Virus record (IMG/VR): IMGVR_UViG_3300023174_000033
Coordinates: 1 to 64,000 of that record
Length of the DNA: 64,000 bases
Strand: one strand, 5' to 3'
Shown here: piece after piece, positions 1 to 64,000 of the stretch
How positions within the stretch are numbered: position 1 is the stretch's first letter
How the letters are laid out: the number at the start of each line of letters is the position of its first letter
The notes under the pieces: generated by a model
Seen by the model: only the letters and a program-made list of their open reading frames with translations
Databases searched by the model: none
What the model was told of the DNA's origin: nothing
Translations under genes and position numbers: made by a program

Positions 1-213
1 GTCTGGTCCTTGGTCACCCTGGAAACCTTGTGGGCCATCTGGGCCTTGGTCGCCTTGGAAACCTTGTGGGCCATCTGGACCTTGGTCACCCTGGAAACCT
101 TGTGGGCCGTCAGGTCCTTGGTCACCCTGGAAACCTTGTGGGCCATCTGGGCCTTGGTCGCCTTGGAAACCTTGTGGGCCGTCAGGACCTTGGTCGCCTT
201 GTGGACCTGGTGA
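1..213. repeat. 36-bp coding tandem repeat ([12 protein letters not shown])n
   Basis: ccttggtcaccctggaaaccttgtgggccatctggg-like unit repeated about 5.5 times; variation is mostly synonymous in the minus-strand frame. Confidence 0.95.
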
Positions 214-345
214 TCCAGTAGCGCCGATTCCATCTACACTAACCCAGGATAAATTTCCCCCACTAACTCCTAAAACTTTATCATCTGAACCGGTCAAGCC
301 GGAAAGTAAAAACTTACCAAATAAATCTATCTTATCAATTCTCAT
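1..345 (-). CDS. Collagen-like (Gly-X-Y) fibre protein, 5' part; runs off the window start
   Basis: Minus-strand ATG at 345 reads [67 protein letters not shown] with no stop in the window. Absent from the ORF track. Confidence 0.9.
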
Positions 346-433
346 TTTTGAATATTTTATTGATTTTAATTATATATTAATTCTTTAATTCTTAAAGTGA
401 GTTGAAACTTTTACCCGAAATTTTTATAATATT

Positions 434-754
434 TTGACTATGAAAATTGTGACCATACTAATGTTCTTACTTACTAGTTCTGTCTTTGCACAAACTAATC
501 ACAACACAATTCTTGCCCCGAAACACGACACAATACAGAAAATTAATTTAAGACTGAAGAAAAAAGAACGGCTTGAAACCACCGGAAATATTTTATTCGC
601 AGGTGGTGTTTTATCAACTATAGTATTATATCAAACAAATCCAGTATCACCATGGCAATTTATTGCACCAGTATCCCTTTGTGCAATGGGATTTATCACT
701 ATGGGCATTGCTTCAAAGTATGAAGATGGTGTTGAAGATGAAATAAATAATTAA
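434..754 (+). CDS. Hypothetical exported/membrane protein
   Basis: Signal-peptide-like N-terminus (…SVFAQ) and two C-terminal hydrophobic segments. Confidence 0.6.
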   Translation: MTMKIVTILMFLLTSSVFAQTNHNTILAPKHDTIQKINLRLKKKERLETTGNILFAGGVLSTIVLYQTNPVSPWQFIAPVSLCAMGFITMGIASKYEDGVEDEINN

Positions 755-767
755 ATTAATTCACATC

Positions 768-1193
768 ATGAAAAAAATATTTATCTTATCAATTCTTTTT
801 TTTATTCAGAGTTGTAAATCAACCGATGAATATAGAAATGAATATGCCATTGAAACAATTGATTCTACTTTTTCTGATTTGGATCAATTAAGATCAAGAG
901 CTTCCTATTATGATTCAACAATCAATAATTTTAAATTAAATGATTCAGTTCATTTTGACACATCTTATGTTAGTTTGTGTGAAAATTACGAAAAAAGAAA
1001 AAAAGAAATTCTATCACTTGACCACGATAGTATTCTTAATGTATACCATTCCATAAGAGCAAAAGACACCAAGTTAGCTTCTAATTATGCAAATGAATTT
1101 CAACATCATGTAAGAGAATTGGAATATGAAGCAATAAAATCTTATTACCTTTTTTACAGAGAAAAACAAAAAAGAAGTAAAAAAAATCCATGA
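768..1193 (+). CDS. Putative lipoprotein
   Basis: MKK + hydrophobic stretch + IQSC lipobox-like motif. Confidence 0.55.
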   Translation: MKKIFILSILFFIQSCKSTDEYRNEYAIETIDSTFSDLDQLRSRASYYDSTINNFKLNDSVHFDTSYVSLCENYEKRKKEILSLDHDSILNVYHSIRAKDTKLASNYANEFQHHVRELEYEAIKSYYLFYREKQKRSKKNP

Positions 1194-1954
1194 AAATGAA
1201 GATAAATGATTTAAAAAATCAAATAAAATCAAAACAATCTTTTCTCTGTATTGGTTTAGATCCTGAAATATCAAAAATAGGTTATGAAACTCCACTTAAC
1301 TTTTGTAAAAAAATAATTGATCAAACAATTGACCACGCAGTAAGTTACAAAATAAATTCTGCCTTTTTTGAATCACTCGGTTCAGAAGGTTGGTCTATGA
1401 TGGAATGCCTTTTTGATTACTTACAAAATAAAAATGTTTTCATCATCTGTGATTCAAAAAGAGGCGATATTAATTCAACATCAATACATTATTCAAAATC
1501 TGTTTATGATAAATTAAAATCTCATGCTGTAACACTAAACCCGATCATGGGACAAGACTCACTACAACCATTTCTAGATAGAGATAAGGTAAGTATTTTT
1601 CTTGGCCTAACATCAAATCCAGATGCTTCTCAAATTCTTTTAAGAAATTTCGGCGGAGAAAAAGTTTATCAGATGATTATCAATGAAACAAAAAATTGGG
1701 AAAGTAAATCAGATAAAATGTGGGTTATTGGAGCAACCAATCAAAATGAATTCAAAAATGTAAAAAAGGTTCTACCAAATGAATTCCTACTTGTACCAGG
1801 TGTTGGACACCAAGGAGGTTCTTTGGAAGAGGTTGTTGATGGATTAATGATAGACACAAACATATTGATTAATATGTCAAGATCAATCATTTATTCAAAA
1901 GATCCAAGTTCAGAAGCGAAGAAAGTAAGAGATACGATGAAAAAGTATCTCTGA
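1190..1954 (+). CDS. pyrF: Orotidine-5'-phosphate decarboxylase
   Basis: LCIGLDP, YKINSAFFE, DSKRGDI, TSNP, GAT, LVPGVGHQGG and SRSII motifs. Confidence 0.95.
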   Translation: MKMKINDLKNQIKSKQSFLCIGLDPEISKIGYETPLNFCKKIIDQTIDHAVSYKINSAFFESLGSEGWSMMECLFDYLQNKNVFIICDSKRGDINSTSIHYSKSVYDKLKSHAVTLNPIMGQDSLQPFLDRDKVSIFLGLTSNPDASQILLRNFGGEKVYQMIINETKNWESKSDKMWVIGATNQNEFKNVKKVLPNEFLLVPGVGHQGGSLEEVVDGLMIDTNILINMSRSIIYSKDPSSEAKKVRDTMKKYL

Positions 1955-1967
1955 AAATATATAAGGC

Positions 1968-2231
1968 ATGTCGCCTTGTATATGTATTGATGAATCTAGT
2001 TCGATGTTTAAAGTAATAAAGGGTGCCCACTATTGGCAACCAGTAGTAGAACTATCAATAAGGGTGGGTGATATTATCTATTTTGAAAAAAGAAATACTG
2101 GTGTTGTATTATCCAAAACAGATAATCCAGATGATAGTTTTATATTTTTCAGTGAGTTAGAATTTGAAAAACACTTTAAAGATTTATCTGAACAAAGAGA
2201 TAATAAGATTGATGAATTACTAGATGAATAA
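1968..2231 (+). CDS. Hypothetical protein with C-terminal RDNKIDELL motif
   Basis: ORF; C-terminal motif shared with several small ORFs in the window. Confidence 0.6.
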   Translation: MSPCICIDESSSMFKVIKGAHYWQPVVELSIRVGDIIYFEKRNTGVVLSKTDNPDDSFIFFSELEFEKHFKDLSEQRDNKIDELLDE

Positions 2232-2283
2232 TAGTGAAACATTAAGTGTTTTTAGAATATAAATTCCAAAAATTACCAACAAT

Positions 2284-2955
2284 ATGTGGATTTATTACAC
2301 TAATGAGAAACACCCAAGACTAAAACATAAATTTAAAGGTTCCGAAGATATTACAATTAACCACTCACAATCTGGTCAAGATATATTTACATTAATGATG
2401 CTTGATGGGAAAAGAAATGGCACATATCTTGAGATTGGAGCTCATGACCCAATTAATATTTCCAATACTTATCTATTGGAAAAATCTTTTGATTGGAAGG
2501 GACTATCAATTGATATCCAAAAAAATCCGAATTTTGAATTTGTTAGAAAAAATGATTATCTAATTGCTGACGCTTTAAAAACAGATTATAATGAAATCCT
2601 TGAAAGATTTTCTCTACCAAGTAATATAGATTACTTATCTATTGATATTGAACCAAGTATTAATACATTCACTGCTTTGAAAAAAATACCACACGATAAA
2701 TATAAATTCAACGTTATTACATTTGAACATGATTTCTATAGTGGGGATCCATACAATGTGCGAATTGAATCAAGAGAATTTCTTCAATCTTTGGGTTATA
2801 AATTAGTTGCTAGAAATTTATCTGGACTCGGCACTAATTATCCTTTTGAAGATTGGTATGTAAATCCTGATGTAATTGACCCTGAAATAATTGATAAGGT
2901 TATAAATACAAGTGATGATACTAAATTTTTTGAAGATGTAATTTTATCTATCTAA
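2284..2955 (+). CDS. FkbM-like SAM-dependent methyltransferase
   Basis: SQSGQD, YLEIGA..P..SNT, W.GLSID, IDYLSIDIE, ITFEH and EDWYV motifs. Confidence 0.8.
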   Translation: MWIYYTNEKHPRLKHKFKGSEDITINHSQSGQDIFTLMMLDGKRNGTYLEIGAHDPINISNTYLLEKSFDWKGLSIDIQKNPNFEFVRKNDYLIADALKTDYNEILERFSLPSNIDYLSIDIEPSINTFTALKKIPHDKYKFNVITFEHDFYSGDPYNVRIESREFLQSLGYKLVARNLSGLGTNYPFEDWYVNPDVIDPEIIDKVINTSDDTKFFEDVILSI

Positions 2956-3009
2956 ATTTACGATAAAATATCGGAGGTAAAAGTCTTTTGAAGTAAAATA
3001 CTGAAAGTT

Positions 3010-3040
3010 TTTGAAATCACCCAAACCTTTTTTATCTTTG
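3010..3040 (+). promoter_or_regulatory. Bacteroidota-type promoter (TTTG ... TATCTTTG); representative of about 19 copies
   Basis: TTTG at 3010-3013, 19 nt spacer, TATCTTTG at 3033-3040, ATG at 3048. Confidence 0.8.
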
Positions 3041-3047
3041 TAACATT

Positions 3048-3293
3048 ATGGCACAAGCAACACTTAACTTCGACCTAAACGACCCAGATGATAATATGGC
3101 ATTTATGAGAGCTGCTAAATCCACTGATATGGCTTTAGCTCTATGGGAATTCGCCCACAACACTAAAAAATCATTTCAAAGGGATTTTGATGAATCAGAT
3201 GATAAATCCTATGAACTACTTGATAAAGTATATGATAAGTTTTGGGAAATCCTAAATGATAATGGTGTTAAGATAGATGATTTGATTAATTAA
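3048..3293 (+). CDS. Hypothetical phage protein
   Basis: ORF directly downstream of a promoter box. Confidence 0.7.
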   Translation: MAQATLNFDLNDPDDNMAFMRAAKSTDMALALWEFAHNTKKSFQRDFDESDDKSYELLDKVYDKFWEILNDNGVKIDDLIN

Positions 3294-3373
3294 AATGATC
3301 CATAATTAACCCAAACTTTCTTAATGTTCCCAAATACCATCTATATATAGCTTATATAAAAAAACTAATAAAA

Positions 3374-5719
3374 ATGAAACTCCTAAACAGATTCCTCCCA
3401 CTTCTGTTCTTAATCCCCTTCAAAATCTTTTCTCAAATTAACATGACTACAACTAGTAGTCACACTCAAAACTTTAATACCTTATCCACAACTGGAACAA
3501 CAAACGCTTGGACTAATAATTCCACTATAAGTAGTTGGTATTCACAAAGAACAGGTAGTGGAACTACTTATGAAGCTACCGCTGGAACCGCGACTGCCGG
3601 AAATCTTTATAGCTTTGGCTCTACTTCATCCACAGATAGAGCGATTGGTTCGGTTGGTTCAAGTAATGCAGCGGCTGGTAATTTTGCACATGGAGTCTTA
3701 CTTAGGAATACCTCAGGAAATACCATCACATCTATAACGGTTAGCTATACTTTAGAACAATGGAGAAATGGTAATAATACCACACCAAATGTTATAACAT
3801 TTTGGTATCAAACTTCTGGATCTACAATATCTTCTTTAACACCAAATAACAATACGGCTTGGACACAAGTCACAACTCTTAGTACTCAAAGTCCAATTAA
3901 TACAGGCACTGCAGGATCTTTAGATGGGAACGCAACCGCTAATAAATCCACCCTAAATAATATCTCTATACCTAGTTTATCATTAGCTAATAATAGTTTT
4001 ATAATGTTGAAATGGGAAGATCCTGACCATACTGGAACAGACCATGGTTTAGGAATTGATGATGTGACTATTTCTTGGACAACCGCATCTACACCAACTG
4101 CAACTATAACGGGAGCAGCCACTACATCAGCTTTCACCACTACTTATGGAACTGAATCTACCGCACAAAGTTTTTCCATATCAGGATCAAATCTAACTAC
4201 TAGTATAACAGCAACTGCACCAACCGGATTTGAAGTTTCAAATGATGGTATAATTTTTGGAAGTACTACAACATTCACACAATCTAGTGGTAGCGCATCG
4301 GGCACATTAAGAATAAGATTAAAAGCAAATGCATCAGCCACTGGTACATATAATAGTAATAATATTGTACTTTCATCTACAGGAGCAACTAGTGTGAATA
4401 TAACAACACCATCATCAGGAAATTCAGTATCCACTAAAACATTAACTATTACTGGAATAAGTTTTAGTGATAAGGTTTATGATGCAACAACCACAGTAAC
4501 TATTACAGGAACTCCTAGTTATGTTGGATTAGTTAATAGTGAATCGTTCTCTGTATCTGGTTCGGTGACTTGGGCTTTTTCAAGTGCAAATGCTGGAAGT
4601 AGTATATCAATAACTAGAACTGGTAGTTATAATGCACCATCAACAAACTATACAGTAACCCAACCCACTGGATTTACAGCCAATATAACAAAAGCTAATC
4701 AAACTATTACATTCAATAATCTTCCTTTTAAGTGTTCATCAGATGTTGATTTTGCACCAGATGCATCTAGTAGTGCCGGATTGACTTTAACACTTACTAG
4801 CTCTAATACATCTATCGCAACAATCGTTTCAAATAAAGTACATATAGTTGGAAATGGTACTTGTACTATAACTGCATCTCAAGCTGGAAATACTAACTAC
4901 TTTTCAGCAACTAATGTAAGCAAAACACTTATAGTTAAATCACCAACATCTAGGTGGAGCTTTGAATCTATAACCGTAAGTAATACAGGAACAACTCCAA
5001 ACTTTGGTTCAACATCTCAAACTGCTGATATTGGTGACCTAACAACCAGCTCTAGTATAACTGGATTCCATTCTTCTAGTTCTACAAATTGGACATCTAG
5101 TTTTGTTGGTAATGGAAACTCTAAATCCATAAGTGCTACAAACTGGTCAGTTAATGATTATATTCAATTTCAGTTAAAGACTACATATTATGATAGTTTA
5201 TTACTTACAGTAGAACAAAATAGTAGTGGTACTGGTCCAAGAGATTTTAAGTTACAATACTCGTTGAATGGAACAAGTTATACAGATATAACACCATATC
5301 AAGTTCCATATTATGTGCCAAGTACAACAGCTTATGCTTGGTCATCAACAAACTACCAACCACAATCAGCTTTTAGTTTTGATTTAAGCTCACTAACCCA
5401 AATACATAACCAATCTTTAGTTTATTTTAGATTGGTAAATACTAGTACAACAGCTCTATTAGGTGGTGTTGTTCAACCCACAGGAACATCAAGAATAGAT
5501 AATATAACATTGATGGGGAATTATAATGCTCCACTTGATTTAGAAGGATGGATTAGAAATAATCCAAAACCTGATATAAAACCAAAGACTGTTATTGATT
5601 CCGATGTGGAAAAAGTATATTATGATTTATTGGGCAGAAGGGTATCAAAGTTTGAATTAGGTAAGGTTTACATAGAAAAATCATTTGATACACTAAGGAG
5701 GATTTTAATTGTCGAGTAA
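3374..5719 (+). CDS. Large secreted Ser/Thr-rich beta-sandwich protein with a YDG-like segment and a T9SS-sorting-like tail
   Basis: Signal peptide (…IFSQ), S/T-rich Ig-like modules, DKVYDATT segment, C-terminal VYYDLLGRRV. Confidence 0.65.
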   Translation: MKLLNRFLPLLFLIPFKIFSQINMTTTSSHTQNFNTLSTTGTTNAWTNNSTISSWYSQRTGSGTTYEATAGTATAGNLYSFGSTSSTDRAIGSVGSSNAAAGNFAHGVLLRNTSGNTITSITVSYTLEQWRNGNNTTPNVITFWYQTSGSTISSLTPNNNTAWTQVTTLSTQSPINTGTAGSLDGNATANKSTLNNISIPSLSLANNSFIMLKWEDPDHTGTDHGLGIDDVTISWTTASTPTATITGAATTSAFTTTYGTESTAQSFSISGSNLTTSITATAPTGFEVSNDGIIFGSTTTFTQSSGSASGTLRIRLKANASATGTYNSNNIVLSSTGATSVNITTPSSGNSVSTKTLTITGISFSDKVYDATTTVTITGTPSYVGLVNSESFSVSGSVTWAFSSANAGSSISITRTGSYNAPSTNYTVTQPTGFTANITKANQTITFNNLPFKCSSDVDFAPDASSSAGLTLTLTSSNTSIATIVSNKVHIVGNGTCTITASQAGNTNYFSATNVSKTLIVKSPTSRWSFESITVSNTGTTPNFGSTSQTADIGDLTTSSSITGFHSSSSTNWTSSFVGNGNSKSISATNWSVNDYIQFQLKTTYYDSLLLTVEQNSSGTGPRDFKLQYSLNGTSYTDITPYQVPYYVPSTTAYAWSSTNYQPQSAFSFDLSSLTQIHNQSLVYFRLVNTSTTALLGGVVQPTGTSRIDNITLMGNYNAPLDLEGWIRNNPKPDIKPKTVIDSDVEKVYYDLLGRRVSKFELGKVYIEKSFDTLRRILIVE

Positions 5720-5722
5720 TTT

Positions 5723-6538
5723 ATGGATTCTGTAAAGGATTTTGTTTTAAATAAAATAGAAACTACTGATATAAATACTTATCCGTTCTATAATCTTTAT
5801 ATCCAAGATATTTTCCCAGATGATTTCTATAAAAGGTTAAAAGATAAAATGTTGTATTTTAAATACAACAAAAATTTACAAGATAGAAATTGGGATAACC
5901 CCAATTTTATCAATAAAAGGTTTCCACTCCATGATATTAATGATACGGAAATCAGCCAAGTCAGAGAAGTATTTGATGATGTGGACATCAAAAATGCCTT
6001 AATGAAGAAATTCTATTTCAATAGTTATCCAGATGAAATGGTTTTTAATCATGATATGCAATTTGTATTTACAGATGGAATGAGATTCCAAAGTATACAC
6101 ACAGATATACCAGCTCAATTTATATCTGTTAATTTCTATCTACCTGAGGATGAGCTTACAGAAGAGCAAGAGTTAGATAATGGAACTATTCTTTATGATA
6201 AAGAATTAAACCCTTGTAAAATAGTTAGATATAGGGGAAATAGTGTTTCTTTTTTTGCTCCTCATTTTTATAGTTATCATGGTTTTAATACAACTATAAA
6301 GAATAGAAATACTTTATTATTCTTTTATGCACAGAAAGACCTTATCAAAAGGTTTTATGATAATATTAAAAATCAAAATGGTGAACAGAATCCTGATAAG
6401 TTTAAAGATGTTATCCAATGGAAATTATCTAAATATAGATTAATTGAATATGGTTCAGATGATTTGGAATTTCTAACTAAATTAATTAAAGAAAAAGGAG
6501 ATTGTAAAGTAAATACATTAAATGGTAGGATAGAATAA
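5723..6538 (+). CDS. 2OG-Fe(II) oxygenase-like protein
   Basis: YPF…DIFPDDFY, HTD, GTILY, distal SYHG and R motifs. Confidence 0.7.
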   Translation: MDSVKDFVLNKIETTDINTYPFYNLYIQDIFPDDFYKRLKDKMLYFKYNKNLQDRNWDNPNFINKRFPLHDINDTEISQVREVFDDVDIKNALMKKFYFNSYPDEMVFNHDMQFVFTDGMRFQSIHTDIPAQFISVNFYLPEDELTEEQELDNGTILYDKELNPCKIVRYRGNSVSFFAPHFYSYHGFNTTIKNRNTLLFFYAQKDLIKRFYDNIKNQNGEQNPDKFKDVIQWKLSKYRLIEYGSDDLEFLTKLIKEKGDCKVNTLNGRIE

Positions 6539-6580
6539 AATATTTGGAATTCATCCAAACCTTTTTTATATTTGTATCTT

Positions 6581-6790
6581 ATGAAAGTAGTTTGTAATGC
6601 AAACACCACAATATTTAATTTTACTGAAGGTAAAATCTATGAAGTAATAACAGCACCTCACGATTATTTCTTTGCTAAATATATCATAGATGATAAGGGA
6701 TATAAAATTAAATATAGTGAATATACTGAATATATGTTCACGCCACTCGAATCAATAAGACAAGATAAGTTAAACCAATTAATAAAATGA
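6581..6790 (+). CDS. Small hypothetical protein (GKxYEV … IRQDKLNQL family)
   Basis: ATG at 6581 follows TATATTTG (6567-6574); paralogous to the next two ORFs. Confidence 0.65.
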   Translation: MKVVCNANTTIFNFTEGKIYEVITAPHDYFFAKYIIDDKGYKIKYSEYTEYMFTPLESIRQDKLNQLIK

Positions 6791-7008
6791 AAGTATCTCT
6801 TAAAAAAGTAGTATTTATGCCAGATACAGATGATATATATCATCCATTGGAATTAACCCCTAATAAAGTATATGATGTGATTAAAATCGTAAATGAAATC
6901 TTCTATCAGATTAAATCAGATGATGGTGAATTGAGAACCTATTATAACTCATTCTTTGAAGATATAAGTAAAATCAGACAAGAAAAAATAGACCTATTAC
7001 TAAAATGA
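6787..7008 (+). CDS. Small hypothetical protein (same family)
   Basis: LTPNKVYDV … IRQEKIDLLL; ATGA-type overlap with the previous gene. Confidence 0.65.
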   Translation: MKVSLKKVVFMPDTDDIYHPLELTPNKVYDVIKIVNEIFYQIKSDDGELRTYYNSFFEDISKIRQEKIDLLLK

Positions 7009-7292
7009 AAATGAAAGCTGTATTAAATCATGAAGATGATTTATTTACAATGGATAAACCTATTACTCAAATGAATGTTGTATTCACACCAACAGATAAT
7101 AGATTTCCAAATGGTTGGTTGACTATTGGGAAAACCTATGAAGTTATACAAACCCTTTCAGAAAGATATCCATCTGTAAAAAATTATTACCAAATACAAA
7201 ATGATAAAGGTGACCAACATTCCTATTTCACAGAAAACTTTACTGAATTAAGTGAGTATAGGAAAAATCAGATAGATAAGATTATTTATTAA
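7005..7292 (+). CDS. Small hypothetical protein (same family)
   Basis: LTIGKTYEV … YRKNQIDKII. Confidence 0.65.
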   Translation: MKMKAVLNHEDDLFTMDKPITQMNVVFTPTDNRFPNGWLTIGKTYEVIQTLSERYPSVKNYYQIQNDKGDQHSYFTENFTELSEYRKNQIDKIIY

Positions 7293-7305
7293 TTAAAATA
7301 CAATT

Positions 7306-7764
7306 ATGAAAATAGATTTAAATAAACTAGTTGATATAAGGAATAAATCGGCCACCTATGAATTCGAAATCCTTGATAAAATGACTGCTGGGATTGTACT
7401 TACAGGAACTGAAATTAAATCTATTCGCAATCAAAAAGTAAATGTACAAGATAGTTTCTCCCAGTTTAAAGGTTCAGAATTATATCTAGTGAATTTACAC
7501 ATTGGAATTTATAAAGAAGGAACTTATAATAACCACATCCCAAAAAGAGAAAGAAAACTTCTACTTAAAAAATCAGAAATTAAAAAGTGGAAAGGAAAGA
7601 TGGAAGAGAAAGGATTAACCATTGTACTAACTAGATTGTTTATAAATGAAAGTGGAAGATGTAAAGTTGAAATTGCACTTTCAAGGGGCAAGAAGCTACA
7701 CGATAAAAGAGCGAGTATTAAAGAACGAGATCTTGATAGGGAAATAAGAAAGAATTTGGAATAA
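7306..7764 (+). CDS. smpB: SsrA (tmRNA)-binding protein
   Basis: NKSA.YEF, AGIVLTGTEIKSIR, RKLLLKK.EI and GKKLHDKR..IKERD motifs. Confidence 0.97.
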   Translation: MKIDLNKLVDIRNKSATYEFEILDKMTAGIVLTGTEIKSIRNQKVNVQDSFSQFKGSELYLVNLHIGIYKEGTYNNHIPKRERKLLLKKSEIKKWKGKMEEKGLTIVLTRLFINESGRCKVEIALSRGKKLHDKRASIKERDLDREIRKNLE

Positions 7765-7781
7765 GTTAAATTATTTCTTAA

Positions 7782-8279
7782 TTATAGTTTTTCTATTATA
7801 TTAACTAACTTAGCATAATCCTGACTCATCAACCATTTGAGTCCAAAGTGTAAAGGTTGTGGTAAATTATCCAATTCAGTCCAAGTGAATTCCTTAGTTT
7901 CCCAGTTTAATTTAGGTGTAAATTCTTCATCTACTATCGCTAAGAAGTTATAGTATCTAAACGAATCTTTTTGAAATATAGATAGTGGTACCATTTCTAC
8001 CTTACCACTATATCCAGCTTCCTCTGTTAATTCTCTTTTGGCTGAAATTTGTGGATCTTCATCACTATCAATCGCACCCCCCCAAACACCCCAAGTGTTC
8101 GGCTCTAATACATATGATGATCGTAATGGTAAAAGAAATCTTTTTGTTACCCTACATAGGATTATACAACCAGCGCCTTTTTTACCCCAAAATCCAGTAT
8201 CAGATAAAGCCTTACGGTGGTCTTCATCACTTTCCTTCAAAAATTTTTCAAATGATTCAAATTTGAATAAATGTTTCAT
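7782..8279 (-). CDS. NUDIX hydrolase with N-terminal MKHLFKFESF tag
   Basis: Nudix box GGAIDSDEDPQISAKRELTEEAG. Confidence 0.9.
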   Translation of the reverse strand: MKHLFKFESFEKFLKESDEDHRKALSDTGFWGKKGAGCIILCRVTKRFLLPLRSSYVLEPNTWGVWGGAIDSDEDPQISAKRELTEEAGYSGKVEMVPLSIFQKDSFRYYNFLAIVDEEFTPKLNWETKEFTWTELDNLPQPLHFGLKWLMSQDYAKLVNIIEKL

Positions 8280-8944
8280 ATTATATTATTTTCTAAACAC
8301 CATTCATCCAAGACTTTTAAAGCCTCCTCCCTTGGTAAATCTCTTACCACTCTACCATTCTCCTTATAGAACTGTGCCCTCATTTGATTATCTATCCCAC
8401 GCTCAGTGAAATCTTCATCCTTTAGGACTGGTTCAGACTTATATGATCTAGGAATTCTAGGAACTTTAGTAAATAATCCCTCACTAGCTTTATCTTTTAA
8501 TAATTGCTCCAAACCTTTAAATGGGTTTTTATCACTTTCCTCACATATAAAATGTCCCATAGCTTTTGTATAATCAGTAGCCCTTGTATTGGGTGCAAAT
8601 ATAGAAACCACAAAACCAATACCACCTTGATCGAATGGTTTGATTAATATAATGTGATCAGTCTCCTCACATCGACAAATCAAAACCTTTAGAACATCTT
8701 TATCACTATATTCATATTGACGATCAAATTCAGCACTAAATGAAACATCACCTATAATAGATTTACACAACTCTTCTATCTTATTAAAAAATCCGTTTGA
8801 TTTCTTATCATCATCCCAAACGAGATACTTATCCCCCATTAACCAACTCTCCCTCCAAGTATTATATTGTTCCGCACTTATCTCTTCATAATAAGTTGAA
8901 AAGTAATCAGTATCAAAATCTTCAAATAATTTTAAGTGTTTCAT
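8276..8944 (-). CDS. Hypothetical protein, MKHLKLFE family
   Basis: N-terminal tag; C-terminal ~50 aa shared with 17280-17969. Confidence 0.7.
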   Translation of the reverse strand: MKHLKLFEDFDTDYFSTYYEEISAEQYNTWRESWLMGDKYLVWDDDKKSNGFFNKIEELCKSIIGDVSFSAEFDRQYEYSDKDVLKVLICRCEETDHIILIKPFDQGGIGFVVSIFAPNTRATDYTKAMGHFICEESDKNPFKGLEQLLKDKASEGLFTKVPRIPRSYKSEPVLKDEDFTERGIDNQMRAQFYKENGRVVRDLPREEALKVLDEWCLENNII

Positions 8945-8996
8945 ATTTTATATATTTATTTTTGGATTACAATTATATTATTGATATTTTTGTCTT

Positions 8997-9221
8997 ATGA
9001 CATACCAAGAAGCTTACGACCTAGCACTTAAATCAAAATGGATTGCAACACCCTGCTTTGTAGGGGAATCCTGTTGGTGTAATATAATCACACCAGAAGT
9101 CCCAATCTTTTATGGCGAAGAAGATAACGAAGAAGTCCAAATAGTTTCATCAGGCGCCATTAATAAACAAATAGCAGAGCATATAGTAAAAGTCCATAAC
9201 CAATCCCTTGAATCAAAATGA
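8997..9221 (+). CDS. Hypothetical protein (CFxGExCWC motif)
   Basis: ORF after TATTTTTG box at 8985-8992. Confidence 0.7.
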   Translation: MTYQEAYDLALKSKWIATPCFVGESCWCNIITPEVPIFYGEEDNEEVQIVSSGAINKQIAEHIVKVHNQSLESK

Positions 9222-9457
9222 TGAATGAATATTATAAACCCCTAATAGTTTTCCTCATAGGTGGTATCATAGGAATTTCTATTCTCATTTTAAAAACACC
9301 CAGTAAAAAATACCCAGTGACAGTTCAATGTTATTGGGAAACAAAAGGTTATCAATCATATCCCACTTTTGAGTGTGATTCTATTAAAGGTGATACTTGT
9401 TATAAAGATGGTAATGTGATTATAACAAAGAATATTATTAACGTTAGTTTTAATTAA
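9218..9457 (+). CDS. Hypothetical membrane-anchored protein
   Basis: N-terminal hydrophobic helix. Confidence 0.6.
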   Translation: MMNEYYKPLIVFLIGGIIGISILILKTPSKKYPVTVQCYWETKGYQSYPTFECDSIKGDTCYKDGNVIITKNIINVSFN

Positions 9458-9494
9458 ATTTGGTTTACAATTATTTTATCCTTACCTTTGTCTT

Positions 9495-9662
9495 ATGAAT
9501 AACACAAAAGTTGAAAGAGCAATCTACCTACAAAAAAAGGCGAACGACCAAATAGATACTTATGGTGAAGCATCCCATGATGTTGTAGATGAACTAATGG
9601 AAATTGTAGATTCCTTAAATGAAGGGGAACAATCACTTATGTTAGAACTTTATTACAAATAA
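9495..9662 (+). CDS. 55-aa hypothetical protein; its TAA stop forms the first TAAC core of the array
   Basis: MNNTKVERAIYLQKKANDQIDTYG…LYYK*, after TACCTTTG at 9483-9490; below the ORF-track cutoff. Confidence 0.7.
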   Translation: MNNTKVERAIYLQKKANDQIDTYGEASHDVVDELMEIVDSLNEGEQSLMLELYYK

Positions 9663-9748
9663 CGGTTGGGTGTATATGTAGGTTTTTAAATAAATACTCT
9701 AATATATACTATTGAACTAAATGAAAAACTTACATATACACCTTGTTA
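9660..9748. repeat. attC-like site 1 (class A)
   Basis: TAAC-GGTTG-GGTGTATATGTAGGTTTT … AAAACTTACATATACACC-TT-GTTA. Confidence 0.85.
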
Positions 9749-9806
9749 TGTGTTAGTAAAAAAAATAAAAACTTATTATGAAACAAAAATTATACAAATT
9801 AAAAAT

Positions 9807-10019
9807 ATGAAAATTAAAGACTTAAAAGATTGGTTGGATACACTAACAAAAGAACACGATGAATGCGAAATTGTGTTTAGAAAAATTGTTGGTAAAGATA
9901 ATAAGGATTATATGATTGCGAAGGATAATAGCATTGATGCTTGTGGAATAGACACAGACAATAATGAGGTTTATTTTTGTGATGAAACGACACACAACAT
10001 TATTGAGAAAAACTCATAA
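9807..10019 (+). CDS. Cassette 1 ORF, hypothetical
   Basis: ATG at 9807 (MKIKDLKDWL…KNS) after the conserved cassette leader. Confidence 0.7.
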   Translation: MKIKDLKDWLDTLTKEHDECEIVFRKIVGKDNKDYMIAKDNSIDACGIDTDNNEVYFCDETTHNIIEKNS

Positions 10020-10037
10020 TTTTTGTTTTATTACTTA

Positions 10038-10085
10038 TAACGTCCGATGATAAACAATCGTTTTAATGTTGTTTATCATTTGTTA
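10038..10085. repeat. attC-like site 2 (class B, 48 bp)
   Basis: TAAC-GTCCG-ATGATAAACAA-TCGTTTTAATG-TTGTTTATCAT-TT-GTTA. Confidence 0.85.
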
Positions 10086-10119
10086 GGTTTAGTATCAAAA
10101 ATTTTATACAAATTAAAAT

Positions 10120-10443
10120 ATGAAAGCAAGAATTAACGAGAATGAAACAAAAGAACTGAATCCAACAGAGATTGGAGAAAGGTTCATCAATGTAATGAAT
10201 AAATTACAAGAATTAGGTGTTTTTTATGGTGAAAACTATGGTGGTAAATACGAAGAAAAATATCCACATAGTTGTTATATGTTTAATATTAGATTGGATA
10301 GACATCGTTCTGGTTTTGAAAGTTTAATTGAAGATGGGTGTGGTGATAACACAGAAGAAGTTGAAGTTGCAAGAGAAGATACATCAGTTGAAGAATTATT
10401 GGTTCTTTTGGAAAAGACTTTCGATAAACTAAAAAACTCATAA
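10120..10443 (+). CDS. Cassette 2 ORF, hypothetical
   Basis: ORF between complementary cassette ends; ends in KNS*. Confidence 0.7.
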   Translation: MKARINENETKELNPTEIGERFINVMNKLQELGVFYGENYGGKYEEKYPHSCYMFNIRLDRHRSGFESLIEDGCGDNTEEVEVAREDTSVEELLVLLEKTFDKLKNS

Positions 10444-10537
10444 AATTTTTGATATTGAATATAACTAGCGGCTACACGCAGGTTTATTGTGTATATACAA
10501 CAAATTAAAAAACTCAAAACAATAATTTAATTGAACC

Positions 10538-10650
10538 TAACGGTTGGGTGTATGAGAAGGTTTTTTATTTGGAAATCTCGAAATTTATACCTACCTTTGT
10601 ATGAGTAGTGTGGCTTTGCACATACTTTCAACTTACAGATAAACTTTATA
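10538..10650. repeat. Degenerate attC-like site (class A left arm, decayed right arm) with an internal promoter
   Basis: TAACGGTTGGGTGTATGAGAAGGTTT is identical to the left arm at 12504. Right arm AACTTACAGATAAACTTTATAAAC lacks GTT. TTTG (10568) and TACCTTTG (10592) lie inside. Confidence 0.65.
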
Positions 10651-10663
10651 AACAGTTTTTACT

Positions 10664-10879
10664 ATGGAAGAATTTACACAACATGATTGGAATCACATGC
10701 ACGATTGTATATTACATGCAACTTGGAATACCACGAAGAAGAAATCTACAAGAGAAGAACTTGTGGAAATTTTCAATAAACTACCAGAAGACTTAAAAGA
10801 AGATGCTTACGAATGGGGTATGTCAGATACGTTGTGGAGAGATAAGTTTATTGAATGGTATGAGGAAAATTGTTTATAA
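10664..10879 (+). CDS. Cassette 3 ORF, hypothetical
   Basis: Stop codon overlaps the TAAC core at 10877. Confidence 0.7.
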   Translation: MEEFTQHDWNHMHDCILHATWNTTKKKSTREELVEIFNKLPEDLKEDAYEWGMSDTLWRDKFIEWYEENCL

Positions 10880-10955
10880 CGGTCGCAAATATGAGAAGTA
10901 AATCTTTTCATTAAAAATTAGGCAAAGTAAGATTTATTTCTTATATTTGTTGTTA
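10877..10955. repeat. attC-like site (class C, 79 bp)
   Basis: TAAC-GGTCG-CAAATATGAGAAGTAAATCTT … AAGATTTATTTCTTATATTTG-TT-GTTA. Confidence 0.85.
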
Positions 10956-10985
10956 TAAGTAGTAAAAACTAAAAAAATTATACAA

Positions 10986-11201
10986 ATGGAACAAAAACTC
11001 GAATTAAATTACAAGGAACAAATTGATTTTCTAACTTCAAAAAGAGATATAGAGTTGGAAAAATTGGATAATATGTTAAAAAGTAATTCAGATAGATTAA
11101 AAATAGAAAATCAATTTGATACACTCATGAAAGAACAAAATCAACTATCACTTACAATAGGTGCTAATAGAGTTTTTGTTAATAGTAGATATGGTAAATA
11201 A
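10986..11201 (+). CDS. Cassette 4 ORF a, coiled-coil-like hypothetical
   Basis: ORF inside the cassette. Confidence 0.65.
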   Translation: MEQKLELNYKEQIDFLTSKRDIELEKLDNMLKSNSDRLKIENQFDTLMKEQNQLSLTIGANRVFVNSRYGK

Positions 11202-11218
11202 TTTTAAAAATTAAACAA

Positions 11219-11440
11219 ATGAAAAGAACTAAATTAACAGATTTTATTTTGAAAAACTTACGATGGACTAGTATATTTTTGTGGAATCAAATATATTTTA
11301 ACAGATTAAGTAAAGCGTTAGAAGAATTTAAAAACAATTCAGATGTGGAAACTATTTCACACAAAAATAATGATGTAATTAAAAGTTTTTCAAAAGAAAA
11401 TTTAGGTGATAGTACTATATATAAAGTTGAGGTAGTTTAA
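11219..11440 (+). CDS. Cassette 4 ORF b, hypothetical
   Basis: Second ORF in the same cassette. Confidence 0.6.
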   Translation: MKRTKLTDFILKNLRWTSIFLWNQIYFNRLSKALEEFKNNSDVETISHKNNDVIKSFSKENLGDSTIYKVEVV

Positions 11441-11459
11441 TTTTAGTTTTTATTACTTA

Positions 11460-11538
11460 TAACTGTTGCAAATATGAGAAGTAAATCTTTTCATTAAAAA
11501 ATAAACAAAATAAGATTTATTTCTTATATTTGTTGTTA
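11460..11538. repeat. attC-like site (class C, 79 bp)
   Basis: TAAC-TGTTG-CAAATATGAGAAGTAAATCTT … AAGATTTATTTCTTATATTTG-TT-GTTA; near-identical to 10877-10955. Confidence 0.85.
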
Positions 11539-11552
11539 TATTAGTTAAATTA

Positions 11553-11801
11553 TTGTTTTACAGATTAAAAAAGAAAAAAGTGAAAGAACAAATTATTGAA
11601 ATTTTAGGAAAAAACCACACCACTCCAATACAATTTGATGAATTTAATGGTTTTTATGGACTATATACATATAAAAATGGTGTATATGTGTTTAAGGAAG
11701 GTGAAGATATTGATTATGATGATATTAATGATAGTGATAAAAATAAAATATTAAAAGTGGTTTTGTCTAAAAAATGGAAATTAAATAAATCTCTACAATA
11801 A
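11553..11801 (+). CDS. Cassette 5 ORF, hypothetical
   Basis: ORF filling the cassette; start codon uncertain (TTG or a later GTG). Confidence 0.6.
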   Translation: MFYRLKKKKVKEQIIEILGKNHTTPIQFDEFNGFYGLYTYKNGVYVFKEGEDIDYDDINDSDKNKILKVVLSKKWKLNKSLQ

Positions 11802-11820
11802 ACAATAATTTAATTGAATA

Positions 11821-11868
11821 TAACGTCTGATGATAAACAATCGTTTTAATGTTGTTTATCATTTGTTA
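11821..11868. repeat. attC-like site (class B, 48 bp)
   Basis: TAAC-GTCTG-ATGATAAACAA-TCGTTTTAATG-TTGTTTATCAT-TT-GTTA; 1 nt different from 10038-10085. Confidence 0.85.
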
Positions 11869-11914
11869 TAAGTATGTAAAACAAAAATTATACAAATTAA
11901 AAAAAAATAAAATT

Positions 11915-12148
11915 ATGAGTTGGAAATTAAACACAGAAGATGAAAATCCATTATGGAGACAATATATGGATGAACTTGAAAAAATGAATCCAGAGGAATC
12001 AAGAAAATGGGAGGTAGTAAGAGAATTACCAGTTGAATTACCATTTAAGACAACAACGACATCCAATTATTCAGAAGATGAATTTTTGGAAAAATTGAAA
12101 ACTGATGAGGACTTTAATAAGAGATGGGGTAAATTAAAAAACTCATAA
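11915..12148 (+). CDS. Cassette 6 ORF, hypothetical
   Basis: ATG at 11915 (MSWKLNTEDE…KLKNS) after the conserved leader. Confidence 0.7.
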   Translation: MSWKLNTEDENPLWRQYMDELEKMNPEESRKWEVVRELPVELPFKTTTTSNYSEDEFLEKLKTDEDFNKRWGKLKNS

Positions 12149-12166
12149 TTTTTGTTTTATTACTTA

Positions 12167-12214
12167 TAACGATTGCAAATATATTGTCGTTTTAATGCAA
12201 TATATTTGTTGTTA
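12167..12214. repeat. attC-like site (class C-type stem with class B loop, 48 bp)
   Basis: TAAC-GATTG-CAAATATATTG-TCGTTTTAATG-CAATATATTTG-TT-GTTA. Confidence 0.85.
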
Positions 12215-12252
12215 TAGGTAGTTTATTAATTTTCTAAAACGGATTAAAAGAT

Positions 12253-12495
12253 ATGACACACGAATACATAAATGAATTATTAGAAAGACAGGGTGAAAAT
12301 CCTGTTTTGTTAGATAGATGTGTATTAAACATCACTGATGGTAGAAGTATAATTTACACACTTTGTGGTGATACTGATTATGAACAACGAGAACTTGAAA
12401 TATGCTATGCTGATAAACATAGTGATGTTATTTGGAAAGGTATCGTTAAAACAAAACAGGAATTGGAAAAGGTAGTTTTAGAAAATTTAAAATAA
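12253..12495 (+). CDS. Cassette 7 ORF, hypothetical
   Basis: ORF between complementary ends. Confidence 0.7.
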   Translation: MTHEYINELLERQGENPVLLDRCVLNITDGRSIIYTLCGDTDYEQRELEICYADKHSDVIWKGIVKTKQELEKVVLENLK

Positions 12496-12503
12496 ATTAC
12501 ATA

Positions 12504-12591
12504 TAACGGTTGGGTGTATGAGAAGGTTTGCTTTGATGAACTTTCAAATTATCACCAATGCTGATAGCAAACTTTCTTATACACCTTGTTA
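12504..12591. repeat. attC-like site (class A, 88 bp)
   Basis: TAAC-GGTTG-GGTGTATGAGAAGGTTTGCT … AGCAAACTTTCTTATACACC-TT-GTTA. Confidence 0.85.
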
Positions 12592-12702
12592 TAACCAGTA
12601 CGGTAAAATTGCACAAATGTTTGATTGAAATACTGAACAAAAACTTTTAAAAATGTGCGGTGGGAATTTTAAAATTGAATATTTATATATAAAGTAAAAA
12701 CT

Positions 12703-13200
12703 ATGAGTGAAGATATACGCAAAATGATTGATAAAGTTAAGAAATTTAAACAATTTATTAGCGAAAGTAATACTACAAATTATATCAATTGGAGTGATTT
12801 ACCAATCCAAGTAAAAAATGACATAACTGAAAATTTGAGAGATAATATACGATATATTAAAGAAGAATATTGGAATAGTGAAGCGTTGAGAGATTCTATT
12901 GACGATTCTATTAATAAACCAATTTTTAAAATAGAATATAAAAATGTTGATGTTTTGTATAACGAACTTATACAAATTGGTTGGGGTATTAGTGAAGACA
13001 ATGTTAAAAGATTAATTTCTGCTCTAAAAAATGGTGCTGAACTTGACCCAATTATACTTGAAAACGGTAAATTTTTTGATGGTGGTCATAGATTGACTGC
13101 ATACAAAAAAATGAAAAAAGAATTAATACCTACAATTGATATTGGATTTTTGATGAATTTCGATTGGGAAAAATGGGACAACGGACAGGCTGATTTTTAA
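12703..13200 (+). CDS. Cassette 8 ORF, ParB/Srx-like domain protein
   Basis: LDPIILENGKFFDGGHRLTAY motif. Confidence 0.7.
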   Translation: MSEDIRKMIDKVKKFKQFISESNTTNYINWSDLPIQVKNDITENLRDNIRYIKEEYWNSEALRDSIDDSINKPIFKIEYKNVDVLYNELIQIGWGISEDNVKRLISALKNGAELDPIILENGKFFDGGHRLTAYKKMKKELIPTIDIGFLMNFDWEKWDNGQADF

Positions 13201-13247
13201 AAGTTTTTGAAAAAAAATGCTAAATAGAACGTATAATGTAATATTGG

Positions 13248-13280
13248 TTATAACTAACATATATCTACAATAACCTGTTT
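13248..13280. other. Candidate attI-like primary site at the integrase-proximal end of the array
   Basis: The last cassette ends in TAAC (13251-13254), followed by non-palindromic TAACATATATCTACAATAAC about 50 bp before the integrase start. Confidence 0.45.
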
Positions 13281-13305
13281 TTCCACCTTTTAAACAAACT
13301 GGCAA

Positions 13306-13814
13306 GTGAAAAAAACCAACTATTACGAAATTTGTAAAACAAAACTGCAATACCTAAACTACTCACCCAAAACCCAATCTACCTATTTACACTATGTAGA
13401 GCAATTCCTAAACGCAACCAAAATACCACCTACAAGGCTTACCTCACAAGATTTTCAATCCTATCTTGATAACTTTAATTTCACCTCAACATCCCAACAA
13501 AATCAAGTAATAAATTCAATCCGATTTCTATATAAGTTTGGACTGAATAAGAAATATGATAAGGTTTCTTTCAAAAGACCTAAATCAGAAAAAAAACTAC
13601 CTAAAGTAGTTGATTCCGATTTTATACTCAATAAACTTGACCAAATAGGTAATATCAAACACAAAACTATACTAACACTAACCTTTTCTGTGGGTCTTAG
13701 AGTATCTGAAATAACTAACCTTAAAATTGAAGATATTGACTCTAAACGAATGATAATCCATATCAAAAATGCGAAAGGTAGAAAAGATAGAATAGTCCCA
13801 CTTTCACAAAAAGT
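13306..13814 (+). pseudogene. Tyrosine recombinase (integron-integrase/XerD-like), N-terminal part
   Basis: NYSPKTQSTY…F, QNQVINSIRFLY, KKLPKV, GLRVSE..NLKIEDID and KGRKDRIVPL motifs; breaks off at the GIY-YIG gene. Confidence 0.9.
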
Positions 13815-14600
13815 CTATTTCAAATTATAATCTTCTAAATATCTAAAATTAGTATTATTTTTTATTTGTCCTAAAAGTTTAGCTTTTAAGGTTCTTACCT
13901 TTATTCCCATTGAATCGGCTGCTTCCTTTTTACTCGGAAAAATTTCTCCAGTTTCAATGTTTATAATTGGTCTTTTATTATGAGCTACTTTTCCTTTATT
14001 CGATTCACTTATTTTTTTCTTTGTTTCACCTGAATGTTTTTTACCCGACATTGGTTTATGATGAGCATGATTTTTACTAATTTTTTTTCTTATATCATCT
14101 GTAAGTTTTACACCCTTTCTATTTGAATTGCCCTTAGTGAAATTATTACCTAATAACCAACCATTTTCTAAATATGATTCCAATTGATTTACACATACTA
14201 GAATACACTCATTATCTTTATAAATCCATTTTTTACCAAATTGTGGATTTTTTTCATTACTGAAATCAGCTCTATTCATTTTCATTAATAACTTAGTATA
14301 ATCAGACATTATATAACTATCACCACCCTCCCTCAAATTTAATCCAATGTCACTATTAAAGCTATTAAACTCTGCTATGTATTTTTTCTCTAAAAAATTT
14401 AATTCATCTCTTTCACATTCTACAAGAATAGAAAATTCATGATTTTCCCAACCATATTTTTTTATAGAATTATATAAAAAAGTTTGTTCTATGCATTTTT
14501 CCGATTTATATGATCTAATTCTTCTCTTTATATCAATTGATTGTCCTATATAAATTCTACCAGATGGAGAAACTATTTTATATATACCACATATTTTCAT
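13815..14600 (-). CDS. GIY-YIG homing endonuclease with NUMOD3-like repeats
   Basis: GIYKIVSPSGRIYIGQS…R…Y, LE..YI..FNS…GLNL..GG, GKKHSGETKKKIS and C-terminal IINIETGEIFPS..EAA motifs. Confidence 0.92.
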   Translation of the reverse strand: MKICGIYKIVSPSGRIYIGQSIDIKRRIRSYKSEKCIEQTFLYNSIKKYGWENHEFSILVECERDELNFLEKKYIAEFNSFNSDIGLNLREGGDSYIMSDYTKLLMKMNRADFSNEKNPQFGKKWIYKDNECILVCVNQLESYLENGWLLGNNFTKGNSNRKGVKLTDDIRKKISKNHAHHKPMSGKKHSGETKKKISESNKGKVAHNKRPIINIETGEIFPSKKEAADSMGIKVRTLKAKLLGQIKNNTNFRYLEDYNLK

Positions 14601-14633
14601 TAAAAACTAATTAATTTACATTATATATTAAAA

Positions 14634-14735
14634 ATGATAATCCAAAAAATAGCAGGTCACTCAAATGTTAAAACAACTGAAATATATACACACGTCTCAA
14701 ATCAATTACTAAGTAAAGTAAATCTACCCATATGA
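14634..14735 (+). pseudogene. C-terminal remnant of the tyrosine recombinase (catalytic Tyr box)
   Basis: Translates as MIIQKIAGHSNVKTTEIYTHVSNQLLSKVNLPI*, matching IQxLxGHxxxxTTxIYTH. Confidence 0.9.
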
Positions 14736-15076
14736 AAGTAATTATAGCAGGCTCAAGAAACTTTAATGACTACAACTTACTAAAATCAAGTTGTGATAAC
14801 CTACTTACACAATTCACTAATATAGAAATAGTTAGTGGAACCGCCAGAGGTGCAGATAAACTTGGTGAAAAATATGCAAGGGAGAAAGGTTATGATATAA
14901 AACAATTCCCAGCTAATTGGAATTTGGGTAAAAGTGCTGGATATATTAGAAATGATGAAATGGCACAGTATGCAGATATGTTAATTGCGTTCTGGGATGG
15001 AACAAGTAGAGGAACTAAACATATGATTGATTTGGCTAATAAAAGAAGTTTAAAGGTTGAAATTGTAAGATATTAA
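14732..15076 (+). CDS. SLOG/YspA-like (DUF2493) protein
   Basis: KVIIAGSR, IVSGTARGAD, AGYIRN..M and FWDG.SRGT motifs. Confidence 0.85.
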   Translation: MKVIIAGSRNFNDYNLLKSSCDNLLTQFTNIEIVSGTARGADKLGEKYAREKGYDIKQFPANWNLGKSAGYIRNDEMAQYADMLIAFWDGTSRGTKHMIDLANKRSLKVEIVRY

Positions 15077-15104
15077 AATAAATAAGTTTTTATATATATC
15101 ACAT

Positions 15105-15479
15105 ATGGAACACTTATGTGATTTTTTGGATTTTGTAGAACTTCTTGAAGAATCTAATGACCCAAAAGTAGGAACTGGTAAAAAACCTAAAGGTTCCAGT
15201 AGAAGACTTTACACAGATGAAAACCCGAATGATACAGTATCAGTTAAGTTCAGAACTAAAGAAGATGTTCAACAAACAATCAATAGCCAATCATTCAAAT
15301 CTAAATCACATAAAAGACAATCACAAATACTAAACCTTATTGAACAAAGGTTAAGAGTGGCTCATAAAAGAGCAAAAGATACAGATACAAAAGAAAGATT
15401 GAAAAGAGCTCACGATTATATAAAATCAAAATGTGAAGCATCTAAAAAGAAAACCCAAAGGTTAAAAGAAATTGGGTAA
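15105..15479 (+). CDS. Basic hypothetical phage protein
   Basis: ORF after a TATATA element; DPKVGTGKKPKGS.RRLYTDENP segment. Confidence 0.7.
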   Translation: MEHLCDFLDFVELLEESNDPKVGTGKKPKGSSRRLYTDENPNDTVSVKFRTKEDVQQTINSQSFKSKSHKRQSQILNLIEQRLRVAHKRAKDTDTKERLKRAHDYIKSKCEASKKKTQRLKEIG

Positions 15480-15561
15480 GTTTTATCGGGGTAAATAAAC
15501 AATTGTCTGAGCATAAAGTAAAATTACATAACCAATCCCTTGAATCAAAATAACTAATTAT

Positions 15562-16518
15562 ATGAAAATATTCACCGGTTCAAATAACAATCAATTAAGT
15601 CAAAAAATATCAAATAGCTTACAATCTATTTCAAATGGGTATTATACTGACTCATTCGATAGTCTTAAAATAGAGAAGTTTTCAGATGGTGAAATACTTC
15701 CACTCTTTACCGAATCTGTTAGAAATCAAGATGTTTATTTTATACAAAGTTTAGTAAGCAGTGATGCAATAATGGAAACCTTACTCGTATCAGATGCCGC
15801 TAAAAGAGCAGGTTGCTTATCTTTTAATCTAATATCACCTTATATGGGATACTCAAGACAAGATAAAACAGATCACCTAAGATCTTCTATTGGCTCTAAA
15901 GTTATCGCTGATATATTTGAAAAAATAGGAGTTAATAATTTATTCACTATCGACCTACACGCATCCTCTATTCAAGGATTCTATAACATACCAGTTATAC
16001 ATTTAAATGGTAATAAAATATTTATTGATTACTTAAAAGATCTAAACATTGATGATATTTGCATCGTAGCACCAGATCAAGGTGCGGTTAAAAGAGCCTC
16101 GGATTACTGTAAAGCTTTCCCAGATTCTACATTCGCAATGATTAATAAAAAAAGAACTAAACCAAATGAAGTTCATTCAATGGAGCTAGTTGGTGATGTT
16201 AAAGATAAAAACGTTGTTATCGTTGATGATATAGCAGATACCCTTGGAACTTTGAAAAAAGCATCAGAACTTGTTAAATCACACGGGGCCAAATCAGTTA
16301 GAGCAATTTGTACTCACGGAATCCTTTCCTCAAGTGCTATCAAAAATCTTGAAGAATCCCCTTTAATAGAATTATTGGTTTCAGATAGTATAGAATCTGT
16401 TATTGATAAAGCAACTTGGAGTAATAAGTTAAGAGTCGTAACTTGCGCTGATATCCTATCCAAAACAGTTATAGCAGTCCACCATAAGAAAAGTGTACAC
16501 GAAATAAACATAATCTAA
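15562..16518 (+). CDS. prs: Ribose-phosphate pyrophosphokinase
   Basis: FSDGEI, ESVR, YSRQDK, DLHA..IQGFY, PDQG, VDDIADT.GT and THG motifs. Confidence 0.95.
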   Translation: MKIFTGSNNNQLSQKISNSLQSISNGYYTDSFDSLKIEKFSDGEILPLFTESVRNQDVYFIQSLVSSDAIMETLLVSDAAKRAGCLSFNLISPYMGYSRQDKTDHLRSSIGSKVIADIFEKIGVNNLFTIDLHASSIQGFYNIPVIHLNGNKIFIDYLKDLNIDDICIVAPDQGAVKRASDYCKAFPDSTFAMINKKRTKPNEVHSMELVGDVKDKNVVIVDDIADTLGTLKKASELVKSHGAKSVRAICTHGILSSSAIKNLEESPLIELLVSDSIESVIDKATWSNKLRVVTCADILSKTVIAVHHKKSVHEINII

Positions 16519-16573
16519 TCATTAATCTTTCATCTAAAAAGAAAACCCAAAGATTAAAAGAAGGTAAGTAATT

Positions 16574-17278
16574 TTAAAATAGTTTTTCCTTGTAAGACTT
16601 ATGACATTGTAATTCTAACCCATTAGAGATACGTCTTACAGTTGCAATGTGCTTACCCCCATCAAAAAAATGATAAAACATTAAACCAATATCTCTAATA
16701 CAAGGATACAATCTGAATAACTCTAAAAACTTCTCATAATCTATTTCTTTAGACTCAGAATCCAATTCCCTTAAAGGTGATTTAAGTAAACTCAACATCT
16801 CCTCATTATCATTGTAAGGAGTTGTCTTTTCAGCCCACTCTTCAAACCCATCCCATCCATCTATAATACAATATAAAGTAACCATTGCAATAGATTCACT
16901 TTCAACCCTTGTTGGAAATACTACAGGAACATTTACCTGTATAACAAAATAATCATCATTATAAAAATTAATACGAAAATCAGGCTCTATTCCAACTTCA
17001 GTCTTATAATATAATGTAAGTACATTTGGCACTAGTTTTGAAGAAACACCATTAAACTCAATACCAGTAACTTCTGGTTTTAAGTAACCATTTAAAATCT
17101 TTAATATCCTTTGCTTATCACCTTCAGTTATTTTGTGTCTACCTTTTATTTCTTGTAAATCATCCATCATATAATCATACTCATCCTCATCTAAATCCAT
17201 ATAGGTTTTATTCTGCCTATTGAATATATCCCATAGTTCAGATTCGTTTAATTGATTAAATGATTTTAAGTGTTTCAT
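16574..17278 (-). CDS. Hypothetical protein, MKHLK family
   Basis: MKHLKSFNQLNE tag; DDYF…DGWDG motif resembling the 39.4-44 kb family. Confidence 0.7.
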   Translation of the reverse strand: MKHLKSFNQLNESELWDIFNRQNKTYMDLDEDEYDYMMDDLQEIKGRHKITEGDKQRILKILNGYLKPEVTGIEFNGVSSKLVPNVLTLYYKTEVGIEPDFRINFYNDDYFVIQVNVPVVFPTRVESESIAMVTLYCIIDGWDGFEEWAEKTTPYNDNEEMLSLLKSPLRELDSESKEIDYEKFLELFRLYPCIRDIGLMFYHFFDGGKHIATVRRISNGLELQCHKSYKEKLF

Positions 17279-17279
17279 A

Positions 17280-17969
17280 TTATTTATTATTCATATCCCA
17301 TTTATCCAAAACCTTTAAAGCTTCTTCTCTGGGTAAATCCCCTACCTCCTTACCATGTTCCTTGTAAAACTTAGCCTTCATTTGATTGTCCATTCCACGC
17401 TCGATAAAATGTTCATCCTTTAAGATTGGTTCAGACTTATAAGCTTTTGGTTCCTTTTTAATCTTCTTATGTAAACAAGGCGATTCAGTCCAAACGTGTA
17501 ATGTAACACCTTCTTCCTTAGACATCTGAATCAATTCTTCATAAGACAAGGATCCAACCATACCACTATCAATTAACTGCTGTTGATACTCAACTATTGG
17601 TAGATAATCCCAATTCTTAAAGAAAAGTTGCCCAAGTCCACCACTGCCTATTTGTTTTGTAAACCCAAATCTAGCACCTTCTTGTGGTATTATCTCAAAT
17701 GCATTTCCAAACTTATCATAATTATTATCAGCCGGTCTGAAAAACATATGTACAGATTTAGTAGGGTCTTGTATTCCAAACTTAGTTGACCAGTTAGTCA
17801 TGAATTTTCTATAATTTTCATCATACCACATATCCCCTAAATGAACCTTTCTTTGACTAGGGTCATCTATGTATTCATCCTTATCTGCCCTTGAACCTCT
17901 TATCAAGGTTTTGTTGAATACATCTGGGAAATTAGATTGGAAGTTTTCGAATAGTTTAATATGTTTCAT
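17280..17969 (-). CDS. Hypothetical protein, MKHIKLFE family
   Basis: N-terminal tag; C-terminal module shared with 8276-8944. Confidence 0.7.
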   Translation of the reverse strand: MKHIKLFENFQSNFPDVFNKTLIRGSRADKDEYIDDPSQRKVHLGDMWYDENYRKFMTNWSTKFGIQDPTKSVHMFFRPADNNYDKFGNAFEIIPQEGARFGFTKQIGSGGLGQLFFKNWDYLPIVEYQQQLIDSGMVGSLSYEELIQMSKEEGVTLHVWTESPCLHKKIKKEPKAYKSEPILKDEHFIERGMDNQMKAKFYKEHGKEVGDLPREEALKVLDKWDMNNK

Positions 17970-18018
17970 GATATTATATATATTCGCATCCTTTAATGAA
18001 TTCTTTTTATATAATTAT

Positions 18019-18591
18019 TCACTCATATAACCCTAAACCCATATACTTATGAAATGAGATAGAATATCTTTCTTCAGTTATCGTTTCATCTTGTTCTACA
18101 TCATGAGTAAATTCTGATTGGAATTCCCCACCCATATGAACCATTTCACCCATCACTAAAGGTATATCTTTTACTTTAATATCTGTGGTTTTATCAAAGA
18201 CTCTAAAGTTTCTCAACCCACCATAAGATATTAATAAGACGCCATTTAGTGGGTGGTTTTGACTATCAGAATGTTTTTCAATATATTGTGAACCATCTTT
18301 ATAATAGTTTATTATTATACCATTATAATCTGAATTAAACCTAACATTAATAAAATCAAGGATTTCTTTTAAAGCGGGTGTTAACTTTTGGGATTTGCAC
18401 ACCCTAAACTTCCCATACATATAATCTTCTGTAATAACATCAGAAAAGAAGCTAACCTTTCTGGTTGTAACATCTTCTAACTTATCTTTACACTCTTCTA
18501 TACACCTATCAAGTAAGTCAGTATTATTAACGGCATAGATGTTTAAAAAAGATGAATTGGTTTTAATCACTTCACTTTTCAACTGTATCAT
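18019..18591 (-). CDS. AlkB-family 2OG-Fe(II) dioxygenase
   Basis: N.Y.DG..I..HSD, ISYG..R.F, MGG.FQ..FTH and R.SISF motifs. Confidence 0.88.
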   Translation of the reverse strand: MIQLKSEVIKTNSSFLNIYAVNNTDLLDRCIEECKDKLEDVTTRKVSFFSDVITEDYMYGKFRVCKSQKLTPALKEILDFINVRFNSDYNGIIINYYKDGSQYIEKHSDSQNHPLNGVLLISYGGLRNFRVFDKTTDIKVKDIPLVMGEMVHMGGEFQSEFTHDVEQDETITEERYSISFHKYMGLGLYE

Positions 18592-18633
18592 ATATTATAT
18601 ATGATTTTAGTTAAGAAATGTCTGATTTAAAGT

Positions 18634-19236
18634 TTATTTTTTTCTGAAATCATCACTCCTTGAATAATAAGTTAATCCAGAGTTATCATGCCTAACATAA
18701 CCATAAAATGATAAGATTATACTAAATAAACCCCATACAACAAAACCCAATATCATGCCCAAAAAAGCTGTAACCTTAAAATCAAGAACCATAGTTGTTG
18801 AGAATAAACTTGTTAATAAATTTATTATTACCGCATTTGGAATACCACCAGTAAATAAGTTTATTTTACCATACTGCTTCAAACTATACATAATTTTCAC
18901 AGCTAAACTCTCACCATCCTTTAATTCATCTATATAGTATAATTTTTCATTTTTCATTTCTATACCTAAAATGCTAGACATCTTCATAAAGTTCTCCTTG
19001 GTTGGCTTTACTTCTGTTGTACCAAAATTCTCTTTTAGAAAATCTCTTATATTCTGAACCTCTTCTTCTGGTAACTCTAACTTACTTCCAAACTTAGATA
19101 CCATACTACTAATCATAGATTTACTTGATGAAAGTAAATCGCTTAATACTTCACCAGAATGTTTTACTACATCGGTTGGTAAAAATCCCATTTCAACCTC
19201 CTCGTTGAATTTTTTATAATTTGATAAGTGTTTCAT
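18634..19236 (-). CDS. Membrane protein, MKHL family; paralog of 32775-33410
   Basis: Likely start MKHLSNYKKFNEEVEMG; two C-terminal hydrophobic helices. Confidence 0.65.
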   Translation of the reverse strand: MKHLSNYKKFNEEVEMGFLPTDVVKHSGEVLSDLLSSSKSMISSMVSKFGSKLELPEEEVQNIRDFLKENFGTTEVKPTKENFMKMSSILGIEMKNEKLYYIDELKDGESLAVKIMYSLKQYGKINLFTGGIPNAVIINLLTSLFSTTMVLDFKVTAFLGMILGFVVWGLFSIILSFYGYVRHDNSGLTYYSRSDDFRKK

Positions 19237-19279
19237 AGAAGTAATTTTTTTTAACACTTTATATATTATTTTTTAAACC

Positions 19280-20005
19280 CTAAATATATTTAATAATCCC
19301 TAACCACCCCAATAACCTAATAATAGGATAAGTAGGGTCAAATTCAAACCATTTAACCCCAAAATTAGCCCTATTAGGTAGTTTGTGGTGGTTATTTTGA
19401 TATAACTCACCCATCATTAGAACATCAATAGCTAAAGAGTTCCTACTCTTATCATTATTGTCAAAGTTCTGATATCCATACATATGTCCAGACCAATTAA
19501 CTATAGCTCCATGTACCGGACCCATTAAGAAATGTATAGGTAATAATAAAAACAAATACCACATATCAGTTGGTACAAAACCCATATAAACCACTGTGTA
19601 AAATGTCCCCCACAAAACCCTACTGATCCAAGTATCTCCAATCCTTTCTATTAAGTTCCAAGAAGGTAAGTCTTTAGTTAGACTCCTATCTACTTCTTTA
19701 CCGTTTAATATACTATGATAAATATCCTTGGTCTTCCACATCATAGAAAATACATTACTTGATTCATGTGGTGTATGTGGATCCCTATCAGTATCCGAAT
19801 ACTTATGATGCATTCTATGTAGGACACCATAAGCCCTTGGACTTAAGTAAGATGAGCCTTGGGTTATATAGGTAAATATGTAAAAGAACTTCTCCCAGAA
19901 CTTATTCATTTTAAACATACCATGTGCGCCATAACGATGTAAGAAAAAGGTTTGGGAGAATAGGGATAGATACCAGTGGAGGATAAAGAATAAAATTATA
20001 ATCAT
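19280..20005 (-). CDS. Fatty acid (acyl-CoA/lipid) desaturase
   Basis: His boxes HRYGAH, HRMHH and QNNHH; DPH.P and EFDPT motifs. Confidence 0.92.
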   Translation of the reverse strand: MIIILFFILHWYLSLFSQTFFLHRYGAHGMFKMNKFWEKFFYIFTYITQGSSYLSPRAYGVLHRMHHKYSDTDRDPHTPHESSNVFSMMWKTKDIYHSILNGKEVDRSLTKDLPSWNLIERIGDTWISRVLWGTFYTVVYMGFVPTDMWYLFLLLPIHFLMGPVHGAIVNWSGHMYGYQNFDNNDKSRNSLAIDVLMMGELYQNNHHKLPNRANFGVKWFEFDPTYPIIRLLGWLGIIKYI

Positions 20006-20100
20006 AATCTTATATAATTATTGATACAACCTACCTTTTGACTATTTTTATTATTGTAAAGGTGGAAACAAAATTTGATTTAAGAATATAATTAACCTAT

Positions 20101-20661
20101 ATGGCAAACGATTGTTGGAATAAGGTAGTTATCACAGGAAGTGATGAAACCTTGGAAAAAATTAAAACCCGTTTTACTAGTTCGGAAAATGGTGTGTTCA
20201 CAATGAATAATTACCAAACCCTCTTTGATTCAGACGTATCTGATATGAGTGAGGATGATTTTGGTTCTAAACGATTTTCTCCTTCCGTTGAAATAGATGA
20301 TAAAAAATTGTATATCTCTGGCGATTCTGCTTGGTCTCCTATGACTGGATTATTTGAAAGAATCTGTGTTGAATATGGAGTTGAAGCCACTCTTGAATAT
20401 GATGAAATGGGCTACAACTTCGCCGGTAAAATTTCTTGGGATACAAATGGTGTTGAGAAAGAAAACATTGAATGGACTTATTGGGAAAAACAATACCTTT
20501 ACGATCAAGAAAATTTCTGGGAAGAAATGGAATGGAGATATGAGGAATATGATACATTTGATGAACTAGTTGAAAACTTTGAATTGGATAAATGGGAAAA
20601 TCCCCAAATCCTTGATTTGGATAAACTAAAAGAACAATACGAATCTGTTAATGACCTATAA
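20101..20661 (+). CDS. DUF1281/ferredoxin-like-fold phage protein
   Basis: MANxCxN, G.K and DSAWSP…L.Y.E.G..F.G pattern. Confidence 0.6.
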   Translation: MANDCWNKVVITGSDETLEKIKTRFTSSENGVFTMNNYQTLFDSDVSDMSEDDFGSKRFSPSVEIDDKKLYISGDSAWSPMTGLFERICVEYGVEATLEYDEMGYNFAGKISWDTNGVEKENIEWTYWEKQYLYDQENFWEEMEWRYEEYDTFDELVENFELDKWENPQILDLDKLKEQYESVNDL

Positions 20662-20665
20662 AAAC

Positions 20666-20691
20666 AAAACCCATCCTCAAGATGGGTTTTT
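20666..20691. terminator. Bidirectional intrinsic terminator
   Basis: AAAACCCATC-CTCAA-GATGGGTTTTT between convergent genes. Confidence 0.75.
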
Positions 20692-20988
20692 GAATAAATG
20701 AGGATTGAGTGGTTTACAACAATTCTTTATCAAACCTACAAGTCTTTCAACTACCTCAAAATCTAAATCAGTAACCTTACCCTCTGAATGTGTTGAGATT
20801 TTTATCCTCACTGTTTTACCTTCTAAACAAAAATAATCTGGATGATGATCTAATTCATTGAATACATCACAAGACTTTTTAATGAATTCCATAGCCTCAT
20901 AAATATCCTTGAAGTTGAAACTTTCCTCTAAAACAAGTCCATCTTTATCAAAAAATTCTTTCAAATATTTCATAATCCTACCAATCAT
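20677..20988 (-). CDS. Pterin-4a-carbinolamine dehydratase-like protein
   Basis: F.FKD..EA..F, DHHPD, STHSEG.VTDLD motifs. Confidence 0.85.
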   Translation of the reverse strand: MIGRIMKYLKEFFDKDGLVLEESFNFKDIYEAMEFIKKSCDVFNELDHHPDYFCLEGKTVRIKISTHSEGKVTDLDFEVVERLVGLIKNCCKPLNPHLFKNPS

Positions 20989-21085
20989 TTATTGAATAGT
21001 TTTCAAACTTTTTTAAATATATGATTAAGTATATATTTCATTTAAGAAATAATTAATATATAGATTTATAAAATTTTTTATAATC

Positions 21086-22237
21086 ATGATATATTTAAAA
21101 ACATTCAAAAATATACAAAAGCTTAATGAAGCCGAAACACCTACAACAGAAAAAGAGATTGGTGTAAAAACAAAACCGGAAAAGGGACCAGATGTTCCAG
21201 TGACTAGACAAGATATTGAAAAAGTTGGTAAAATGTTAGATGCGGATTATGATTCCTTCATAAAAGCATTAACTGGAGTATCAGGAATTCCATCATCTGA
21301 AACAGTAGCTGAAATTGACCCAAAAGTAAAAGCTGTTTTGAATATGGGACGTAGAGATAAAAATCTACAAGATGAAATTATTAAGTATAGCACACCACAA
21401 TTGAATGTTAAAGATCTTAAACCAACTCAATCACAAATCGGACTAGCAGATTCAATTGGGTTTATAGCTTTCAAAGATCCAAATGGTGCTAAAAGTTCTC
21501 TTTCAGGCGCATCCAACTTCGGTGGTGGTGCAATTTTAACTGCCGATAATAAATATATCCTAGACGGACATCATAGATGGAGTCAAGTATTTATGATAAA
21601 TCCTGATGCTACAATTCCTTGTGTGAATATTAATCTTAATGTTAGTAGTGGTGAAGAAGCACTGAAAGTTATTCAATTGGCAATCGCAGCTACTTATGGA
21701 GATCCAGATAAACCTGGCTCCTTATTTATGAAACCAGCAAGTGCAGTCACTGATTTATTTGACGATAGTATTACTGGACAAAAAGGTGAAAAAATACCTG
21801 AACTACTCAAAAGAATATTTAAAGGAGATCCCAAAGTTGTAAAAATGCCAAAGGGTGGAAATTTAGACAATGTTTCAATTTTTATGGATATATTGAAAGA
21901 AGCTTGGGATACAGATGATGATGGTGTTGTTGAAAAGTTAGCCAAACACGCAACGATGATTAAATCCTATAGACCAGAAAATGCACCAGCAAGGGCTATT
22001 ATGCCACAACCATCTGATACCGCTGATAAGTTGGGTAAACCAACCGATGATGGTCCGGGTAAAATGCCAGCTGCTGTTATTAATAAATTAACATCTGGTT
22101 CTTTGAATTTTAAGCAACCACTTACACCAGAAGATAGTACAAGAACACGTCAACAACTTGGACTAAAACAAAAATATGGAACTAAAACAGATCAAAAAGT
22201 AGTTGATAATTTCAACACCTTTCTTAAAAGAAATTAA
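21086..22237 (+). CDS. ParB/Srx-like domain protein with N-terminal tag
   Basis: LKPTQSQI and YILDGHHRW motifs. Confidence 0.7.
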   Translation: MIYLKTFKNIQKLNEAETPTTEKEIGVKTKPEKGPDVPVTRQDIEKVGKMLDADYDSFIKALTGVSGIPSSETVAEIDPKVKAVLNMGRRDKNLQDEIIKYSTPQLNVKDLKPTQSQIGLADSIGFIAFKDPNGAKSSLSGASNFGGGAILTADNKYILDGHHRWSQVFMINPDATIPCVNINLNVSSGEEALKVIQLAIAATYGDPDKPGSLFMKPASAVTDLFDDSITGQKGEKIPELLKRIFKGDPKVVKMPKGGNLDNVSIFMDILKEAWDTDDDGVVEKLAKHATMIKSYRPENAPARAIMPQPSDTADKLGKPTDDGPGKMPAAVINKLTSGSLNFKQPLTPEDSTRTRQQLGLKQKYGTKTDQKVVDNFNTFLKRN

Positions 22238-22241
22238 AATT

Positions 22242-22270
22242 AAAAACCCACTTTAAAGTGGGTTTTTTTT
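22242..22270. terminator. Bidirectional intrinsic terminator
   Basis: AAAAACCCACTTTAAAGTGGGTTTTTTTT. Confidence 0.8.
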
Positions 22271-22949
22271 ATTTTGAAAAATTTATAAACCCCTCAAATG
22301 TCATAACCTTTCTCTCGGTTACATTTGACAACATCGGAATCATTTTTTCCATCTCACCAATTGTTTCAACAGAATTCTTATGAAGGATTGCACTTCCACC
22401 AGCAGCAGTAAATACATTTACATACTTTGGTCTATCATCAATTAATAAACAACACTTATCCTTAACCACAGAAGCCTTATCAGTAGTTATAATAATCTTA
22501 TCAACCATATCACCAAAATTACTTTTAACCCAATCCTTTTTCTCTTGAACAGATGGATTACTTGGATCATTCTCATCACCAACTGGTGAAGAAAGAATAT
22601 TAGGTAATTGACCAGTTAACTCCTTAGCCTTCATAACCATTTCTTTAGCACCTTCCATTAAAGGTAAATTAGCATAAAAACCAGGCTTTGCAGCTATTGA
22701 AAATACTTTTGAAGTGTATTTATTGAAAGCCTTCTTTAATTCCTTTACAGGACTCTCTGGGTTTTTCTCTAACTCCGATTTGAACTTTGACTTGATATCA
22801 TCATCAACCAACCCTTTATAATCTTGAAACTTTGCTTCAATCAAATCATCCAATATCTTCCTTAAATCAACTAATTCTTTATTCTGCATTAACCCACCTT
22901 GCATATCGGCTAACACACCATCTAAATCAAAATAAACTATAACTTGCAT
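22269..22949 (-). CDS. HAD-family 5'(3')-deoxyribonucleotidase-like protein
   Basis: FDLDGVLAD, ILSSP, EKKDW and LLIDDRPK motifs; likely start MQVIVYF. Confidence 0.85.
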   Translation of the reverse strand: MQVIVYFDLDGVLADMQGGLMQNKELVDLRKILDDLIEAKFQDYKGLVDDDIKSKFKSELEKNPESPVKELKKAFNKYTSKVFSIAAKPGFYANLPLMEGAKEMVMKAKELTGQLPNILSSPVGDENDPSNPSVQEKKDWVKSNFGDMVDKIIITTDKASVVKDKCCLLIDDRPKYVNVFTAAGGSAILHKNSVETIGEMEKMIPMLSNVTERKVMTFEGFINFSK

Positions 22950-22950
22950 C

Positions 22951-23460
22951 TTATTTAAAATCATTTTTAGTAATATCCCCAATTGAACCAAATGAATCAG
23001 CTACACCAGGCATTTTCTTGTTCTCTACATTATTAGCGATTGTCATATGAAAAAACCTTTCTGGTTCTGGATTATCAATTCCTAAACGAGAATAAATCTC
23101 ATCTACATACTTTTTCAATTCTTCTTGATTTAATACCGCAACAACAAAACTCTTTTTTGAAGCTTCTGGCCTTTCAGCAATCGTCACATCACCCAATTCA
23201 ATCCTAGGTGGTTGAATATCCTTTGGTAAATCCGACTTTAAAACCCCCTTTATATCTTTACAAGACTTGATACTAGTTAATGTAATGTGCAATTTATCTT
23301 CTGGTAAAGCAAATAAATCACTGATGTTAGCTTCCTCTAGTATCTTCAATGCAGCTTCTTTTATTGAATTATCAACTTTTAAAAGTAAAGCCGCTTCAAA
23401 TATCAAATCAGTACCCATGCCACTTGACTCAAATAATTTGAATGATTTTAAATGTCTCAT
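22951..23460 (-). CDS. 2H phosphoesterase (Acb1/RNA ligase-like) with N-terminal tag
   Basis: Two HxT motifs: LHITL and FHMTI. Confidence 0.75.
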   Translation of the reverse strand: MRHLKSFKLFESSGMGTDLIFEAALLLKVDNSIKEAALKILEEANISDLFALPEDKLHITLTSIKSCKDIKGVLKSDLPKDIQPPRIELGDVTIAERPEASKKSFVVAVLNQEELKKYVDEIYSRLGIDNPEPERFFHMTIANNVENKKMPGVADSFGSIGDITKNDFK

Positions 23461-23500
23461 TTTTATAATTAGTTTTATTTATATATATATAATATAGACT

Positions 23501-24061
23501 ATGAAAAAGTTAATGAAATTTGAATTATATAAATCCACTTATATGTCTGCTGCTGATAATTTAGAACAAGGACATAAAAAGAGGTCAGAGGAATTAAAAA
23601 AACATGCTGCTGAAAAAGGCATAAGTGCTTTCGCTGGCAAAGAAGGATTTGATAGAATTTACGGACATCCGTTTGTTTTTCAAAATCAGTTTCCAAATAG
23701 AGAAAAATTCCTTGGTAAGTTTTTTATAACAGATTTTAAAGATCAATTATATGGTCGTTATAATCAATCATATCATGGTATAGGTGTTGTAATGAAATCT
23801 GATTATGGTAATACAATTCAGATTGATGTTGTTACTTCCCCAGATAAAGAATGGGTTAAAATGGATTTACAATATCAAATCGGAAATAGTGATAGGACAA
23901 CAGAAGAAAAGAATTTCCTTTTTGAAAATAGAAAAGATGCTTTGGAGTTCAGAAAATCACTTTTAGAATATGTGGAAGATGAATTATATGACTATGATGA
24001 AGCTTCTGAATATTTCAATTTAAAAACTATACCAATAAATAAACTCTATAAAACTGTATAG
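23501..24061 (+). CDS. Hypothetical protein with MKKLMKFE tag
   Basis: ORF, divergent from a shared TATATA element. Confidence 0.7.
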   Translation: MKKLMKFELYKSTYMSAADNLEQGHKKRSEELKKHAAEKGISAFAGKEGFDRIYGHPFVFQNQFPNREKFLGKFFITDFKDQLYGRYNQSYHGIGVVMKSDYGNTIQIDVVTSPDKEWVKMDLQYQIGNSDRTTEEKNFLFENRKDALEFRKSLLEYVEDELYDYDEASEYFNLKTIPINKLYKTV

Positions 24062-24184
24062 TAACCTATTCACTTTAACCATCAGGTCATAAAGTCAGTG
24101 AACTCTTCTGATATACCTTTCCTTGCAAAATATAACCTATTAAGAATTCCTTAAGTTTGTTGAATTATTATCAAATCCAAATTT

Positions 24185-26743
24185 TTAAGGTGGGCAAGTT
24201 CCCCATACTGGTTTTGGTAATGTCCATGCTGCCCCAGGTCCGGAGAATAATGATGGCACTGAAGGTATTAATGAAACACACCAGCCACTCAGATCTCTAT
24301 TGAATGCGCTTGCAAGAAAGAACATATTATCCATGTTTGTTACATTAGACGTATCCCAATTACCTATATTCTGATTGAAAATACTCGCACCCACAAACAT
24401 ACCATACATTGTAGTTACATTTGATGTGGTCCAAGAACCAATATTCTGATTGAAATTGGTTGCACTAGCAAACATATCACTCATACTTGTAACTTGTGAG
24501 GTGTTCCAAGAACTAATGTTACCATTAAATGATGGTGCCTGAGAGAACATTTCACTCATATCTGTAACTTGTGATGTGTTCCAACTATTAAGAGTATTAT
24601 TAAATGCGTTTGCACTATAGAACATACGACTCATGTTTGTAACAGACGAAGTATCCCATCCACTTATGTTTTGGTTGAATACATCAGCACCCTCGAACAT
24701 ACCACTCATATTTGTTACATTTGAAGTAGTCCAACTTCCAATATTTCTGTTGAACGATACTGCATTATTAAACATCCCACTCATATTATTTATGGTTGAT
24801 GTGTTCCAATTTCCGATATTCCCATTGAAACTTGAGGCGTTCCAAAACATGAGACTCAAATCAGTGACCTGACGAAGATTAGGGGCGTCCGTAGCTGAAT
24901 AAGTCATATTAACACAATCAGCAAAAGCCCCGTTAAGAGATCCTTTCCAATGATTGGTTCCCCATTGAACTATGTCAGTAACTTTGACCGCATCCGAGGA
25001 TCCAGCAAATTGTATTGATGGAAATACTTTAGTAATGCTGATACTAAATTTACTTCCAGTTGCAAAATTTATTGTATGATTTCCAGTGAGTCCTCTAACA
25101 GATCCCTTATTGCCTGATGTGATCAAATCCTGCCAAGTTACATTGTATCTGTATGAGTATCCGTATTGGTCGTAAGTCGGTATAGTGAAGTTTGAACCAC
25201 TACCTAGTGCAGTGTCAATATTGAAAATAAATGGACTTTGTGATGCTGAAAAGCCCCAATTTGGTTTTTGTAAGCCCCACGCTGAAGCTCCCGTTTTGAA
25301 ACCATCCGGTTCGGTCAACTTATTAGGAACCGACCATAAACTGAGATCTTGATTGAATGATGAAGCTCCATTGAACATACCATCCATATATGGTCCAGTA
25401 GCACCTTTTGAAACATCCCAGTATCCTATATCTTGATTGAATGAACTTGCACCGGAGAACATACCAAAAAAACTGGTACTTTTTGAAACTGTCCATCCGC
25501 TGATATCTTGATTGAATGATGGTGCATTGGAAAACATGCCAATCATGTTATTGGCTTGAGTTGTGTCCCAATTTGATATATCACCATTGAAAGCAATTGC
25601 TCCCGAGAACATATTTTGAAAGTTAAGGGTATTACTTGCAGTATATAAATTCCAAGTATTCAAATTTTGATTGAATGATTCTGCATTATAGAACATTCGG
25701 AAGAAACTTGAAACTTTTGTGACATTCCAAGCACTTATATCTTGGTTGAATGATATTGCTCCCTCAAACATAGCACTTACAGAAAAAACATTAGATACTG
25801 TCCAAGTTCCGATAGGCTGGTCAAATATAGAACATTCTTGGAACATATTGGCCAAAGTTACAGCACTTGTTAGATTCCAGTTACTGATATTTTGATTAAA
25901 CGATGAGCAACCATAGAACATTCCAGAAAATGTGTTAACATTACCAACATCCCAAGAACTCAAAGGTTGATCGAACGAGCTACATAAATAGAACATAAGT
26001 CCCATATTTTGTACAGAAGATACATTCCAAGAATTCAAAGGTTGATCAAACGAGCTACACAAATAGAACATTGATTGCATGGATGCAACATTTGAAACAA
26101 TCCAGCTAGAAATATCTTGATTAAACGGTATACATCCATAGAACATTTGTTCCATTAACGTTACACTTGAAACGTCCCAAGTTGTCACATCACCATTGAA
26201 TAAACTACATCCAGAAAACATACTAGTCATATCAGTGATCGTACTTGTGTCCCAACCACTCAAATCTGGATTTGTTATAGAACTACAATTTAAAAACGCT
26301 TCCACCATGCTAGTAACATTGGATAAATTTGGGTAATCTATAGCTGTAATTGTCATATTCAAACAACCAGAAAATGCACTGTTAAAACTTTCCCATACTA
26401 TATTGCCCCAATTTTCTATTCTAGTTAATTTTAGACAACTACCAGTATTTGCAAATTTTACAGATGGGTAGGTACCCGTAATTTTTATTCTCCATATACC
26501 TGGATTTGGTAAAATAAAATTAAGTCCACTATTTTGATTTGTATATAAACCATTATTTGATGGATTCCCAACCTCCTCATAGTATAGGTCAAAAAGATAT
26601 GTTAGTGTGTTATCATAAGGAATATCCAAACTTGGATTACCATCTCCCAAACTAGTATCAAATCGCATTACGAATTCTGGTCCAACATAAGGAGGTTCCT
26701 CTGAGGGACTAGAATCTATAATGCCGTGTAATAGTGAAATCAT
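24185..26743 (-). CDS. BspA/DUF285-repeat surface or fibre protein (two repeat blocks)
   Basis: Many ~25-aa FNQDISxWDVSxVTxMxxMF repeats. Confidence 0.92.
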   Translation of the reverse strand: MISLLHGIIDSSPSEEPPYVGPEFVMRFDTSLGDGNPSLDIPYDNTLTYLFDLYYEEVGNPSNNGLYTNQNSGLNFILPNPGIWRIKITGTYPSVKFANTGSCLKLTRIENWGNIVWESFNSAFSGCLNMTITAIDYPNLSNVTSMVEAFLNCSSITNPDLSGWDTSTITDMTSMFSGCSLFNGDVTTWDVSSVTLMEQMFYGCIPFNQDISSWIVSNVASMQSMFYLCSSFDQPLNSWNVSSVQNMGLMFYLCSSFDQPLSSWDVGNVNTFSGMFYGCSSFNQNISNWNLTSAVTLANMFQECSIFDQPIGTWTVSNVFSVSAMFEGAISFNQDISAWNVTKVSSFFRMFYNAESFNQNLNTWNLYTASNTLNFQNMFSGAIAFNGDISNWDTTQANNMIGMFSNAPSFNQDISGWTVSKSTSFFGMFSGASSFNQDIGYWDVSKGATGPYMDGMFNGASSFNQDLSLWSVPNKLTEPDGFKTGASAWGLQKPNWGFSASQSPFIFNIDTALGSGSNFTIPTYDQYGYSYRYNVTWQDLITSGNKGSVRGLTGNHTINFATGSKFSISITKVFPSIQFAGSSDAVKVTDIVQWGTNHWKGSLNGAFADCVNMTYSATDAPNLRQVTDLSLMFWNASSFNGNIGNWNTSTINNMSGMFNNAVSFNRNIGSWTTSNVTNMSGMFEGADVFNQNISGWDTSSVTNMSRMFYSANAFNNTLNSWNTSQVTDMSEMFSQAPSFNGNISSWNTSQVTSMSDMFASATNFNQNIGSWTTSNVTTMYGMFVGASIFNQNIGNWDTSNVTNMDNMFFLASAFNRDLSGWCVSLIPSVPSLFSGPGAAWTLPKPVWGTCPP

Positions 26744-26752
26744 ATTATTATT

Positions 26753-28537
26753 TTATGCTTTTAAGTCTCCAAATACATACCAGTTATCGGTGCTTAGTTT
26801 GATTAGAGTTGCAGCTGAATATTGAAAATTCAAATTTAAATATCCTTGAGCCGAATTTACCGTTACAACTCCACCACCAGTCACACCTAACTCACCAGTA
26901 CCAGACCTTATGATTACCAACTGTGTTCCATTAGGAAATGGTACAGTACTATCTTGTGGTATGGTTAAGTTTTCATTTGAACCAGATGTTAAATCAATTA
27001 CTTTCCCCTCATCACTTTGTACTAATGTGTAACTTGTTGATTGAGGATTTATACCAAGTACTGAAAGATTCCTCCATTTCATTTTCAATGAGTTAGCTTC
27101 ATCCCAAACTAAAACTTTATTTAGTGTGTCATCATTTGATGCTGTAGCCACTTTAAGTTCTGGAACATAAACAAGATTTGGTTCACTATTTAAAAATAAG
27201 TTACTACCACCTAAAATAACAGATTGTGCTGATGAATTCAAACAATTTTGATATCCACCAATTATTGAAGAATTACAAGAATTGTAACTCATAGTATTAC
27301 CCTTACCGCCAATTATTGACGAATAATCAGCATTTCCACAAATTAAATTATCACGTCCAGCAAAAATCCCCGAGCTGTTATCACTCGAACAAAGAGTGTT
27401 CCGATAACCACCAATGATTGATGAATTACTAGAATCATAAATTATATTACAACATCCAGTAACTACTGATGAATTATATGATGAATAGCAAACTTTATTA
27501 CAAATTCCAGAAACAACTGCGGAACATGCAGCACAAATATAATTACGATAACCACCAATCAAAGGGGATGAACCACTATTAAAAATACGGTTGCAAGTTC
27601 CACCTGAAATTATAGAATAGACACTCGATGAAACTTTATTACAGAACCCACCACCTATGGAAGAGCCCCAAGATAAACAAGTAATTTCATTACACCTACC
27701 GCCTAATATCGTTGATTGATAAGATTGAAAATATATTTTATTATATTTACCAGAAACAATTGAATCACAAGAGTTGTCAGAAATTATATTTGAACACCCA
27801 CCAATTATGGTTGATTGACAAGATTGAGTTGCAATTGTATTACAAAATCCACCAACTATTGAAGACCTACAAGAATAAGATTGAATTGTATTAGAAATAC
27901 CCCCAGTTATTGATGAATTAGAAGAATTACACTGAAGTGTATTACACTGACCCCCAATTATTGATGAATAATTAGATTGAGTTGCAATTGTATTACAAAA
28001 TCCCCCAACTATTGATGAATAAGGATTAAATTGAAGTGTATTACACATACCCCCAACTATTAAAGATCTAGAAGAACATTGAAGTGTATTACACATACCC
28101 CCAACTATTGATGAATAACGAGATTGACACTTAAGTGTATTACAAAAACCACCAACTATTGTTGAATCATAAGAATTAGATTGAAGTGTGTTAGATTGAC
28201 CACCAATAATTGATGAATGAGTTGAATAAAGATCTATAGTATTACCCCAACCCCCAATTATTGAAGACCTAGAAGAACCACACTGAAGTGTATTACACAC
28301 CCCCCCAACTATTACAGAATTACAAGAACTTATATCAATTGAACTTGATTCAGCAACCTTTAAATTTTTGTAAGTTGAATTAAATGTAAATACATCACTA
28401 GATACTATACCAGTACCATTACCAAATCCTATTTCACCTGATGGTAAAGCAGCTGAACCACTACCCCCACCAATTAAACTAACCGTCACCCCATTTACCG
28501 TGAAATCTCCAATTAAATCAATATTATCAATCCTCAT
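26753..28537 (-). CDS. Repeat-rich tail-fibre-like protein
   Basis: Numerous SSIxGGxCNT repeats; C-terminal YTLV.SD.GK…FP.GT…W…GDL module. Confidence 0.75.
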   Translation of the reverse strand: MRIDNIDLIGDFTVNGVTVSLIGGGSGSAALPSGEIGFGNGTGIVSSDVFTFNSTYKNLKVAESSSIDISSCNSVIVGGVCNTLQCGSSRSSIIGGWGNTIDLYSTHSSIIGGQSNTLQSNSYDSTIVGGFCNTLKCQSRYSSIVGGMCNTLQCSSRSLIVGGMCNTLQFNPYSSIVGGFCNTIATQSNYSSIIGGQCNTLQCNSSNSSITGGISNTIQSYSCRSSIVGGFCNTIATQSCQSTIIGGCSNIISDNSCDSIVSGKYNKIYFQSYQSTILGGRCNEITCLSWGSSIGGGFCNKVSSSVYSIISGGTCNRIFNSGSSPLIGGYRNYICAACSAVVSGICNKVCYSSYNSSVVTGCCNIIYDSSNSSIIGGYRNTLCSSDNSSGIFAGRDNLICGNADYSSIIGGKGNTMSYNSCNSSIIGGYQNCLNSSAQSVILGGSNLFLNSEPNLVYVPELKVATASNDDTLNKVLVWDEANSLKMKWRNLSVLGINPQSTSYTLVQSDEGKVIDLTSGSNENLTIPQDSTVPFPNGTQLVIIRSGTGELGVTGGGVVTVNSAQGYLNLNFQYSAATLIKLSTDNWYVFGDLKA

Positions 28538-28663
28538 TCTGACAAATTTATTTTATTATCTATATATAAAATTCACAATCCAATATAATTACCTTGATTT
28601 GACTCAATTTAAAAAATTTTTTTCACCATATAAACAAAAAGAAAAATTATAATACATGATTTT

Positions 28664-28837
28664 ATGGGCGGTTTAATTGCACTAATCATTATGGGACTGA
28701 TTTATTTCATCCCAACTATTATAGCTAATAATAGAAATCATAAACAATTCACAGCTATCTTTATCCTAAACCTATTCGCAGGCTGGACAGGCCTAGGATG
28801 GCTCGCAGCACTCATTTGGTCAGTAACAAACGATTAA
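28664..28837 (+). CDS. Superinfection immunity protein (T4 Imm-like), 57 aa
   Basis: MGGLIALIIMGLIYFIPTIIANNRNHKQFTAIFILNLFAGWTGLGWLAALIWSVTND; YFxPxIIA…NLxxGWTxxGWxxALIW signature. Missed by the ORF track. Confidence 0.88.
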   Translation: MGGLIALIIMGLIYFIPTIIANNRNHKQFTAIFILNLFAGWTGLGWLAALIWSVTND

Positions 28838-28851
28838 ATTTATATAAAACT

Positions 28852-29067
28852 ATGGCAAAATTAATGTGGGTAACCAATACAACAACCTGGTATGAATTTG
28901 AACTCTCACCAGAAGAAAAAGAAGAGTATCTCCAAGATGAAGATGCATTCATGGAAAACTATGATGTCTTCGGTTCTGCTGAAATCGTTAGAGAAAAAGT
29001 CCTTGAAGCCGATCAGATTGACTTCTATGATGATGATGATGACGAAGAAGAAGATTATGAAGATTAA
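28852..29067 (+). CDS. Acidic hypothetical protein
   Basis: Likely start MAKLMW at 28852; D/E-rich tail. Confidence 0.65.
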   Translation: MAKLMWVTNTTTWYEFELSPEEKEEYLQDEDAFMENYDVFGSAEIVREKVLEADQIDFYDDDDDEEEDYED

Positions 29068-29068
29068 T

Positions 29069-29101
29069 AAAAACCCCACTCTAAAAAGGTGGGGTTTTTT
29101 T
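29069..29101. terminator. Intrinsic terminator
   Basis: AAAAACCCCAC…GTGGGGTTTTTT. Confidence 0.8.
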
Positions 29102-29130
29102 ATAACTGAATAATTTTTTATATATACTTT

Positions 29131-30369
29131 ATGAGGCATATACACACTTATAAAGGGTTTATTAAAGAATCAATCAAGGCAATTGATAAACAAACCCTTA
29201 TCATTGAAAAACAATTATACAAACATTTCTCATCAAACTTCTGGAGACTTTGTAATAACTCTACCGTATTTACAATAGAAGAAAAAAAACTTATTAATAA
29301 TCACCTTATTCAAGAAAGAGTTGATTTATTAAAAGAAGAATGGAAATTCCTTGATAAAGCAGTTGATTACTTCAAAGATAAATCAAAAGAAATTAAAGAT
29401 AAATTCACCGCTAAATTAAAAGATATTAAAGATTCAATTGGTTCATTCGTAACATCAGTTAAAGAATTTGCTAAAAAGATATTTTTTGCCCTAGTTGATG
29501 GAGTTAGATCAAAAGCTAATGAAGTTTTTAAACAACATAAAGATAAATTTGAAGAAAAAATAAAAGCTCTTGATAAACTAAAACTTAACGAAGAAAAGAA
29601 AAAACTAATTGAAACCTTTTCCTGGTGGGGTTATCTTTCAAAAGGAGTTGATGACCTACTAAAAGCAAAACCCATTCCTAATTCTGCAGCAAGTAAATCC
29701 ATATCTTCAAAAATTGATTCAACCCAATCAAATGTAGAATCAGAAACTCAAAAAAATATCAGTGATGCTGAAAAAGAAATGGAAGAAGTGAAGAATGAAT
29801 CCTTTGAAAGCATTCTTAATTCTACTAATGATGATGTTCTTTTAAGCTTCTATCTCTTAAAAGAACAAGAAGAAGTCAAAGAGGGCAAAATTGATTCTTG
29901 TATAACTTGGTTACTTAAATTCCTTGAAGTTGAGAAATTAGATCCAGAAGTTAAAACAGGTAAAAAACTCCTATGGTGGGGTAAGTTATTCTTGAAAATC
30001 CTTCAAGCTTGTTTAAATCCTATTGTAATATTTGTAGAGAAAGTTATAGTAAAGAATGCTTTAACCGCCACATCTTGGTTTACTCAATGGTTAGGTGGAC
30101 CTGGTCCTTATGAGTTTGTTTTGCTCGGTGGAGTAGCTGCTGGTTTGTTTGGAGTAATAGCTGACTTTGGTTTAATCTTCCCAACTGATAATCCTTTTAT
30201 CCAATCCCTTGGATTTGTTAAATCTTGGTTATCCCATGCTTTAGAAAATGCCGGTGGTTTTTTTCCAGCTTATGAAACAATTAAAACCTTTTTAAAGTTA
30301 TTCTGTTTAGCTATGGCTATGTTTCATTTATCCCATGCTATACACGAATATGAAGAAAGTAAAGAATAA
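29131..30369 (+). CDS. Helical membrane-associated protein with N-terminal tag
   Basis: MRHIHTYKGFIKES; amphipathic helices and hydrophobic C-terminus. Confidence 0.7.
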   Translation: MRHIHTYKGFIKESIKAIDKQTLIIEKQLYKHFSSNFWRLCNNSTVFTIEEKKLINNHLIQERVDLLKEEWKFLDKAVDYFKDKSKEIKDKFTAKLKDIKDSIGSFVTSVKEFAKKIFFALVDGVRSKANEVFKQHKDKFEEKIKALDKLKLNEEKKKLIETFSWWGYLSKGVDDLLKAKPIPNSAASKSISSKIDSTQSNVESETQKNISDAEKEMEEVKNESFESILNSTNDDVLLSFYLLKEQEEVKEGKIDSCITWLLKFLEVEKLDPEVKTGKKLLWWGKLFLKILQACLNPIVIFVEKVIVKNALTATSWFTQWLGGPGPYEFVLLGGVAAGLFGVIADFGLIFPTDNPFIQSLGFVKSWLSHALENAGGFFPAYETIKTFLKLFCLAMAMFHLSHAIHEYEESKE

Positions 30370-30398
30370 ATAAAATTAAATATTAATTTAAGTAAGAA

Positions 30399-30740
30399 AT
30401 GAATAAACCAGAAGTAAGAATAATTGAACCTCAATTTGAAGAAAGTAAAGAAGTTCAAACAAGTGATTGGGAAAAACAACAATTATTAGCTAAATATGGT
30501 TGGAGTTCAAATCAAACTATAACCCAACCTACATATCATAACCCAGACCAAGAATTATCATTTGAAGAACTATGTAGAAGAGAAGAACTAAAACAAGAAG
30601 AATTAAGAAATAGAAATAGAAAACCAAAAGTTAATGTTTATTCAATAGATCCTAATTCAGTTAGATATACAGAAGAAAAATACTCTGGCGATGGTGACCT
30701 AGGTTTTAAAGTTCAAATAGTATCCGATATGAAATTCTAA
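30399..30740 (+). CDS. Hypothetical protein
   Basis: ORF. Confidence 0.6.
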   Translation: MNKPEVRIIEPQFEESKEVQTSDWEKQQLLAKYGWSSNQTITQPTYHNPDQELSFEELCRREELKQEELRNRNRKPKVNVYSIDPNSVRYTEEKYSGDGDLGFKVQIVSDMKF

Positions 30741-31310
30741 TTAAATCTTCTTGTAATCTTTAATTGACTGCTCACTAAATATAGCAACATTCTCACTACC
30801 CCTTTCAATAACTATAAACCCATCATATCCTCTTTCCTTTATTGATTCAATTATAGGACCCGACTCAATAACCCTCCAAGCACCATTCTTAATCCTCCAT
30901 AGATAAAAGTAAACAGCTTCTGATTTACCATTAATCTCAAACTCCTCATTTGTATCAGGATTATAACCTTTTAATTTTGATGAAAACTCCAAGAAGGTTG
31001 TACCATTTACTGGATCTATATACTTCTCATCAATCATCTTTTGTATAGTTCCCTTTAAGTCTAAATCAATAATCACCTTCCTATCCATAGGATTACATAA
31101 CTTTAAACCTTCTTTTAACTCAACCTCCCATACAGCACCATCAGGAAACTCATCACCATCATTCATTCCAGCAAAGTCTTTAGCAAAATCTAAATTAGTA
31201 GTTAAGAAAATAGCCCCAGAAAACCTTTTCTTCTCTGGTGGGAAATCTCCTTTTCTATTCCCATGGTATAACTTCTTTCCAAATGATTCAAATAACTTTA
31301 AGTATTTCAT
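30741..31310 (-). CDS. Putative ADP-ribosyltransferase-fold protein with MKYLKLFESF tag
   Basis: LYHG, IFLT…A..FA, GYDG and E.VAIF pattern. Confidence 0.6.
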   Translation of the reverse strand: MKYLKLFESFGKKLYHGNRKGDFPPEKKRFSGAIFLTTNLDFAKDFAGMNDGDEFPDGAVWEVELKEGLKLCNPMDRKVIIDLDLKGTIQKMIDEKYIDPVNGTTFLEFSSKLKGYNPDTNEEFEINGKSEAVYFYLWRIKNGAWRVIESGPIIESIKERGYDGFIVIERGSENVAIFSEQSIKDYKKI

Positions 31311-31356
31311 TCATTATATATTTTTATTTCTCCCTAAACTTTATTACCTTTGTCTT

Positions 31357-31824
31357 ATGATTCACTCGTACTCTTCATCTGATTTCATTCCAGGATATAA
31401 GAATTCCCTTATCGCCAAATCCGAGACTAATGATTGTGTGGTTCGGTCATTTGCTTCAGCTTTTAAAGTCACCTATGATGAATCCCACCAGTTTGTTCAA
31501 ATTAAATTCAATCGGAAGAATAGAAAAGGAACCGCTAGGTTCGTTACTATAATGAATAATATGGCTAATCACGAAACTATCCTATGGGACAAATCCCTTA
31601 AAAGATTGGGCGATGGCAAATCAAAAAACTCAATGACCTATATTGATAAAGGCGTTCAAAGAAAAATGACAACTTTTCAGTTTATTAAAAGAAATCCAAA
31701 AGGAACTTTTATGGTTACAGTAAGTGGACATGCTTTCACCATCTGTAATGGAGCTATCTTTGGTAACCACGAAGATGTTCTTAAAACAAAAAAGGTTATC
31801 CTTCACGCTTGGGAAGTTATCTAA
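31357..31824 (+). CDS. Hypothetical phage protein (DCVVR…GH motif)
   Basis: ORF after TACCTTTG at 31345-31352. Confidence 0.7.
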   Translation: MIHSYSSSDFIPGYKNSLIAKSETNDCVVRSFASAFKVTYDESHQFVQIKFNRKNRKGTARFVTIMNNMANHETILWDKSLKRLGDGKSKNSMTYIDKGVQRKMTTFQFIKRNPKGTFMVTVSGHAFTICNGAIFGNHEDVLKTKKVILHAWEVI

Positions 31825-31856
31825 TCAACCACTAACTAATATTTGATATAATTACT

Positions 31857-32732
31857 ATGTCTCACTTCTTACAAACAGATTGGAATAAATTCCACCTTAT
31901 TGATTTAATTGAAGGTATGGAAAAAATCCAATCCGAATCAGTTGATATCATTATCATTGATCCACCCTATAATATCGGCAAAGACTTTGGAGAATGCAAA
32001 GATAATCTTTCTTTAGATGAATATCTCACTTGGTGTGATAAGTGGATTACTCAATCCATAAGAATCCTTAAACCAACCGGTTCAATATTCATCTATGGAT
32101 TCAGTGAAATATTAGCACATATATCAGTTAGACTTAAACTTGATAAAAGATGGTTGATTTGGCACTATACAAATAAAACAGTTCCAAGTTATAACGGTTG
32201 GCAAAGAAGCCACGAAAGCATAATCTATGCTTGGAAAACTAAACCACAATTCAATAGAGATGTGGTTAGAGTTCCTTATACAGATACATTCCTAAAAAAC
32301 GCAGCCGGTAAAAAAAGAAAAGGAAGCGAAACCGCTAGGTTCGGTAAAAGTAGTGATACAATCTATCAAGCCCACGAAGGAGGTGCACTACCCAGGGATG
32401 TATTCACCGATATATCAACTTTAGCCGGTGGTTCTGGTAGAGAAAGATACTTTCTTTATGATGGTGAGGTTTATCCAGGAAAAGATATAAGTAATTTTGA
32501 TGTAAGTAAGTGTTTGAAACATCCCACACAAAAACCAAGTAAACTAACCGAAAGATTAATCCTTTCCGCTAAACCCAATTCAAATTGCAAAGTAGTAATT
32601 CCTTTTGGTGGTTCCGGTACAGAAGGTGTCGTGTGTAAAAGACTTGGAGTTGATTTCATTGGGTTTGATATTAATCAAGATTATATCAAATTGGCTAATG
32701 GAGCTTTAGAAAAATATTTAGATATATTTTGA
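31857..32732 (+). CDS. Amino (N6A/N4C) DNA methyltransferase, beta class
   Basis: DPPY, then HPTQKP and PFGGSGT. Confidence 0.93.
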   Translation: MSHFLQTDWNKFHLIDLIEGMEKIQSESVDIIIIDPPYNIGKDFGECKDNLSLDEYLTWCDKWITQSIRILKPTGSIFIYGFSEILAHISVRLKLDKRWLIWHYTNKTVPSYNGWQRSHESIIYAWKTKPQFNRDVVRVPYTDTFLKNAAGKKRKGSETARFGKSSDTIYQAHEGGALPRDVFTDISTLAGGSGRERYFLYDGEVYPGKDISNFDVSKCLKHPTQKPSKLTERLILSAKPNSNCKVVIPFGGSGTEGVVCKRLGVDFIGFDINQDYIKLANGALEKYLDIF

Positions 32733-32740
32733 TTAAAAGA

Positions 32741-32770
32741 AAAAACCCAGTTTAAAGACTGGGTTTTTTT
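32741..32770. terminator. Bidirectional intrinsic terminator
   Basis: AAAAACCCAGT…ACTGGGTTTTTTT between convergent genes. Confidence 0.8.
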
Positions 32771-32774
32771 ATTA

Positions 32775-33410
32775 TTAGAACTTATTTCTAATATCTTTTT
32801 GAGGATTATAACTACCAATACCAGCAATATCATCATCAGAATTATATCCAAACATTTTCATAATCAAGTCAAACATAAAAAGTGCAGCCCAACCTGCAGC
32901 TGCAAGTTCAATTGTTGTCATTAAACTAACATCCACAGCTAGAGATGTATTCATGGGTAATTTACCTAAAACGTGTAATGCATATGTAAGTATGATAGCT
33001 AAACCCATACCAGCTGACCCAGCAACATTAATCCCTAGAGCTTGTTTTATCCTACCAATAATCTTAACAGCCATGTTTTCATTTTCTTTAAAGTTTTCTG
33101 AAATGGTCTCTAATCCAAGTGCTTTAGTTAATTTCATAACATTCTCCTTGTTCATTTCTGGATTAACAGTACCAAATGTTTTCTTCATAAACTGCGCAAT
33201 CTTTCCAGCATCTTTATCAGATATGCCCTTGAATGAATCTTTGACTTCTTCAATCTTATTTCCTATTTTATCCACAAGATCACTATATAAGTCAGATATA
33301 CCAGCAAAAACATCCTTATAAGCATCACCAGCATGTTTAACAACATCTACTGGTAACATACCCATTTCTACTTCTTCATTAAACTTATTAAAGTTTCGTA
33401 TGTGTTTCAT
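32775..33410 (-). CDS. Membrane protein; paralog of 18634-19236
   Basis: Shared KFNEEVEMGxLPxDVVKH, FGT, KEN and AVKI motifs. Confidence 0.7.
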   Translation of the reverse strand: MKHIRNFNKFNEEVEMGMLPVDVVKHAGDAYKDVFAGISDLYSDLVDKIGNKIEEVKDSFKGISDKDAGKIAQFMKKTFGTVNPEMNKENVMKLTKALGLETISENFKENENMAVKIIGRIKQALGINVAGSAGMGLAIILTYALHVLGKLPMNTSLAVDVSLMTTIELAAAGWAALFMFDLIMKMFGYNSDDDIAGIGSYNPQKDIRNKF

Positions 33411-33457
33411 ATTTATATCTATATCTTTTTTTATATATTATTTTCTAATCCCAAAAA

Positions 33458-34888
33458 TTATTTAGAAAAGAACTTTTTGATTTTAGAAAAAGTTGAAGTC
33501 TTTACACCACCCAATAATGTTTTTATCTCACTCATTAGTTCTTTACACTTTGAAATAGTCTCATTAACATCTTGTGGTTTACAATTATCTATGAGTTTAC
33601 TTATTTCCTTTGAATTTTCCCCAACAACAGAACTTACTTTACTATCCTTAATCTCATAAGCTGAATAACCTAGATAAGTAAAAAAGTCATTTATATTTGA
33701 TTTATCATATACTTTTGAACCTTTCATATTAGTTTCTACCCAATTAACTATTGATGAATATGTTGGTTCTTTTGTGAGTTCAGAATTTAATTTAGTCTCT
33801 ACTCTTCTTTTAGTTTCTCTATATTTCTTATCTTCTAACTCTCTTTCCCTTTCCCTTTTAATATCACCTTGCTCTTTCCATTTCTTTTGATTTTCCTTAT
33901 CTATAACTTCTTGTTTAGTCTTCTCTTCCTTTGATCTATTCTCTTTTTCAGTATTCTTTTGATTCCCTTTTTCAACTTCCTCAGCCCTTGAAATCTGTTT
34001 CGTCTGTTCATCATATTTCTCACCTAAATCTTTTAATAATTTAACCTTGTAATTGGCTAAAGAGTCTAACAAATCCTGTTGTGAACTACTCAACTTAATA
34101 CCAGGTAACTTATTATGTTTGGTTGTCTTATCTTGAATATCAAAAGTTATACCCGAAGCTAACTCTTTTATCTTATGAAAAAACCACCAGTTCCATAAAC
34201 AAATTAATAATTGAGACCCAAGAATAGCATTTCCAGCCCTACTACTACCAGTAAACTTTTTAATACTACTAAATATCTTACTGAAATTTCTCTTCAAATC
34301 CTTATCCAAGGACACTAAACTATAAAGTGATTTTTCAAAAAACTCACTATTTACAAAATCCCCCCAAGGTAAACTCTGAGTAGTCTTCTTACCAGAACTT
34401 AATTTGATGCCATCATTCTTCATAGTGACCTCATTATATCTAACCCCAAGTATAACCTCATCAAATATAACCTGTATCCTAGTAATGTATTTTTTAACAT
34501 TTACTATATCAGAAGTACACCTTTCCTCAAACTGTGAGTTATTAACTGTATCTGATTTACTTCTAGCATCACTCCAAGGAACTATCTTATACTTCTCCTT
34601 TAACTTATCAGAATCAAAATGAATGATAATCCTAATGGGTTCTTCAACACCATCTTGTATTCCAGCAAGTTGGTCCCTTGTTAAATATTGTCTACAAAAT
34701 GATATTGATTTATCTGCTACCTTACTCCACTCACCACTAGATGAATCACCAACATATCTAGCTATCATTCTATCCGATTTAAGAATCAAATAAAGATTTG
34801 ATAGGGTAGTATAATGATATAAGGTTTGTTTTGAAACCTCCTCATTTACCTTATCAAAATAATCTGAAAACCCATCTAAATATTTCAT
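33458..34888 (-). CDS. Hypothetical protein with possible ART-like N-terminal domain and coiled coil
   Basis: LYHYT…IL, ISFCR and FEER pattern; charged helical C-terminal half. Confidence 0.5.
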   Translation of the reverse strand: MKYLDGFSDYFDKVNEEVSKQTLYHYTTLSNLYLILKSDRMIARYVGDSSSGEWSKVADKSISFCRQYLTRDQLAGIQDGVEEPIRIIIHFDSDKLKEKYKIVPWSDARSKSDTVNNSQFEERCTSDIVNVKKYITRIQVIFDEVILGVRYNEVTMKNDGIKLSSGKKTTQSLPWGDFVNSEFFEKSLYSLVSLDKDLKRNFSKIFSSIKKFTGSSRAGNAILGSQLLICLWNWWFFHKIKELASGITFDIQDKTTKHNKLPGIKLSSSQQDLLDSLANYKVKLLKDLGEKYDEQTKQISRAEEVEKGNQKNTEKENRSKEEKTKQEVIDKENQKKWKEQGDIKRERERELEDKKYRETKRRVETKLNSELTKEPTYSSIVNWVETNMKGSKVYDKSNINDFFTYLGYSAYEIKDSKVSSVVGENSKEISKLIDNCKPQDVNETISKCKELMSEIKTLLGGVKTSTFSKIKKFFSK

Positions 34889-35006
34889 ATAATTTTTATA
34901 TATTATTTTTTTATACCAAAACTTCTATTACCTTTGTCTTATCATTGAATTTTTTTAGAAAAACTTCTTATAATTATTCCGATATATACGAAAAATAAAA
35001 ATCTAA

Positions 35007-35963
35007 ATGAACCTTAAAGAACAACTACAAAACCAAATTAAGTTAAAGGGTGGATGGGTTAATACTCACGCACACTTTGATAGAGCTTTCTCATTAGATG
35101 GAGAATCTATCAATCACATTTATTCTCCTCTTAAAGAGAAATGGTCTTTAGTTGATTCATTAAAAAAGTTATCCTCTGTTGAGGATATTTTTTTGCGTAT
35201 GGAAAAAGCTACCCAACTAATGAATCAACAAGGATGCCAAGCAATCGGATCATTCATTGACGTGGATGAAGCTATTGAAGATAAAGCAATACTAGCCACA
35301 GAAATGCTAAAATCTAAATGGGGCGATAAAATCAAAATGAAATTTATGAATCAAACCCTTAAAGGAGTTATTGAAAAAGAAGCTAGATATTGGTTTGATA
35401 AATCCTCTGAATATGTAGATATAATAGGAGGACTACCAGGCAAAGATGGTGGTAGAGAAAAACAACATTTAGACATAATCTTATCTACAGGCAAACGATT
35501 AAATAAAAGAGTTCACGTTCATGTAGACCAACTAAATACCGATATGGAATGTGAAACTGAACTTCTAGCAAAGAAAACAATTGAATGGGGTATGGAAGGT
35601 AAAGTCACCGCAATTCACTCAATATCACTAGCTTGTCATAAAAAACCAAAAAGAGACCATATCTATAAACTAATGAAACAAGCTGACCTATCAGTTATCG
35701 CTTGTCCTATAGCTTGGATTGACCACCCTAGAACTGAAAGATTATCTCCTACACATAATGCAATTACACCAGTAGATGAAATGATTGAATGGGGTATTAA
35801 GGTAGGTATTGGCACTGATAATATAAATGATATTTATAAACCCTTTGGCGATGGCGATATGTGGACCGAACTTAAAGTATTACTAGAAGCTTGTAAGATT
35901 TATGATATTGATACGTTGGTGGATATATCAACTAAAAACGGATTAGAAATATTAGGACTATAA
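35007..35963 (+). CDS. Amidohydrolase, cytosine-deaminase-like
   Basis: NTHAHFD, HVHVD, AIHS and GTDN motifs. Confidence 0.85.
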   Translation: MNLKEQLQNQIKLKGGWVNTHAHFDRAFSLDGESINHIYSPLKEKWSLVDSLKKLSSVEDIFLRMEKATQLMNQQGCQAIGSFIDVDEAIEDKAILATEMLKSKWGDKIKMKFMNQTLKGVIEKEARYWFDKSSEYVDIIGGLPGKDGGREKQHLDIILSTGKRLNKRVHVHVDQLNTDMECETELLAKKTIEWGMEGKVTAIHSISLACHKKPKRDHIYKLMKQADLSVIACPIAWIDHPRTERLSPTHNAITPVDEMIEWGIKVGIGTDNINDIYKPFGDGDMWTELKVLLEACKIYDIDTLVDISTKNGLEILGL

Positions 35964-36050
35964 GTTTATTTAAAACCCCACCAGTTCTGATGGGATTTTT
36001 TATTCTATAATAATAGGATTAAACCAAAAAAATAACTATATTTGTATACT

Positions 36051-36635
36051 ATGTCAAACAACAGCCAAACATTATCTGAACTCTTTAATGAATCATTTTA
36101 TCTACCAGTTTATAAGAGGTGGAGAGTTGATAAGGAAAAAGCAGGTAAAGATATCGTAGGTGAAGAGTATGAGAAATTCAGAAAGAATTACTATACACAA
36201 AAAGGTTTAAAAGCCCTTAAAGGTAAAAGAGTCTTTGGTGATATGAATCCTGACCTGGTTGTATATAAAGGTGATGAAATTGTTATTGTTGAAGAATGTA
36301 AGGGACATTACGTTGATAAATGTTTCCTTGAAAGAGCTATAGGTGATGCTGTTAAAATCTTCAGATGGTGTTTAGAGAATAAAAAATCAATGCCTTATTT
36401 TGTTTTGAGTTGTGCTACTAATCTAAAGACTTTCAACCCAATCTTCAATCATATCGTTGATAACTATAGGAAAGATTTATCCGATATCCTTAAAGAGAAG
36501 TTTGTTTACCTACCACTATGTGACCACGGCAGATTACCTAAAAATAGTTATTTCACTAACCCAGATAATAACTTTAAAATTGATCAAAACCTTGTAGATA
36601 AACAAGAAGAGATTATCTCAAATATTACAAAGTAA
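36051..36635 (+). CDS. Putative PD-(D/E)xK nuclease (restriction-endonuclease-like)
   Basis: NPDLVV…VEECKG motif; converges on a methyltransferase gene. Confidence 0.55.
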   Translation: MSNNSQTLSELFNESFYLPVYKRWRVDKEKAGKDIVGEEYEKFRKNYYTQKGLKALKGKRVFGDMNPDLVVYKGDEIVIVEECKGHYVDKCFLERAIGDAVKIFRWCLENKKSMPYFVLSCATNLKTFNPIFNHIVDNYRKDLSDILKEKFVYLPLCDHGRLPKNSYFTNPDNNFKIDQNLVDKQEEIISNITK

Positions 36636-37680
36636 TATAATCAAAACTCTCTCCAATTGACAAAACCTTTTTAATTCTTGGTTTTGTTATTGATTCACAT
36701 ATATTTGATTCGTTATTCGTAACCAGAATAAACTTACGGTTTGATTCTGGATTTTCTCTATTGTATTCCAATACAGCCTGACCTAAAGTACCACTACCAG
36801 CAAAAAAATCCAATATAACCGAATCATTCCTAGATGCAATCTCTATAATCCGTTTAATTAGTTTAACTGGTTTAGGATAAAGGAAACTAGCTTCAACCTT
36901 TAGAATATCTTCTAAATCCTTTGTACCATCTTGAGTATATCCAACATCTTGACCTAACCAAAGGTTTCTAATACCCCTTCCTTTAGAATTCCCTAGAAAA
37001 GTTTTCTTGGTAGGACAAGAATCACCTTTCTCACCCCAATAGATTAGGTTTTCCTTAACTAATGTGTTATACCATTCTTCTTCAGAGTAATTCCAACCTT
37101 TAGTCCACTTAACACCAGTGGGAGATTCAACTGTATAAACCTTCTTGGTTTTCTTTTTAAATAACTGAACTCCTTTCCTCCAAGGCCCCCTAGGATCATT
37201 ATCCCAATTCTTATATACTTTAGCGTATTCAGGATCTAATGGATCATTATTGATAATTACTTTCTTTGGATTCTTACAGTAAACCAAAATTGATTCTGTT
37301 TGACTAGATATACCTTGTTTATCATTTGATACGGTGTATTTACATTGCCAAACTATAGTGGATAAATGATTCTTTATATCAAAAATAGTATCACAAAGAA
37401 TCCTCAAATAAGGAGCATTCTTATCATTTATATTGATGAATATAAGTCCATCCTCGGTAAGCAATTCTTTGGATAATTCAAGTCTTGGTTTCAAGAAGTC
37501 TAACCAAGATTGCATACCATTAAATGAGTCTTTATACTTACCCATTTTTTTACCAGTGTTATAAGGGGGATCTATACTGATTAACTGTATCTTTCCCTTT
37601 AATTCCTCTCTGAATTTATTTAGAAAATCTAAATTATCAGAATTGAATAAATAATTCCTATTCAAATTAATCATACTCAT
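36625..37680 (-). CDS. Adenine DNA methyltransferase (Mod-like, beta class)
   Basis: IDPPYNTG, YPKP..L..RII and LDFFAGSGT motifs; start at 37680 follows a minus-strand TATATTTG. Confidence 0.93.
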   Translation of the reverse strand: MSMINLNRNYLFNSDNLDFLNKFREELKGKIQLISIDPPYNTGKKMGKYKDSFNGMQSWLDFLKPRLELSKELLTEDGLIFININDKNAPYLRILCDTIFDIKNHLSTIVWQCKYTVSNDKQGISSQTESILVYCKNPKKVIINNDPLDPEYAKVYKNWDNDPRGPWRKGVQLFKKKTKKVYTVESPTGVKWTKGWNYSEEEWYNTLVKENLIYWGEKGDSCPTKKTFLGNSKGRGIRNLWLGQDVGYTQDGTKDLEDILKVEASFLYPKPVKLIKRIIEIASRNDSVILDFFAGSGTLGQAVLEYNRENPESNRKFILVTNNESNICESITKPRIKKVLSIGESFDYITL

Positions 37681-37762
37681 TATATCACAAATATAAGCTA
37701 ATGTCTGGTTTTTTACAAAATATATTTTAAAATCCATAAAATATCATTATCTTTGTATTCAT

Positions 37763-38077
37763 ATGTTTATACTAATCTCTTCCATAATAATCCTTTTAAT
37801 TTCAAGGAAATACTTTCCAACCTATAAAGACACCATCAATAAGATAGTAATTGTTCTATCTGTTTGGTTGACTCTAGGAACAATCTTGAAACACTTTCTA
37901 GCTGATGAACCTAGTAGAAAATACACAGACGTGGAAATGGCCCAGAACTTGATTAAAGAAGATCCAGAGTTTAAGAAAGCTAAAATGAAGATCCTTGATG
38001 ATGGAAGTGTTAAGATCAGTGTTAAAAAGAAAAAGTGGTTTCTTTTGAAAGATGGCGTATTGACCAGTTTGAGATAA
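37763..38077 (+). CDS. Hypothetical membrane protein
   Basis: Two hydrophobic segments; promoter box at 37748. Confidence 0.6.
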   Translation: MFILISSIIILLISRKYFPTYKDTINKIVIVLSVWLTLGTILKHFLADEPSRKYTDVEMAQNLIKEDPEFKKAKMKILDDGSVKISVKKKKWFLLKDGVLTSLR

Positions 38078-38099
38078 ATAAATAAATTTTGTTATAAAA

Positions 38100-38354
38100 A
38101 TGGCAACATTAGAAACACAATATAAAAATTGGTTGGAAAACAATGAACCAATTGAATACTCTGAATGGTTAGAAAAATTCAGTGAGATACATCATCTGGA
38201 TAAGATTATCAAGAAACCTTGTAAGATGGATCATAATGGAGAATGTTTAATATGTGATTGTTGGCCATCTAATTGCGCCTATAAAAGATATCTCAACCAG
38301 GATTATAAATATGAATCAAAAGAAGAGTTAGAAAAAATGTTTAAGGATTTATAA
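38100..38354 (+). CDS. Hypothetical protein with a Cys-rich motif
   Basis: CKMDHNGECLICDCW..C. Confidence 0.65.
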   Translation: MATLETQYKNWLENNEPIEYSEWLEKFSEIHHLDKIIKKPCKMDHNGECLICDCWPSNCAYKRYLNQDYKYESKEELEKMFKDL

Positions 38355-38492
38355 TCATTCAAACCACCCATCCATAATTCCAAGTTTGATATCTGAATAG
38401 GAATTAAGAATATAAAAAGTCAATAAGATGACTAAAATAACTTTCCAATTATTTCTGAATAAGCTTACTATATCTGTTAATAAATTTCTCAT
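38355..38492 (-). CDS. 45-aa putative membrane peptide
   Basis: MRNLLTDIVSLFRNNWKVILVILLTFYILNSYSDIKLGIMDGWFE*, downstream of 38507-38893. Confidence 0.5.
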   Translation of the reverse strand: MRNLLTDIVSLFRNNWKVILVILLTFYILNSYSDIKLGIMDGWFE

Positions 38493-38506
38493 TGATAATT
38501 AAATAT

Positions 38507-38893
38507 TTAAATCTTTCCTTTAACCATATCCAAATCAACTGGCTTATCCATATTATCCATTGCCATAATGATATTACCATCTTCATGTAGAACAGCAATT
38601 AATTTATCCTCCTCTTCGATAAGGGTCATTTCTCTTTCCCCTTTAACATAAGCATCCCAATACTTCTTAGTCTGCTCATCGTTTCTAACGGATAAACTCC
38701 ATAATACAGGCTGTCCATGTTCCTTAGACCACTGATGAACTGCACCAACAAAAGCTGCAAAGTCATCGGGATAATATGTATCTGGTCCTAATTCAGGATA
38801 AACAGTTTCTTTATCATACATACCACCATCTGGCATTCTTACCATATCCTCGGGCATATCACTTTCAAATACTTTGAATGTTTTAAATCTCAT
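38507..38893 (-). CDS. Hypothetical protein with MRFKTFKVFES tag
   Basis: ORF. Confidence 0.65.
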   Translation of the reverse strand: MRFKTFKVFESDMPEDMVRMPDGGMYDKETVYPELGPDTYYPDDFAAFVGAVHQWSKEHGQPVLWSLSVRNDEQTKKYWDAYVKGEREMTLIEEEDKLIAVLHEDGNIIMAMDNMDKPVDLDMVKGKI

Positions 38894-39172
38894 AATATTT
38901 TCTTTTTTATATTATCACCATAGTGATTTATATAGATTTTCTTTAATGTAAGTGCATAGTTTCCCTCTTATGGGTTTAATACCATTTTTTAAATTGCTCC
39001 CATTTGTTTCTCTATTCGGTATCCTATTTCTTCTAAAGTTACCTAAATCTACTTGTTCACATTCTCCAGTCTTATCTGTGCCACTAATGTGGACTTATTT
39101 GTGCTAGTGCTACTATTCAAATCAAATAACTGTAAGTATATATTATTAATTAATAATATGTTTTTTCTAAAA

Positions 39173-39385
39173 TTAAAGATTCTCGGATGCTTGTCTGGCT
39201 TCTTCTAATGTAGAGAAACACTGCCACTCACTATTATTTTCAAAACGAGTTCTAGCACATTCATCAAGTGGCCCACCAATTGCCCAAGTTTCTGTTTCTT
39301 GAATTGTTAATTGTCCACATATAAACTTTTTTTCTTTTACTTTTTGGTAAACCTCACCACTCGCTAATACATATATCTTTGCCAT
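39173..39385 (-). CDS. Hypothetical protein
   Basis: ORF. Confidence 0.55.
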   Translation of the reverse strand: MAKIYVLASGEVYQKVKEKKFICGQLTIQETETWAIGGPLDECARTRFENNSEWQCFSTLEEARQASENL

Positions 39386-39447
39386 TTTAGAATCTATATT
39401 TAAATCTATATATTATTTGGTGAAAATTAATATATAGATCTATCCAT

Positions 39448-39819
39448 ATGAAATACCTAAAAATATTTGAAAGTTTTACAAGTGATAAATTTGAAGATCA
39501 AATTGAAGATTTATTTATTGGAATAACTGATGAATTAGGATCAGATATAGGTATTCATGTGGTTATGGATCTATTTGATGTTGGTCCAAGAACTGAACGA
39601 CTACAAGTAAAGATATTCTTTCCACATGGATATGAACCATCACCTATGGATGTTTATTATAAAATAAGAAATGAACTGGTACCAATCCATAACAAAATAA
39701 TGAAAGATTATGGATTAAAGTTCAGTGGTTGTTCACAATTATATAGACGTGGTGACCCTAAATACTATGGGGTGATGAATTTAATTTATTATAAGAATGA
39801 AGTATCTGAAGAAGTTTGA
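39448..39819 (+). CDS. MKYLKIFESF-family protein
   Basis: N-terminal tag; IEDLF motif shared with the next ORF. Confidence 0.7.
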   Translation: MKYLKIFESFTSDKFEDQIEDLFIGITDELGSDIGIHVVMDLFDVGPRTERLQVKIFFPHGYEPSPMDVYYKIRNELVPIHNKIMKDYGLKFSGCSQLYRRGDPKYYGVMNLIYYKNEVSEEV

Positions 39820-40654
39820 GGGGTTTGACTATCATGGTCCACAATATGCAAAGACTATTTGTGATGGTTGGGGTATTGATTTAGAAGACATAGAAGACCT
39901 TTTTCTTGAATTTGCAGATGAAGGTAAAGTTCTTATTCATCCTATGATAGTAAATAAGGAGTTACGGGTTACTATCCATTCTATTTGGAAAGATTTAAAT
40001 GATTCTGATTGGTTATATAATCCTCTTTGGGATGGGAGGTTTGGGTCTATTAAAAGAAGGTTGAGACAAATGGGTCTTGATATGAACTTAGAGACTAAAA
40101 ACTTACCACAAAGATTTGTTAGTGTTAGGATTTTTCCACAAACTGAGAGAAAAAGAACCTACACTAAAACTGATATAGTTACAGAATCATTTGGTAGATT
40201 TCAATTGGATGAAATCAGCAAACAAGAATATTATTCGATTTTGGATAATAATCCTTTGGTTTATATGCCAGAGAGTAAGGTTTTAGAATTTAAAAGTAAG
40301 CTATCAAAAGAATATAAATTACTTTATGCTCGTGGTGATAAAAAAGATACTGTGGAATACTTCCGAGCTGAATATGAAACAGAAATAGATTATCATTTTA
40401 CCTGCAAAAATTTTAGTATAAAAAAGAAATCCCAAGGTCAAGGTGTGGATGAATCTTGTTATATAATGTTCTACAATTACGAAGAGTTTACATCACACGC
40501 AGCTCCCAAATCTCATATTGAAACACTACCCGACCAACAACGAATAAGTTTTCAAAAGAAATTTTACTTTAGATTTGAAGAATCTGACTTCAATCAAATG
40601 TGTAAAAACCCACAAATCCTTTTGGATTACTTAAATAATTTAGACTTATCATGA
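39797..40654 (+). CDS. MKYLKKFE-family two-module protein
   Basis: Internal ESFGRFQLDEI module shared with 41568-43229. Confidence 0.7.
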   Translation: MKYLKKFEGFDYHGPQYAKTICDGWGIDLEDIEDLFLEFADEGKVLIHPMIVNKELRVTIHSIWKDLNDSDWLYNPLWDGRFGSIKRRLRQMGLDMNLETKNLPQRFVSVRIFPQTERKRTYTKTDIVTESFGRFQLDEISKQEYYSILDNNPLVYMPESKVLEFKSKLSKEYKLLYARGDKKDTVEYFRAEYETEIDYHFTCKNFSIKKKSQGQGVDESCYIMFYNYEEFTSHAAPKSHIETLPDQQRISFQKKFYFRFEESDFNQMCKNPQILLDYLNNLDLS

Positions 40655-41097
40655 AACATTTAAAACTATTTGAATCATTTGGTGGTGAACCTTACTTTAG
40701 AATTGAGGTTGCTGAATTCAATCAAGATGATAAGTGTGAATTATTTAATACTAATGAAGTTTCAAAGATTATAGAATTACTAAAAGGATTTGGATATGAA
40801 GTAGAACTAGAAAATATCTTCTATAATCCAACAGAAAACCCAAATAAATCATTTAGGATTAGAGGTAAAAAAACATCACCTTTAGCTAAAGGTGATGGAT
40901 ATTATAAAGATGAAGTTATTCTGTATAAAGTGGAAGATGAATACTTTGATGTGTTTGTAAAGAAGATTACCGGAATACCAGAACAATCAAGATTAGAAAG
41001 ATTGAGAGGTCATAAAGCTATACCACTAACAGATATGGATTATTTAAGGGCAGACCAGTTAGATGGGTTAGAAGAATTATTTAAGGATAGATTATAA
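40651..41097 (+). CDS. MKHLKLFESF-family protein
   Basis: EDEYF…ADQLDGL module. Confidence 0.7.
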   Translation: MKHLKLFESFGGEPYFRIEVAEFNQDDKCELFNTNEVSKIIELLKGFGYEVELENIFYNPTENPNKSFRIRGKKTSPLAKGDGYYKDEVILYKVEDEYFDVFVKKITGIPEQSRLERLRGHKAIPLTDMDYLRADQLDGLEELFKDRL

Positions 41098-41100
41098 GGT

Positions 41101-41553
41101 TTACTTTTTTACATTATCCTTCTCAACCTTTTCAACTATTTCATTTGAAAACTTCTCAAAGTTCTTAATAATACCCATTAAATCTTGAAGTTCCATTCTG
41201 ATGTGAATACTAGTTAATTGCATATCAGTTCCTATAACATTGTAATCAACTAAACACAATACATAAGGCGTGTCATCTTGGACCCCTCTAATAAGAAATG
41301 TTGCAATAAAAATAACCCTTCCAATTTTAGTTTGTTTATTCCAATTCAAAATTATTTGAGTAGGATGCTCACCACCTATTTGATTGGTTCTCATTCCATT
41401 ACGATTTGCATTCAATGCAAAAGCTTGATAAATCTTTCCACTAAAACCAACTCTTTGAGTATTCTTATAAGACTGATCAAACTTCCATTTTGGAACAAAC
41501 TCAAGTTCAAAATCCCCAGTTTCAAATTCCTCAAATACTTTTAAGTATAACAT
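41101..41553 (-). CDS. MLYLKVFEEF-family protein
   Basis: N-terminal tag; GVQDDTPY motif resembles the GDEPF motif of neighbours. Confidence 0.65.
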   Translation of the reverse strand: MLYLKVFEEFETGDFELEFVPKWKFDQSYKNTQRVGFSGKIYQAFALNANRNGMRTNQIGGEHPTQIILNWNKQTKIGRVIFIATFLIRGVQDDTPYVLCLVDYNVIGTDMQLTSIHIRMELQDLMGIIKNFEKFSNEIVEKVEKDNVKK

Positions 41554-41567
41554 ATTAATATATATTA

Positions 41568-43229
41568 ATGATGAAATACCTTAAACTATTTGAATTATTT
41601 GGTGGATTTCAATTGGATGAAATCACAAGAAAACAATACATTGATATCCAGGTCAGTAGAGAGGATGAGATTATTAATTATGGAAGTCTTCAGTTGATGG
41701 GGGAAAACTTGGATAAAAAGTATGAACTAAAACATACTGGTGTTTGGTTTAAGATTGAATGGGTAGATATACTAAACGGTAATGTTGAGATTCAAACAGA
41801 AATATTTGTGGATAAAGTTTCTCAATATGGAGATGAACCATTTTATACTTTAAAATATTACTATGATGTTTCTCAAGGTAGTAAATATAGTGATAGGTAC
41901 CATTTCTTTAGATTTGAGGAATCTGATTTTGACCAGATGTGTAAGAACCCACAAATACTAATTGATTATCTTAAAGATAATTATTTTGATGAGTCTATTA
42001 TTCAAAGGGATGGGGTAGTTGATGAGGCATTTGGTTTCTCTAGGGGGATTAATCCAGATATACTAACACGGGAACAATTTGAAAGTTTATCAAGACAATG
42101 TATTCATATGAGGTTTAGTAGTAAAACCACAGTAGGACTTACTATGAATATTAGAAAGACTGATATAAATATCAACTATGATTCAAAGGTAAAACAACAT
42201 ATAATGTTTTATTTTAATTATAGTTATTTGGATGCTAAAATGGTATTCAATACCAAGTTTTCTATTATGAAGATTGAAGGTGATGAGCCTTTTGTTTATT
42301 TTGATGCTCGATATGGTTATAGAAATATTGGAACGGATTATTGGGAATACCAAAAATATCCACATGATGAGAGCATCTATGGTAGAATGGAGGTAGAGGA
42401 GTTTGATATGATTATCAAAAATCCAAGACTATGGAAAGATTGGATGGTTGATAAAACTTTTGAACTAGACCAACAGACACATAAGATATTAAAAGAATCT
42501 TTATTTGATGTACCAGAACCAGAACTCATGGATGTAAATGAATGGGATGAAGAAGTAACTAATGCTAAAGAAGTTGATTTCAATCAAAAGGAAAAAGAAT
42601 TATTCATTTCTTTGAGTGATACCATCAGTGTAAAAAACAAAAGGTATATGCCAGAAATCGGTAAATCTAGTTTATTTTTTCAGATGATTAATGGGGATAT
42701 AAATCCTAAATTAAAAGAAACAACTCCTATAAGAAATATTTCAACTTACAAAAATGATGATGAATTTTATTATGTAAATATTTGGGGAAGAGATGCTGAT
42801 GATAAGGTATATCGTTGTGATGGTTATGAATGTTGGGAAAAGTTTTTAAAAGAAATATTCCAAGGATATAGAGATTTGATTAATAACCAAACTAAAACCA
42901 ATGAATCATTTGGTGGGTATTATTATAAGGAAATGGGAGGTTCTGATTATTTCAGGGCAACAAATCATAGATTCACTGATAGTGAGATAAAAGAGTTATC
43001 TAATATCGCAGAACAAAAAGGTGGTGAAGTTCAAAAGTATCCAGGTGATTTAATGGCTACTATTAAAATTCCAAGGGATAAAGGAACTGTAACGATGATA
43101 GAACATACTAGTGTAAAGAAAGTAGAGGATGAGTTTTATTATGTGGCATTTGATATAATGAATCAAAAGAAATATTATGAAGCAGATCAGTTTGATGGGT
43201 TAATAAAATTACTAGAAGATATACTATGA
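41568..43229 (+). CDS. Four-module MKYLKLFE-family protein
   Basis: Modules begin at ELFGG, EAFG, ESLFD and ESFGG; three have close paralogs in neighbouring genes. Confidence 0.75.
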   Translation: MMKYLKLFELFGGFQLDEITRKQYIDIQVSREDEIINYGSLQLMGENLDKKYELKHTGVWFKIEWVDILNGNVEIQTEIFVDKVSQYGDEPFYTLKYYYDVSQGSKYSDRYHFFRFEESDFDQMCKNPQILIDYLKDNYFDESIIQRDGVVDEAFGFSRGINPDILTREQFESLSRQCIHMRFSSKTTVGLTMNIRKTDININYDSKVKQHIMFYFNYSYLDAKMVFNTKFSIMKIEGDEPFVYFDARYGYRNIGTDYWEYQKYPHDESIYGRMEVEEFDMIIKNPRLWKDWMVDKTFELDQQTHKILKESLFDVPEPELMDVNEWDEEVTNAKEVDFNQKEKELFISLSDTISVKNKRYMPEIGKSSLFFQMINGDINPKLKETTPIRNISTYKNDDEFYYVNIWGRDADDKVYRCDGYECWEKFLKEIFQGYRDLINNQTKTNESFGGYYYKEMGGSDYFRATNHRFTDSEIKELSNIAEQKGGEVQKYPGDLMATIKIPRDKGTVTMIEHTSVKKVEDEFYYVAFDIMNQKKYYEADQFDGLIKLLEDIL

Positions 43230-43603
43230 AACATTTAAAACTGTTTGAATCATTTTTTGGTGAATATGAGAAGGTTGATGCTGAAACTTGGAATTCATTT
43301 GGAAAGATTACTCGTTTTGGAGATTCTAAAATTAATCAAATAGAAAAACTAATCCATACCAAAGGTTATGGACATATGTTTATTACAGATAAAATAGGAA
43401 CAATTGGGGTTAGTAAGGAATTAATCAATTTTGTTAAAAGGGATAATAAATTATTCACCAAAATCTTAGTAGTATCTCTAGAAGATGAATGGTTTAAAGT
43501 TAGAATAGAAACAAGTAAGAAAACTCAAGTAACATATGATAAACAATATTACATATGTGATCAGTTTGATGGGTTAATAAAATTTATAGAAGAAGTCTTA
43601 TGA
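43226..43603 (+). CDS. MKHLKLFESF-family protein
   Basis: EDEWF…CDQFDGLIK module. Confidence 0.7.
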   Translation: MKHLKLFESFFGEYEKVDAETWNSFGKITRFGDSKINQIEKLIHTKGYGHMFITDKIGTIGVSKELINFVKRDNKLFTKILVVSLEDEWFKVRIETSKKTQVTYDKQYYICDQFDGLIKFIEEVL

Positions 43604-44022
43604 AATACTTAAAACTATTTGAATCTATGTTTGATGAAGTGCCAGAACCAAGAAGTCTTCTTGATGAAAATGGAGATTATATCATAGGTTCATCAAGACT
43701 CCATCAAAATTTAGTTGAACCGTTCAATCAGCAAGAAAAGGTATTCATCAATGAACTTTTAGAAACCTTAAATGAAGATTATATTTCAACTAACTTTAGT
43801 GATCCAGCTCAATTCATATTAGCAATGGGTGAGATGGGTGAACCTACACACTTTTTAAAAGTTATAAAAATGGAGGATGATTATTATCAGGTTGAGTATG
43901 TGAACTATGTAGATTCAGATGATGAGTATATAGTTTCAGAATGTGATGGGTTTGAGTGTTTATCTAAACTTCTAATTGAACTCTTTGGGAAAATTAAAAC
44001 GGATTACGATGGTGGTGAATGA
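43600..44022 (+). CDS. MKYLKLFES-family protein
   Basis: FDEVPEP…FNQ.EK…CDGFEC module, as in module 3 of 41568-43229. Confidence 0.7.
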   Translation: MKYLKLFESMFDEVPEPRSLLDENGDYIIGSSRLHQNLVEPFNQQEKVFINELLETLNEDYISTNFSDPAQFILAMGEMGEPTHFLKVIKMEDDYYQVEYVNYVDSDDEYIVSECDGFECLSKLLIELFGKIKTDYDGGE

Positions 44023-44043
44023 AAATGACTATATGATTTACCA

Positions 44044-44310
44044 TTAAAAATTAATCTTTCCCTTATAAACAGATTTAATATTATCCAAATATTCTTTAAT
44101 TCCAATCATACACTGACGATAATCAATCTCTTCCCCAAAATTAAATCTAATATTCTCTTCTTCTCTCTTAAATAAATTAATAATGGAACTATTGATATCA
44201 GATAATATCTCTTGATAAATTCTCTCCTTATCTCTATTGTCCCTAAGAATAGATTTTATCTCAAAAATCTCTCCCTCTAATTCCTGTATTTTATTCTTCT
44301 CATATTCCAT
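44044..44310 (-). CDS. Hypothetical coiled-coil protein
   Basis: ORF after a minus-strand TATCTTTG at 44315-44322. Confidence 0.65.
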   Translation of the reverse strand: MEYEKNKIQELEGEIFEIKSILRDNRDKERIYQEILSDINSSIINLFKREEENIRFNFGEEIDYRQCMIGIKEYLDNIKSVYKGKINF

Positions 44311-44398
44311 TTTACAAAGATAATTAATTTCCTATAAAAATTAGATAATAAAAAAATAGATTTTGTTGTAGAGAATAATTGTTATATCTTTGTCTTAT

Positions 44399-44671
44399 AT
44401 GGAAAAAGTTATTAATTTTATTAAAATGTTCATCCCAGCATATGTAGAGTTTCGTTCTTTATATTGGATACAATATAGGGCTAAAATGGATTCAGCCCTA
44501 ATTGAAATCTTCAACTCTATTGATGAAGACCAATATGAAAAAGCTGATAACCTAATTGCAGAATTCGAATCAAAGTTTAACCAAAGTACTGGTCCAGAAT
44601 GGGTAGGTATGAAGTATGCTGAGATATACAAAGCAAAGAGTATGTTAGATTTTCTTAAAGCAACTAGATAA
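44399..44671 (+). CDS. Hypothetical protein
   Basis: ATG at 44399 after TATCTTTG (44385-44392). Confidence 0.65.
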   Translation: MEKVINFIKMFIPAYVEFRSLYWIQYRAKMDSALIEIFNSIDEDQYEKADNLIAEFESKFNQSTGPEWVGMKYAEIYKAKSMLDFLKATR

Positions 44672-44677
44672 AAATTT

Positions 44678-44872
44678 ATGAAAAACTTAAAAGATTTAAT
44701 TGATCGCCTTTCAAATAAGGCAGACTTCACTACAAACATATTAAAGGGTCATATTGAAGACTATTTGACTTGGTCTAATAGAGATGGATATAACCAAGCA
44801 TTGGAAGACGCAATCACTAAAATTACTGATGTCAAAACTATTGAGATCTTAAAAAGTATGAAAAAGAATTAG
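44678..44872 (+). CDS. Hypothetical protein
   Basis: ORF in an operon-like arrangement. Confidence 0.6.
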   Translation: MKNLKDLIDRLSNKADFTTNILKGHIEDYLTWSNRDGYNQALEDAITKITDVKTIEILKSMKKN

Positions 44873-44884
44873 GTTCTTAATAAA

Positions 44885-45217
44885 ATGATTGAAATTAAAG
44901 GATTTGATATATATAGAGATGGTGGGACTATAAAAATAACCACCAATGAAGGAATTTTCTGCTTTGATAATAGGTTAATGTCTACAACTAAAGGTAGATT
45001 ATATTATGGTTATCCAATGGATGATGATAGTAATATAATAGAAAATTCAGAAGAACTTGAATATAAGATTATTAAATCACTTAAATCCCATAAAAATGAG
45101 ACTTACCAAAAATCATTTTTAGTAAGTCTCGAGACTTACCAAAAATCAATTGACCATTTTGTAAAATCAAAACTACATTTGCTTAGAGATGATATTATTG
45201 AAGATATACTAAATTAA
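44885..45217 (+). CDS. Hypothetical protein with an in-frame 33-bp rearrangement
   Basis: YRDGGT motif; ETYQKS occurs twice. Confidence 0.6.
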   Translation: MIEIKGFDIYRDGGTIKITTNEGIFCFDNRLMSTTKGRLYYGYPMDDDSNIIENSEELEYKIIKSLKSHKNETYQKSFLVSLETYQKSIDHFVKSKLHLLRDDIIEDILN

Positions 45218-45301
45218 TTTAGGCAATAAAAAATCAGTCCAACTTTAATCTCTTTTTTAAAGAGAATTGGATATTCCAACATAAATGTTTACCTTTGTAA
45301 T

Positions 45302-46096
45302 ATGAAAACACGAGTAGCTCCATCACCTACGGGTCAATTCCATCTAGGCACCTTACGTACCGCACTTCTTAATTATCTAATGGCCAAGTCCAATGGTGGT
45401 GAGTTTATACTTCGTATTGATGATACCGATCAAGAAAGAAATAAACAAGAGTATATTGATTATATCTATGATCAAATGAAGGAATTTGGTCTAGATTTTG
45501 ACTTAACATTCAAACAGTCTGAAAGATTGGATCGTTATGCAGATGTGTCTCAAAAGATTGGAACACCCACCGAAAATGGATACGAACTTGATATGGGTGA
45601 TTATAAGATGGTTATTCTTAGAAATAATGGATATCCAACTTATAACTTCTGTTCTATTCTAGATGATTATGATTATGATATTACTCATATCGTCCGTGGA
45701 GTAGATCATATTGCTAACCTAGATAAACAAAAAAGAATCTGGGATGAAATCTGTAAAGTTGAAGGTGATAAACCATTTCCAGAAGTTATTCACGCTGGAT
45801 TGCTTTTCGAAGGTGGTAAGAAACTATCAAAAAGAAGTGGCAATGGAACAACACAAGACTACAAAGATGTTAATAAAAAAGCCCTTTTGAATTGGTTGCT
45901 TAAATTTGGATGGTCACACCCAGATCCTAACTTTGATAGTAAACATAAAACTCTGAGTATGGGGGAAATGATCCAACTTTTCAATGATGGTAATATCTCC
46001 AATCGAAATTGTGGAATTGATAAGAATAAACTTGCCTTCTTAAATAAAACTTGGAATAAAAAAGACTCCATAAAGGATAGACAATTTGTTTATTAA
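45302..46096 (+). CDS. Minimal glutamyl-tRNA synthetase / GluQ-like class I synthetase
   Basis: TRVAPSPTG.FHLG, LRIDDTD, QSER, PTYNF…DD, THIVRG.DH and KLSKR motifs; only 264 aa. Confidence 0.9.
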   Translation: MKTRVAPSPTGQFHLGTLRTALLNYLMAKSNGGEFILRIDDTDQERNKQEYIDYIYDQMKEFGLDFDLTFKQSERLDRYADVSQKIGTPTENGYELDMGDYKMVILRNNGYPTYNFCSILDDYDYDITHIVRGVDHIANLDKQKRIWDEICKVEGDKPFPEVIHAGLLFEGGKKLSKRSGNGTTQDYKDVNKKALLNWLLKFGWSHPDPNFDSKHKTLSMGEMIQLFNDGNISNRNCGIDKNKLAFLNKTWNKKDSIKDRQFVY

Positions 46097-46111
46097 AACA
46101 ACTTCGAATAC

Positions 46112-46183
46112 GCATCCATAGTGAAATTGGTATCACGACGGTCTCCAAAACCGTTATTCTACGTTCGAATCGTAGTGGGTGTG
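46112..46183 (+). tRNA. tRNA-Trp (CCA); 3' CCA not encoded
   Basis: Acceptor GCATCCA/TGGGTGT, D stem GTGA/TCAC, anticodon arm ACGGT-CTCCAAA-ACCGT, T arm CTACG-TTCGAAT-CGTAG; followed by CAA. Confidence 0.93.
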
Positions 46184-46297
46184 CAAATATGAACGAAATA
46201 TTAGATTACATAGACAAAATGACAGACCAACATATTGAATTTGGTCACGAAATAAATTTGGAATCCTCAACCCAAATGATTACCTTTGTATTCACTT

Positions 46298-46987
46298 ATG
46301 AAGATATCCATTAACAAACGATTTGACATCCTCCAAGATCTCACCACCCTCGTCACCAGACGTATCATGCCTTCACTGGTTGTTACCGGTGGACCCGGTA
46401 ATGGTAAGTCCCATACCATCATTAAAACCATTCAAGAAGGGGGTTTAACCGAAGGGGAGAACTATGTAGTATTTAAAGGTTATTCAACCGCCCGTGGTCT
46501 TTATAACACCTTATATGACCATAATGGTAAACTAATCATATTTGATGATTGTGATTCAGTCCTAGAAGATAAAACCTCACTCAATATCCTAAAGTCAGCT
46601 TTAGACTCCTATGATAAACGTACTATCTCTTGGATGGCTAAACTTGGTAAGTCTGATGAATATCCTAATCAGTTTGACTTCACTGGTAGAATCATCTTTA
46701 TTTCAAATAAGGATAAAGGGGATATGGATGAAGCAATTCTATCCAGGTCACTCTCTGTTGACTTATCTATGACTGGTGATGAAAAGATCCAACGTATGGT
46801 TCATGTGTTGCCACAAATCCTCCCAGATATTGATATCCGTATTAAACAAGATGCACTTGACTTCCTTAGAGCTAATAAGGATAAAGACAGTGTGAACTTG
46901 AGGAGTCTTATAATGGTGAGTAAGATCCGTAAGGAATTCCCAAGGAAATGGAGGGGGATTGCTGAATATATGTTGGAAGGGGCTTAA
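46298..46987 (+). CDS. P-loop (AAA-like) ATPase
   Basis: Walker A GGPGNGKS, Walker B IIFDDCD, IFISN and SR motifs. Confidence 0.8.
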   Translation: MKISINKRFDILQDLTTLVTRRIMPSLVVTGGPGNGKSHTIIKTIQEGGLTEGENYVVFKGYSTARGLYNTLYDHNGKLIIFDDCDSVLEDKTSLNILKSALDSYDKRTISWMAKLGKSDEYPNQFDFTGRIIFISNKDKGDMDEAILSRSLSVDLSMTGDEKIQRMVHVLPQILPDIDIRIKQDALDFLRANKDKDSVNLRSLIMVSKIRKEFPRKWRGIAEYMLEGA

Positions 46988-47047
46988 TAGTCCTTTTTTT
47001 TACACTTGATTTAATATATACCCATATGAATTCAAAATTAATCAAAG

Positions 47048-47485
47048 ATGAATATTATTGGGGGTATAATAATTTGTCAACTTGCGCCAAAGCACGAATC
47101 AATTTATAACTTTGTTGGAGAATATCTAGATATAATATTTGATTTAGAGGAATATTTAACTAATCCTACTATAAATCAAATGGTTGCTATTAAGGATAAT
47201 AAACTAATAGGTGCTAGAATGTTTAGAATTAATGATGGGTTTATTCATCTGAGCTACACTGCAGTCACACCAGAAGAACGTGGTAAGGAAATAAACCATC
47301 TTATGTTACTGGAAATAGAAAAGATTGCAGTTACAAAAGACATCCATAAAATCACATCATCTGCAAGAGTGAGTAATAATTCATCTATAAGGTCACTGGA
47401 GAAATCTGGGTTTATCTTTGATTGGGAGAAAGAGTCTTTTTATAATTGTGGTGAAAGGAAACTACATTACTTCAAGTTTATTTGA
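47048..47485 (+). CDS. GNAT-family acetyltransferase
   Basis: AVTPEERGK.I and N..SIR.LEKSGF motifs. Confidence 0.8.
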   Translation: MNIIGGIIICQLAPKHESIYNFVGEYLDIIFDLEEYLTNPTINQMVAIKDNKLIGARMFRINDGFIHLSYTAVTPEERGKEINHLMLLEIEKIAVTKDIHKITSSARVSNNSSIRSLEKSGFIFDWEKESFYNCGERKLHYFKFI

Positions 47486-47598
47486 AAAATTAGATATATA
47501 TGTTATGAATAGAATTAAACCATATCAACAATTTATCAGTATTCCATCTGATGAAGATGATTTTAATTCACCAGGATACGGTGATAGATGGTAAAAAG

Positions 47599-47631
47599 AA
47601 AAAACCCACTTAAATAAGGTGGGTTTTTTTT
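47599..47631. terminator. Intrinsic terminator
   Basis: AAAAAACCCAC…GTGGGTTTTTTT. Confidence 0.8.
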
Positions 47632-47794
47632 AATTTTATTTGTTTCTATCAAATCTTTTCCGTATCTTTGTATTGTCATTGAAACACTGTGACAGAAGCC
47701 AGATACAATGGAAGGTTAATCGGAAGTGGCTCGCTTAAAAAAAAATTAAATAAAATTATTTTGTTATAATAAAACTTTATATTATCTTTGTATT

Positions 47795-48361
47795 ATGAAA
47801 AATATTATCACAATTCTACTAATCATCATTTCAAGATTTACTTTTGGTCAAACTTCTTCAACCGAGTATAAATTGGATCAATACAAAAAAAGGGATAAAA
47901 AAGAGAAGTATAGTAAAATACAAATGGGCGATTCAGCAAGGTTGGGTCAAATTTACGCATTCCAAAGCTCTGAATATTGGGGTTGGGACTATGGACAACT
48001 AGTTGATATTAATAATAATAAGTACCTTTTGGAAACCTATCCAGTGAGGGGTTTTAAAAAAATAGTGAAGTTGAGATTTAATAGCATATATAATGTTGAT
48101 ACTAATCAGAAAAATCTGAACCAAACTGTTAATCTAAAGATGAATGATTATTTAGACAAAGCTGGTAGTAATGTACAAGTAGGTAGTTTATTACTTGGGG
48201 CTTTGGTTGCTAATATAATTTTCTACCCACAAATCTTCAAAATAGAGTCCAAAGATGATTTAATCCTATATAATGTTCTAAATGGTGGGTTAGCCCTTGG
48301 AACAGTAATATCCTTTAGTTCAGCTGGTATGAACCTTAAACTTGCATCAAAAACAAAATAA
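47795..48361 (+). CDS. Exported/membrane hypothetical protein
   Basis: Signal peptide and two C-terminal hydrophobic segments; promoter box at 47783. Confidence 0.6.
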   Translation: MKNIITILLIIISRFTFGQTSSTEYKLDQYKKRDKKEKYSKIQMGDSARLGQIYAFQSSEYWGWDYGQLVDINNNKYLLETYPVRGFKKIVKLRFNSIYNVDTNQKNLNQTVNLKMNDYLDKAGSNVQVGSLLLGALVANIIFYPQIFKIESKDDLILYNVLNGGLALGTVISFSSAGMNLKLASKTK

Positions 48362-48367
48362 AATAAT

Positions 48368-48625
48368 ATGAAAAAGCTAATCTTCACCCTAATCACCCTT
48401 TTCGCCCTAACTTCTTGTGGTAAGGAATATTGTTGGAAATGTACAGTTACCAGTAAAAGACCAATTTCTAATTCTACATACGATTCAACTAAAATAACCA
48501 CAGTTGTTTGTGATAAAACTCAAAATGAAATAGAGGATTATGAAGAATCCGGACAAACCACAACCATTACCTCCAATGGAATTCCGGTTGTAACTACCAC
48601 TGATTGTGAAATTAAATATAATTAA
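48368..48625 (+). CDS. Small Cys-containing lipoprotein
   Basis: LTSC lipobox; CWKCT, VCD and TTTDC motifs. Confidence 0.75.
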   Translation: MKKLIFTLITLFALTSCGKEYCWKCTVTSKRPISNSTYDSTKITTVVCDKTQNEIEDYEESGQTTTITSNGIPVVTTTDCEIKYN

Positions 48626-48637
48626 ATTAAATTAAAT

Positions 48638-48883
48638 ATGAAAAAGCTAATCTTCACCCTAATCACCCTTTTCACCTTTACATCTTGTGAAAAGAAACAA
48701 TGTTGGAAATGTACTATATCCGCCCAAGCACCAGGATATGTCAATACACTTAACCAGACGACCACAACTGTCTGTGACCAAACCCAAACTGAAATTGAGG
48801 ACGTTGAGAAAGCTGGAACTATGACCACCATCAGTAATGGTATCAGAGTAGAAACCACAACAGATTGCCAGTCCAGTCAATAA
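48638..48883 (+). CDS. Small lipoprotein; tandem paralog of the previous gene
   Basis: Identical MKKLIFTLITLF start and the same Cys pattern. Confidence 0.75.
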   Translation: MKKLIFTLITLFTFTSCEKKQCWKCTISAQAPGYVNTLNQTTTTVCDQTQTEIEDVEKAGTMTTISNGIRVETTTDCQSSQ

Positions 48884-48907
48884 CCCATCACCAAACCACA
48901 ACCTAAT

Positions 48908-48952
48908 AAACCCACAGAATATTCCTAAAAGTGATATCTTGTGGGTTTTTTT
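48908..48952 (+). terminator. Probable intrinsic terminator
   Basis: AAACCCACA…TGTGGGTTTTTTT. Confidence 0.6.
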
Positions 48953-49044
48953 ATTTATCATTTAAATATATTTAATATTTTTTGATTTTATATATAAACA
49001 AGAATTAATATTTTATATATAAATAAAAAATAATAATAATAATT

Positions 49045-50301
49045 ATGTCGTACACAGTAAAAACAATTAATGTCTCTCAGGACTTACCAAATAAAAATGG
49101 TGGAAGAGCTAATGGATTTGACTTGAAATCCTCTATTATGGAAAAAATTGATAACTCTATAGATGCTGGCAACAGATATGTTTCAATTAAAATAGATACA
49201 CAACTTGGTAAGACTATCATATTCAACAATGAGAGTGGTTTAGATATCCATCAAATTGAAACTTTTCTTGGAATTGGAAAATCAGGAACTTATAAATCAA
49301 AAAACATTGGTAATTTTGGATTTGGTGCATTTATGGCTCTAACTTTTTTGGGTGAGAATGGGAATGTACAAATAAACTCAGTTAAAAATAATGAAAAAAT
49401 TAAAGTGGAATTGGACTTCAATACCGCTAAACCGATGGATTACAAATTTTATGATCCAATCAAAGTTTCTGATTCTGATATGTTAGAGATTATATGTACT
49501 ACAAAAAGTTTTGATATTTTTGATCATGTAGATAGTTTAGCAAATGATCTAGGAGCTCACTACCATGATATTCTAACAGAAAAAGATGAAAATGATAATC
49601 CAAAATTTATTATTTTTCTGGAAGTAGACAACCATAATACAAAACAAATCCAACCTATTGACCCATTCTATAAAACATCCCCAAATACAATTCCTTGGGT
49701 TGATTCCAAAACTTATGATTTGAAAATAGGAACAAACATTTTCAAAGTAGATTGTGATGGATATTTTATATCAAGGAACACTGATAAAAATGAACTTGAT
49801 AAGAAAGGTAGAAAAGGATTCCCACATGAATATCAAGGAATCTATATTAAGCTTAATGGTAGGATACTTAAACTTGGGAATGGTTGGGGAATTGAAGGAA
49901 CTAATAACAAATGGGTTGGTGGAAGATTGGAAATAAAAATAGATACTGCAAATTTACATAAAAGTGATAAAGAAAATGTTCTTAAATATTTTGGAATAAC
50001 ATCAAATAAAAATAATCCTAACTTACAAATTTCAGAAAAATCTTTGGATAAAAAAGAACTCAGAGATATTATTAAATCATTTAGAGGTTGGGTAGATAAT
50101 CAATATGATAGATTTAACAGTGAGAAAAAATCATCTAAGCCAAGTAAAACAAACCCAATTGAAAATATCCTAAATCTAAAAGTTTTCAATATAGACTTGA
50201 AAACTATAAAGAATGGACAACTAATTGAAAGAATGTGCCCAGATGTATTTGAAGCATTGGAAGAAATTCAAAATATGAAAAATACATTAAGTGAGTCTTA
50301 A
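49045..50301 (+). CDS. GHKL (MORC/HSP90-like) ATPase domain protein
   Basis: E.IDNSIDA, IFNN..G, IGNFGFG and GIYI..NGR motifs. Confidence 0.75.
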   Translation: MSYTVKTINVSQDLPNKNGGRANGFDLKSSIMEKIDNSIDAGNRYVSIKIDTQLGKTIIFNNESGLDIHQIETFLGIGKSGTYKSKNIGNFGFGAFMALTFLGENGNVQINSVKNNEKIKVELDFNTAKPMDYKFYDPIKVSDSDMLEIICTTKSFDIFDHVDSLANDLGAHYHDILTEKDENDNPKFIIFLEVDNHNTKQIQPIDPFYKTSPNTIPWVDSKTYDLKIGTNIFKVDCDGYFISRNTDKNELDKKGRKGFPHEYQGIYIKLNGRILKLGNGWGIEGTNNKWVGGRLEIKIDTANLHKSDKENVLKYFGITSNKNNPNLQISEKSLDKKELRDIIKSFRGWVDNQYDRFNSEKKSSKPSKTNPIENILNLKVFNIDLKTIKNGQLIERMCPDVFEALEEIQNMKNTLSES

Positions 50302-50306
50302 CTAAC

Positions 50307-50906
50307 TCACCAAACCACCACCCACTCACAACCCAGAACACCCTTATAAACATCCTTATAAGTCTCTGTATGAATATCACCACCCACCAGGCGTGCAACC
50401 TCTAAGGACAACTTAGATGATGGAGTTCGGAACATCTGAACTCCATCTTTTGTTTTATAACAGTCTGTACTTAATAACCCAGTCAAGATGTCATATGGTA
50501 TGAACTCTTGGAAAAGAGGATTGTGAACTATACCATAACTAGATAAATCAGACACCATCTGACTAGATGTAATCTTTAGTTTGAGTTTTCCCTGGTCTGA
50601 TTTCTCTATAGGATAGTTACTATTCAGTTTAGTCTTAATGTCTTTTAAGGTTTGTTCATCTGACCTAACTATGATGGTATGGTCATTTTGTATGAATGAG
50701 GTAGCAACCATCTGACCCAGTGTGATTAATTTGTCTGGTGTGAGTGGTGAGGTGAAGTAAGAATGGTCCAATGAATACTTCTGATTCTTACAAGTTTTAG
50801 AACAGTGGAGTATTGGACGCTTGTCGATATAGTAGGAATTGTTTATGGGAAAGGGGTTCCCACAGGTAAGACAAGTTCGGATTAATTTGACCTGACGAAT
50901 AGTCAT
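50307..50906 (-). CDS. Zn-finger protein resembling a degenerate LAGLIDADG endonuclease
   Basis: CxxCG..F…CS..C, then DHSYF…LG; catalytic motifs not recognisable. Confidence 0.45.
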   Translation of the reverse strand: MTIRQVKLIRTCLTCGNPFPINNSYYIDKRPILHCSKTCKNQKYSLDHSYFTSPLTPDKLITLGQMVATSFIQNDHTIIVRSDEQTLKDIKTKLNSNYPIEKSDQGKLKLKITSSQMVSDLSSYGIVHNPLFQEFIPYDILTGLLSTDCYKTKDGVQMFRTPSSKLSLEVARLVGGDIHTETYKDVYKGVLGCEWVVVW

Positions 50907-51041
50907 AGAGTATTTATCGGTTTTTTACGGTCTCATAGGCTATCAATCACAACTAACAAAATTTTCAAAAAAATCAACATTATCAAATTTTATTTTTAGT
51001 AATATCTTCTTCTTTTTTTTTTCAGAATATATATACTCTAT

Positions 51042-51413
51042 ATGAAATACATTAGAATATACGAAAAGTATTCGGACTGGGTAGATATTAAAAGGTCTGA
51101 ATCAGACAAAATAGTATCACTGCCTGGATACGATTTATATAGAAGTAACATATTAGGGTATTATGGTGTAATTGGTAGGAGGGAACAATTGTCTATGGAG
51201 AACTTGACCATACGAAAGGAAAGTGATGGAAGTTTCATATTAGATATAAGGAGGTCTCCTGGTTATTTCAAGGGTCTTATAGCAGCTGGTCAAAAGGGAT
51301 GGGAAGAGGATTGGTCAAGGAGGGAGTTTGATTTGAAATTTAATTTTGATGATATAAACGAGTTAATTAAGTTTTTAACTGAGTATGATGGGTGGTATGA
51401 TTTGAAGTATTGA
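51042..51413 (+). CDS. Hypothetical protein with MKYIRIYE tag
   Basis: ORF after AATATATA. Confidence 0.65.
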   Translation: MKYIRIYEKYSDWVDIKRSESDKIVSLPGYDLYRSNILGYYGVIGRREQLSMENLTIRKESDGSFILDIRRSPGYFKGLIAAGQKGWEEDWSRREFDLKFNFDDINELIKFLTEYDGWYDLKY

Positions 51414-51524
51414 TTTTAGAACATAGGGTATTTATCGGTTTCATATAAGATGTTCAATACGTGGGTCTTATAATCCAAAAAAATTTTTTTAAAAACTCGG
51501 AATTATTCATATCTTTGTATCCAT

Positions 51525-52049
51525 ATGAAAAAAATATTATCACTTATCATCTTGGGTTTAATTATCCCAATGACTCAAACTTTCTCACAGAATATAAAAG
51601 TTGAGACTGATCACAATTTTGGAAATGTACTTGAAGGAACAATGGTTTCCTATGAATTCAATCTGAAAAATCTATCATCGGAAAAAATTCTGATTAAGAA
51701 CGTTCAGCCATCTTGTGGTTGTGTTAGTCCACATTTCACCAAAGAAATATCACCGGGTAAAACTGGTTTAATTAAGGCTACATTTAATTCAAAAGGTAGA
51801 TTAGGTGTTTTTGAAAAAACACTTAGAGTTTATTTGTATCCTAGTGATTCTGTGGTATTATTAACCATTAGAGGTAATGTGCTCGGTAATACTGATTATG
51901 TTCAGAATCAAAAGGTAGATACTGTTATTACTAATTTTTTGAAACCAGTATCCGATACATCTATAAAATCAACTGAAAGAATCTATTATAGAGGACCTAG
52001 GGGTGGATTATATTATTACAACAGTAAAGGGAAAAAAGTATATAAATAA
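51525..52049 (+). CDS. DUF1573-like Ig-fold exported protein with a basic C-terminal adaptor motif
   Basis: NFG.V, F…N, SCGC, I.PG and F.K…V motifs; C-terminal GPRGGLYYYNSKGKKVY. Confidence 0.8.
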   Translation: MKKILSLIILGLIIPMTQTFSQNIKVETDHNFGNVLEGTMVSYEFNLKNLSSEKILIKNVQPSCGCVSPHFTKEISPGKTGLIKATFNSKGRLGVFEKTLRVYLYPSDSVVLLTIRGNVLGNTDYVQNQKVDTVITNFLKPVSDTSIKSTERIYYRGPRGGLYYYNSKGKKVYK

Positions 52050-52058
52050 TAAAAAATT

Positions 52059-52511
52059 ATGGCGTCATCAAGAATATACAAAACTAGAAAACTATCTGAT
52101 GGTTCTACATATAGGGAATCATATTCGTATTCGGAATATTATTTTTACAAATTTATAGGTTGGGTTTTTGATTTGTTCATCTTAACAATATTCACCCTCC
52201 CATACTATATTTTCGTAAAGATACCATTTCTAATCATAGTAAAAACACTATCGATCATACCCAAAACATCTGAATTTTCGAAGAGGATTGGTGATAAATC
52301 TTATTCAATAAATCAATTTAAAACCAATACTATTATTTACTTGTCTATAATTGTTGGTATAATGTCTATAATGATTTGGACTGATAAAAATTCAAAAATG
52401 AATTCCACACTTGATAGAAATCAGGTAGATACTACAAAGGTAGTTTCTAAAGTAACCCACTCGAAACATAAAAAACATCATAAAAAATTAAAACATCATA
52501 AATCAAATTAA
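52059..52511 (+). CDS. Hypothetical membrane protein
   Basis: Hydrophobic segments; H/K-rich tail. Confidence 0.6.
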   Translation: MASSRIYKTRKLSDGSTYRESYSYSEYYFYKFIGWVFDLFILTIFTLPYYIFVKIPFLIIVKTLSIIPKTSEFSKRIGDKSYSINQFKTNTIIYLSIIVGIMSIMIWTDKNSKMNSTLDRNQVDTTKVVSKVTHSKHKKHHKKLKHHKSN

Positions 52512-52514
52512 AAT

Positions 52515-53228
52515 ATGTCATTAGTACAATCATTCATTAATCAAATAGGCAGGGAAATAGGCAGGGATGTTTATAATTCTGTTATCAACAACAAAAATGT
52601 CAATACTTATTATGGTTCCAAAGCTTCTACTACTTGGGATCAGTTAAGGGATTTCAAATTATCTTCTTATGATAAGTTGACTATGAATAATTTAGTTAAT
52701 CTCGTTGAATCTGTATCAAACTTAAGTCCGAACAATTTTACTAATCTTGAGTATTTCATCACTATGGATGAAAAGATTGATTTTTGTAAAGAGCATTTAG
52801 ACAAAAAGTATTTGGAGAAATTAGAAGATTTGGATAACACCAATAAAGAGAATTTCAAAGCTTTTTTATTTGACCACAAGATTTACATTGCTGATTGTCA
52901 TGATAAACTTGAGGAAAAGATAAACAATTATAAGGAGCCTAATAAGTGGTTACGTCGTTTGACTAATTTTTGGGCAATTCTATGGATTATTTGTGGTGTA
53001 TGGATTTCAACTAAATATGATTCTTTACATTACAATGATGGAAAAGAGATTCCTGGTAATTGGATGTTTTGGGCATTAGAAGGAATTCTTTTATTTTGTT
53101 GTTTTTTTCCATCTGTTATTTTCCGTGAGGCTTCTATTGAAGATACTATTACAAATCATAAAAAAGATCGTGAGGCTTTGGAAGCTTTGGAGGATTATTT
53201 TACTAAAATATCAAACATAAAATTTTAA
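52515..53228 (+). CDS. Hypothetical membrane protein
   Basis: Two hydrophobic helices near the C-terminus. Confidence 0.6.
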   Translation: MSLVQSFINQIGREIGRDVYNSVINNKNVNTYYGSKASTTWDQLRDFKLSSYDKLTMNNLVNLVESVSNLSPNNFTNLEYFITMDEKIDFCKEHLDKKYLEKLEDLDNTNKENFKAFLFDHKIYIADCHDKLEEKINNYKEPNKWLRRLTNFWAILWIICGVWISTKYDSLHYNDGKEIPGNWMFWALEGILLFCCFFPSVIFREASIEDTITNHKKDREALEALEDYFTKISNIKF

Positions 53229-53229
53229 T

Positions 53230-53988
53230 ATGAAACAAATTTTACCCTTTTTAATTCTCTTACTATTTGGATCTTGTCAGAAAGAGGAGAATCCTGTTCC
53301 CACTATAAATCCTTATGGTAAGAACACTTTAATTGGTTATACTGGGGCTTATGATTATATGAGTCCGGATAGTAATTCAAATGGTGGGATTTTAGCAAAG
53401 GTTATGAGTGGTAATCAGGTAATAGCCACGGGTATTACTGATAGTTTAGGTAAGTTTGAGATTTTTGATTTAGATGTTGGTACATATGATATTGTTATAA
53501 CTAGGGAGGGTTGGGCTCAATACAAGACTAAGTCTGTATTTTGTGGGCCTGGTCCGAGTCCTACTACTGTTTATTTTGAGAATGACAATGCATATGGTTA
53601 TAGGGTTAATCCTTTAGTTAGGAGAGTTTATTCTGATATAGTATCTGTTGAGATGGACAGTATAAAAAGTGGTACGGCTTACTTTTGTATGACTATAAGT
53701 CCTAATCAGTTAGATTTAGTTGATAGTTTAAAGATTGGGTTAATTGATAATTCTAAATCAGACGAGAGGCTAGTATATTTTTGTTATGGTCCTAAAGTAA
53801 TTAGCACTAGTAAACTTATTTTCAGTGTTGGTTATTATAATCAATGGAGAGGTATAAATAAATTTGATTTTGTTTTATTTCCATATTTAGACTATGCGAT
53901 GTGTGGATCTATACTAAACAGTAGGGGTAATTTTGAGGTTACCAATGCTCATAAGATTTTGCAGGATGTTTTGGTAGTTTTCCCGTGA
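53230..53988 (+). CDS. Lipoprotein with a carboxypeptidase-regulatory-like domain
   Basis: FGSC lipobox; TDSLGKF.I.DL..GTY.I motif. Confidence 0.7.
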   Translation: MKQILPFLILLLFGSCQKEENPVPTINPYGKNTLIGYTGAYDYMSPDSNSNGGILAKVMSGNQVIATGITDSLGKFEIFDLDVGTYDIVITREGWAQYKTKSVFCGPGPSPTTVYFENDNAYGYRVNPLVRRVYSDIVSVEMDSIKSGTAYFCMTISPNQLDLVDSLKIGLIDNSKSDERLVYFCYGPKVISTSKLIFSVGYYNQWRGINKFDFVLFPYLDYAMCGSILNSRGNFEVTNAHKILQDVLVVFP

Positions 53989-54001
53989 TAGATATTTTAA
54001 T

Positions 54002-54847
54002 ATGTCTGTATTTTTGTCTTCGTATCCAATCGGAAAGAAAGTAGGTTTATCAAACTATTTAAAATCTATTTTTTCTTGTTACAGGTTAAATCAGATTTAC
54101 AACAAGGGATTAGTTCCTTGTGTATATGGTTTTAACAATGATAATTTCAAGACCTTATTTGATTGTGATAATTTAGTTTATAATGATTCTTTAGAGTTTA
54201 AATTACATTCTTTAGATTCATTTGATAAAGTAAGGGATTTAGTGGGAGTGGGAGTAAGTCCTTATATCTTATCTTTTACTTGGAGGTTTTATTTAAGTGA
54301 TGAAGATAGGGTTAATTGTAAGCCTTTTGGGAAAGAGTGGTATTATTGGGATGATCCAAATTCAATTGATTTCAAATTCACTTCAATTCCACAAAATATG
54401 ATTGATCTTTATTTGGGGGTAATTATTAATTTTCCTATAAGGAAGAAATTGCTTGATTGGGTTGATCATTTAAGTCATGGGATTGGAGAGGTAAGGTTAG
54501 GGGTTCACATAAGGACTTGGAGGGGTGAGGATACAATTTATAATAACAGGTTCAATCATTATTTATCAACTAAACAAGAAATAATTGATTCAATCAATCA
54601 ATCGGATCATAAGAAGGTTTTGATATGTAGTGATGATTTGATTGAGGTTGGGGATTTAGTTAAGTATATAAGTGGGAAAGAGTTTTTCTTTTATATTAAT
54701 CGTAAAGACTTTACTCAATTAGAGAATGATTTTTGTGAGTTATTATTATTATCAAGGTCAATGGATTTCATAGGGAGTTTAAATTCAACTTTCTCTGAAT
54801 TAGTTTGGTGGTATGGTGGTTGTCAATTGGGTGTTAAGATTATTTAA
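54002..54847 (+). CDS. Fucosyltransferase-like glycosyltransferase
   Basis: GL.N.L, GVHIR, CSDD and ELLLLS…IGS..STFS motifs. Confidence 0.7.
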   Translation: MSVFLSSYPIGKKVGLSNYLKSIFSCYRLNQIYNKGLVPCVYGFNNDNFKTLFDCDNLVYNDSLEFKLHSLDSFDKVRDLVGVGVSPYILSFTWRFYLSDEDRVNCKPFGKEWYYWDDPNSIDFKFTSIPQNMIDLYLGVIINFPIRKKLLDWVDHLSHGIGEVRLGVHIRTWRGEDTIYNNRFNHYLSTKQEIIDSINQSDHKKVLICSDDLIEVGDLVKYISGKEFFFYINRKDFTQLENDFCELLLLSRSMDFIGSLNSTFSELVWWYGGCQLGVKII

Positions 54848-54890
54848 GAATAAATTTTGAACTTTTAGTTAAAAATGTTATATTTGTATT

Positions 54891-55472
54891 ATGTTTAAAT
54901 CATTAGTACCTCATATTGAACAAAGGTTAAAGAAACACCACGAATTATATAGTGGTCAGTGTAAGGCTGAATTATGGGAAGAGAATTGTCACCATGCTTT
55001 AGTAGCTGCTGGTTTTGGTTCAGATTGGAAGCCAGATTTCAATCATCAGTCGGGAGCTGATATGAGGATTATTGCAGGTGATAGGATTAGTAATAAAGGT
55101 GGTCAGATTGATTCAGAGAGTTTAACTTTTTCTGGTTTTCGTACAACAAAGTATAAAACGCTTACTGACAAGTTAGAATTCCTTAAAGATAAAAAAGATG
55201 ATTATGTATTTTGTTTAGCTACCAATAAGAATGAGTGGGAATCTGGTAAAAAGATTTATCATTTCATTGTAGTTGATAGTAATAAGCTTGATTATCATAA
55301 TCAAGAGTGGGTTGATACTTTTGGGAAGAAAGGAACTGGTAAAGACAAACACAATGGGTATTCTTGTAAGAATGAAGTATTTGAGGCAAAAATATGTTTT
55401 AGTATGTCGGATCAGCTTTGGACAACAATCAAATTAAATGAATGTAACGAACATTATACAATAACAGTATGA
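54891..55472 (+). CDS. Hypothetical protein, possibly restriction-endonuclease-like
   Basis: E..E…H..GAD…ISNK pattern is only weakly nuclease-like. Confidence 0.4.
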   Translation: MFKSLVPHIEQRLKKHHELYSGQCKAELWEENCHHALVAAGFGSDWKPDFNHQSGADMRIIAGDRISNKGGQIDSESLTFSGFRTTKYKTLTDKLEFLKDKKDDYVFCLATNKNEWESGKKIYHFIVVDSNKLDYHNQEWVDTFGKKGTGKDKHNGYSCKNEVFEAKICFSMSDQLWTTIKLNECNEHYTITV

Positions 55473-55549
55473 AGAATTTATTTTAACTCTGGTGAAAACC
55501 TTTAGTTTTTTACGAAAAAACTTTATTGGTTTTTTGAGATATATATAAA

Positions 55550-56083
55550 ATGAGTAGTGTTATTAAGTTTTTTATCTTTTTTTTATTAGTTAGTCAATCT
55601 GTTTTCTCTCAAGATTCCACTGTTATTTTAAATCATGTTGTAGGTCCATTAGGTATTCAATCCATAAAGCGGCCTGATTTAGATTTGGTGCATGGTGTGT
55701 TAAGTTCAAGGAGATTAACTGATGATTTTGAAAAAAGGGTTACAGAGGAATTGAATAGATTGAACATGAAGGGTTATAGGACTGATGTAGATAATATTTA
55801 TGTTAGGACTTATGTTAAGGGAAACAAGATTATCACTGAAAGTTCTTGTGATATTATTGAGTCAAGGGATGGTAGGTCTTATGTTGTATTTACTACTAGG
55901 GGAAGTATTGGTAGGGGTTATAAGCAAAGGCATGATAAGCAGATACAGGGATTAGAATCTTGGTTAAGTTTTTACTATCGTGGGTATTGTAAGAAGATAA
56001 AGACTATATTAGTCAATTTCAAGTTAAGGGGTGGTGTTATAAATTATAAGCAAAGTTTTTTTGTTGTGGCGAGGGGTTATTAA
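55550..56083 (+). CDS. Exported hypothetical protein
   Basis: Signal peptide …VFSQ. Confidence 0.6.
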   Translation: MSSVIKFFIFFLLVSQSVFSQDSTVILNHVVGPLGIQSIKRPDLDLVHGVLSSRRLTDDFEKRVTEELNRLNMKGYRTDVDNIYVRTYVKGNKIITESSCDIIESRDGRSYVVFTTRGSIGRGYKQRHDKQIQGLESWLSFYYRGYCKKIKTILVNFKLRGGVINYKQSFFVVARGY

Positions 56084-56147
56084 AGAATTTTCTAAAAAAA
56101 TTAGAAATTTTTGTAACTATTACCAAAAAAAGTCGTATATTTGTATT

Positions 56148-56339
56148 ATGAAAAATGTAATGAACTTCTTTAGGAAAAATTTCGCTGTTGTGTGGTTGAT
56201 TGGTGCTATCCTTTATTACCTTCTCGGTGTTAAAGATATTGCTTTCAATCTGATGGTCCTCTTTGTTATTGAGGATTTGTGTGATAGGGTTGAGTGGTAT
56301 ATGAGTAAAAAATCTCTTGATAAAAAATCAGGGGTTTAA
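56148..56339 (+). CDS. Small membrane protein
   Basis: ATG at 56148 after TATATTTG (56136-56143). Confidence 0.6.
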   Translation: MKNVMNFFRKNFAVVWLIGAILYYLLGVKDIAFNLMVLFVIEDLCDRVEWYMSKKSLDKKSGV

Positions 56340-56342
56340 ATT

Positions 56343-56372
56343 AAAAAGGGTCCAAATATGGACCCTTTTTTT
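56343..56372. terminator. Bidirectional intrinsic terminator
   Basis: AAAAAGGGTCCA-AATA-TGGACCCTTTTTT. Confidence 0.85.
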
Positions 56373-57123
56373 ATTTCTTTCTAAATACTCTATTATGACC
56401 TACACAAATTAGTTCTTCATATTCTGAATTAAATTCTAAAAAGTTTTTAATTGCCAAGGATACTTCGTAATGGCCAGAAAACCTTTGATTATTCTGAATA
56501 AGACCTTTGAAGTAAGAACTATCGTCAAAAACTACAAGAGATCCAGATTTTGCCAAGTCTGGTAGTAAGCTAATATCTGAAACTACCGCATTATAATCAT
56601 GTCCACCATCAATATAGATAAGGTCAAACTTACCAAGGGATTTTATTTTTTCAATAATATGTGAGTCGTTTGATAATCCTTTGATAATATTTTTATTGAT
56701 ATCAAATTCCAAATTTAAATCTTTAAATAATTTGGTGATTATCTCGGAATAGTTTTCTTTTCCATATTGTGAGTATTTATCACCGGTATCATCAAGTGGA
56801 GTTACTCCAATAAATTCAACCACTTTATTTGTTTTATCAGCAAGAGATTTAACAAGACTTAAAACTTGTGCTTTATAAACACCGATTTCAATAAATCTAA
56901 ATTGTTCTGGCATAGAATTTACTAGCTCCCTCCATAAAACGTGAAATGGTCTTTCACCAAATCCCAAGTTATTTTCTTCAATGAATAATCTATGATTTTT
57001 TAGAAAATCATCTTGGTAGAACTCATTTGAAAAGATTTCGTAAATTTGATTTACTTCTTTGTTTCTGTGCAATTCAATCATTTTAATTTTTTTTATTTCT
57101 ATTATAAAAGTAGGATTGGGCAT
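56371..57123 (-). CDS. Class I SAM-dependent methyltransferase
   Basis: IEIGVYK, FDLIYIDGGHDY..V..D and FDD motifs; true start probably MIELHR. Confidence 0.85.
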   Translation of the reverse strand: MPNPTFIIEIKKIKMIELHRNKEVNQIYEIFSNEFYQDDFLKNHRLFIEENNLGFGERPFHVLWRELVNSMPEQFRFIEIGVYKAQVLSLVKSLADKTNKVVEFIGVTPLDDTGDKYSQYGKENYSEIITKLFKDLNLEFDINKNIIKGLSNDSHIIEKIKSLGKFDLIYIDGGHDYNAVVSDISLLPDLAKSGSLVVFDDSSYFKGLIQNNQRFSGHYEVSLAIKNFLEFNSEYEELICVGHNRVFRKK

Positions 57124-57400
57124 AACCTAAATCCTTTACCAATATTTCTTCTCTTACATATGCGTCAGTTTCATATTCATCAAGGATAAGAAGTTCCTCA
57201 TTAGTTACTTCAATAACTTGACCAACAACGCATCCAGCGGAATGAGGGAATAATCTCGGATAAGCGGTTCCTTCCACATTCCAATCACGCAGAAGAATGT
57301 AATTATCAATTAATCCAAACTTACCTTCACAAACCCGACCAAGTAAATCCAATTGAACATTTGGATCAAGTAAAGTTCCATAGATGAAAAGTTTTTCCAC
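57083..57400 (-). CDS. Gamma-glutamylcyclotransferase (AIG2-like)
   Basis: LFIYGTL, YP and LDEYE..Y.R motifs; probable GTG start. Confidence 0.85.
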   Translation of the reverse strand: MEKLFIYGTLLDPNVQLDLLGRVCEGKFGLIDNYILLRDWNVEGTAYPRLFPHSAGCVVGQVIEVTNEELLILDEYETDAYVREEILVKDLGYAQSYFYNRNKKN

Positions 57401-57422
57401 TGAATGTATAGTCCAAGAAATA

Positions 57423-57761
57423 TCAAAAGTTGAATATTGTTCTTGGGTTTTTAAAGGTTGAGTTCTTAAACCAATCTTCATAAAAGTAATGTAGGTTTGA
57501 ACATTGAATTAGGAAATTTTCAACTTGTGTTTGTGTTAAATCAAACCATTCACCTGATACCTTTCTATCCCCATAATTTCTATGCAATTGTGCTTCAATT
57601 TTTGTGGCCCACTTTGATTCAAAAATAGTTTCAACAGTTAATTCTTGATGGTTTCCGGTTTTCAACTGTTTGAGTCTTTGGTCAATTGGTTTTTTCGTAA
57701 AACCAATTTTATATTTTTTACCATCTACATCACCACAAGAAATTAAATAAACTTTGGACAT
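57423..57761 (-). CDS. GIY-YIG (T5orf172/MUG113-like) protein
   Basis: VYLI…YKIGFT…RLKQL.TGN, E..LH and GEWF motifs. Confidence 0.88.
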   Translation of the reverse strand: MSKVYLISCGDVDGKKYKIGFTKKPIDQRLKQLKTGNHQELTVETIFESKWATKIEAQLHRNYGDRKVSGEWFDLTQTQVENFLIQCSNLHYFYEDWFKNSTFKNPRTIFNF

Positions 57762-57817
57762 ATAAACGATATATATTCATTTAATTTTTCCCAAGTGGAT
57801 AACTTTTAAACAAAAAA

Positions 57818-58729
57818 TTGAATAATATTATGGATTTATCAAAATTTATAATAGGTGAAAATTTAAAAGACCTATCCACTATTAGTATCAATTTCACTAA
57901 TCATCAACAAAAAAGAAATTATAGTAGAAACAATATAGTTTTTTGTAAAACTGATTTAGTTTTAATGCTTTTCAATGAAGTAAGTAATCTTGACATCAAT
58001 ATCATATTAATAACCCATCAGTCTGATTATGAAGTAAATAATATGAATCCTTTGATTGATGGTTCTGGAAATTTATTAATTGATTGGACTAGGCCAGCAG
58101 AGGGAAATACACCAGCTTTATATAAAATTAAACCACCTCAAATAAAAAAATGGTTCGCTCAAAATGTCAATCATAAAAGTGACAATTTAATACCGTTACC
58201 AATTGGACTTGAAAATCATCATGGTCCATCAAGGGGTGGATCAATTGATCCAAATTACTTGGAAGGATTGGAGGATATAAATACTGATAATATTTGTAAA
58301 GAAGGAAAAGTAACTGATAAAATTTATTTGAATTTTGGTAAAACTCATAATAATAGAGAAAATGTTAGAAATTTTCTTATTGAATCTAAACTTTCCTTTA
58401 TTGAAAATGAAAAACTCTCTTATACAAATTACTTGAAAAAAATAAGTGATTTTTTATTCATAGCTTCCCCTAGGGGAAATGGTATTGATACCCATAGAAC
58501 TTGGGAAGCTCTTTATATGGGATCAATACCAATTGTAGAAAAACATCATATGTATGATACTTATAACCTTCCAATCTGGCAAATTGAATCTTGGGATGAA
58601 GTAACTAACGAATCAAAAAGAAATTATTGGATTGAAAGATATAAATCTGGCAATTTATTCAAAAATATTGACCAACTATTCATGGAATATTGGAAAAATA
58701 GAATTTTGGATGAATACAATAAACTTTGA
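57818..58729 (+). CDS. Exostosin-like (GT47) glycosyltransferase
   Basis: WFAQN, PLPIGL and SPRGNGIDTHRTWEALY.GSIPIV motifs. Confidence 0.75.
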   Translation: MNNIMDLSKFIIGENLKDLSTISINFTNHQQKRNYSRNNIVFCKTDLVLMLFNEVSNLDINIILITHQSDYEVNNMNPLIDGSGNLLIDWTRPAEGNTPALYKIKPPQIKKWFAQNVNHKSDNLIPLPIGLENHHGPSRGGSIDPNYLEGLEDINTDNICKEGKVTDKIYLNFGKTHNNRENVRNFLIESKLSFIENEKLSYTNYLKKISDFLFIASPRGNGIDTHRTWEALYMGSIPIVEKHHMYDTYNLPIWQIESWDEVTNESKRNYWIERYKSGNLFKNIDQLFMEYWKNRILDEYNKL

Positions 58730-58730
58730 A

Positions 58731-58874
58731 TTACTTACCTTGTCCTTTGTATTTCTTCTTATACATTTTGGATCCTTTAGCTGATGAATTCTTTTTAGCG
58801 TGTCTTTTCAGTCTCTTTTTGGATCTCTTTTTGAAAAGAATTGAGGTAGATGATTTTGTAGGTTTAGCTGCCAT
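58731..58874 (-). CDS. 47-aa highly basic peptide
   Basis: MAAKPTKSSTSILFKKRSKKRLKRHAKKNSSAKGSKMYKKKYKGQGK*, preceded by AATATATA; missed by the ORF track. Confidence 0.7.
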   Translation of the reverse strand: MAAKPTKSSTSILFKKRSKKRLKRHAKKNSSAKGSKMYKKKYKGQGK

Positions 58875-58900
58875 TTTTGAATTATATATTTAATTCAAAA

Positions 58901-60070
58901 TCAATTTTTTGATAGAAAATTATCAACCTCAATCCTTCTTATTTCCCTACCTAAATCACCTTTTTTAAAACCCTTTCTAATCAAATCTTGCACATTCGTC
59001 ACTGGCATCCAATTAGAAAACTTTACTATATTTTTACTTTTTAAAATATTTCCCCATTCTAAAATTGTAGAATTATCAATCTTTGATTGTAGTTTTTCTT
59101 TATAATAATCATAAACTAAATTTAAATCAAATTTTGATATTTTTAAGAGAAATACAACCTTTTTAGCAATTTCAATTTCAATCTTATATACTTGAACCAT
59201 TTTATTTTCAAGGTCAAATGGATTCTCAAATAAAAACAAATTTGATAGAATTAAAACAAAATTATCACTATTGATAAGTTTTGTATTTATTTTTGAATTT
59301 GGGAATAATTCTACCCACATATCATATTCTGTGATTAGACTTAAAAAGAAATTAAAATCTTCAGATTGTTTCCAAGCTTTAGTAAATTCACTCCAAATCC
59401 TTTCTTGGGATATTCTTTTCTCTTTATTTGTATCTAAATCAATTGTTGTTAATTTGTTTTTATTTTTGATTGCTTGTTTGGTAGACTCGTCTAATTCCGA
59501 TTTATATCTTGAAGCAAATCTAAAAGCTCTTAATATTCTCAAGGAATCTTCATCAAATCTCTCTGATGCGTTTCCAACCATCTTTATTATGTTTTTATTC
59601 AAATCTTCTTTACCTCCGGTTAAATCTACAATTTCTTTTGTATCTAAATCGTAGAATAAAGCATTGAATGTTATGTCTCTTCTTTTTACATCATCTTCAA
59701 TTGTCACTCCCAATTTAACTTGTGGGTTTCTACCCTTTGAAATATCTTGTCTGAATGTGGTTATTTCAATTCCATCTGGTTGATCATCGGTATATACAAC
59801 TATAGTTCCATAAGCTTTTCCTTGTATATTAGTATTGTATCTATCTTGTAAAAAACTTAATACTTCATCAGGCAGGGCGTTTGTGGTTAAATCAAAATCT
59901 TTTGGATCATCTCCTTTAAGGAAATCTCTAACAGCACCACCGACTATATAAAGTTTTTTACCTTGTTGATTGAATATTTTATGTATATCTTTTATAGATT
60001 TTGGTATAATTGACCATAGATCCATTTGACTTGATTCAACCAAGAAGTTTTTAAAATTTAAAATACGCAT
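58901..60070 (-). CDS. cca: CCA-adding tRNA nucleotidyltransferase (class II)
   Basis: VGGAVRD, DFDLTT, EITTFR, D..RRD.TFNA, RFDEDSLRILRAFRF and SQERI..E motifs. Confidence 0.9.
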   Translation of the reverse strand: MRILNFKNFLVESSQMDLWSIIPKSIKDIHKIFNQQGKKLYIVGGAVRDFLKGDDPKDFDLTTNALPDEVLSFLQDRYNTNIQGKAYGTIVVYTDDQPDGIEITTFRQDISKGRNPQVKLGVTIEDDVKRRDITFNALFYDLDTKEIVDLTGGKEDLNKNIIKMVGNASERFDEDSLRILRAFRFASRYKSELDESTKQAIKNKNKLTTIDLDTNKEKRISQERIWSEFTKAWKQSEDFNFFLSLITEYDMWVELFPNSKINTKLINSDNFVLILSNLFLFENPFDLENKMVQVYKIEIEIAKKVVFLLKISKFDLNLVYDYYKEKLQSKIDNSTILEWGNILKSKNIVKFSNWMPVTNVQDLIRKGFKKGDLGREIRRIEVDNFLSKN

Positions 60071-60127
60071 TAATTATATATTAGAAACAAATATAAATAT
60101 CTTTTATATAAAAAGAAAAGTAAATCC

Positions 60128-60385
60128 TTGTTTTTTTGTGGAAATTTACCTTTTATGGAATTAGGTTTTATACAAACAGATGAAAACCTATGGGTCAAAT
60201 ACACCGATCAAAAAGTATCAGTCCCACATTTCATAATATCAACTACAATAAATCCTGTATCTCAAACTTTTGTTTTGAAGAATTTATTAAAAAATGAAAC
60301 AATGTCAACTAATTCATTTGATAAGATAAGAGAGGTGGTTATTTCAGGTCAAAGGGAGTTTAAATTAAATCAATTATTCCAGTAA
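60128..60385 (+). CDS. Small hypothetical protein (…QREFKLNQL family)
   Basis: C-terminal motif; true start probably MELGF. Confidence 0.55.
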   Translation: MFFCGNLPFMELGFIQTDENLWVKYTDQKVSVPHFIISTTINPVSQTFVLKNLLKNETMSTNSFDKIREVVISGQREFKLNQLFQ

Positions 60386-60417
60386 ACTTAAATTCAAGCA
60401 AACATATAATCAAAACT

Positions 60418-60597
60418 ATGAAAACTTTAAAGAAAAATGGAACCATCGTCAGAGTTACAGATAAGGAAGCTGATGATAAAATTAAATTCGGTTGGGAGTT
60501 TTGTCCTAAACATGAGTGGAAAACTAATGTGAGAGATTTTGGCAAGACTAGTAAGAAATCCAAAAAGAACGATGAAGAAACTGTTTCAGAAGATTAA
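60418..60597 (+). CDS. 59-aa hypothetical protein
   Basis: MKTLKKNGTIVRVTDKEA…GWEFCPKHEWK…; TAATG overlap with the next gene. Confidence 0.65.
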   Translation: MKTLKKNGTIVRVTDKEADDKIKFGWEFCPKHEWKTNVRDFGKTSKKSKKNDEETVSED

Positions 60598-61040
60598 TGG
60601 AACTTATATCAACACATATTTGCAAAGCATCTGAAACTGGTCTTCATCAGAATATGTTCGGAGGCCATATGTTGAGTCTTATTGACGAGTCAGCGGTGGT
60701 CTATGCAATGCAATTGTGTGATACTCCTCGGATGGTCACTGTGATGATTGACCAATTAGTTTTCAAAAAACCAGTAAAAGTTGGTAACTTAATTAAAATC
60801 TATGGTAAAGTATCTGATTTCGGCACGACTTCAATTAAATTGTATATCGAAGTTAGAAAACATAATGTTTACACTGGAAATCAAGAGATAGTTACCCACA
60901 CTAATATCAAATTCGTAAGGATTGATGAAGAAGGAAACCCCTTATCCATTTCTGACCGGGTCAAATCACGTTACTTTGAGAGACTCGGCAAATATGGAAA
61001 GGGGTTACTTTCTATTGATGAAAAAAATATTAAAGAGTAG
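60597..61040 (+). CDS. Acyl-CoA thioesterase (hotdog fold, YciA-like)
   Basis: NMFGG..LS.IDE, VTV..D…FKKPV.VG, GTTS and FV.IDE.G.P motifs. Confidence 0.9.
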   Translation: MELISTHICKASETGLHQNMFGGHMLSLIDESAVVYAMQLCDTPRMVTVMIDQLVFKKPVKVGNLIKIYGKVSDFGTTSIKLYIEVRKHNVYTGNQEIVTHTNIKFVRIDEEGNPLSISDRVKSRYFERLGKYGKGLLSIDEKNIKE

Positions 61041-61932
61041 GACCTGCATCAACTATAGATTCCAATGTAGCTTCAGTTGCATCTGGAAGAGCTGAAAGGA
61101 TATCATATCCAGTCGCTGCTTCGATATCATCTACTGTTGTTCTATATCCAGCCCAAGTAGAAGTTACAATAGTTTGTGTATTAGGTGTATTTACAGCAAT
61201 AACTCTTGTAGCTGTAGTAACTCTTGAGATATCGTTTGTTCCCTGTGGTATGACTAATACTACTTTCCAAATATTTGATGGAACTGTGACTCTACCACCA
61301 TCCAATGTTGTTTTATATCCAGCAGAACCAGTTCCACCAACACCATAAGAACCACAGATGATGTAACACTCATTACCTTGAGTTACAAGTTTTCTACAAT
61401 AAGCCTCTAATTTTTCCCAAGTTTGTTGATTATTATTAGGAGCTTGAGGCATCATATTTGTCATTAAAAAAGTCTCTCTGTTATCAGTAGAGTTTAAGGT
61501 TCTATCGCCAGAGGGACAGTTATGACCTCTATCGAAACCAGAACCTGTGTAAGATGTAGTACTAACCCGATACCATGTAGATGGGAGAGTTGCGTCAGAT
61601 GAAAAACAATCACATCTAGTGGCCGAACCCAACCAAGTATTATCCAAGTGCCAAGAAACCCAGTTTGGTTTTCCCTGAACAGAGTTATAGCTTAGAGCGA
61701 ATCCAGTTTTTTGCATTAAATAGTTTGTGTTGGCAACTGTTGAAGTTGTTGCATTGCTTGGATTTCCCATTAAAATATTATCAGAATCGGTTCTAAAAGC
61801 ATATTGACCTTCCTCTTGTTGAGGAGGTGTTGAGGTGACCATTGGTTGAATTGGTTCGTCTTTCTCACATGATGAGAAAAAAATCCCAACGAAAAGAATA
61901 AAGACTTTGATAAAGTTATCTAACATAATCAT
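61030..61932 (-). CDS. DNA/RNA non-specific endonuclease (NucA-like) lipoprotein
   Basis: FSSC lipobox; NWVSW, SGFDRGHNCPS.DR, TF.MTNM.PQ..N…W..LE and VP…WK motifs. Confidence 0.93.
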   Translation of the reverse strand: MIMLDNFIKVFILFVGIFFSSCEKDEPIQPMVTSTPPQQEEGQYAFRTDSDNILMGNPSNATTSTVANTNYLMQKTGFALSYNSVQGKPNWVSWHLDNTWLGSATRCDCFSSDATLPSTWYRVSTTSYTGSGFDRGHNCPSGDRTLNSTDNRETFLMTNMMPQAPNNNQQTWEKLEAYCRKLVTQGNECYIICGSYGVGGTGSAGYKTTLDGGRVTVPSNIWKVVLVIPQGTNDISRVTTATRVIAVNTPNTQTIVTSTWAGYRTTVDDIEAATGYDILSALPDATEATLESIVDAGPTL

Positions 61933-61998
61933 AAGTTTTTTTTTATTATATATTCCAATATATTATATTGAAAAAACTAATAAATAAAAGAATTCATC

Positions 61999-64000
61999 TT
62001 ATTCAATATCAGTGTCGACGATGTTGTGGTAATAGTTGTAGAAGGCAGAATTATCATTATCAATATAATTGAATTCCGATAAATATATGTAAGTATTACT
62101 GTAGTCAACTGGCTTTTCGGGTATAGACAGAATTTTACAACGCTTTACCACCGATCCAGCTTGAAATTGGGGTATACCAGAATTCGGATAAGATCTTTTA
62201 TCGATGAAAGAATTCTCAAGACTACCAGCAAACGGGTTAGGTGTCCAATCACCAACGAACCAAAGATTTCTAATCACAGAGGCAGTTCCAACTCCACAAT
62301 CTTTCATAATTTTATTACAAGAACCTATTTTCAGATTTTCAATTCTTATATTATCTAGTTTATTACTCGAAGAAGTGTAAACTTGGAAAGCCTCATCACA
62401 AGAAATAGCCTCAATATCCTTATACCAACCACTTATATTGATGCTATTTGCACCCCCAACAAATGTGCTTTTGAAAAAATGTCCTGTGATTGATCCCGCT
62501 TTTATCTTTTGATAGGTCCCATCAAATTTACCACTAGACACAAAACAATCACCGCTAACATTACCTACTTGAATATTTTCAAAAAAATTATCTGAAGAAT
62601 CAAAAGATCCCGAAGTAAATACGTCACCCAGACAGTCTCCAAGCGTTATATTTCTAAATTTTCTTCCAATTATTTGATCTCCGAAAAATGCCTGTCCTGC
62701 AATATTTCCGGTCTTCACATCATAAACATCACAATTTAGTTCTTGGTCTGCTACAAAAAAGTTAATACCTAGGTTATTAATATTAATATTCCTGAAACTA
62801 CCCTCAATATTTCCAGCACTTGAATGAAAACAATAATTTCCAACATTTCCACCATAAATGTTAGAAGCGGTACAGGAGGTAAAAGCTTGAGTGTCACAAA
62901 AATCATAACAACTCTCAAATATTAAATTTTCAATCTTTCCATATAAGCTTTCTGCCTTTATACAATTTGTTACATTACCAATTATTATATTTTGAACACC
63001 GATCCCCAAGTAAACAGTCGATTCTAAAAACGAATTAAAAGTACCAAGAAATTTAGAATCTTTAATTGTTGCTGTGGTGGTATCTGCCACAAAACAATTA
63101 GTATTCAATGTATTTATGTCACTGAACGTACCTATAATTGTGAGTGAGTTGAATATGGATAAGCTATCCACATTGATATTTTCAAAGACTCCAAGGATTG
63201 TACTCGGGCAATTTAAAACTGTACTACTACTAGATTGTAAAACTGTCAAATCTTGAATTTGCCCCGAAAAATAATTTACGGACAGTACTGATGAAGTTAT
63301 GTTTTTAAGGTTTATATTTTTTAAAGTTCCACTCATAGTATAAATTGAATAGAAAACATTTTCAGCTCCATCAACTTGAATATTTTCAAAGTATCCATCA
63401 TTAAGTCCAGTAATACCAGGTTCAAAAATAGTACTAACATTCTTGAATTTCATATTCTTAAACTTTCCAGTGATTATCCTTGATGAAAATATAGTTGTAT
63501 TGGAATTATTTATTTCGATGTTTTCGAAGGTTCCTATTAAACTAGCTATAGAGGAAAAAGAATCATAGGTCGATGTGGTTACTTCACCTATAAATATATT
63601 ACTAAAAGTTCCTGCAATTGTATTACCGCCGGTAAATAACGTATCGACACTTTTGGCACTAATGTTGGTGAATTTACCATCAATTGAAGTTTGAGCAAAA
63701 AAAGCATTCGCGCCATCTTCTATAATTATATTTGTATACTCACCCCTAATATCACTCCAAAAATTTGTTATATCGAATGTAATACCACCAAAAGCAACAT
63801 TTTTCCATCTAGGATAAGACTGATCAATTGCATAACAAGATCCGTCGCCTGGTAAATAAATGTTTTCCAATCCAAAATCAAAACCAGTACTATCTCTAAC
63901 AACTGGCCCACCTATGGTATTTCTCAAAACCGTGTGATATGGATTACTTGACAACCCGATGTAATCAGTGAACCCTACCGGAATTAATTCGCTTGTAGTG
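61999..64000 (-). CDS. Large beta-helix-like repeat protein (probably structural); 5' end outside the window
   Basis: Frame stays open from 63954 to 64000; repeated GTFxNI units. Confidence 0.7.
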   Translation of the reverse strand, partial: TTSELIPVGFTDYIGLSSNPYHTVLRNTIGGPVVRDSTGFDFGLENIYLPGDGSCYAIDQSYPRWKNVAFGGITFDITNFWSDIRGEYTNIIIEDGANAFFAQTSIDGKFTNISAKSVDTLFTGGNTIAGTFSNIFIGEVTTSTYDSFSSIASLIGTFENIEINNSNTTIFSSRIITGKFKNMKFKNVSTIFEPGITGLNDGYFENIQVDGAENVFYSIYTMSGTLKNINLKNITSSVLSVNYFSGQIQDLTVLQSSSSTVLNCPSTILGVFENINVDSLSIFNSLTIIGTFSDINTLNTNCFVADTTTATIKDSKFLGTFNSFLESTVYLGIGVQNIIIGNVTNCIKAESLYGKIENLIFESCYDFCDTQAFTSCTASNIYGGNVGNYCFHSSAGNIEGSFRNININNLGINFFVADQELNCDVYDVKTGNIAGQAFFGDQIIGRKFRNITLGDCLGDVFTSGSFDSSDNFFENIQVGNVSGDCFVSSGKFDGTYQKIKAGSITGHFFKSTFVGGANSINISGWYKDIEAISCDEAFQVYTSSSNKLDNIRIENLKIGSCNKIMKDCGVGTASVIRNLWFVGDWTPNPFAGSLENSFIDKRSYPNSGIPQFQAGSVVKRCKILSIPEKPVDYSNTYIYLSEFNYIDNDNSAFYNYYHNIVDTDIE

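What the first reader, a model, noticed from the sequence alone, without database searches (positions are those of the whole stretch)
7782..60070. About 25 unrelated proteins share an N-terminal MK(H/Y)LKxFExF tag: candidate capsid-targeting signal
Seen at the starts of ORFs 7782-, 8276-, 16574-, 17280-, 18634-, 20677-, 21086+, 22951-, 23501+, 29131+, 30741-, 32775-, 33458-, 38507-, 39448+, 39797+, 40651+, 41101-, 41568+, 43226+, 43600+, 51042+ and 58901-, plus looser variants and a 29-aa ORF at 47505-47594. The tag typically ends in E(S/E/D). It is attached to different folds: Nudix, 2H phosphoesterase, ART-like, PCD-like, ParB-like, CCA enzyme and membrane proteins. Known: T4 internal proteins use a ~10-aa N-terminal capsid-targeting sequence removed by the prohead protease after Glu. 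Inference: this is a modular address tag for packaging many effectors into the head for injection with the DNA.
Basis: partly seen in the sequence, partly recalled or inferred. Interest (0 to 1): 0.75.

Follow-up and report, generated by a model that had tools for sequence, protein, structure and literature searches.

The report
Shared N-terminal leader on megaphage proteins
In this 465-kb phage of Bacteroidota, about 40 to 55 otherwise unrelated proteins start with the same 8-16-residue leader. It looks and is placed like the capsid-targeting sequence of phage T4, so the phage may pre-load a large set of enzymes into its head for injection, but no experiment shows this yet.

Summary
In the 464,605-bp virus genome that holds the window, 40-43 of 536 ORF N-termini carry M-K-[YH]-[LI]-K-x-[FY]-E-x-[FY]; none of 2,378 internal Met positions does. 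Synonymous codons vary, so the peptide is what is selected. After the tag is trimmed, the carriers fall into 33 BLAST-unrelated groups. The tag is a discrete add-on: paralogs and orthologs exist with and without it. It is disordered in an AlphaFold model. It is almost confined to viral contigs. Its consensus follows the phage lineage rather than the cargo.

The phage has a T4-type head module: Gp23 capsid protein, Gp20 portal, and a gp21-like protease fused to a repeat scaffold. The capsid propeptide and every scaffold repeat carry [LI]-x-E|N. Leaders end the same way. Their conserved hydrophobic positions 4 and 7 are the positions that direct targeting in the T4 capsid-targeting sequence (MKTYQEFIAE). 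A second, T4-like leader form ([FY]xx[FY][ILV]xE) is also enriched.

Tagged genes avoid host-type promoters and use the phage promoter that also drives head genes.

Best reading (about 0.55): a capsid-targeting, protease-removed leader used at proteome scale. It is a new variant of a known kind. There is no proteomic proof. ParB-like is unconfirmed and ART-like is weak.

The parts
7782..8279 (-). Nudix hydrolase with a 16-residue composite leader: type A tag followed by an L-K-E|S-D junction
   Evidence: Pfam NUDIX 5e-12. Tag score 18.0. Among 119 homologs the leader varies or is absent and ends in E in 86 of 117.
8276..8944 (-). Tagged protein (type A), no known domain; paralog of 17280
   Evidence: Score 28.9. 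Phage promoter box at -12. Paralogy.
16574..17278 (-). Tagged protein (type A variant), no known domain
   Evidence: Score 20.8. No Pfam or PHROG match.
17280..17969 (-). Tagged protein (type A), no known domain
   Evidence: Score 28.3. Tagged homologs on IMG/VR contigs L046 and L098.
18634..19236 (-). Tagged protein with a C-terminal hydrophobic segment; paralog of 32775
   Evidence: Score 16.9. Hydrophobic maximum 2.44 at residue 156.
20677..20973 (-). Pterin-4a-carbinolamine dehydratase-like protein; the tag starts at the second Met
   Evidence: Pfam Pterin_4a 3e-14. Score 18.5.
21086..22237 (+). Weaker tag variant, followed by L-N-E|A
   Evidence: Score 8.4. Box at -31.
22951..23460 (-). 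2H-phosphoesterase-like protein with tag
   Evidence: Score 21.4. Weak Pfam AKAP7 2'5' RNA ligase-like match, 8e-3. Two H-x-T motifs at residues 58 and 138.
23501..24061 (+). Loose tag variant (M-K-K-L-M-K-F-E-x-Y)
   Evidence: Score 0.9. Sequence.
29131..30369 (+). Protein with the T4-like 'type B' leader ([FY]xx[F][I]xE|S)
   Evidence: Regex match. No firm domain.
30741..31310 (-). Tagged protein, weakly ADP-ribosyltransferase-like
   Evidence: Score 28.8. Pfam ART-PolyVal 1.6e-3, below the cut-off. No PDB sequence match.
32775..33410 (-). Tagged protein; paralog of 18634
   Evidence: Score 21.4. Paralogy.
33458..34888 (-). 476-aa tagged protein (type A variant followed by V-N-E|E)
   Evidence: Score 15.0. 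No domain found.
38507..38893 (-). Loose variant resembling the tag form that dominates in the 735-kb relative
   Evidence: Sequence. Compare the LR756501 motifs.
39448..39819 (+). First gene of a tagged array (39.4-41.1 kb, + strand)
   Evidence: Score 28.4. Box at -19.
39797..40654 (+). Tagged array member with no promoter of its own
   Evidence: Score 24.8. Upstream sequence.
40651..41097 (+). Tagged array member with no promoter of its own
   Evidence: Score 32.5.
41101..41553 (-). Tagged protein, divergent from 41571
   Evidence: Score 12.2. Box at -13.
41571..43229 (+). 552-aa tagged protein, first gene of the array 41.6-44.0 kb
   Evidence: Score 29.5. Box at -14.
43226..43603 (+). Tagged array member
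   Evidence: Score 32.9, the best in the genome.
43600..44022 (+). Tagged array member
   Evidence: Score 30.1.
51042..51413 (+). Tagged protein (type A variant)
   Evidence: Score 17.6. Box at -16.
58901..60070 (-). CCA-adding/poly(A) polymerase family enzyme with a type B leader
   Evidence: Pfam PolyA_pol 4.7e-31, starting at residue 40. Regex match. Box at -12.
47505..47594 (+). 29-aa mini-ORF with a loosely tag-like start, followed by a hairpin and T-run
   Evidence: Translation and sequence.

Best explanation
The leader is a capsid-targeting sequence of the T4 kind, used on a much larger scale.

Inferred mechanism:
1. Tagged proteins are made from phage-specific promoters, the same promoter type that drives the head genes.
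2. The flexible N-terminal peptide docks them onto the assembling prohead core, which is built by the protease-scaffold fusion protein. Aliphatic residue 4 and aromatic residues 3, 7 and 10 form the contact face.
3. After the shell closes, the gp21-like prohead protease cuts after the conserved Glu: residue 8 in the main form, or the [LI]-x-E site in the T4-like form.
4. The trimmed enzymes and small proteins stay in the head and enter the host with the DNA.

Shown: the motif, its enrichment, selection on the peptide, its modularity, its disorder, its restriction to viruses, its lineage-specific consensus, the T4-type head module, the shared [LI]-x-E|N motif, and the promoter bias.

Inferred: binding to the core, cleavage, packaging and injection.
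For: 1. Enrichment and selection on the peptide. 41 of 536 N-termini carry the motif against 0 of 2,378 internal Met. Synonymous codons vary: Tyr TAC/TAT 14/10, His CAT/CAC 9/6, and six Leu codons. Amino-acid changes are conservative.

2. T4-type head module. The capsid protein matches Gp23 (6e-27) and the portal matches Gp20 (7e-59). A 690-aa protein matches head maturation protease (phrog_207, 1e-29; Peptidase_S77 weakly), and many of its homologs carry PF03420.

3. Shared cleavage-like motif. The capsid propeptide keeps [ILM]-x-E-N in all relatives. The scaffold part holds about ten 14-residue repeats, each with [LI]-A-E-N. Leaders end in F-E|[SN] or [LI]-x-E|[SNAG].

4. Match to T4. The T4 CTS is MKTYQEFIAE (PMC8442874). 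In T4, targeting depends on residues 4 and 7 and processing on residues 8 and 10 (PMC9026906). Here residue 4 is L/I in 32 of 32 seeds and residue 7 is F/Y in 32 of 32. One protein (genome 189430) even carries E-F-I-A-E.

5. Modularity.
- LRR-like paralogs in phage G001 differ by exactly a 12-residue insertion after Met.
- Nudix homologs have leaders of 8-10 or 16 residues, or none. P1 is E in 86 of 117 and P1' is N or S in 88 of 117.
- In the AlphaFold model of a 203-aa hydrolase-like family, residues 1-10 have pLDDT 44 and strand 1 starts at residue 12. Yet K5 and E8 are at least 90% conserved.

6. The consensus follows the phage lineage, not the cargo.
- The 735-kb relative lacks the pattern but has its own recurrent forms.
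- Its ortholog of the 203-aa family carries that form of the leader.
- Tag counts in relatives: LR745206 34, LR756504 22, Lak-A1 0, PTm1 0.

7. Restriction to viruses.
- 596 Gb of prokaryote genomes gave 41 loci, with 11 of 42 matches at clean starts.

8. Promoters, assigned at operon level.
- 49 of 54 tagged genes use only the phage box WATATATA, against 228 of 482 untagged genes (p = 2e-10).
- 3 of 54 use host-type TTTG/TAnnTTTG promoters, against 130 of 482 (p = 2e-4).
- The capsid and portal genes use the phage box.

9. Control. The same methods applied to T4 recover IPI, IPII and IPIII plus gp61.1, and little else.
Against: - There is no direct evidence. No cultured phage with the tag was found; the nearest cultured relative, PTm1, has none. 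No virion proteome exists.
- The complex prediction of protease-scaffold with a tagged protein returned 'no answer'. It counts neither way.
- The cargo is mostly acidic (median pI 5.4). It includes PCD, HAD-like, CCA and nicotinamidase-like enzymes, unlike T4's small basic internal proteins.
- In the main form, P3 is L or I in only about half of the tags.
- Conservation continues past the Glu to F10.
- The scale is large: about 10% of the ORFs here, and 44 tags in one 222-kb fragment.
- The phage promoter box also precedes the RNR and topoisomerase genes, so it is not strictly a late promoter.
- Tagged genes are over-represented among genes whose promoter box ends 4-5 nt before the ATG (16 of 24 against about 42 of 112). 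This leaves some room for a role in translation.
- Two tag-rich contigs (G001, G003) showed no T4-type portal or capsid match, though they are probably fragments.
Confidence: 0.55

Rival explanations
1. The leader is a docking motif for a different phage-specified machine. Candidates are the phage-encoded Hsp70/DnaJ chaperones, the ClpS-Clp degradation route (timed turnover), or an unknown intracellular compartment.
For: - The peptide is a conserved, disordered linear motif, which fits any receptor.
- The genome encodes Hsp70 (3e-252), DnaJ and ClpS (2.5e-16).
- A hydrophobic core flanked by Lys resembles Hsp70 client motifs (my own knowledge, not tested).
- The lineage-specific consensus fits any co-evolving receptor.
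Against: - This reading does not explain the near-invariant Glu (118 of 120).
- It does not explain why leaders end in the same [LI]-x-E|[NS] motif as the capsid propeptide and scaffold repeats.
- It does not explain the positional match to the T4 CTS.
- Hsp70 and ClpS motifs would also be expected on host proteins, yet the tag is almost absent from 596 Gb of cellular genomes.
- ClpS reads N-terminal F, L, W or Y. These leaders start with M-K.
Confidence: 0.2
2. The conserved start serves translation. It would be an optimal first ten codons, or an optimal nascent peptide, for phage transcripts that are leaderless or nearly so in a host that does not use Shine-Dalgarno sequences.
For: - Many tagged genes have the promoter box ending 4-5 nt before the ATG (16 of 24 with a box of their own).
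- Tag codons are somewhat richer in A/U than the genome average: AAA 88% against 75%, TTT 89% against 67%.
- Internal copies of the tag in other contigs always keep the Met.
Against: - 15 tagged genes lie inside operons and 8 have leaders of 25-45 nt.
- Tyr at position 3 prefers TAC (14 of 24 against 24% genome-wide), and Leu uses six codons.
- Substitutions are conservative at the protein level (Y/H/F, L/I, K/R, F/Y).
- About 90% of the genes, including highly expressed head genes, do without the tag.
- Host genomes do not use it.
- The consensus differs between related phages that should share the same kind of ribosome.
Confidence: 0.1
3. The shared start is a historical leftover. One ancestral 5' gene end would have spread by duplication and recombination onto new bodies, with no function of its own. 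Alternatively it is a membrane-binding amphipathic helix.
For: - Several tagged genes sit in tandem arrays of paralogs.
- In G001 many tags are identical at the DNA level, as expected after recent duplication.
- The residue spacing 3, 4, 7, 10 would give one hydrophobic face on a helix (inference from the consensus).
Against: - There are 33 unrelated cargo groups.
- The tag is kept under purifying selection across 120 orthologs at about 60% identity, with E8 in 118 of 120.
- DNA upstream and at synonymous sites is not conserved, so recombination has no cassette to act on.
- The conserved Glu, the acidic residues that follow and the net charge argue against binding to anionic membranes.
- Only 2 of 40 carriers have a hydrophobic segment.
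Confidence: 0.08

Closest known systems
Capsid-targeting sequence (CTS) of phage T4 internal proteins IPI, IPII, IPIII and Alt
   Same: - N-terminal and about 10 residues long, starting M-K.
- Hydrophobic or aromatic residues at positions 4 and 7.
- Ends in a Glu fitting the gp21-type [LI]-x-E rule.
- Shared by otherwise unrelated, non-essential-looking proteins, some in variable arrays.
- The phage has Gp23, Gp20 and gp21-type head genes.
- One weakly ART-like cargo recalls Alt.
   Different: - 40-55 carriers (7-10% of ORFs) against 3-4 in T4.
- The main form has Glu at position 8, not 10, and stays conserved to F10.
- The cargo is mostly acidic and includes recognisable enzymes: Nudix, 2H, PCD, CCA, HAD-like and nicotinamidase-like.
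- The protease is fused to a repeat scaffold.
- Packaging and cleavage are untested.
Propeptides of phiKZ / 201phi2-1 / SPN3US head and ejection proteins
   Same: A giant phage with a gp21-related protease that cuts after Glu. Many internal proteins (over 40 MDa in SPN3US) are packaged and ejected. Some paralogs share identical N-termini (PMC5694885).
   Different: Those propeptides are mostly 80-160 residues long and are not one short shared consensus. Their cleavage motif is S/A/G-x-E. The phage lineage and hosts are different.
Cargo-loading peptides of encapsulins
   Same: A short, disordered, modular peptide that addresses unrelated enzymes to the interior of an HK97-fold shell (my own knowledge).
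   Different: Encapsulin peptides are usually C-terminal, are not removed by a protease, have a different consensus, and have no link to DNA packaging or injection.

Membership tests
T4-type capsid-targeting sequence (CTS) | Short (10-20 residue) peptide at the extreme N-terminus, shared by proteins that are otherwise unrelated | tested here: met
   41 of 536 N-termini against 0 of 2,378 internal Met. 33 unrelated cargo groups.
T4-type capsid-targeting sequence (CTS) | The phage builds a T4-type prohead: Gp23-family shell, Gp20 portal, scaffolding core and gp21-family protease | tested here: met
   Pfam Gp23 6e-27 and Portal_T4 7e-59. PHROG head maturation protease 1e-29. PF03420 is recorded on homologs. 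The scaffold is a repeat domain fused to the protease.
T4-type capsid-targeting sequence (CTS) | Targeting determinants at residues 4 and 7 (hydrophobic or aromatic) | tested here: met
   L/I at position 4 and F/Y at position 7 in 32 of 32 seeds and in at least 118 of 120 orthologs. The T4 rule comes from PMC9026906. This is a match of sequence pattern only.
T4-type capsid-targeting sequence (CTS) | Ends in the prohead-protease site, [LI]-x-E followed by a small residue | tested here: inconclusive
   Type B leaders and the Nudix family fit exactly. In type A, E8 is conserved but P3 is L or I in only about half. The phage's own specificity is inferred from the capsid propeptide and scaffold repeats, not measured.
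T4-type capsid-targeting sequence (CTS) | The peptide is sufficient for incorporation into proheads and is removed during maturation; the cargo is ejected with the DNA | not testable with these tools
   No cultured carrier of the tag. The complex prediction gave no answer.
T4-type capsid-targeting sequence (CTS) | The cargo consists of small, basic, DNA-associated internal proteins | tested here: not met
   Median pI 5.4, with 27 of 40 below pI 6. Sizes range from 72 to 552 aa. Several are enzymes. This describes T4's own cargo rather than the signal, because foreign proteins can be packaged through the CTS (PMC9026906).
Sec / lipoprotein signal peptides | Positively charged n-region followed by a hydrophobic h-region of 10-15 residues and a cleavage site | tested here: not met
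   There is no hydrophobic stretch in the first 20 residues, and acidic residues follow the tag. True signal peptides in the same genome look different.
phiKZ-like long propeptides of ejection proteins | Propeptide of about 80-160 residues, cut at S/A/G-x-E | tested here: not met
   The leaders are 8-16 residues long, and the folded domain starts at residues 12-17.

The most novel reading that the evidence does not exclude
Huge Bacteroidota phages of the Mahaphage group use a short, fast-evolving, lineage-specific 'address code'. With it they load 50 or more different enzymes and small effectors, about a tenth of their proteome, into the capsid and deliver them with the DNA. If so, the leader alone would allow the ejected proteome of uncultured megaphages to be read from sequence. 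The tagged Nudix, 2H, ART-like, CCA and nicotinamidase-like proteins would be pre-made counter-defence or takeover enzymes.
Probability: 0.4. Interest if true: 0.85.

Novelty: new variant of a known kind. Interest (0 to 1): 0.7.

Why it matters
Huge phages are known almost only from metagenomes, and most of their genes have no assigned role. If this leader is a capsid address, it labels directly from sequence which proteins travel inside the virion. It would show that protein co-injection can involve dozens of enzymes rather than T4's three or four internal proteins. It would point to a candidate set of first-minute counter-defence enzymes. It would also offer a natural, short, modular tag for loading foreign proteins into large capsids.

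The work gives three sequence handles that make the idea testable by peptide mapping:
- two leader forms;
- the inferred protease motif [LI]-x-E|N;
- lineage-specific variants of the leader.

No paper in the searched library links megaphages with capsid targeting.

Tried and rejected
- The complex prediction of the protease-scaffold protein with a tagged protein gave 'no answer', so I do not use it.
- I looked for a cultured carrier so that virion proteomics could be consulted. PTm1, the nearest cultured relative, has no tag and no recurrent N-terminal motif. tblastn of the 17280 family against GenBank phages found nothing. The 203-aa family occurs only in uncultured huge phages.
- I tried to use the promoter box as a late-gene marker. 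The box (with A or T at its first position) also precedes the RNR and topoisomerase genes. I therefore claim only 'not host-type', not 'late'.
- A DNA-level cassette or recombination signal is rejected. Upstream regions differ and synonymous sites vary.
- The genome search with PF03420 found nothing in the genome, but scanning the protein directly gave the protease match.
- PDB sequence searches for the ART-like, 2H-like and 476-aa proteins gave nothing.
- PHROG scans of ten tagged proteins gave no functional name, and ParB-like was not found.
- Nudix and ART-like homologs were not detected in five relatives. The tool warns that an empty result shows nothing.
- T4-type portal and capsid searches in the tag-rich contigs G001-G003 were negative or weak. 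These contigs are probably fragments, so I draw no conclusion.

Full report
**What the window is.** The window is the first 64 kb of a single 464,605-bp virus contig: 32% G+C, CheckV completeness 98%, 7 tRNAs. Its capsid protein is closest to those of the largest known uncultured phages: 68% to LR745206 (635 kb), 50% to LR756504, 47% to the 735-kb LR756501, about 29% to the Lak phages and 28% to Tenacibaculum phage PTm1. These relatives form the 'Mahaphage' clade, predicted to infect Bacteroidetes (PMC7162821).

- I built a position matrix from 32 seed N-termini and scored all 536 crude ORFs of the genome. 41 N-termini score above 8 bits and 43 above 5 bits. None of 2,378 internal Met positions exceeds 1 bit.
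- The consensus is M-K-[YH]-[LI]-K-x-[FY]-E-x-[FY]. Positions 4 and 7 are invariant in class.
- 18 of the 40 strong tags lie in the window. Further arrays lie near 412 kb and 435 kb, and three carriers flank the head genes.
- With the first 14 residues removed, the 43 carriers form 33 BLAST-unrelated groups. 'Unrelated proteins' is therefore essentially right.
- Domain claims, confirmed: Nudix, PCD and CCA/PolyA_pol.
- Domain claims, partly confirmed: 2H is supported by two H-x-T motifs.
- Domain claims, weak or missing: ART-like is below threshold, and ParB-like was not found.
- Only two paralogs have a hydrophobic segment.

**The peptide is selected, not the DNA.** Upstream sequences differ. 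Fifteen carriers sit inside operons with no promoter of their own. Synonymous sites vary: Tyr TAC/TAT 14/10, His CAT/CAC 9/6, six Leu codons. Replacements are conservative at the protein level (Y/H/F, L/I, K/R, F/Y).

**The tag is a separable, disordered module.**
- A 203-aa family next to the head genes has 882 metagenomic homologs. The 120 listed homologs that I inspected all keep the tag, with K5 in 114 of 120 and E8 in 118 of 120.
- In an AlphaFold model of this family, residues 1-10 have pLDDT 44. A confident Rossmann-like domain, weakly nicotinamidase/isochorismatase-like, starts with a strand at residue 12.
- In the IMG/VR phage G001, members of one LRR-like paralog family differ by exactly a 12-residue insertion after the initiator Met.
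- In the Nudix family of ORF 7782, 119 homologs share the core, which starts [SN]-D-x-E-H. Their leaders have 8-10 residues (61 proteins) or 16 residues (11), and 2 proteins have no leader.
- In that family the last leader residue is Glu in 86 of 117. The residue two before it is L or I in 64. The first core residue is N or S in 88. The module boundary is therefore [LI]-x-E|[NS].

**The phage has the matching machinery.**
- The genome encodes a Gp23-family capsid protein, a Gp20 portal and a T4-type large terminase.
- It also encodes a 690-aa protein whose first roughly 340 residues match head maturation protease (phrog_207, 1e-29; weak Peptidase_S77). Many of its 3,581 homologs carry PF03420.
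- The rest of that protein contains about ten tandem 14-residue repeats, each with [LI]-A-E-N.
- The capsid propeptide keeps [ILM]-x-E-N in all relatives, including PTm1, at the place where T4 gp23 is cut (the T4 site is from my own knowledge).
- The inferred specificity, [LI]-x-E|N, is the T4 gp21 rule. It is also how the leaders end.

**Comparison with T4.**
- The T4 CTS is MKTYQEFIAE (PMC8442874). Truncation and suppressor work placed targeting at residues 4 and 7 and processing at residues 8 and 10 (PMC9026906).
- In the tag here, positions 1, 2 and 7 are identical to T4, and position 4 is again hydrophobic.
- A second form, [FY]-x-x-[FY]-[ILV]-x-E, reproduces the T4 pattern fully. Its counts at N-termini against internal Met are: this genome 15/536 against 3/2,278; the first 400 kb of LR756501 30/550 against 11/2,119; T4 4/271 against 1/962; PTm1 3/315 against 2/1,066, which is not enriched.
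- This second form covers the CCA enzyme and ORF 29131.
- As a control, my de novo N-terminus clustering applied to T4 recovers IPI, IPII, IPIII and gp61.1. T4 thus has 3-4 carriers. This phage has 40-55.

**The consensus follows the phage, not the cargo.**
- Counts of the DNA pattern for M-K-[YH]-x-K-x-F: LR745206 34, LR756504 22, LR756501 1, LR756500 0, Lak-A1 0, PTm1 0. Reversed-pattern controls give 0-1.
- Other IMG/VR contigs: G001 28 and G002 44.
- LR756501 instead has its own recurrent starts: M-I-K-K-[FY]-K-[LI]-F-E and the T4-like form.
- Its ortholog of the 203-aa family carries the T4-like form on a 22-residue extension.
- Such homogenisation within a genome is what a common receptor predicts.

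**The tag is specific to viruses.**
105 of 133 matches sit at clean ORF starts.
- The same pattern hit only 41 loci in 596 Gb of prokaryote genomes, with 11 of 42 matches at clean starts. Several of those have the phage promoter box upstream and are probably mis-binned phage contigs.
- This argues against a general host translation or chaperone signal.

**Promoters.**
- Two upstream elements are sharply localised. One is a host-type Bacteroidetes pattern, TTTG...TAnnTTTG. The other is a phage box, WATATATA, with 271 copies, 204 of them within 70 nt upstream of ORFs.
- Assigned at operon level, 49 of 54 tagged genes use only the phage box, against 228 of 482 untagged genes (p = 2e-10). 3 of 54 use a host-type promoter, against 130 of 482 (p = 2e-4).
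- The capsid and portal genes use the phage box, but so do the RNR and topoisomerase genes.
- I therefore conclude only that tagged genes are not expressed from host-type promoters, which are presumably the earliest. That fits proteins that must be made in one cycle and carried into the next.

**What weakens the reading.**
- Nothing shows packaging or cleavage.
- The complex prediction gave no answer.
- The cargo is mostly acidic and partly housekeeping-like.
- In the main form, P3 is L or I in only about half, and conservation runs on to F10.
- The scale is very large.
- Tagged genes are over-represented among near-leaderless genes.
- Alternative receptors exist in the genome: Hsp70, DnaJ and ClpS.

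**Verdict.** The feature is real and strongly non-random. Its best explanation is a T4-like capsid-targeting and processing leader used at proteome scale in huge Bacteroidota phages (confidence about 0.55). The rivals are another docking function (0.2), translation optimisation (0.1), and a functionless leftover or membrane helix (0.08). I class it as a new variant of a known kind. I found no paper linking megaphages with capsid targeting.

Noticed in passing
window 47770-47797, 45285-45301, 51508-51524 and many more; genome-wide: Host-type Bacteroidetes promoters (TTTG about 19 nt upstream of TAnnTTTG) end only 4-5 nt before the ATG of about 36 genes. These mRNAs would be leaderless or nearly so.
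   Followed up: partly
window 8945-8960 (upstream of 8276-8944, - strand), 31311-31326, 41554-41567; genome-wide: A phage-specific box, (T)T-W-ATATATA, has 271 copies, 204 of them within 70 nt upstream of ORFs. It falls into two spacing classes: ending 4-8 nt before the ATG, or about 15-28 nt before it. It resembles a single-element promoter such as T4's late TATAAATA.
   Followed up: partly
L010:7868-9937 (- strand; genome 247865-249937): The prohead protease is fused to a scaffold made of about ten tandem 14-residue repeats, each containing [LI]-A-E-N. The repeat number varies among the 3,581 homologs (lengths 636-807 aa among the 120 listed).
   Followed up: partly
L011:1505-1783 (+), L001:13950-15845 (+), L017:3037-4068 (-): The phage encodes a ClpS adaptor (next to the terminase gene), a full Hsp70 and a DnaJ.
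   Followed up: yes
window 45302-46096 (+) and 46112-46184 (+): A class-I aminoacyl-tRNA-synthetase-like gene (GluRS/GluQRS-like N-terminus), under a host-type promoter, sits directly upstream of a tRNA-Trp gene.
   Followed up: no
window 26753-28537 (-), 61999-64000 (-), continuing in L001:1999-9194: Four paralogous proteins of 594-827 aa share an N-terminus (M-R-x-D-x-I-[DN]-L). Three of them are in tandem, which suggests fibre or receptor-binding proteins.
   Followed up: no
L011:9815-18325 (genome 269815-278325): Two adjacent ORFs of 1,404 and 1,380 aa have identical first 25 residues and near-identical upstream regions. This is a recent tandem duplication of a large, probably structural gene.
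   Followed up: no
L034:7199-9388 (-), L024:2210-3304 (-), L073:10020-10496 (-): In other viral contigs some ORFs carry the tag twice: once at the N-terminus and once internally, always with its Met and sometimes after a Lys-rich linker. These could be fused neighbouring genes, nested starts or polyproteins.
   Followed up: partly
L185-L193 (IMG/VR contig G001; for example genome 5017-6587 against 58357-60736): A large LRR-like paralog family has tagged and untagged members in the same 182-kb, 25% G+C phage contig.
   Followed up: yes
tag codon 3 of the 40 carriers: Tyr at tag position 3 uses TAC in 14 of 24 cases, although TAC makes up only 24% of Tyr codons genome-wide. I have no explanation.
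   Followed up: no
window 18019-18591 (-), 36625-37737 (-), 49045-50301 (+): Untagged neighbours of the tagged genes include a 2OG-Fe(II) oxygenase, an N6/N4 DNA methylase and a GHKL-type ATPase (HATPase_c_3).
   Followed up: yes
L247:67-231 (- strand; T4 NC_000866 18966-19130): T4 gp61.1, a 54-aa hypothetical protein, starts with a CTS-like peptide (M-K-T-F-K-E-F-I-K-E). It clusters with IPI, IPII and IPIII in my control run.
   Followed up: no
window 47596-47632: A G+C-rich hairpin followed by a T-run lies directly after the 29-aa mini-ORF. The mini-ORF is therefore probably a real, separately terminated small gene.
   Followed up: no

Follow-up and report, generated by a model that had tools for sequence, protein, structure and literature searches.

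Among the systems that move small genes as cassettes, integrons (IntI, attI and attC cassette arrays, for example the Vibrio sedentary chromosomal integrons and class 1 integrons) are one of the closest known to the locus examined here. In the present study, we analysed a window of 64,000 nucleotides (positions 1 to 64,000 of IMG/VR record IMGVR_UViG_3300023174_000033) from a 464-kb phage of Bacteroidota, in which a row of small unrelated genes is separated by hairpin sites next to a tyrosine recombinase gene. As in integrons, the recombinase gene sits next to a simple half-site and an array of unrelated small genes, and these genes are separated by imperfect palindromes bounded by AAC…GTT, which are conserved in structure rather than in sequence and have a variable terminal loop of 3 nt to more than 70 nt. 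In addition, G follows AAC on the favoured strand, one strand is favoured for folding, that strand runs toward the integrase, cassette content turns over between close relatives, and arrays without an integrase also exist. However, intact homologues of the recombinase are 266 aa, lack the IntI insertion and are closest to XerA. The sites have a 3-nt bulge (5 x 2 nt spacer) and an invariant G·T, instead of a roughly symmetric unpaired spacer plus single extrahelical bases. In phages, the ORFs lie on the folding strand and point toward the integrase, so each site precedes its ORF; expression cannot come from a promoter at the integrase end. The cassettes are very small (median 326 bp), and the hosts are phages, including phages of 460 kb, and Bacteroidota, a phylum regarded as nearly integron-free.

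In a previous study, Qi et al (PMC9892861) reported clusters of attC sites without integrase in phage genomes, notably in Polaribacter phage P12002L, and attC-like sites in phages are not wholly new. We found that P12002L carries about 7 sites of the type described here, around its methyltransferase genes. Two were called attC by HattCI/Infernal, and one predicted attC site was recombined by IntI1 in E. coli. That study used canonical models only, reported two sites in that phage, no cognate recombinase and no attI, and did not cover huge phages or the Bacteroidota chromosomal counterparts. The PeSL modules of T4-type phages (PMC2839356, PMC4122927) are also short conserved stem-loop modules that flank small novel ORFs in hyperplastic regions of large lytic phages and mark the ends of insertions, deletions and replacements. 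PeSLs consist of an early promoter plus a terminator and are shuffled by homologous recombination with no dedicated recombinase, whereas here there is no terminator tail, no excess of sigma-70-like promoters in a consensus scan, a linked recombinase with a half-site, and strict polarity. In the Xer/dif systems (archaeal XerA, bacterial XerC/D), the recombinase XerA is the most similar to the present one in sequence and size, but dif-type sites are about 28 bp of double-stranded DNA with two arms and a 6-bp spacer, and not 46-128 nt hairpins in one-orientation arrays. We found no description of an integron-like platform with this non-IntI recombinase.

Hairpin sites, cassettes and the interrupted recombinase gene

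The seven intact palindromes of the original prediction were confirmed. Seven intact hairpin sites (46-89 nt, TAAC…GTTA ends) lie at 9660-12591, all on the + strand, and have the form TAAC-(G N T N G)-stem…stem-TT-GTTA. As single-stranded DNA they fold with z-scores of -3.2 to -6.3 on the + strand, and less well on the - strand. A covariance model built from 28 such sites (3 from the window, 25 from other contigs) was run over the whole window with filters off. It found these seven sites (E 2e-13 to 1e-3, + strand) and nothing else below E=1, although the three window sites match the model by construction. The motif TAACGNYNG occurs 10 times in the window against 3.0 expected, and 7 of the 10 lie in the array.

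The eight inter-site segments each hold 1-2 small + strand ORFs of 70-165 aa with no similarity to each other. Site 1 (9660-9748, 89 nt, family A; model R1, 81.1 bits, E 3e-12) is followed by an ORF at 9807-10019 (70 aa from ATG), of which a 98.7% identical copy occurs in another viral contig, L047 (the viral loci compared are denoted by L and a number), where the upstream site is different. Site 2 (10038-10085, 48 nt, 34.2 bits) belongs to a short class with a conserved loop, and is followed by an ORF of 107 aa (10120-10443) with no family match. The two damaged sites of the original prediction are real, and the stretch at 10462-10640 (+) contains remnants of three truncated sites of different types, with left arms and loop pieces but without right arms; it showed no fold and reached only 12.3 bits. 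The next ORF (10664-10879, 71 aa) has its stop codon inside the TATAAC box of site 3 (10877-10955, 79 nt, family C, 60.9 bits). A cassette with two ORFs of 71 and 73 aa (10986-11440) precedes site 4 (11460-11538, 79 nt, family C, 50.2 bits), which is 96% identical to a site in huge phage LR756500.1. An ORF of 82 aa from TTG (11553-11801) is followed by site 5 (11821-11868, 48 nt, short class, 37.7 bits), and an ORF of 77 aa from ATG (11915-12148) by site 6 (12167-12214, 48 nt, short class, 40.7 bits), which has the same loop as sites 2 and 5 with a covarying stem. After an ORF of 80 aa (12253-12495), site 7 (12504-12591, 88 nt, family A, 87.6 bits) is of the commonest type, found in 66 stretches of viral contigs. 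A conserved leader plus the last cassette ORF (165 aa) occupy 12592-13200, and the N-terminal leader peptide of this ORF is shared by many array ORFs elsewhere.

The array ends at an attI-like half-site at 13249-13269 (+), a TATAAC box followed by an AT-rich box with no palindromic partner, about 40 nt before the recombinase gene. This half-site is conserved at about 35-60 nt upstream of the integrase genes in the 12 loci aligned. The recombinase is dead in this window. Its N-terminal fragment (13306-13830, +, 174 aa) carries a SAM-like domain, the catalytic Arg and the Lys hairpin, and its C-terminal fragment (14634-14735, +, 33 aa) carries the catalytic Tyr motif. Between them, a GIY-YIG/NUMOD homing endonuclease gene (13815-14600, -, 261 aa) replaces about 64 codons, including the HxxR motif. 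The original prediction described a tyrosine recombinase with an integron-integrase-like N-terminus, but the enzyme is Xer/XerA-like and not an IntI, and here it is a pseudogene. It also described the ORFs as pointing toward the integrase; this is better put as integrase and site polarity arranged as in a textbook integron, with only the ORFs inverted.

Strand bias, linkage to the integrase and cassette turnover

The stems of the sites covary. In 141 non-redundant sites, 84-94% Watson-Crick pairing is kept at stem positions 1-6 and 72-87% at positions 7-12, the remainder being almost all G·T or T·G wobble, and all four pair types occur at nearly every position, although our site finder required pairing, which inflates these percentages. 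In one alignment (A1), 16 of the 18 pairs in the long stem show double compensatory changes, and the covariation score is 0.647 against 0.162 in shuffles and 0.06-0.17 when partners are slid. G·T/T·G outnumber A·C/C·A by about 320:11 in phage sites and by 115:3 in bacterial sites, although in the latter the ORFs lie on the opposite strand. The favoured fold is therefore not an mRNA feature, which argues for a folded single DNA strand rather than an mRNA hairpin. Furthermore, the G after AAC (78% of 419 sites, 28/28 in A1) matches what Bouvier et al report for the attC bottom strand (PMC2727003).

The same sites occur in over 70 viral contigs. Loci were fetched only because they matched a site, and in all 13 where the integrase is in range (window included) it lies immediately downstream of the array in the same orientation. 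Many arrays, however, have no integrase within reach, for example that of L001. Related Bacteroidota chromosomes carry the integrase plus arrays with textbook ORF-site polarity, and all 41 model hits near homologous integrases in these genomes point toward the integrase. In these chromosomal relatives the integrase has the same orientation as the cassettes and its 3' end faces the array, while in the phage version its 5' end faces the array.

Gene order at these loci is not fixed. Two phages (L157 and L158) with an identical integrase and 99-99.8% identical flanks hold unrelated arrays of 3.6-4.0 kb, and homology resumes about 20 nt before the CATAAC half-site and is exact from it onward. L013 and L047 share a 100% identical cassette bounded by ATAAC on both sides, with unrelated neighbours, and a 99.6% identical cassette abuts the half-site in L019 but is internal in L047. 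Of 246 cassettes, 181 are singletons. The ends of homology blocks cluster at the 5' TAAC box, but many of these counts come from one abundant site family and are not independent. Some blocks end at the 3' GTTA box, or share an ORF while both flanking sites differ (window/L047 and L059/L072). One fixed crossover point therefore does not explain everything, and homologous recombination in conserved flanks must contribute.

Proposed mechanism and alternative readings

Overall, these findings support the original prediction, and we consider it likely that the region is an integron-like cassette platform with a Xer/XerA-like recombinase, although no recombination has been observed and everything rests on comparative sequence. 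Each cassette is a hairpin-forming site followed by one or two small ORFs, apparently with a promoter-like leader of their own. By analogy with attC sites, it is proposed that the + strand of each site folds as single-stranded DNA into a 6-7 bp TAAC/GTTA box, a 3-nt bulge, and a long stem with an invariant G·T about 13 bp in. The recombinase would bind the box and the adjacent stem and exchange strands inside the 5' TAAC box, so that site-by-site recombination would excise a cassette as a circle and site-by-half-site recombination would insert it next to the integrase. The recombination of one predicted site of P12002L by IntI1 (PMC9892861) gives external support. On the other hand, the recombinase lacks the insertion held to be essential for integron integrases (PMC8138268), and the sites lack the single extrahelical bases of attC. 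In this particular phage the recombinase is inactivated and some sites are decaying, and the array is therefore frozen unless an enzyme is supplied in trans.

The strongest alternative, which we regard as unlikely, is that the hairpins are composite regulatory modules (terminator or RNA-stability hairpin plus promoter) like the PeSLs, shuffled by ordinary homologous recombination, and that the neighbouring integrase is not the agent. In phages the hairpins lie on the mRNA strand between ORFs and are followed by conserved AT-rich motifs close to the start codons, conserved flanks extend beyond the core on both sides, some shared ORFs have different sites on both sides, and PeSL-mediated swapping is documented in T4-like phages (PMC2839356, PMC4122927). 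However, there is no T-tract after the stems and no excess of sigma-70-like promoters in a consensus scan, and in bacterial arrays the favoured strand is antisense to the ORFs, yet the wobble bias is the same. In addition, linkage to the integrase and polarity toward it are strict, a conserved half-site sits exactly at the array/integrase junction, and invariant AAC/GTT and an invariant G·T persist in otherwise unrelated stems.

It is also improbable that the sites act only at the RNA level, as processing sites or translational switches, with no role in DNA rearrangement. The G·U-compatible bias lies on the sense strand in phages, the roughly 122-nt class encloses the start codon of the next ORF, start codons sit inside the loops of the long class, and the right arm is coding. 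Nevertheless, the bias is the same when the ORFs are on the other strand, cassette turnover and junctions fall at the core, the sites are linked to the integrase, and no Rfam family matches.

A canonical integron, or a cluster of canonical attC sites, picked up from a bacterial host is largely refuted by the integrase tests. The ends are AAC…GTT, the integrase has a PF13495 N-terminal domain, the integron-integrase model gives a partial hit, and standard tools called two such sites in P12002L (PMC9892861). But the intact homologue scores 149 bits against a cut-off of 265 for integron integrase, lacks about 48 residues where the IntI insertion lies, and has its best matches in XerA. Moreover, the site geometry differs, the ORFs are inverted, and IntegronFinder surveys report essentially no integrons in Bacteroidetes (PMC9024848).

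Finally, the hairpins are strand-specific and have conserved short ends, but it is very unlikely that they are non-autonomous elements of the REP or IS200/IS605 type that were moved by a single-strand transposase and accumulated in a permissive region, because no Y1/HUH transposase is seen in the fetched loci, the protein that recurs beside the arrays is a tyrosine recombinase, and the sites form regular one-orientation arrays, one per gene, rather than scattered insertions, with none elsewhere in the 64 kb.

Hairpin sites and the inactivated recombinase

In the present study, seven imperfect palindromes were found on the + strand between 9660 and 12591. They are 48, 79 or 88-89 nt long and have the same ends and geometry, namely TAAC, a five-base spacer beginning with G, a long stem, a variable loop, the returning stem, TT and then GTTA. 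The sites fall into four sequence families that share little beyond the ends, and the three 48-nt sites share a loop but have different, mutually compensating stems. As single-stranded DNA, the + strand folds with z-scores of -3.2 to -6.3, and the - strand folds less well. A covariance model was built from an alignment of 28 sites, of which 25 came from other contigs, and was run over all 64 kb without filters. It found these seven sites on the + strand (E 2e-13 to 1e-3) and nothing else below E=1, although the three window sites used in the alignment match the model by construction. In addition, positions 10462-10640 contain the left arms and loop pieces of three different site types without right arms, and these are decayed sites. 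The eight inter-site segments hold one or two + strand ORFs of 70-165 aa, which are unrelated to each other. Searches of Pfam, NCBIfam and PHROGs gave nothing for them beyond three PHROG families of unknown function for one ORF. Three cassette ORFs end with the same C-terminal residues and the same roughly 30 nt before the TAAC box (10008-10037, 10430-10465 and 12137-12170). This upstream flank is complementary to the flank after the site, so that the potential stem extends up to about 18 bp beyond the box.

The tyrosine recombinase gene starts at 13306 with a PF13495 N-terminal domain and the first catalytic Arg and Lys, and it stops at 13830. A 261-aa GIY-YIG/NUMOD homing endonuclease gene occupies 13815-14600 on the - strand (PF01541 and PF07460; TIGR01453, 83 bits against a cut-off of 56), and the last 33 codons of the recombinase, with the catalytic Tyr, resume at 14634. 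Comparison with intact homologues showed that residues 171-234, including HxxR, are missing, and therefore the enzyme of the window is dead. A group I intron was rejected, as about 64 codons are missing and the inserted gene is on the opposite strand. GIY-YIG genes were also found in three other fetched viral loci, beside a deleted integrase remnant of about 25 codons (L019), beside a truncated integrase (L021) and just downstream of the intact integrase (L028), and the integrase locus looks like a recurrent target of homing endonuclease genes. Directly after the integrase remnant (14732-16518) come a SLOG/YspA-family (DUF2493-like) gene and a ribose-phosphate pyrophosphokinase gene. The latter is 72% identical in DNA to the 634-642 kb uncultured huge phages LR745206 and LR756502, which have no sites or integrase at this locus but are too distant to be informative. 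The window is part of a 464,605-bp viral contig. Large ORFs at 24188-28537 and 36628-37737 match PHROG families, one very strongly to families of unknown function, one with a tail-fibre-like C-terminus and one DNA methyltransferase, which is consistent with the viral classification of the contig.

The intact homologues are 266 aa and have all catalytic residues. They scored 189 bits with the archaeal XerA model (cut-off 220), 145-147 with XerC/XerD (about 330), 149 with the integron-integrase model TIGR02249 (265), where the match splits into two stretches, and 94.5 with NF011946 (435). Thus, neither the curated Xer scores nor the curated integron-integrase scores were reached. In the comparison with structures, E was 1e-40 for P. 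abyssi XerA and 1e-26 for VchIntIA. Residues 176-214 of the intact homologue span what is 179-265 in VchIntIA, so that about 48 residues are missing where the IntI insertion lies. Public sources call these proteins only 'XerD'. More than 120 clusters at 77% identity or above are listed, nearly all exactly 266 aa, and some lie on contigs of 160-350 kb.

Distribution and polarity of the arrays

The commonest site type occurs in 66 stretches of IMG/VR contigs of 4.7-464 kb, and a second type occurs in 7. A structure-aware scan of these loci gave 421 non-redundant sites, in one-orientation arrays of 5-19. The loci were fetched only because of a site match. Even so, 13 of them (window included) contain the integrase, always immediately downstream of the array and in the same orientation. 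In all 12 loci aligned, a conserved half-site lies about 35-60 nt upstream of the integrase gene. It consists of CATAAC followed by an AT-rich box with no palindromic partner, and in the window it is at 13249-13269. The homology of arrays breaks there. It is a candidate attI site only, for which no function has been shown. The huge phage LR756500.1 (L001) shares only the sites with the window and not the flanks, which shows that sites spread between unrelated genomes but is not an orthologous comparison.

One genome per species was scanned with the intact integrase. This returned 80 loci, almost all from Bacteroidota, at 38-73% identity. In complete or long assemblies, for example Polaribacter sp. 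R77954, Seonamhaeicola maritimus, Tamlana and Hyunsoonleella, the integrase is followed by ORFs in the same direction, each followed by a 122-126 nt site of the same design. In the Polaribacter sp. R77954 chromosome (L138, 9530-20030), the integrase is 371 aa with an N-terminal extension, and the cargo is miscellaneous (RelA/SpoT-like, DndB-like, DUF1697 and AHSA1-like proteins). Many other hits end at contig edges right after the integrase, as if the arrays break assemblies. No conserved motif emerged between the integrase stop and the first site in this integrase-first arrangement. Among the hits examined, essentially only integrases, with a few unrelated genes, matched between phage arrays and the fetched bacterial loci.

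With the covariance model, all 27 minus-strand hits in the bacterial-genome loci lie downstream of the integrase and all 14 plus-strand hits lie upstream. The strand that carries AAC-G at its 5' end therefore always runs toward the integrase (41/41), as it also does in the 13/13 viral loci. This is the polarity of the attC bottom strand in integrons, on which Bouvier et al also noted that a G follows AAC in most attC sites (PMC2727003). Here, G follows AAC in 78% of 419 sites and in 28/28 of the model alignment. The orientation of the ORFs differs between the two settings. In bacteria they are antisense to the site strand, i.e. in the textbook order of ORF and then site, in all 18 cassettes of the five integrase-first loci (L092, L100, L126, L128 and L138) and in 23 of 31 cassettes over all bacterial-genome loci. 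In phage arrays the ORF is on the site strand in 215 of 232 cassettes, so that the textbook order, in which the ORF precedes its attC and is read away from the integrase end (Pc logic), does not hold. Seen from the integrase, the phage version has the textbook arrangement of gene, half-site and site polarity, and only the ORFs are inverted.

Folding strand and cassette turnover

Stem positions 1-6 are Watson-Crick in 84-94% of 141 non-redundant sites, and at positions 7-12 the figure is 72-87%, with almost all the remainder wobble pairs. All four pair types occur at nearly every position. It should be noted that our site finder required pairing, which inflates the percent-paired figure, and that AAC and GTT were search anchors. 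Beyond them, the flanking T…A and the G after AAC are invariant in the alignment, and lengths range from 46 to about 128 nt. In the same alignment, 16 of the 18 pairs in the long stem show double compensatory changes, and the covariation score was 0.647, against 0.162 in shuffles and at most 0.165 when partners were slid. The non-Watson-Crick pairs are almost all G·T or T·G on the site strand, about 320 against 11 A·C or C·A in phages and 115 against 3 in bacteria. Since the ORFs are on opposite strands in the two settings, a hairpin selected in mRNA cannot explain both, but a fold of one DNA strand can. The folds show a 3-nt bulge on the 5' arm and no single-base bulges. Two wobble pairs are essentially invariant, one next to the box (28/28) and the other 13 pairs into the stem (27/28; never G-C), and we read them as recognition or strand-choice features that play the part of attC extrahelical bases. 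No Rfam family matched. Sites of the roughly 122-nt class (L001 12881-12994; L072 1135-1247; L157 8842-8969) enclose the start codon of the downstream ORF in their loop, and the right arm is coding, with a recurrent peptide ending in ISDV. In L158, the same left arm and N-terminus are fused to a different continuation without a right arm.

Of 246 inter-site segments (median 326 bp), 181 are singletons at 75% identity. The phage loci L157 and L158 come from different samples and encode the identical integrase, and their flanks are 99.0% identical on the left and 98.6-99.8% on the right over more than 10 kb. However, the 3.6-4.0 kb arrays between them are unrelated apart from site fragments, and homology resumes about 20 nt before the CATAAC half-site and is exact from it onward. 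The viral loci L013 and L047 share a 315-nt block at 100% identity, which consists of one site plus the following ORF, is bounded by ATAAC on both sides and has unrelated neighbours. A 741-nt cassette is 99.6% identical in L019 and L047, and it abuts the half-site in L019 but is followed by another site in L047. Across all loci, homology blocks most often begin or end at the 5' TAAC box, although many of these involve one abundant site family and are not independent. There are exceptions, as some block ends fall at the 3' GTTA box. The first cassette ORF of the window plus its downstream site is 98.7% identical to L047, which has a different upstream site, and one ORF is shared by L059 and L072 with both flanking sites different. 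One fixed crossover point was therefore rejected as a complete account, and exchange at the other box, or homologous recombination in conserved flanks, must also occur.

Comparison with known systems and cassette content

The original prediction of an integron-like cassette array beside a tyrosine recombinase was confirmed as an observation, and its interpretation as a gene capture and shuffling platform was supported, with corrections. We are fairly confident that the most likely mechanism is integron-like single-strand site-specific recombination by a Xer-like enzyme, although biochemical proof is entirely lacking and the evidence of turnover is only comparative. In this phage the platform is inactivated and beginning to decay. 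The system works like an integron, and its sites are imperfect palindromes with AAC/GTT cores that are conserved in structure rather than sequence and have a variable terminal loop. However, it does not qualify as an integron as defined by IntegronFinder, because the integrase has no IntI insertion and scores below the curated cut-offs, the sites have no extrahelical bases, and in phages the ORFs are inverted. The PeSL modules of T4-type phages, which are promoter-terminator composites recombined homologously, are the nearest phage analogue for hyperplastic regions. In simple scans of our sites, 41 promoter-like matches were found against 44.5 expected for sigma-70-type promoters, none of the sites was called terminator-like and none has a T-tract. 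A Xer/dif system is not supported either, since the sites are 46-128 nt hairpins in arrays and not a single short double-stranded dif-type site.

IntegronFinder surveys report essentially no integrons in Bacteroidetes (PMC9024848), and a 2024 preprint lists Bacteroidota among clades previously found without integrons. In a previous study, Qi et al screened 10,705 phage genomes and found 3 integrons and 17 attC clusters. One cluster had two sites in Polaribacter phage P12002L, detected by HattCI/Infernal, and IntI1 recombined one of those sites (PMC9892861). We found that P12002L carries about seven sites of the present type around its methyltransferase genes, which is a partial precedent and indirect functional support. 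In the full-text literature searched, which did not cover subscription journals, we found no paper describing the recombinase, half-site and site system, the Bacteroidota chromosomal arrays or the huge-phage arrays.

It is about as likely as not that a second lineage of integrons exists that does not use IntI, in which a compact Xer/XerA-like recombinase works on structured single-stranded sites. Such a lineage would be widespread in Bacteroidota chromosomes and in their phages, from about 40 kb up to huge phages of about 460 kb. In phages it would keep an inverted-ORF cassette pool that turns over between near-identical genomes and probably supplies anti-defence or virion-packaged proteins, and phage and host arrays may exchange cassettes because they share site type and enzyme family. 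Integrons are the textbook system for capturing and reshuffling genes, are defined by IntI and its special insertion, and are found by surveys to be almost absent from Bacteroidota and rare in phages. A parallel system with a plain Xer-like enzyme would mean that the folded-strand cassette mechanism evolved, or persisted, outside IntI, and that standard detection tools are missing a large reservoir of such arrays. It would also offer a concrete mechanism for the hyperplastic ORFan regions of large and huge phages, give phages a dedicated device for swapping small accessory genes, and add a compact recombinase and site pair of possible use as a structure-specific recombination tool.

With regard to cassette content, the half-site-proximal cassette of L157 (9707-9940) encodes, according to precomputed Pfam annotation, a Lar-type restriction-alleviation protein, and a cassette of L158 (2378-2899) encodes a GNAT acetyltransferase. 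These are the only functional hints for phage cassettes, and the Lar hit points toward anti-defence. In addition, dozens of otherwise unrelated array ORFs, in the window (leader at 12703-12765) and in the viral loci L008-L073, begin with one of two conserved leaders of about 18-21 residues ending in L/I/V-x-E, after which similarity stops abruptly. This resembles the capsid-targeting sequences of T4 internal proteins, which are probably cleaved by the prohead protease after L/I-x-E, and the cassettes may encode packaged, injected proteins.

Follow-up and report, generated by a model that had tools for sequence, protein, structure and literature searches.

The seven hairpins at positions 9660–12591 of the window (the whole 64-kb stretch of phage DNA that was analysed) are best explained, with good confidence, as the cassette recombination sites (attC analogues) of an integron-like gene-capture platform in a huge phage that probably infects Bacteroidota. 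This giant phage and many of its relatives appear to run the platform with a simpler, Xer-type recombinase. In 80 related phage loci, 300 distinct sites of the same kind form arrays directly upstream of, and co-oriented with, a gene for a 266-aa XerA-like tyrosine recombinase. The platform is not an integron in the strict sense, because the recombinase lacks the IntI-specific insertion, the sites lack extrahelical bases, and the cassette ORFs carry the hairpin at their 5′ end and point towards the recombinase. We found no prior description of such a system.

Hairpin sites in the window

We searched the window for TAAC...GTTA pairs enclosing a stem and found exactly seven strong sites, all on the + strand: 9660–9748 (89 nt), 10038–10085 (48 nt), 10877–10955 (79 nt), 11460–11538 (79 nt), 11821–11868 (48 nt), 12167–12214 (48 nt), and 12504–12591 (88 nt). 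All seven read TAAC-N4G-stem-loop-stem-TT-GTTA. The left spacers are GGTTG, GTCCG, GGTCG, TGTTG, GTCTG, GATTG, and GGTTG, and the right spacer is TT. The stem arms fall into three classes, and site 12167 combines a class C arm with the class B loop TCGTTTTAATG. The observation of these sites in the first-pass annotation is therefore confirmed. The bare end pattern alone is not rare, with 10 matches against about 3.8 expected, but only these seven have long stems and cluster within 2.9 kb. Their fold z-scores are −3.4 to −5.9, and a covariance model found all seven plus one decayed site and nothing else in the window.

Three points of the earlier description were refined. First, the internal loop had been given as 5 versus 2 nt, but if G·T pairs are allowed, it is 4/1, or a pure 3-nt 5′ bulge flanked by two G·T pairs. 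Second, the arm mismatches had been given as G (left) against T (right), but class B and hybrid sites also have a T (left)·G (right) pair. The rule is therefore wobble on the + strand, and every stem mismatch in the window is a G·T or T·G wobble on that strand. Third, the geometry had been called invariant, but across the 300 related sites it is 5/2 in 167, 5/1 in 70, 6/2 in 14, 6/3 in 12, and 4/1 in 11. The long spacer is almost always 5′, and the 5′ excess of 3–4 nt is conserved.

Covariation and strand bias

We examined the stem structure by RNAalifold on 76 sites, which gave a TAACG/TGTTA lower stem, a 3–4 nt 5′ bulge, and a 20-bp upper stem, with 17 of 25 pairs showing compensatory double changes. 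Cells were 97.4% paired, against 76.2% when partners were shuffled and 37–55% when they were slid, and double-change cells numbered 368 against 111 (0/500 shuffles). The sites in these statistics are related by descent, so that the counts overstate the number of independent events. With strand-neutral scoring, the stems of the related sites hold 380 G·T, 37 A·C, and 52 other non-Watson-Crick pairs. G·T was kept at alignment columns 30/83 in 69/76 sites and at columns 12/97 in 74/76 sites. Folding of both strands with DNA parameters had been proposed beforehand as a check, and the + strand folded better in 7/7 window sites and in 260/271 family sites (mean −2.76 kcal/mol). The covariance model scored the + strand 46–70 bits above the − strand. 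These results support hairpins under selection on the + strand.

The interpretation in the first-pass annotation, namely a + strand hairpin recognized by shape with a 3-nt bulge in place of the extrahelical bases of canonical attC sites, is partly supported. Selection on the + strand and attC-like behaviour are supported. Recognition by shape is only partly supported, because several sequence positions are fixed: TAAC/GTTA, the G after TAAC, T-A/A-T/T-A at stem positions 5–7, and G·T wobbles kept at stem positions 8 and 13 while their neighbours covary. The bulge might replace the extrahelical bases, which fits the fact that the recombinase lacks the IntI-specific insertion that contacts those bases in IntI. 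However, the bulge lies on the arm that carries the AAC, whereas canonical extrahelical bases lie on the opposite arm (PMC5027507). The annotation did not foresee that the recombinase is Xer-like and not IntI or that each hairpin travels with the ORF downstream of it, and a one-strand G:T bias is already a known property of canonical attC bottom strands (1.24 vs 0.39 per site, PMC5027507).

We considered whether the hairpins work only in RNA, as intercistronic processing sites, stabilizers, or terminators of a polycistronic transcript, with an incidental position next to the recombinase. All ORFs and hairpins of the array are on the + strand, the wobble bias is what an RNA helix would show, and a conserved A/T-rich motif follows several hairpins just before the start codon. 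However, no T-run tail follows any site, a terminator scan hit none of them, and no Rfam family matched. An RNA role also does not explain the invariant TAAC/GTTA, or the cassette junctions exactly at AAC, the conserved attI-like box, and the one-sided linkage to the recombinase described below. This reading is very unlikely, although an additional RNA role alongside the DNA role cannot be excluded, because the hairpins lie on the coding strand.

Organization of the array

All features of the array are on the + strand. Site 1 (9660–9748) has a class A arm (GGTGTAT...), and its TAAC overlaps the stop codon of the ORF at 9495–9662. It marks the outermost cassette boundary, and the covariance model scored it 85.5 bits on the + strand against 37.2 on the − strand. 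It is followed by a cassette ORF of 70 aa (9807–10019, no known family), site 2 (10038–10085, class B arm ATGATAAACAA, 34.9 bits), and a cassette ORF of 107 aa (10120–10443, no known family). An extra TAAC junction (10462–10465) comes after a typical cassette 3′ tail and is followed by a 76-nt stretch with no ORF and no hairpin, which we infer to be possibly a vestigial cassette. The decayed site (10538–10601, 24–28 bits) has an intact left half, TAAC-GGTTG-GGTGTATGAGAAGG, but its right arm is truncated and GTTA has become TGTA. The extra junction and the decayed site were both recovered as repeat families. The next cassette ORF (10664–10879, 71 aa) has a weak match to phrog_10191, of unknown function.

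Site 3 (10877–10955, class C arm CAAATATGAGAAG, 64 bits) has G·T wobbles at stem positions 8 and 13 and precedes two ORFs in one cassette (10986–11201 and 11219–11440, no known family). Site 4 (11460–11538, class C, 48.1 bits) is the only one of the seven with T as the first spacer base. It is followed by a 73-aa cassette ORF with a GTG start (11580–11801; an alternative TTG start lies at 11553), site 5 (11821–11868, class B), and a 77-aa cassette ORF (11915–12148; the automatic ORF call starts at 11849). Site 6 (12167–12214) is the hybrid of a class C arm and the class B loop and precedes an 80-aa cassette ORF (12253–12495). Site 7 (12504–12591, class A, 104 bits) is the last, and matches to other loci start exactly at its TAAC and run on into the downstream ORF. 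This ORF, of the cassette next to the attI-like box (12703–13200, 165 aa), has no family, and a relative sits in a cassette of L022, one of the related loci. Across the related loci, the cassette pool holds 334 distinct small ORF families with a median of 83 aa, almost all without a Pfam match.

Recombinase and attI-like box

The attI-like box of the window (13237–13275, +) reads ...GGTTATAAC↓TAACATATATCTACAATAACC, where ↓ marks the junction, which follows 13254, 51 nt before the recombinase start. The family consensus TAAC↓TATTATATATA(A/C)ACA lies 42–52 nt before the start codon in nearly all loci, and its right half is conserved in about 60 loci whereas its left half varies. The N-terminal fragment of the XerA-like recombinase (13306–13830, +) holds the SAM-like domain plus catalytic R and K. 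A GIY-YIG/NUMOD homing-endonuclease gene (13815–14600, −) replaces recombinase codons about 175–233, including HxxR, and a 33-aa C-terminal fragment (14634–14735, +) holds GHS...TTEIYTHV, including the catalytic Y. The recombinase is therefore a pseudogene here, and the array is probably frozen unless another copy acts in trans.

We determined the position of the sites relative to the recombinase gene in the related loci. Of 45 loci with at least 3 kb of upstream flank, 41 have sites within 3 kb upstream (176 sites), whereas none of 66 loci has any within 3 kb downstream, and reverse orientation is almost never seen. Arrays without a nearby recombinase also exist, for example in locus L001 and the second arrays of loci L023 and L075.

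All catalytic residues are present in intact homologues, which form a clade of their own beside IntI. The best sequence and structure relatives are XerA proteins (4a8e, 6e-39), although the score on the NCBIfam XerA model is below its cut-off (196.7 against 220). In regards to a canonical integron that happens to sit in a phage, the AAC/GTT ends, the imperfect palindromes of variable length, the attI next to the recombinase gene, and the G:T strand bias fit, and the N-terminal fragment scored 92 bits on the integron-integrase model TIGR02249. However, the intact 266-aa homologues scored 163.7 against a cut-off of 265, aligned to VchIntIA in two pieces that skip about 48 residues, and lack both IntI hallmark insertions that genuine IntI sequences carry in the same alignment. 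The stems have no extrahelical bases, and the cassette ORFs face attI, which has never been observed in integrons according to the attC literature (PMC5027507). This reading fails on defining features and is highly improbable.

Cassette mobility in related phages

Near-identical phages differ by whole cassettes whose junctions fall exactly after the 5′ AAC. Three related loci (L027, L028, and L033) carry the same cassettes in a different order, and the break falls exactly after TAAC, once against a hairpin and once against attI. Of 16 site-proximal ends of matches at 95% identity or better, 14 lie at the 5′ TAAC, and loci L014 and L015 show the same left break when compared. The cultured Polaribacter phages Freya_1, _5, _8, and _10 have flanks that are 99.8–100% identical, and the genomes differ by 4.9 kb (12 ORFs), 3.2 kb, and one 876-bp cassette. 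Every junction is AAC↓, including AAC↓ACCCCTATAAC, which lies 43 nt before the integrase gene. Mobility is shown in relatives with 40–80% identical recombinases and not in the array of the window, whose own cassettes are not shared at the nucleotide level with any of the loci retrieved.

We also considered PeSL-like regulatory cassettes, a stem-loop plus promoter as in the hyperplastic regions of T4-type phages, shuffled by homologous recombination between repeats with no dedicated recombinase. The setting is similar, with small ORFs of unknown function separated by repeated stem-loops in a large phage and a repeated motif downstream of the stem-loop. However, breaks occur between different site classes and between a site and attI, where only 4–5 nt are shared, promoter-like matches are not enriched (33 found against 33.9 expected), and co-location with one recombinase clade is strict. 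We regard this reading as very improbable.

Another possibility is that the sites are recombined as ordinary duplex DNA, Xer/dif-like, with a core formed by the TAAC end plus adjacent bases and a palindrome that only helps cruciform extrusion or binding. The recombinase is closest to XerA, which acts on duplex dif sites, it lacks the IntI insertion, and the extended left flank (...CATAAC) resembles the inner end of dif arms. The junctions at AAC fit either model, and junction mapping cannot separate single-strand exchange from double-strand exchange at a core site. However, the sequence to the right of the spacer varies and covaries with a partner 40–120 nt away, and the strand-specific wobbles are conserved as wobbles. 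The inverted GTTA end is invariant, yet it is essentially never a junction (0 left ends and 2 ambiguous right ends). In duplex form, the gap between the TAAC arm and the conserved TAT would be 9–10 bp, longer than the 6–8 bp usual for tyrosine recombinases, whereas in the folded form the uncut arm has 7 nt there. The duplex reading is unlikely.

Comparison with known systems

As in integrons, a tyrosine recombinase gene sits with an attI directly at its 5′ side, followed by an array of small, highly diverse cassettes, each with one imperfect palindrome of variable length and sequence in which only AAC...GTT is invariant. The junction is at the AAC on the 5′ side of the better-folding strand, which is the recombinase sense strand, G:T mispairs are enriched on that strand (about 1.3 per site, against the 1.24 reported for attC bottom strands, PMC5027507), and there is an unpaired region between the R box and the rest of the stem. 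Beyond the recombinase and the absence of extrahelical bases, the asymmetry here is a 3–4 nt excess next to the AAC on the same arm, the stem contains a conserved T-A/A-T/T-A block and fixed wobble positions, and the cassette ORFs lie on the folding strand, follow their hairpin, and point towards attI and the recombinase. The hosts are phages of Bacteroidota and some Bacteroidota genomes.

In CTX-phi type integration, reportedly (Val et al. 2005), XerC/XerD, without any IntI insertion, act on a hairpin of phage ssDNA with an unpaired, bulged central region, one strand is exchanged, and replication resolves the product, which shows that the proposed chemistry is possible for Xer-like enzymes. 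That system has one site per phage, uses host-encoded recombinases, and integrates a whole genome at chromosomal dif, without a cassette array or an attI next to a recombinase gene. In the pdif modules of Acinetobacter plasmids, Xer sites also bound small exchangeable gene modules, but dif and pdif sites are 28-bp duplex sites with two 11-bp arms, not hairpins of 48–140 nt with covarying stems, and use chromosomal XerC/D. Clusters of attC-type sites, with cassettes that include DNA methyltransferases, have been reported in virulent phages, including one Polaribacter phage (Qi et al. 2023, PMC9892861). Those are canonical attC sites or IntI found with IntegronFinder/HattCI in 21 phages, mostly clusters without an integrase, and the paper mentions neither a Xer-like recombinase nor Freya or Cellulophaga phages. 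PeSL (promoter-early stem-loop) cassettes of T4-type phages likewise separate small accessory ORFs in a plastic region of large phage genomes and are reported as proposed drivers of modular shuffling (Arbiol et al. 2010), but they are thought to act through homologous recombination and transcription signals, whereas here the junctions are site-specific at AAC and a dedicated recombinase and attI are present.

Proposed mechanism

In our model, the platform is an array of cassettes, an attI-like box, and a tyrosine recombinase gene, all on one strand. In + strand coordinates, a cassette runs from the base after one TAAC to the next TAAC and therefore consists of spacer, hairpin and GTTA, a short leader, one to three small ORFs, and a 3′ tail ending in TAAC. 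The + strand would fold, and TAAC would pair with GTTA to make an R box. A 5-versus-2 nt central region would leave 3–4 extra bases on the arm that carries the AAC, the first four stem pairs would be free to covary, and the conserved T-A/A-T/T-A pairs and fixed G·T wobbles would act as an L box. The XerA-like recombinase would cut at or within the 5′ AAC and exchange that strand with another site (excision) or with the attI box (insertion), and resolution would probably occur by replication, as in integrons. The wobbles and the bulge would make the − strand a poor hairpin and so fix the orientation. Our analysis demonstrates the site structure and its covariation, the strand bias, the linkage to the recombinase, the attI box, and the junctions exactly at AAC, whereas the single-stranded substrate, the exact bond cut, and the resolution step are inferred from sequence without experiment. 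The recombinase lacks the I2 helix and IntI-specific region, which published work treats as the innovation that let IntI recombine folded ssDNA (PMC4792948, PMC7790495), and this counts against the model. In this view, the hairpins belong to an integron-like gene-shuffling device that the phage and many relatives appear to run with a simpler, Xer-type recombinase, so that this way of capturing genes is not confined to classical bacterial integrons.

Genomic context of the window

The window had a G+C content of 30% and densely packed small genes. The genes with recognizable products encoded SmpB (7306-7764), orotidine-5'-phosphate decarboxylase (pyrF; 1190-1954), ribose-phosphate diphosphokinase (PRPP synthetase, prs; 15562-16518), a CCA-adding or poly(A) polymerase-type enzyme (58901-60070, - strand), a DUF285 protein, a DNA methylase, and tRNA-Trp (46112-46184), the only tRNA found. 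The DNA matched metagenomic huge-phage genomes of 460-640 kb. The recombinase fragment was 99% identical to IMG/VR contig IMGVR_UViG_3300023174_000033, on which the match lies at the same coordinate as in the window. A repeated 48-nt element (8953-9000 and 9451-9498) ended in the Bacteroidota -7 motif TAnnTTTG just before an ATG and is probably a Bacteroidota-type promoter, which hints at the host. We therefore treated the window as the first 64 kb of a huge phage (IMGVR_UViG_3300023174_000033, 464,605 bp) that probably infects Bacteroidota. Giant-virus "hairpin rule" polyadenylation signals were considered because of the AT-rich genome and were rejected on the basis of the matches to huge-phage genomes and IMG/VR contigs and of the Bacteroidota-type promoter motifs. 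A marginal Rfam match to the cyanobacterial sRNA Yfr10 (32727-32792, - strand; 45.9 bits, just above the 43-bit threshold) suggested a Prochlorococcus island, but the gene content did not support this reading; the match is unexpected in this genome and possibly spurious.

Direct repeats of 65 nt (9162-9226 and 15494-15558, 85% identical) bracketed the whole module, which comprises small ORFs, the array of sites, the recombinase, a YspA/SLOG-like gene (14732-15076), and the ORF at 15105-15479; this looks like the footprint of a 6.3-kb insertion or exchange. Direct repeats of 45 nt (15439-15483 and 16531-16575, 87% identical) bracketed the ribose-phosphate diphosphokinase gene, as if that gene had also been inserted as a unit. 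Two paralogous genes of unknown function on the - strand (8276-8944 and 17280-17969), sharing a 167-nt repeat at 77% identity and a 30-nt repeat at 90% identity, flanked the whole + strand block between them.

Structure and strand bias of the sites

We searched the window for TAAC and GTTA enclosing a stem and found seven strong sites, all on the + strand and all between 9660 and 12591. The first-pass annotation had described their spacers, their arm classes, their lengths, and the hybrid nature of the site at 12167, and this observation was confirmed in each of these respects. The bare end pattern is not rare by itself (10 matches against about 3.8 expected), but only these seven matches have stems of 13-22 pairs. 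When DNA parameters were used, every site folded better as the + strand, by 0.7 to 4.4 kcal/mol. If G.T pairs are allowed, the + strand forms TATAAC-G over T-GTTATA, followed by a 3-nt bulge and by an upper stem that opens with G.T. An eighth, decayed site was located at 10538-10601.

In related loci, we identified 300 distinct sites under scoring that treats G.T and A.C alike. Their geometries were 5/2 (167 sites), 5/1 (70 sites), 6/2, 6/3, and 4/1, so that an unpaired central spacer is present but asymmetric, and the reverse orientation was almost absent. The stem mispairs comprised 380 G.T, 37 A.C, and 52 others, and the + strand was more stable in 260 of 271 sites. In an alignment of 76 sites of 85-92 nt, TAAC and GTTA were invariant (76/76) and 17 of 25 pairs showed double changes. 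The aligned cells were 97.4% paired, against 76% when partners were shuffled and 37-55% when they were slid. The first four stem pairs varied freely, positions 5-7 were T-A, A-T, and T-A, and G.T was retained at stem positions 8 and 13 while the neighbouring pairs covaried. The fixed wobbles, which would be C.A mismatches on the other strand, look selected as wobbles.

In regards to the R boxes, the window sites read (A/T)(A/T)ATAAC and GTTA(T/G).., with A rather than Y at the third position of the RYYYAAC/GTTRRRY consensus, whereas some relatives fitted that consensus perfectly (for example GCCTAAC...GTTAGGT); pairing of the flanks decayed beyond -1/+1. The upper stems were continuous for about 20 bp without bulges. 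The sites thus lack the extrahelical bases of the L box, and the only unpaired excess (3-4 nt) lies beside the AAC, on the same arm, not on the opposite arm as in attC (PMC5027507).

We examined whether the hairpins are intrinsic terminators or known RNA elements. None of the sites was called as a terminator, the stems are followed by TTGTTA(T/G) and not by a T run, and no Rfam family matched the sites. Intrinsic terminators were therefore rejected, although an RNA role in addition to a DNA role remains possible.

The recombinase gene and its linkage to the sites

Just downstream of the array, on the same strand, lies a tyrosine recombinase gene in two pieces (13306-13830 and 14634-14735), which are separated by a GIY-YIG/NUMOD homing-endonuclease gene on the other strand (13815-14600, - strand). 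About 59 recombinase codons, including the HxxR catalytic motif, are missing, and the gene is dead here. We rejected a group I intron carrying the homing-endonuclease gene, because these codons are missing rather than interrupted. The gene is intact in the other loci retrieved, except on the window's own contig; in 79 other IMG/VR loci it encodes about 266 aa.

In those loci the same kind of site formed arrays of up to 16 copies directly upstream of the recombinase gene and on its strand. Of the 45 loci with enough flank, 41 had sites within 3 kb upstream, whereas none of 66 loci had any within 3 kb downstream. A purely RNA role does not explain this one-sided linkage. Arrays of the same sites also occurred with no recombinase gene within reach of the retrieved flank in three loci, L001 (LR756500.1; 7465-11919), L023 (18247-20350), and L075 (8947-11000), and are analogous to integron CALINs. 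Furthermore, the recombinase and upstream sites occurred in contigs assigned to Bacteroidota genomes, namely Flavobacterium urumqiense CGMCC 1.9230 (locus L084, 7458-8786), which is an isolate, and a Bacteroidales MAG (locus L088, 418-8756); these may be prophages or chromosomal platforms.

The recombinase was closest to XerA (4a8e, 6e-39). The XerA equivalog model NF040815 was the best match, but its score of 196.7 bits was below the cut-off of 220. The sites also differ from the single 28-bp duplex site, with two 11-bp arms and a 6-8 bp centre, of Xer/dif dimer resolution, because they form arrays of up to 16 hairpins of 48-140 nt. The intact homologues aligned to VchIntIA (2a3v) in two stretches that skip about 48 residues, and they scored 163.7 on TIGR02249 against a cut-off of 265. 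In an alignment with genuine integron integrases (up to 1e-136 on TIGR02249), which carry the ALARKYP..WQYVFP and DPRSG..RHH insertions, the homologues lacked both of these IntI hallmarks. They formed a separate, well-supported clade together with 265-268-aa proteins from Bacteroidota genomes, several of which have the same sites upstream. The field defines IntI by the specific region near patch III (the I2 helix; the intI_Cterm profile of IntegronFinder) (PMC4889954). These results indicate that the recombinase is not an IntI in this sense.

Cassette junctions and the attI-like box

We compared three related loci (L027, L028, and L033) that have 97-100% identical backbones but carry cassettes in a different order. 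One cassette ended ...GTGTATAAC in all three loci; it was followed by a hairpin in L033 and by the sequence just before the recombinase gene in L027 and L028. At a second junction, the same tail was followed by two different hairpin classes. The break is therefore right after the 5' (T)AAC of the + strand, within a resolution limited to the shared 3-5 nt, and each hairpin belongs to the ORF downstream of it. An all-against-all blastn comparison at relaxed identity gave too few and too blurred endpoints, but a strict megablast comparison was informative: among matches of at least 95% identity, 14 of 16 site-proximal ends lay at that TAAC. The comparison of two further loci, L014 and L015, added another left break there. 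The seventh site of the window showed the same behaviour, with matches that start at its TAAC and continue into the downstream ORF. When the window cassettes were compared with all loci, however, only the sites themselves and the leader after the seventh site were shared, and this array itself yielded no evidence of mobility.

A box TAAC^TATTATATATA(A/C)ACA (^ marks the junction) was located 42-52 nt before the start codon of the recombinase gene in nearly all loci and at 13237-13275 in the window. Its left half is variable and cassette-derived, its right half is conserved, and it is used as a junction. The box therefore occupies the position of an attI site between the recombinase gene and the first cassette. 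A purely RNA role explains neither the junctions nor the attI-like box. Recombination of duplex DNA at a core site fits the junctions, but it does not fit the covarying distant partner, the conserved wobbles, or the unused GTTA end. Shuffling of PeSL-type regulatory cassettes by homologous exchange fails, because the junctions occur between unlike sites that share only 4-5 nt. PeSL cassettes comprise a stem-loop followed by a sigma-70-type early promoter and are exchanged by homologous recombination within the repeat; here promoter-like matches were not in excess (33 against 33.9 expected).

The cassette ORFs lie on the recombinase strand and read towards attI, an orientation said never to be seen in integrons (PMC5027507), in which the ORFs read away from attI/Pc and carry the attC at their 3' end. 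Three unrelated cassette ORFs ended in the same AAAAACTCATAA, followed by the same tail of about 20 nt up to TAAC (10008-10041, 10433-10465, and 12137-12170); the conserved part of a cassette end therefore extends about 30 nt upstream of the site. The motif ATTATACAAATTAAAA was located between the hairpin and the start codon in three cassettes (9789-9804, 10103-10118, and 11887-11902; 5 matches with up to 2 mismatches against 1.4 expected) and may be a cassette-borne promoter or translation leader. The arrays contained 334 distinct ORF families with a median length of 83 aa. Of 90 sampled, only MT-A70, DUF7448, YopX, ART-PolyVal/Arr-ms, and a dual-specificity phosphatase matched Pfam, and the window's own cassette ORFs gave no informative match.

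Cassette arrays in cultured phages

Relatives of the recombinase (36-43% identity) are annotated "integrase" in Cellulophaga phage Ingeline and in Polaribacter phages Freya and Leef. Ten Freya isolates range from 43,978 to 48,920 bp, and this range appears to be due to the number of cassettes in front of the integrase gene. Freya_10 has 12 extra small ORFs exactly between ...ACAAC and ACCCCTATAAC, 43 nt before the integrase gene, and its flanks are 100% and 99.9% identical to Freya_1. Freya_5 lacks 3.2 kb of this array and Freya_8 lacks one 876-bp cassette, and in both cases the deletion runs from the end of one AAC to the end of another. The Freya sites have the same layout (AAC, 4-5 nt, stem, 1-3 nt, GTT) and + strand wobbles. 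The paper describing these phages reads the integrase as a sign of a temperate lifestyle and mentions no integron or hairpin (PMC8776804).

Interpretation and significance

These results indicate that the array is an integron-like platform, of a kind for which our literature searches found no description. It shares with integrons the array of imperfect palindromes ending in AAC...GTT, the unpaired central spacer, the recombination point at the AAC on the 5' side of the better-folding strand, and an attI-like box, and it differs from them in the absence of the IntI-specific region and of extrahelical bases and in the orientation of the cassette ORFs. The first-pass annotation had proposed that selection acts on a + strand hairpin recognised by shape, in which a 3-nt bulge replaces the extrahelical bases of attC; this interpretation was right in direction but only partly supported. 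The site structure, the covariation, the strand bias, the linkage, and the position of the junctions were observed directly in the sequences compared, whereas recombination of a single-stranded substrate, the exact bond cut, and the role of the bulge are inferred. The absence of extrahelical bases goes together with the absence of the protein region that binds them, which is coherent but is likewise an inference.

A broader reading, which we consider about as likely as not, is that a second lineage of integron-type gene-capture machines exists. In this view, a minimal Xer-like recombinase without the IntI I2 domain would recombine folded single-stranded hairpin sites, and strand choice would be encoded by the 3-4 nt bulge beside the cleavage site and by the fixed G.T wobbles, not by extrahelical bases. 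The system would be widespread in phages of Bacteroidota, from 44-kb cultured siphoviruses to phages over 450 kb, and in some Bacteroidota genomes, and its cassettes would carry their own leader and face the recombinase. If so, hairpin-site cassette recombination either predates the IntI insertion or arose twice.

Integrons are defined by IntI and its special domain, which is held to be the innovation that allows recombination of folded single-stranded sites. A cassette platform run by a recombinase without that domain would change this view and give a natural comparison for how strand choice can be encoded, a question that the Freya isolates and their Polaribacter host make directly testable. 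It would also show that IntegronFinder-type searches, which require the IntI-specific region, miss a whole class of arrays. The "integrase" of cultured Freya and related phages, which was taken as a sign of a temperate lifestyle (PMC8776804), may instead be a cassette recombinase. Furthermore, the platform would explain how large and small flavobacterial phages swap their many small accessory genes, of which only a few have family matches (a methyltransferase, ADP-ribosyltransferases, and a phosphatase).
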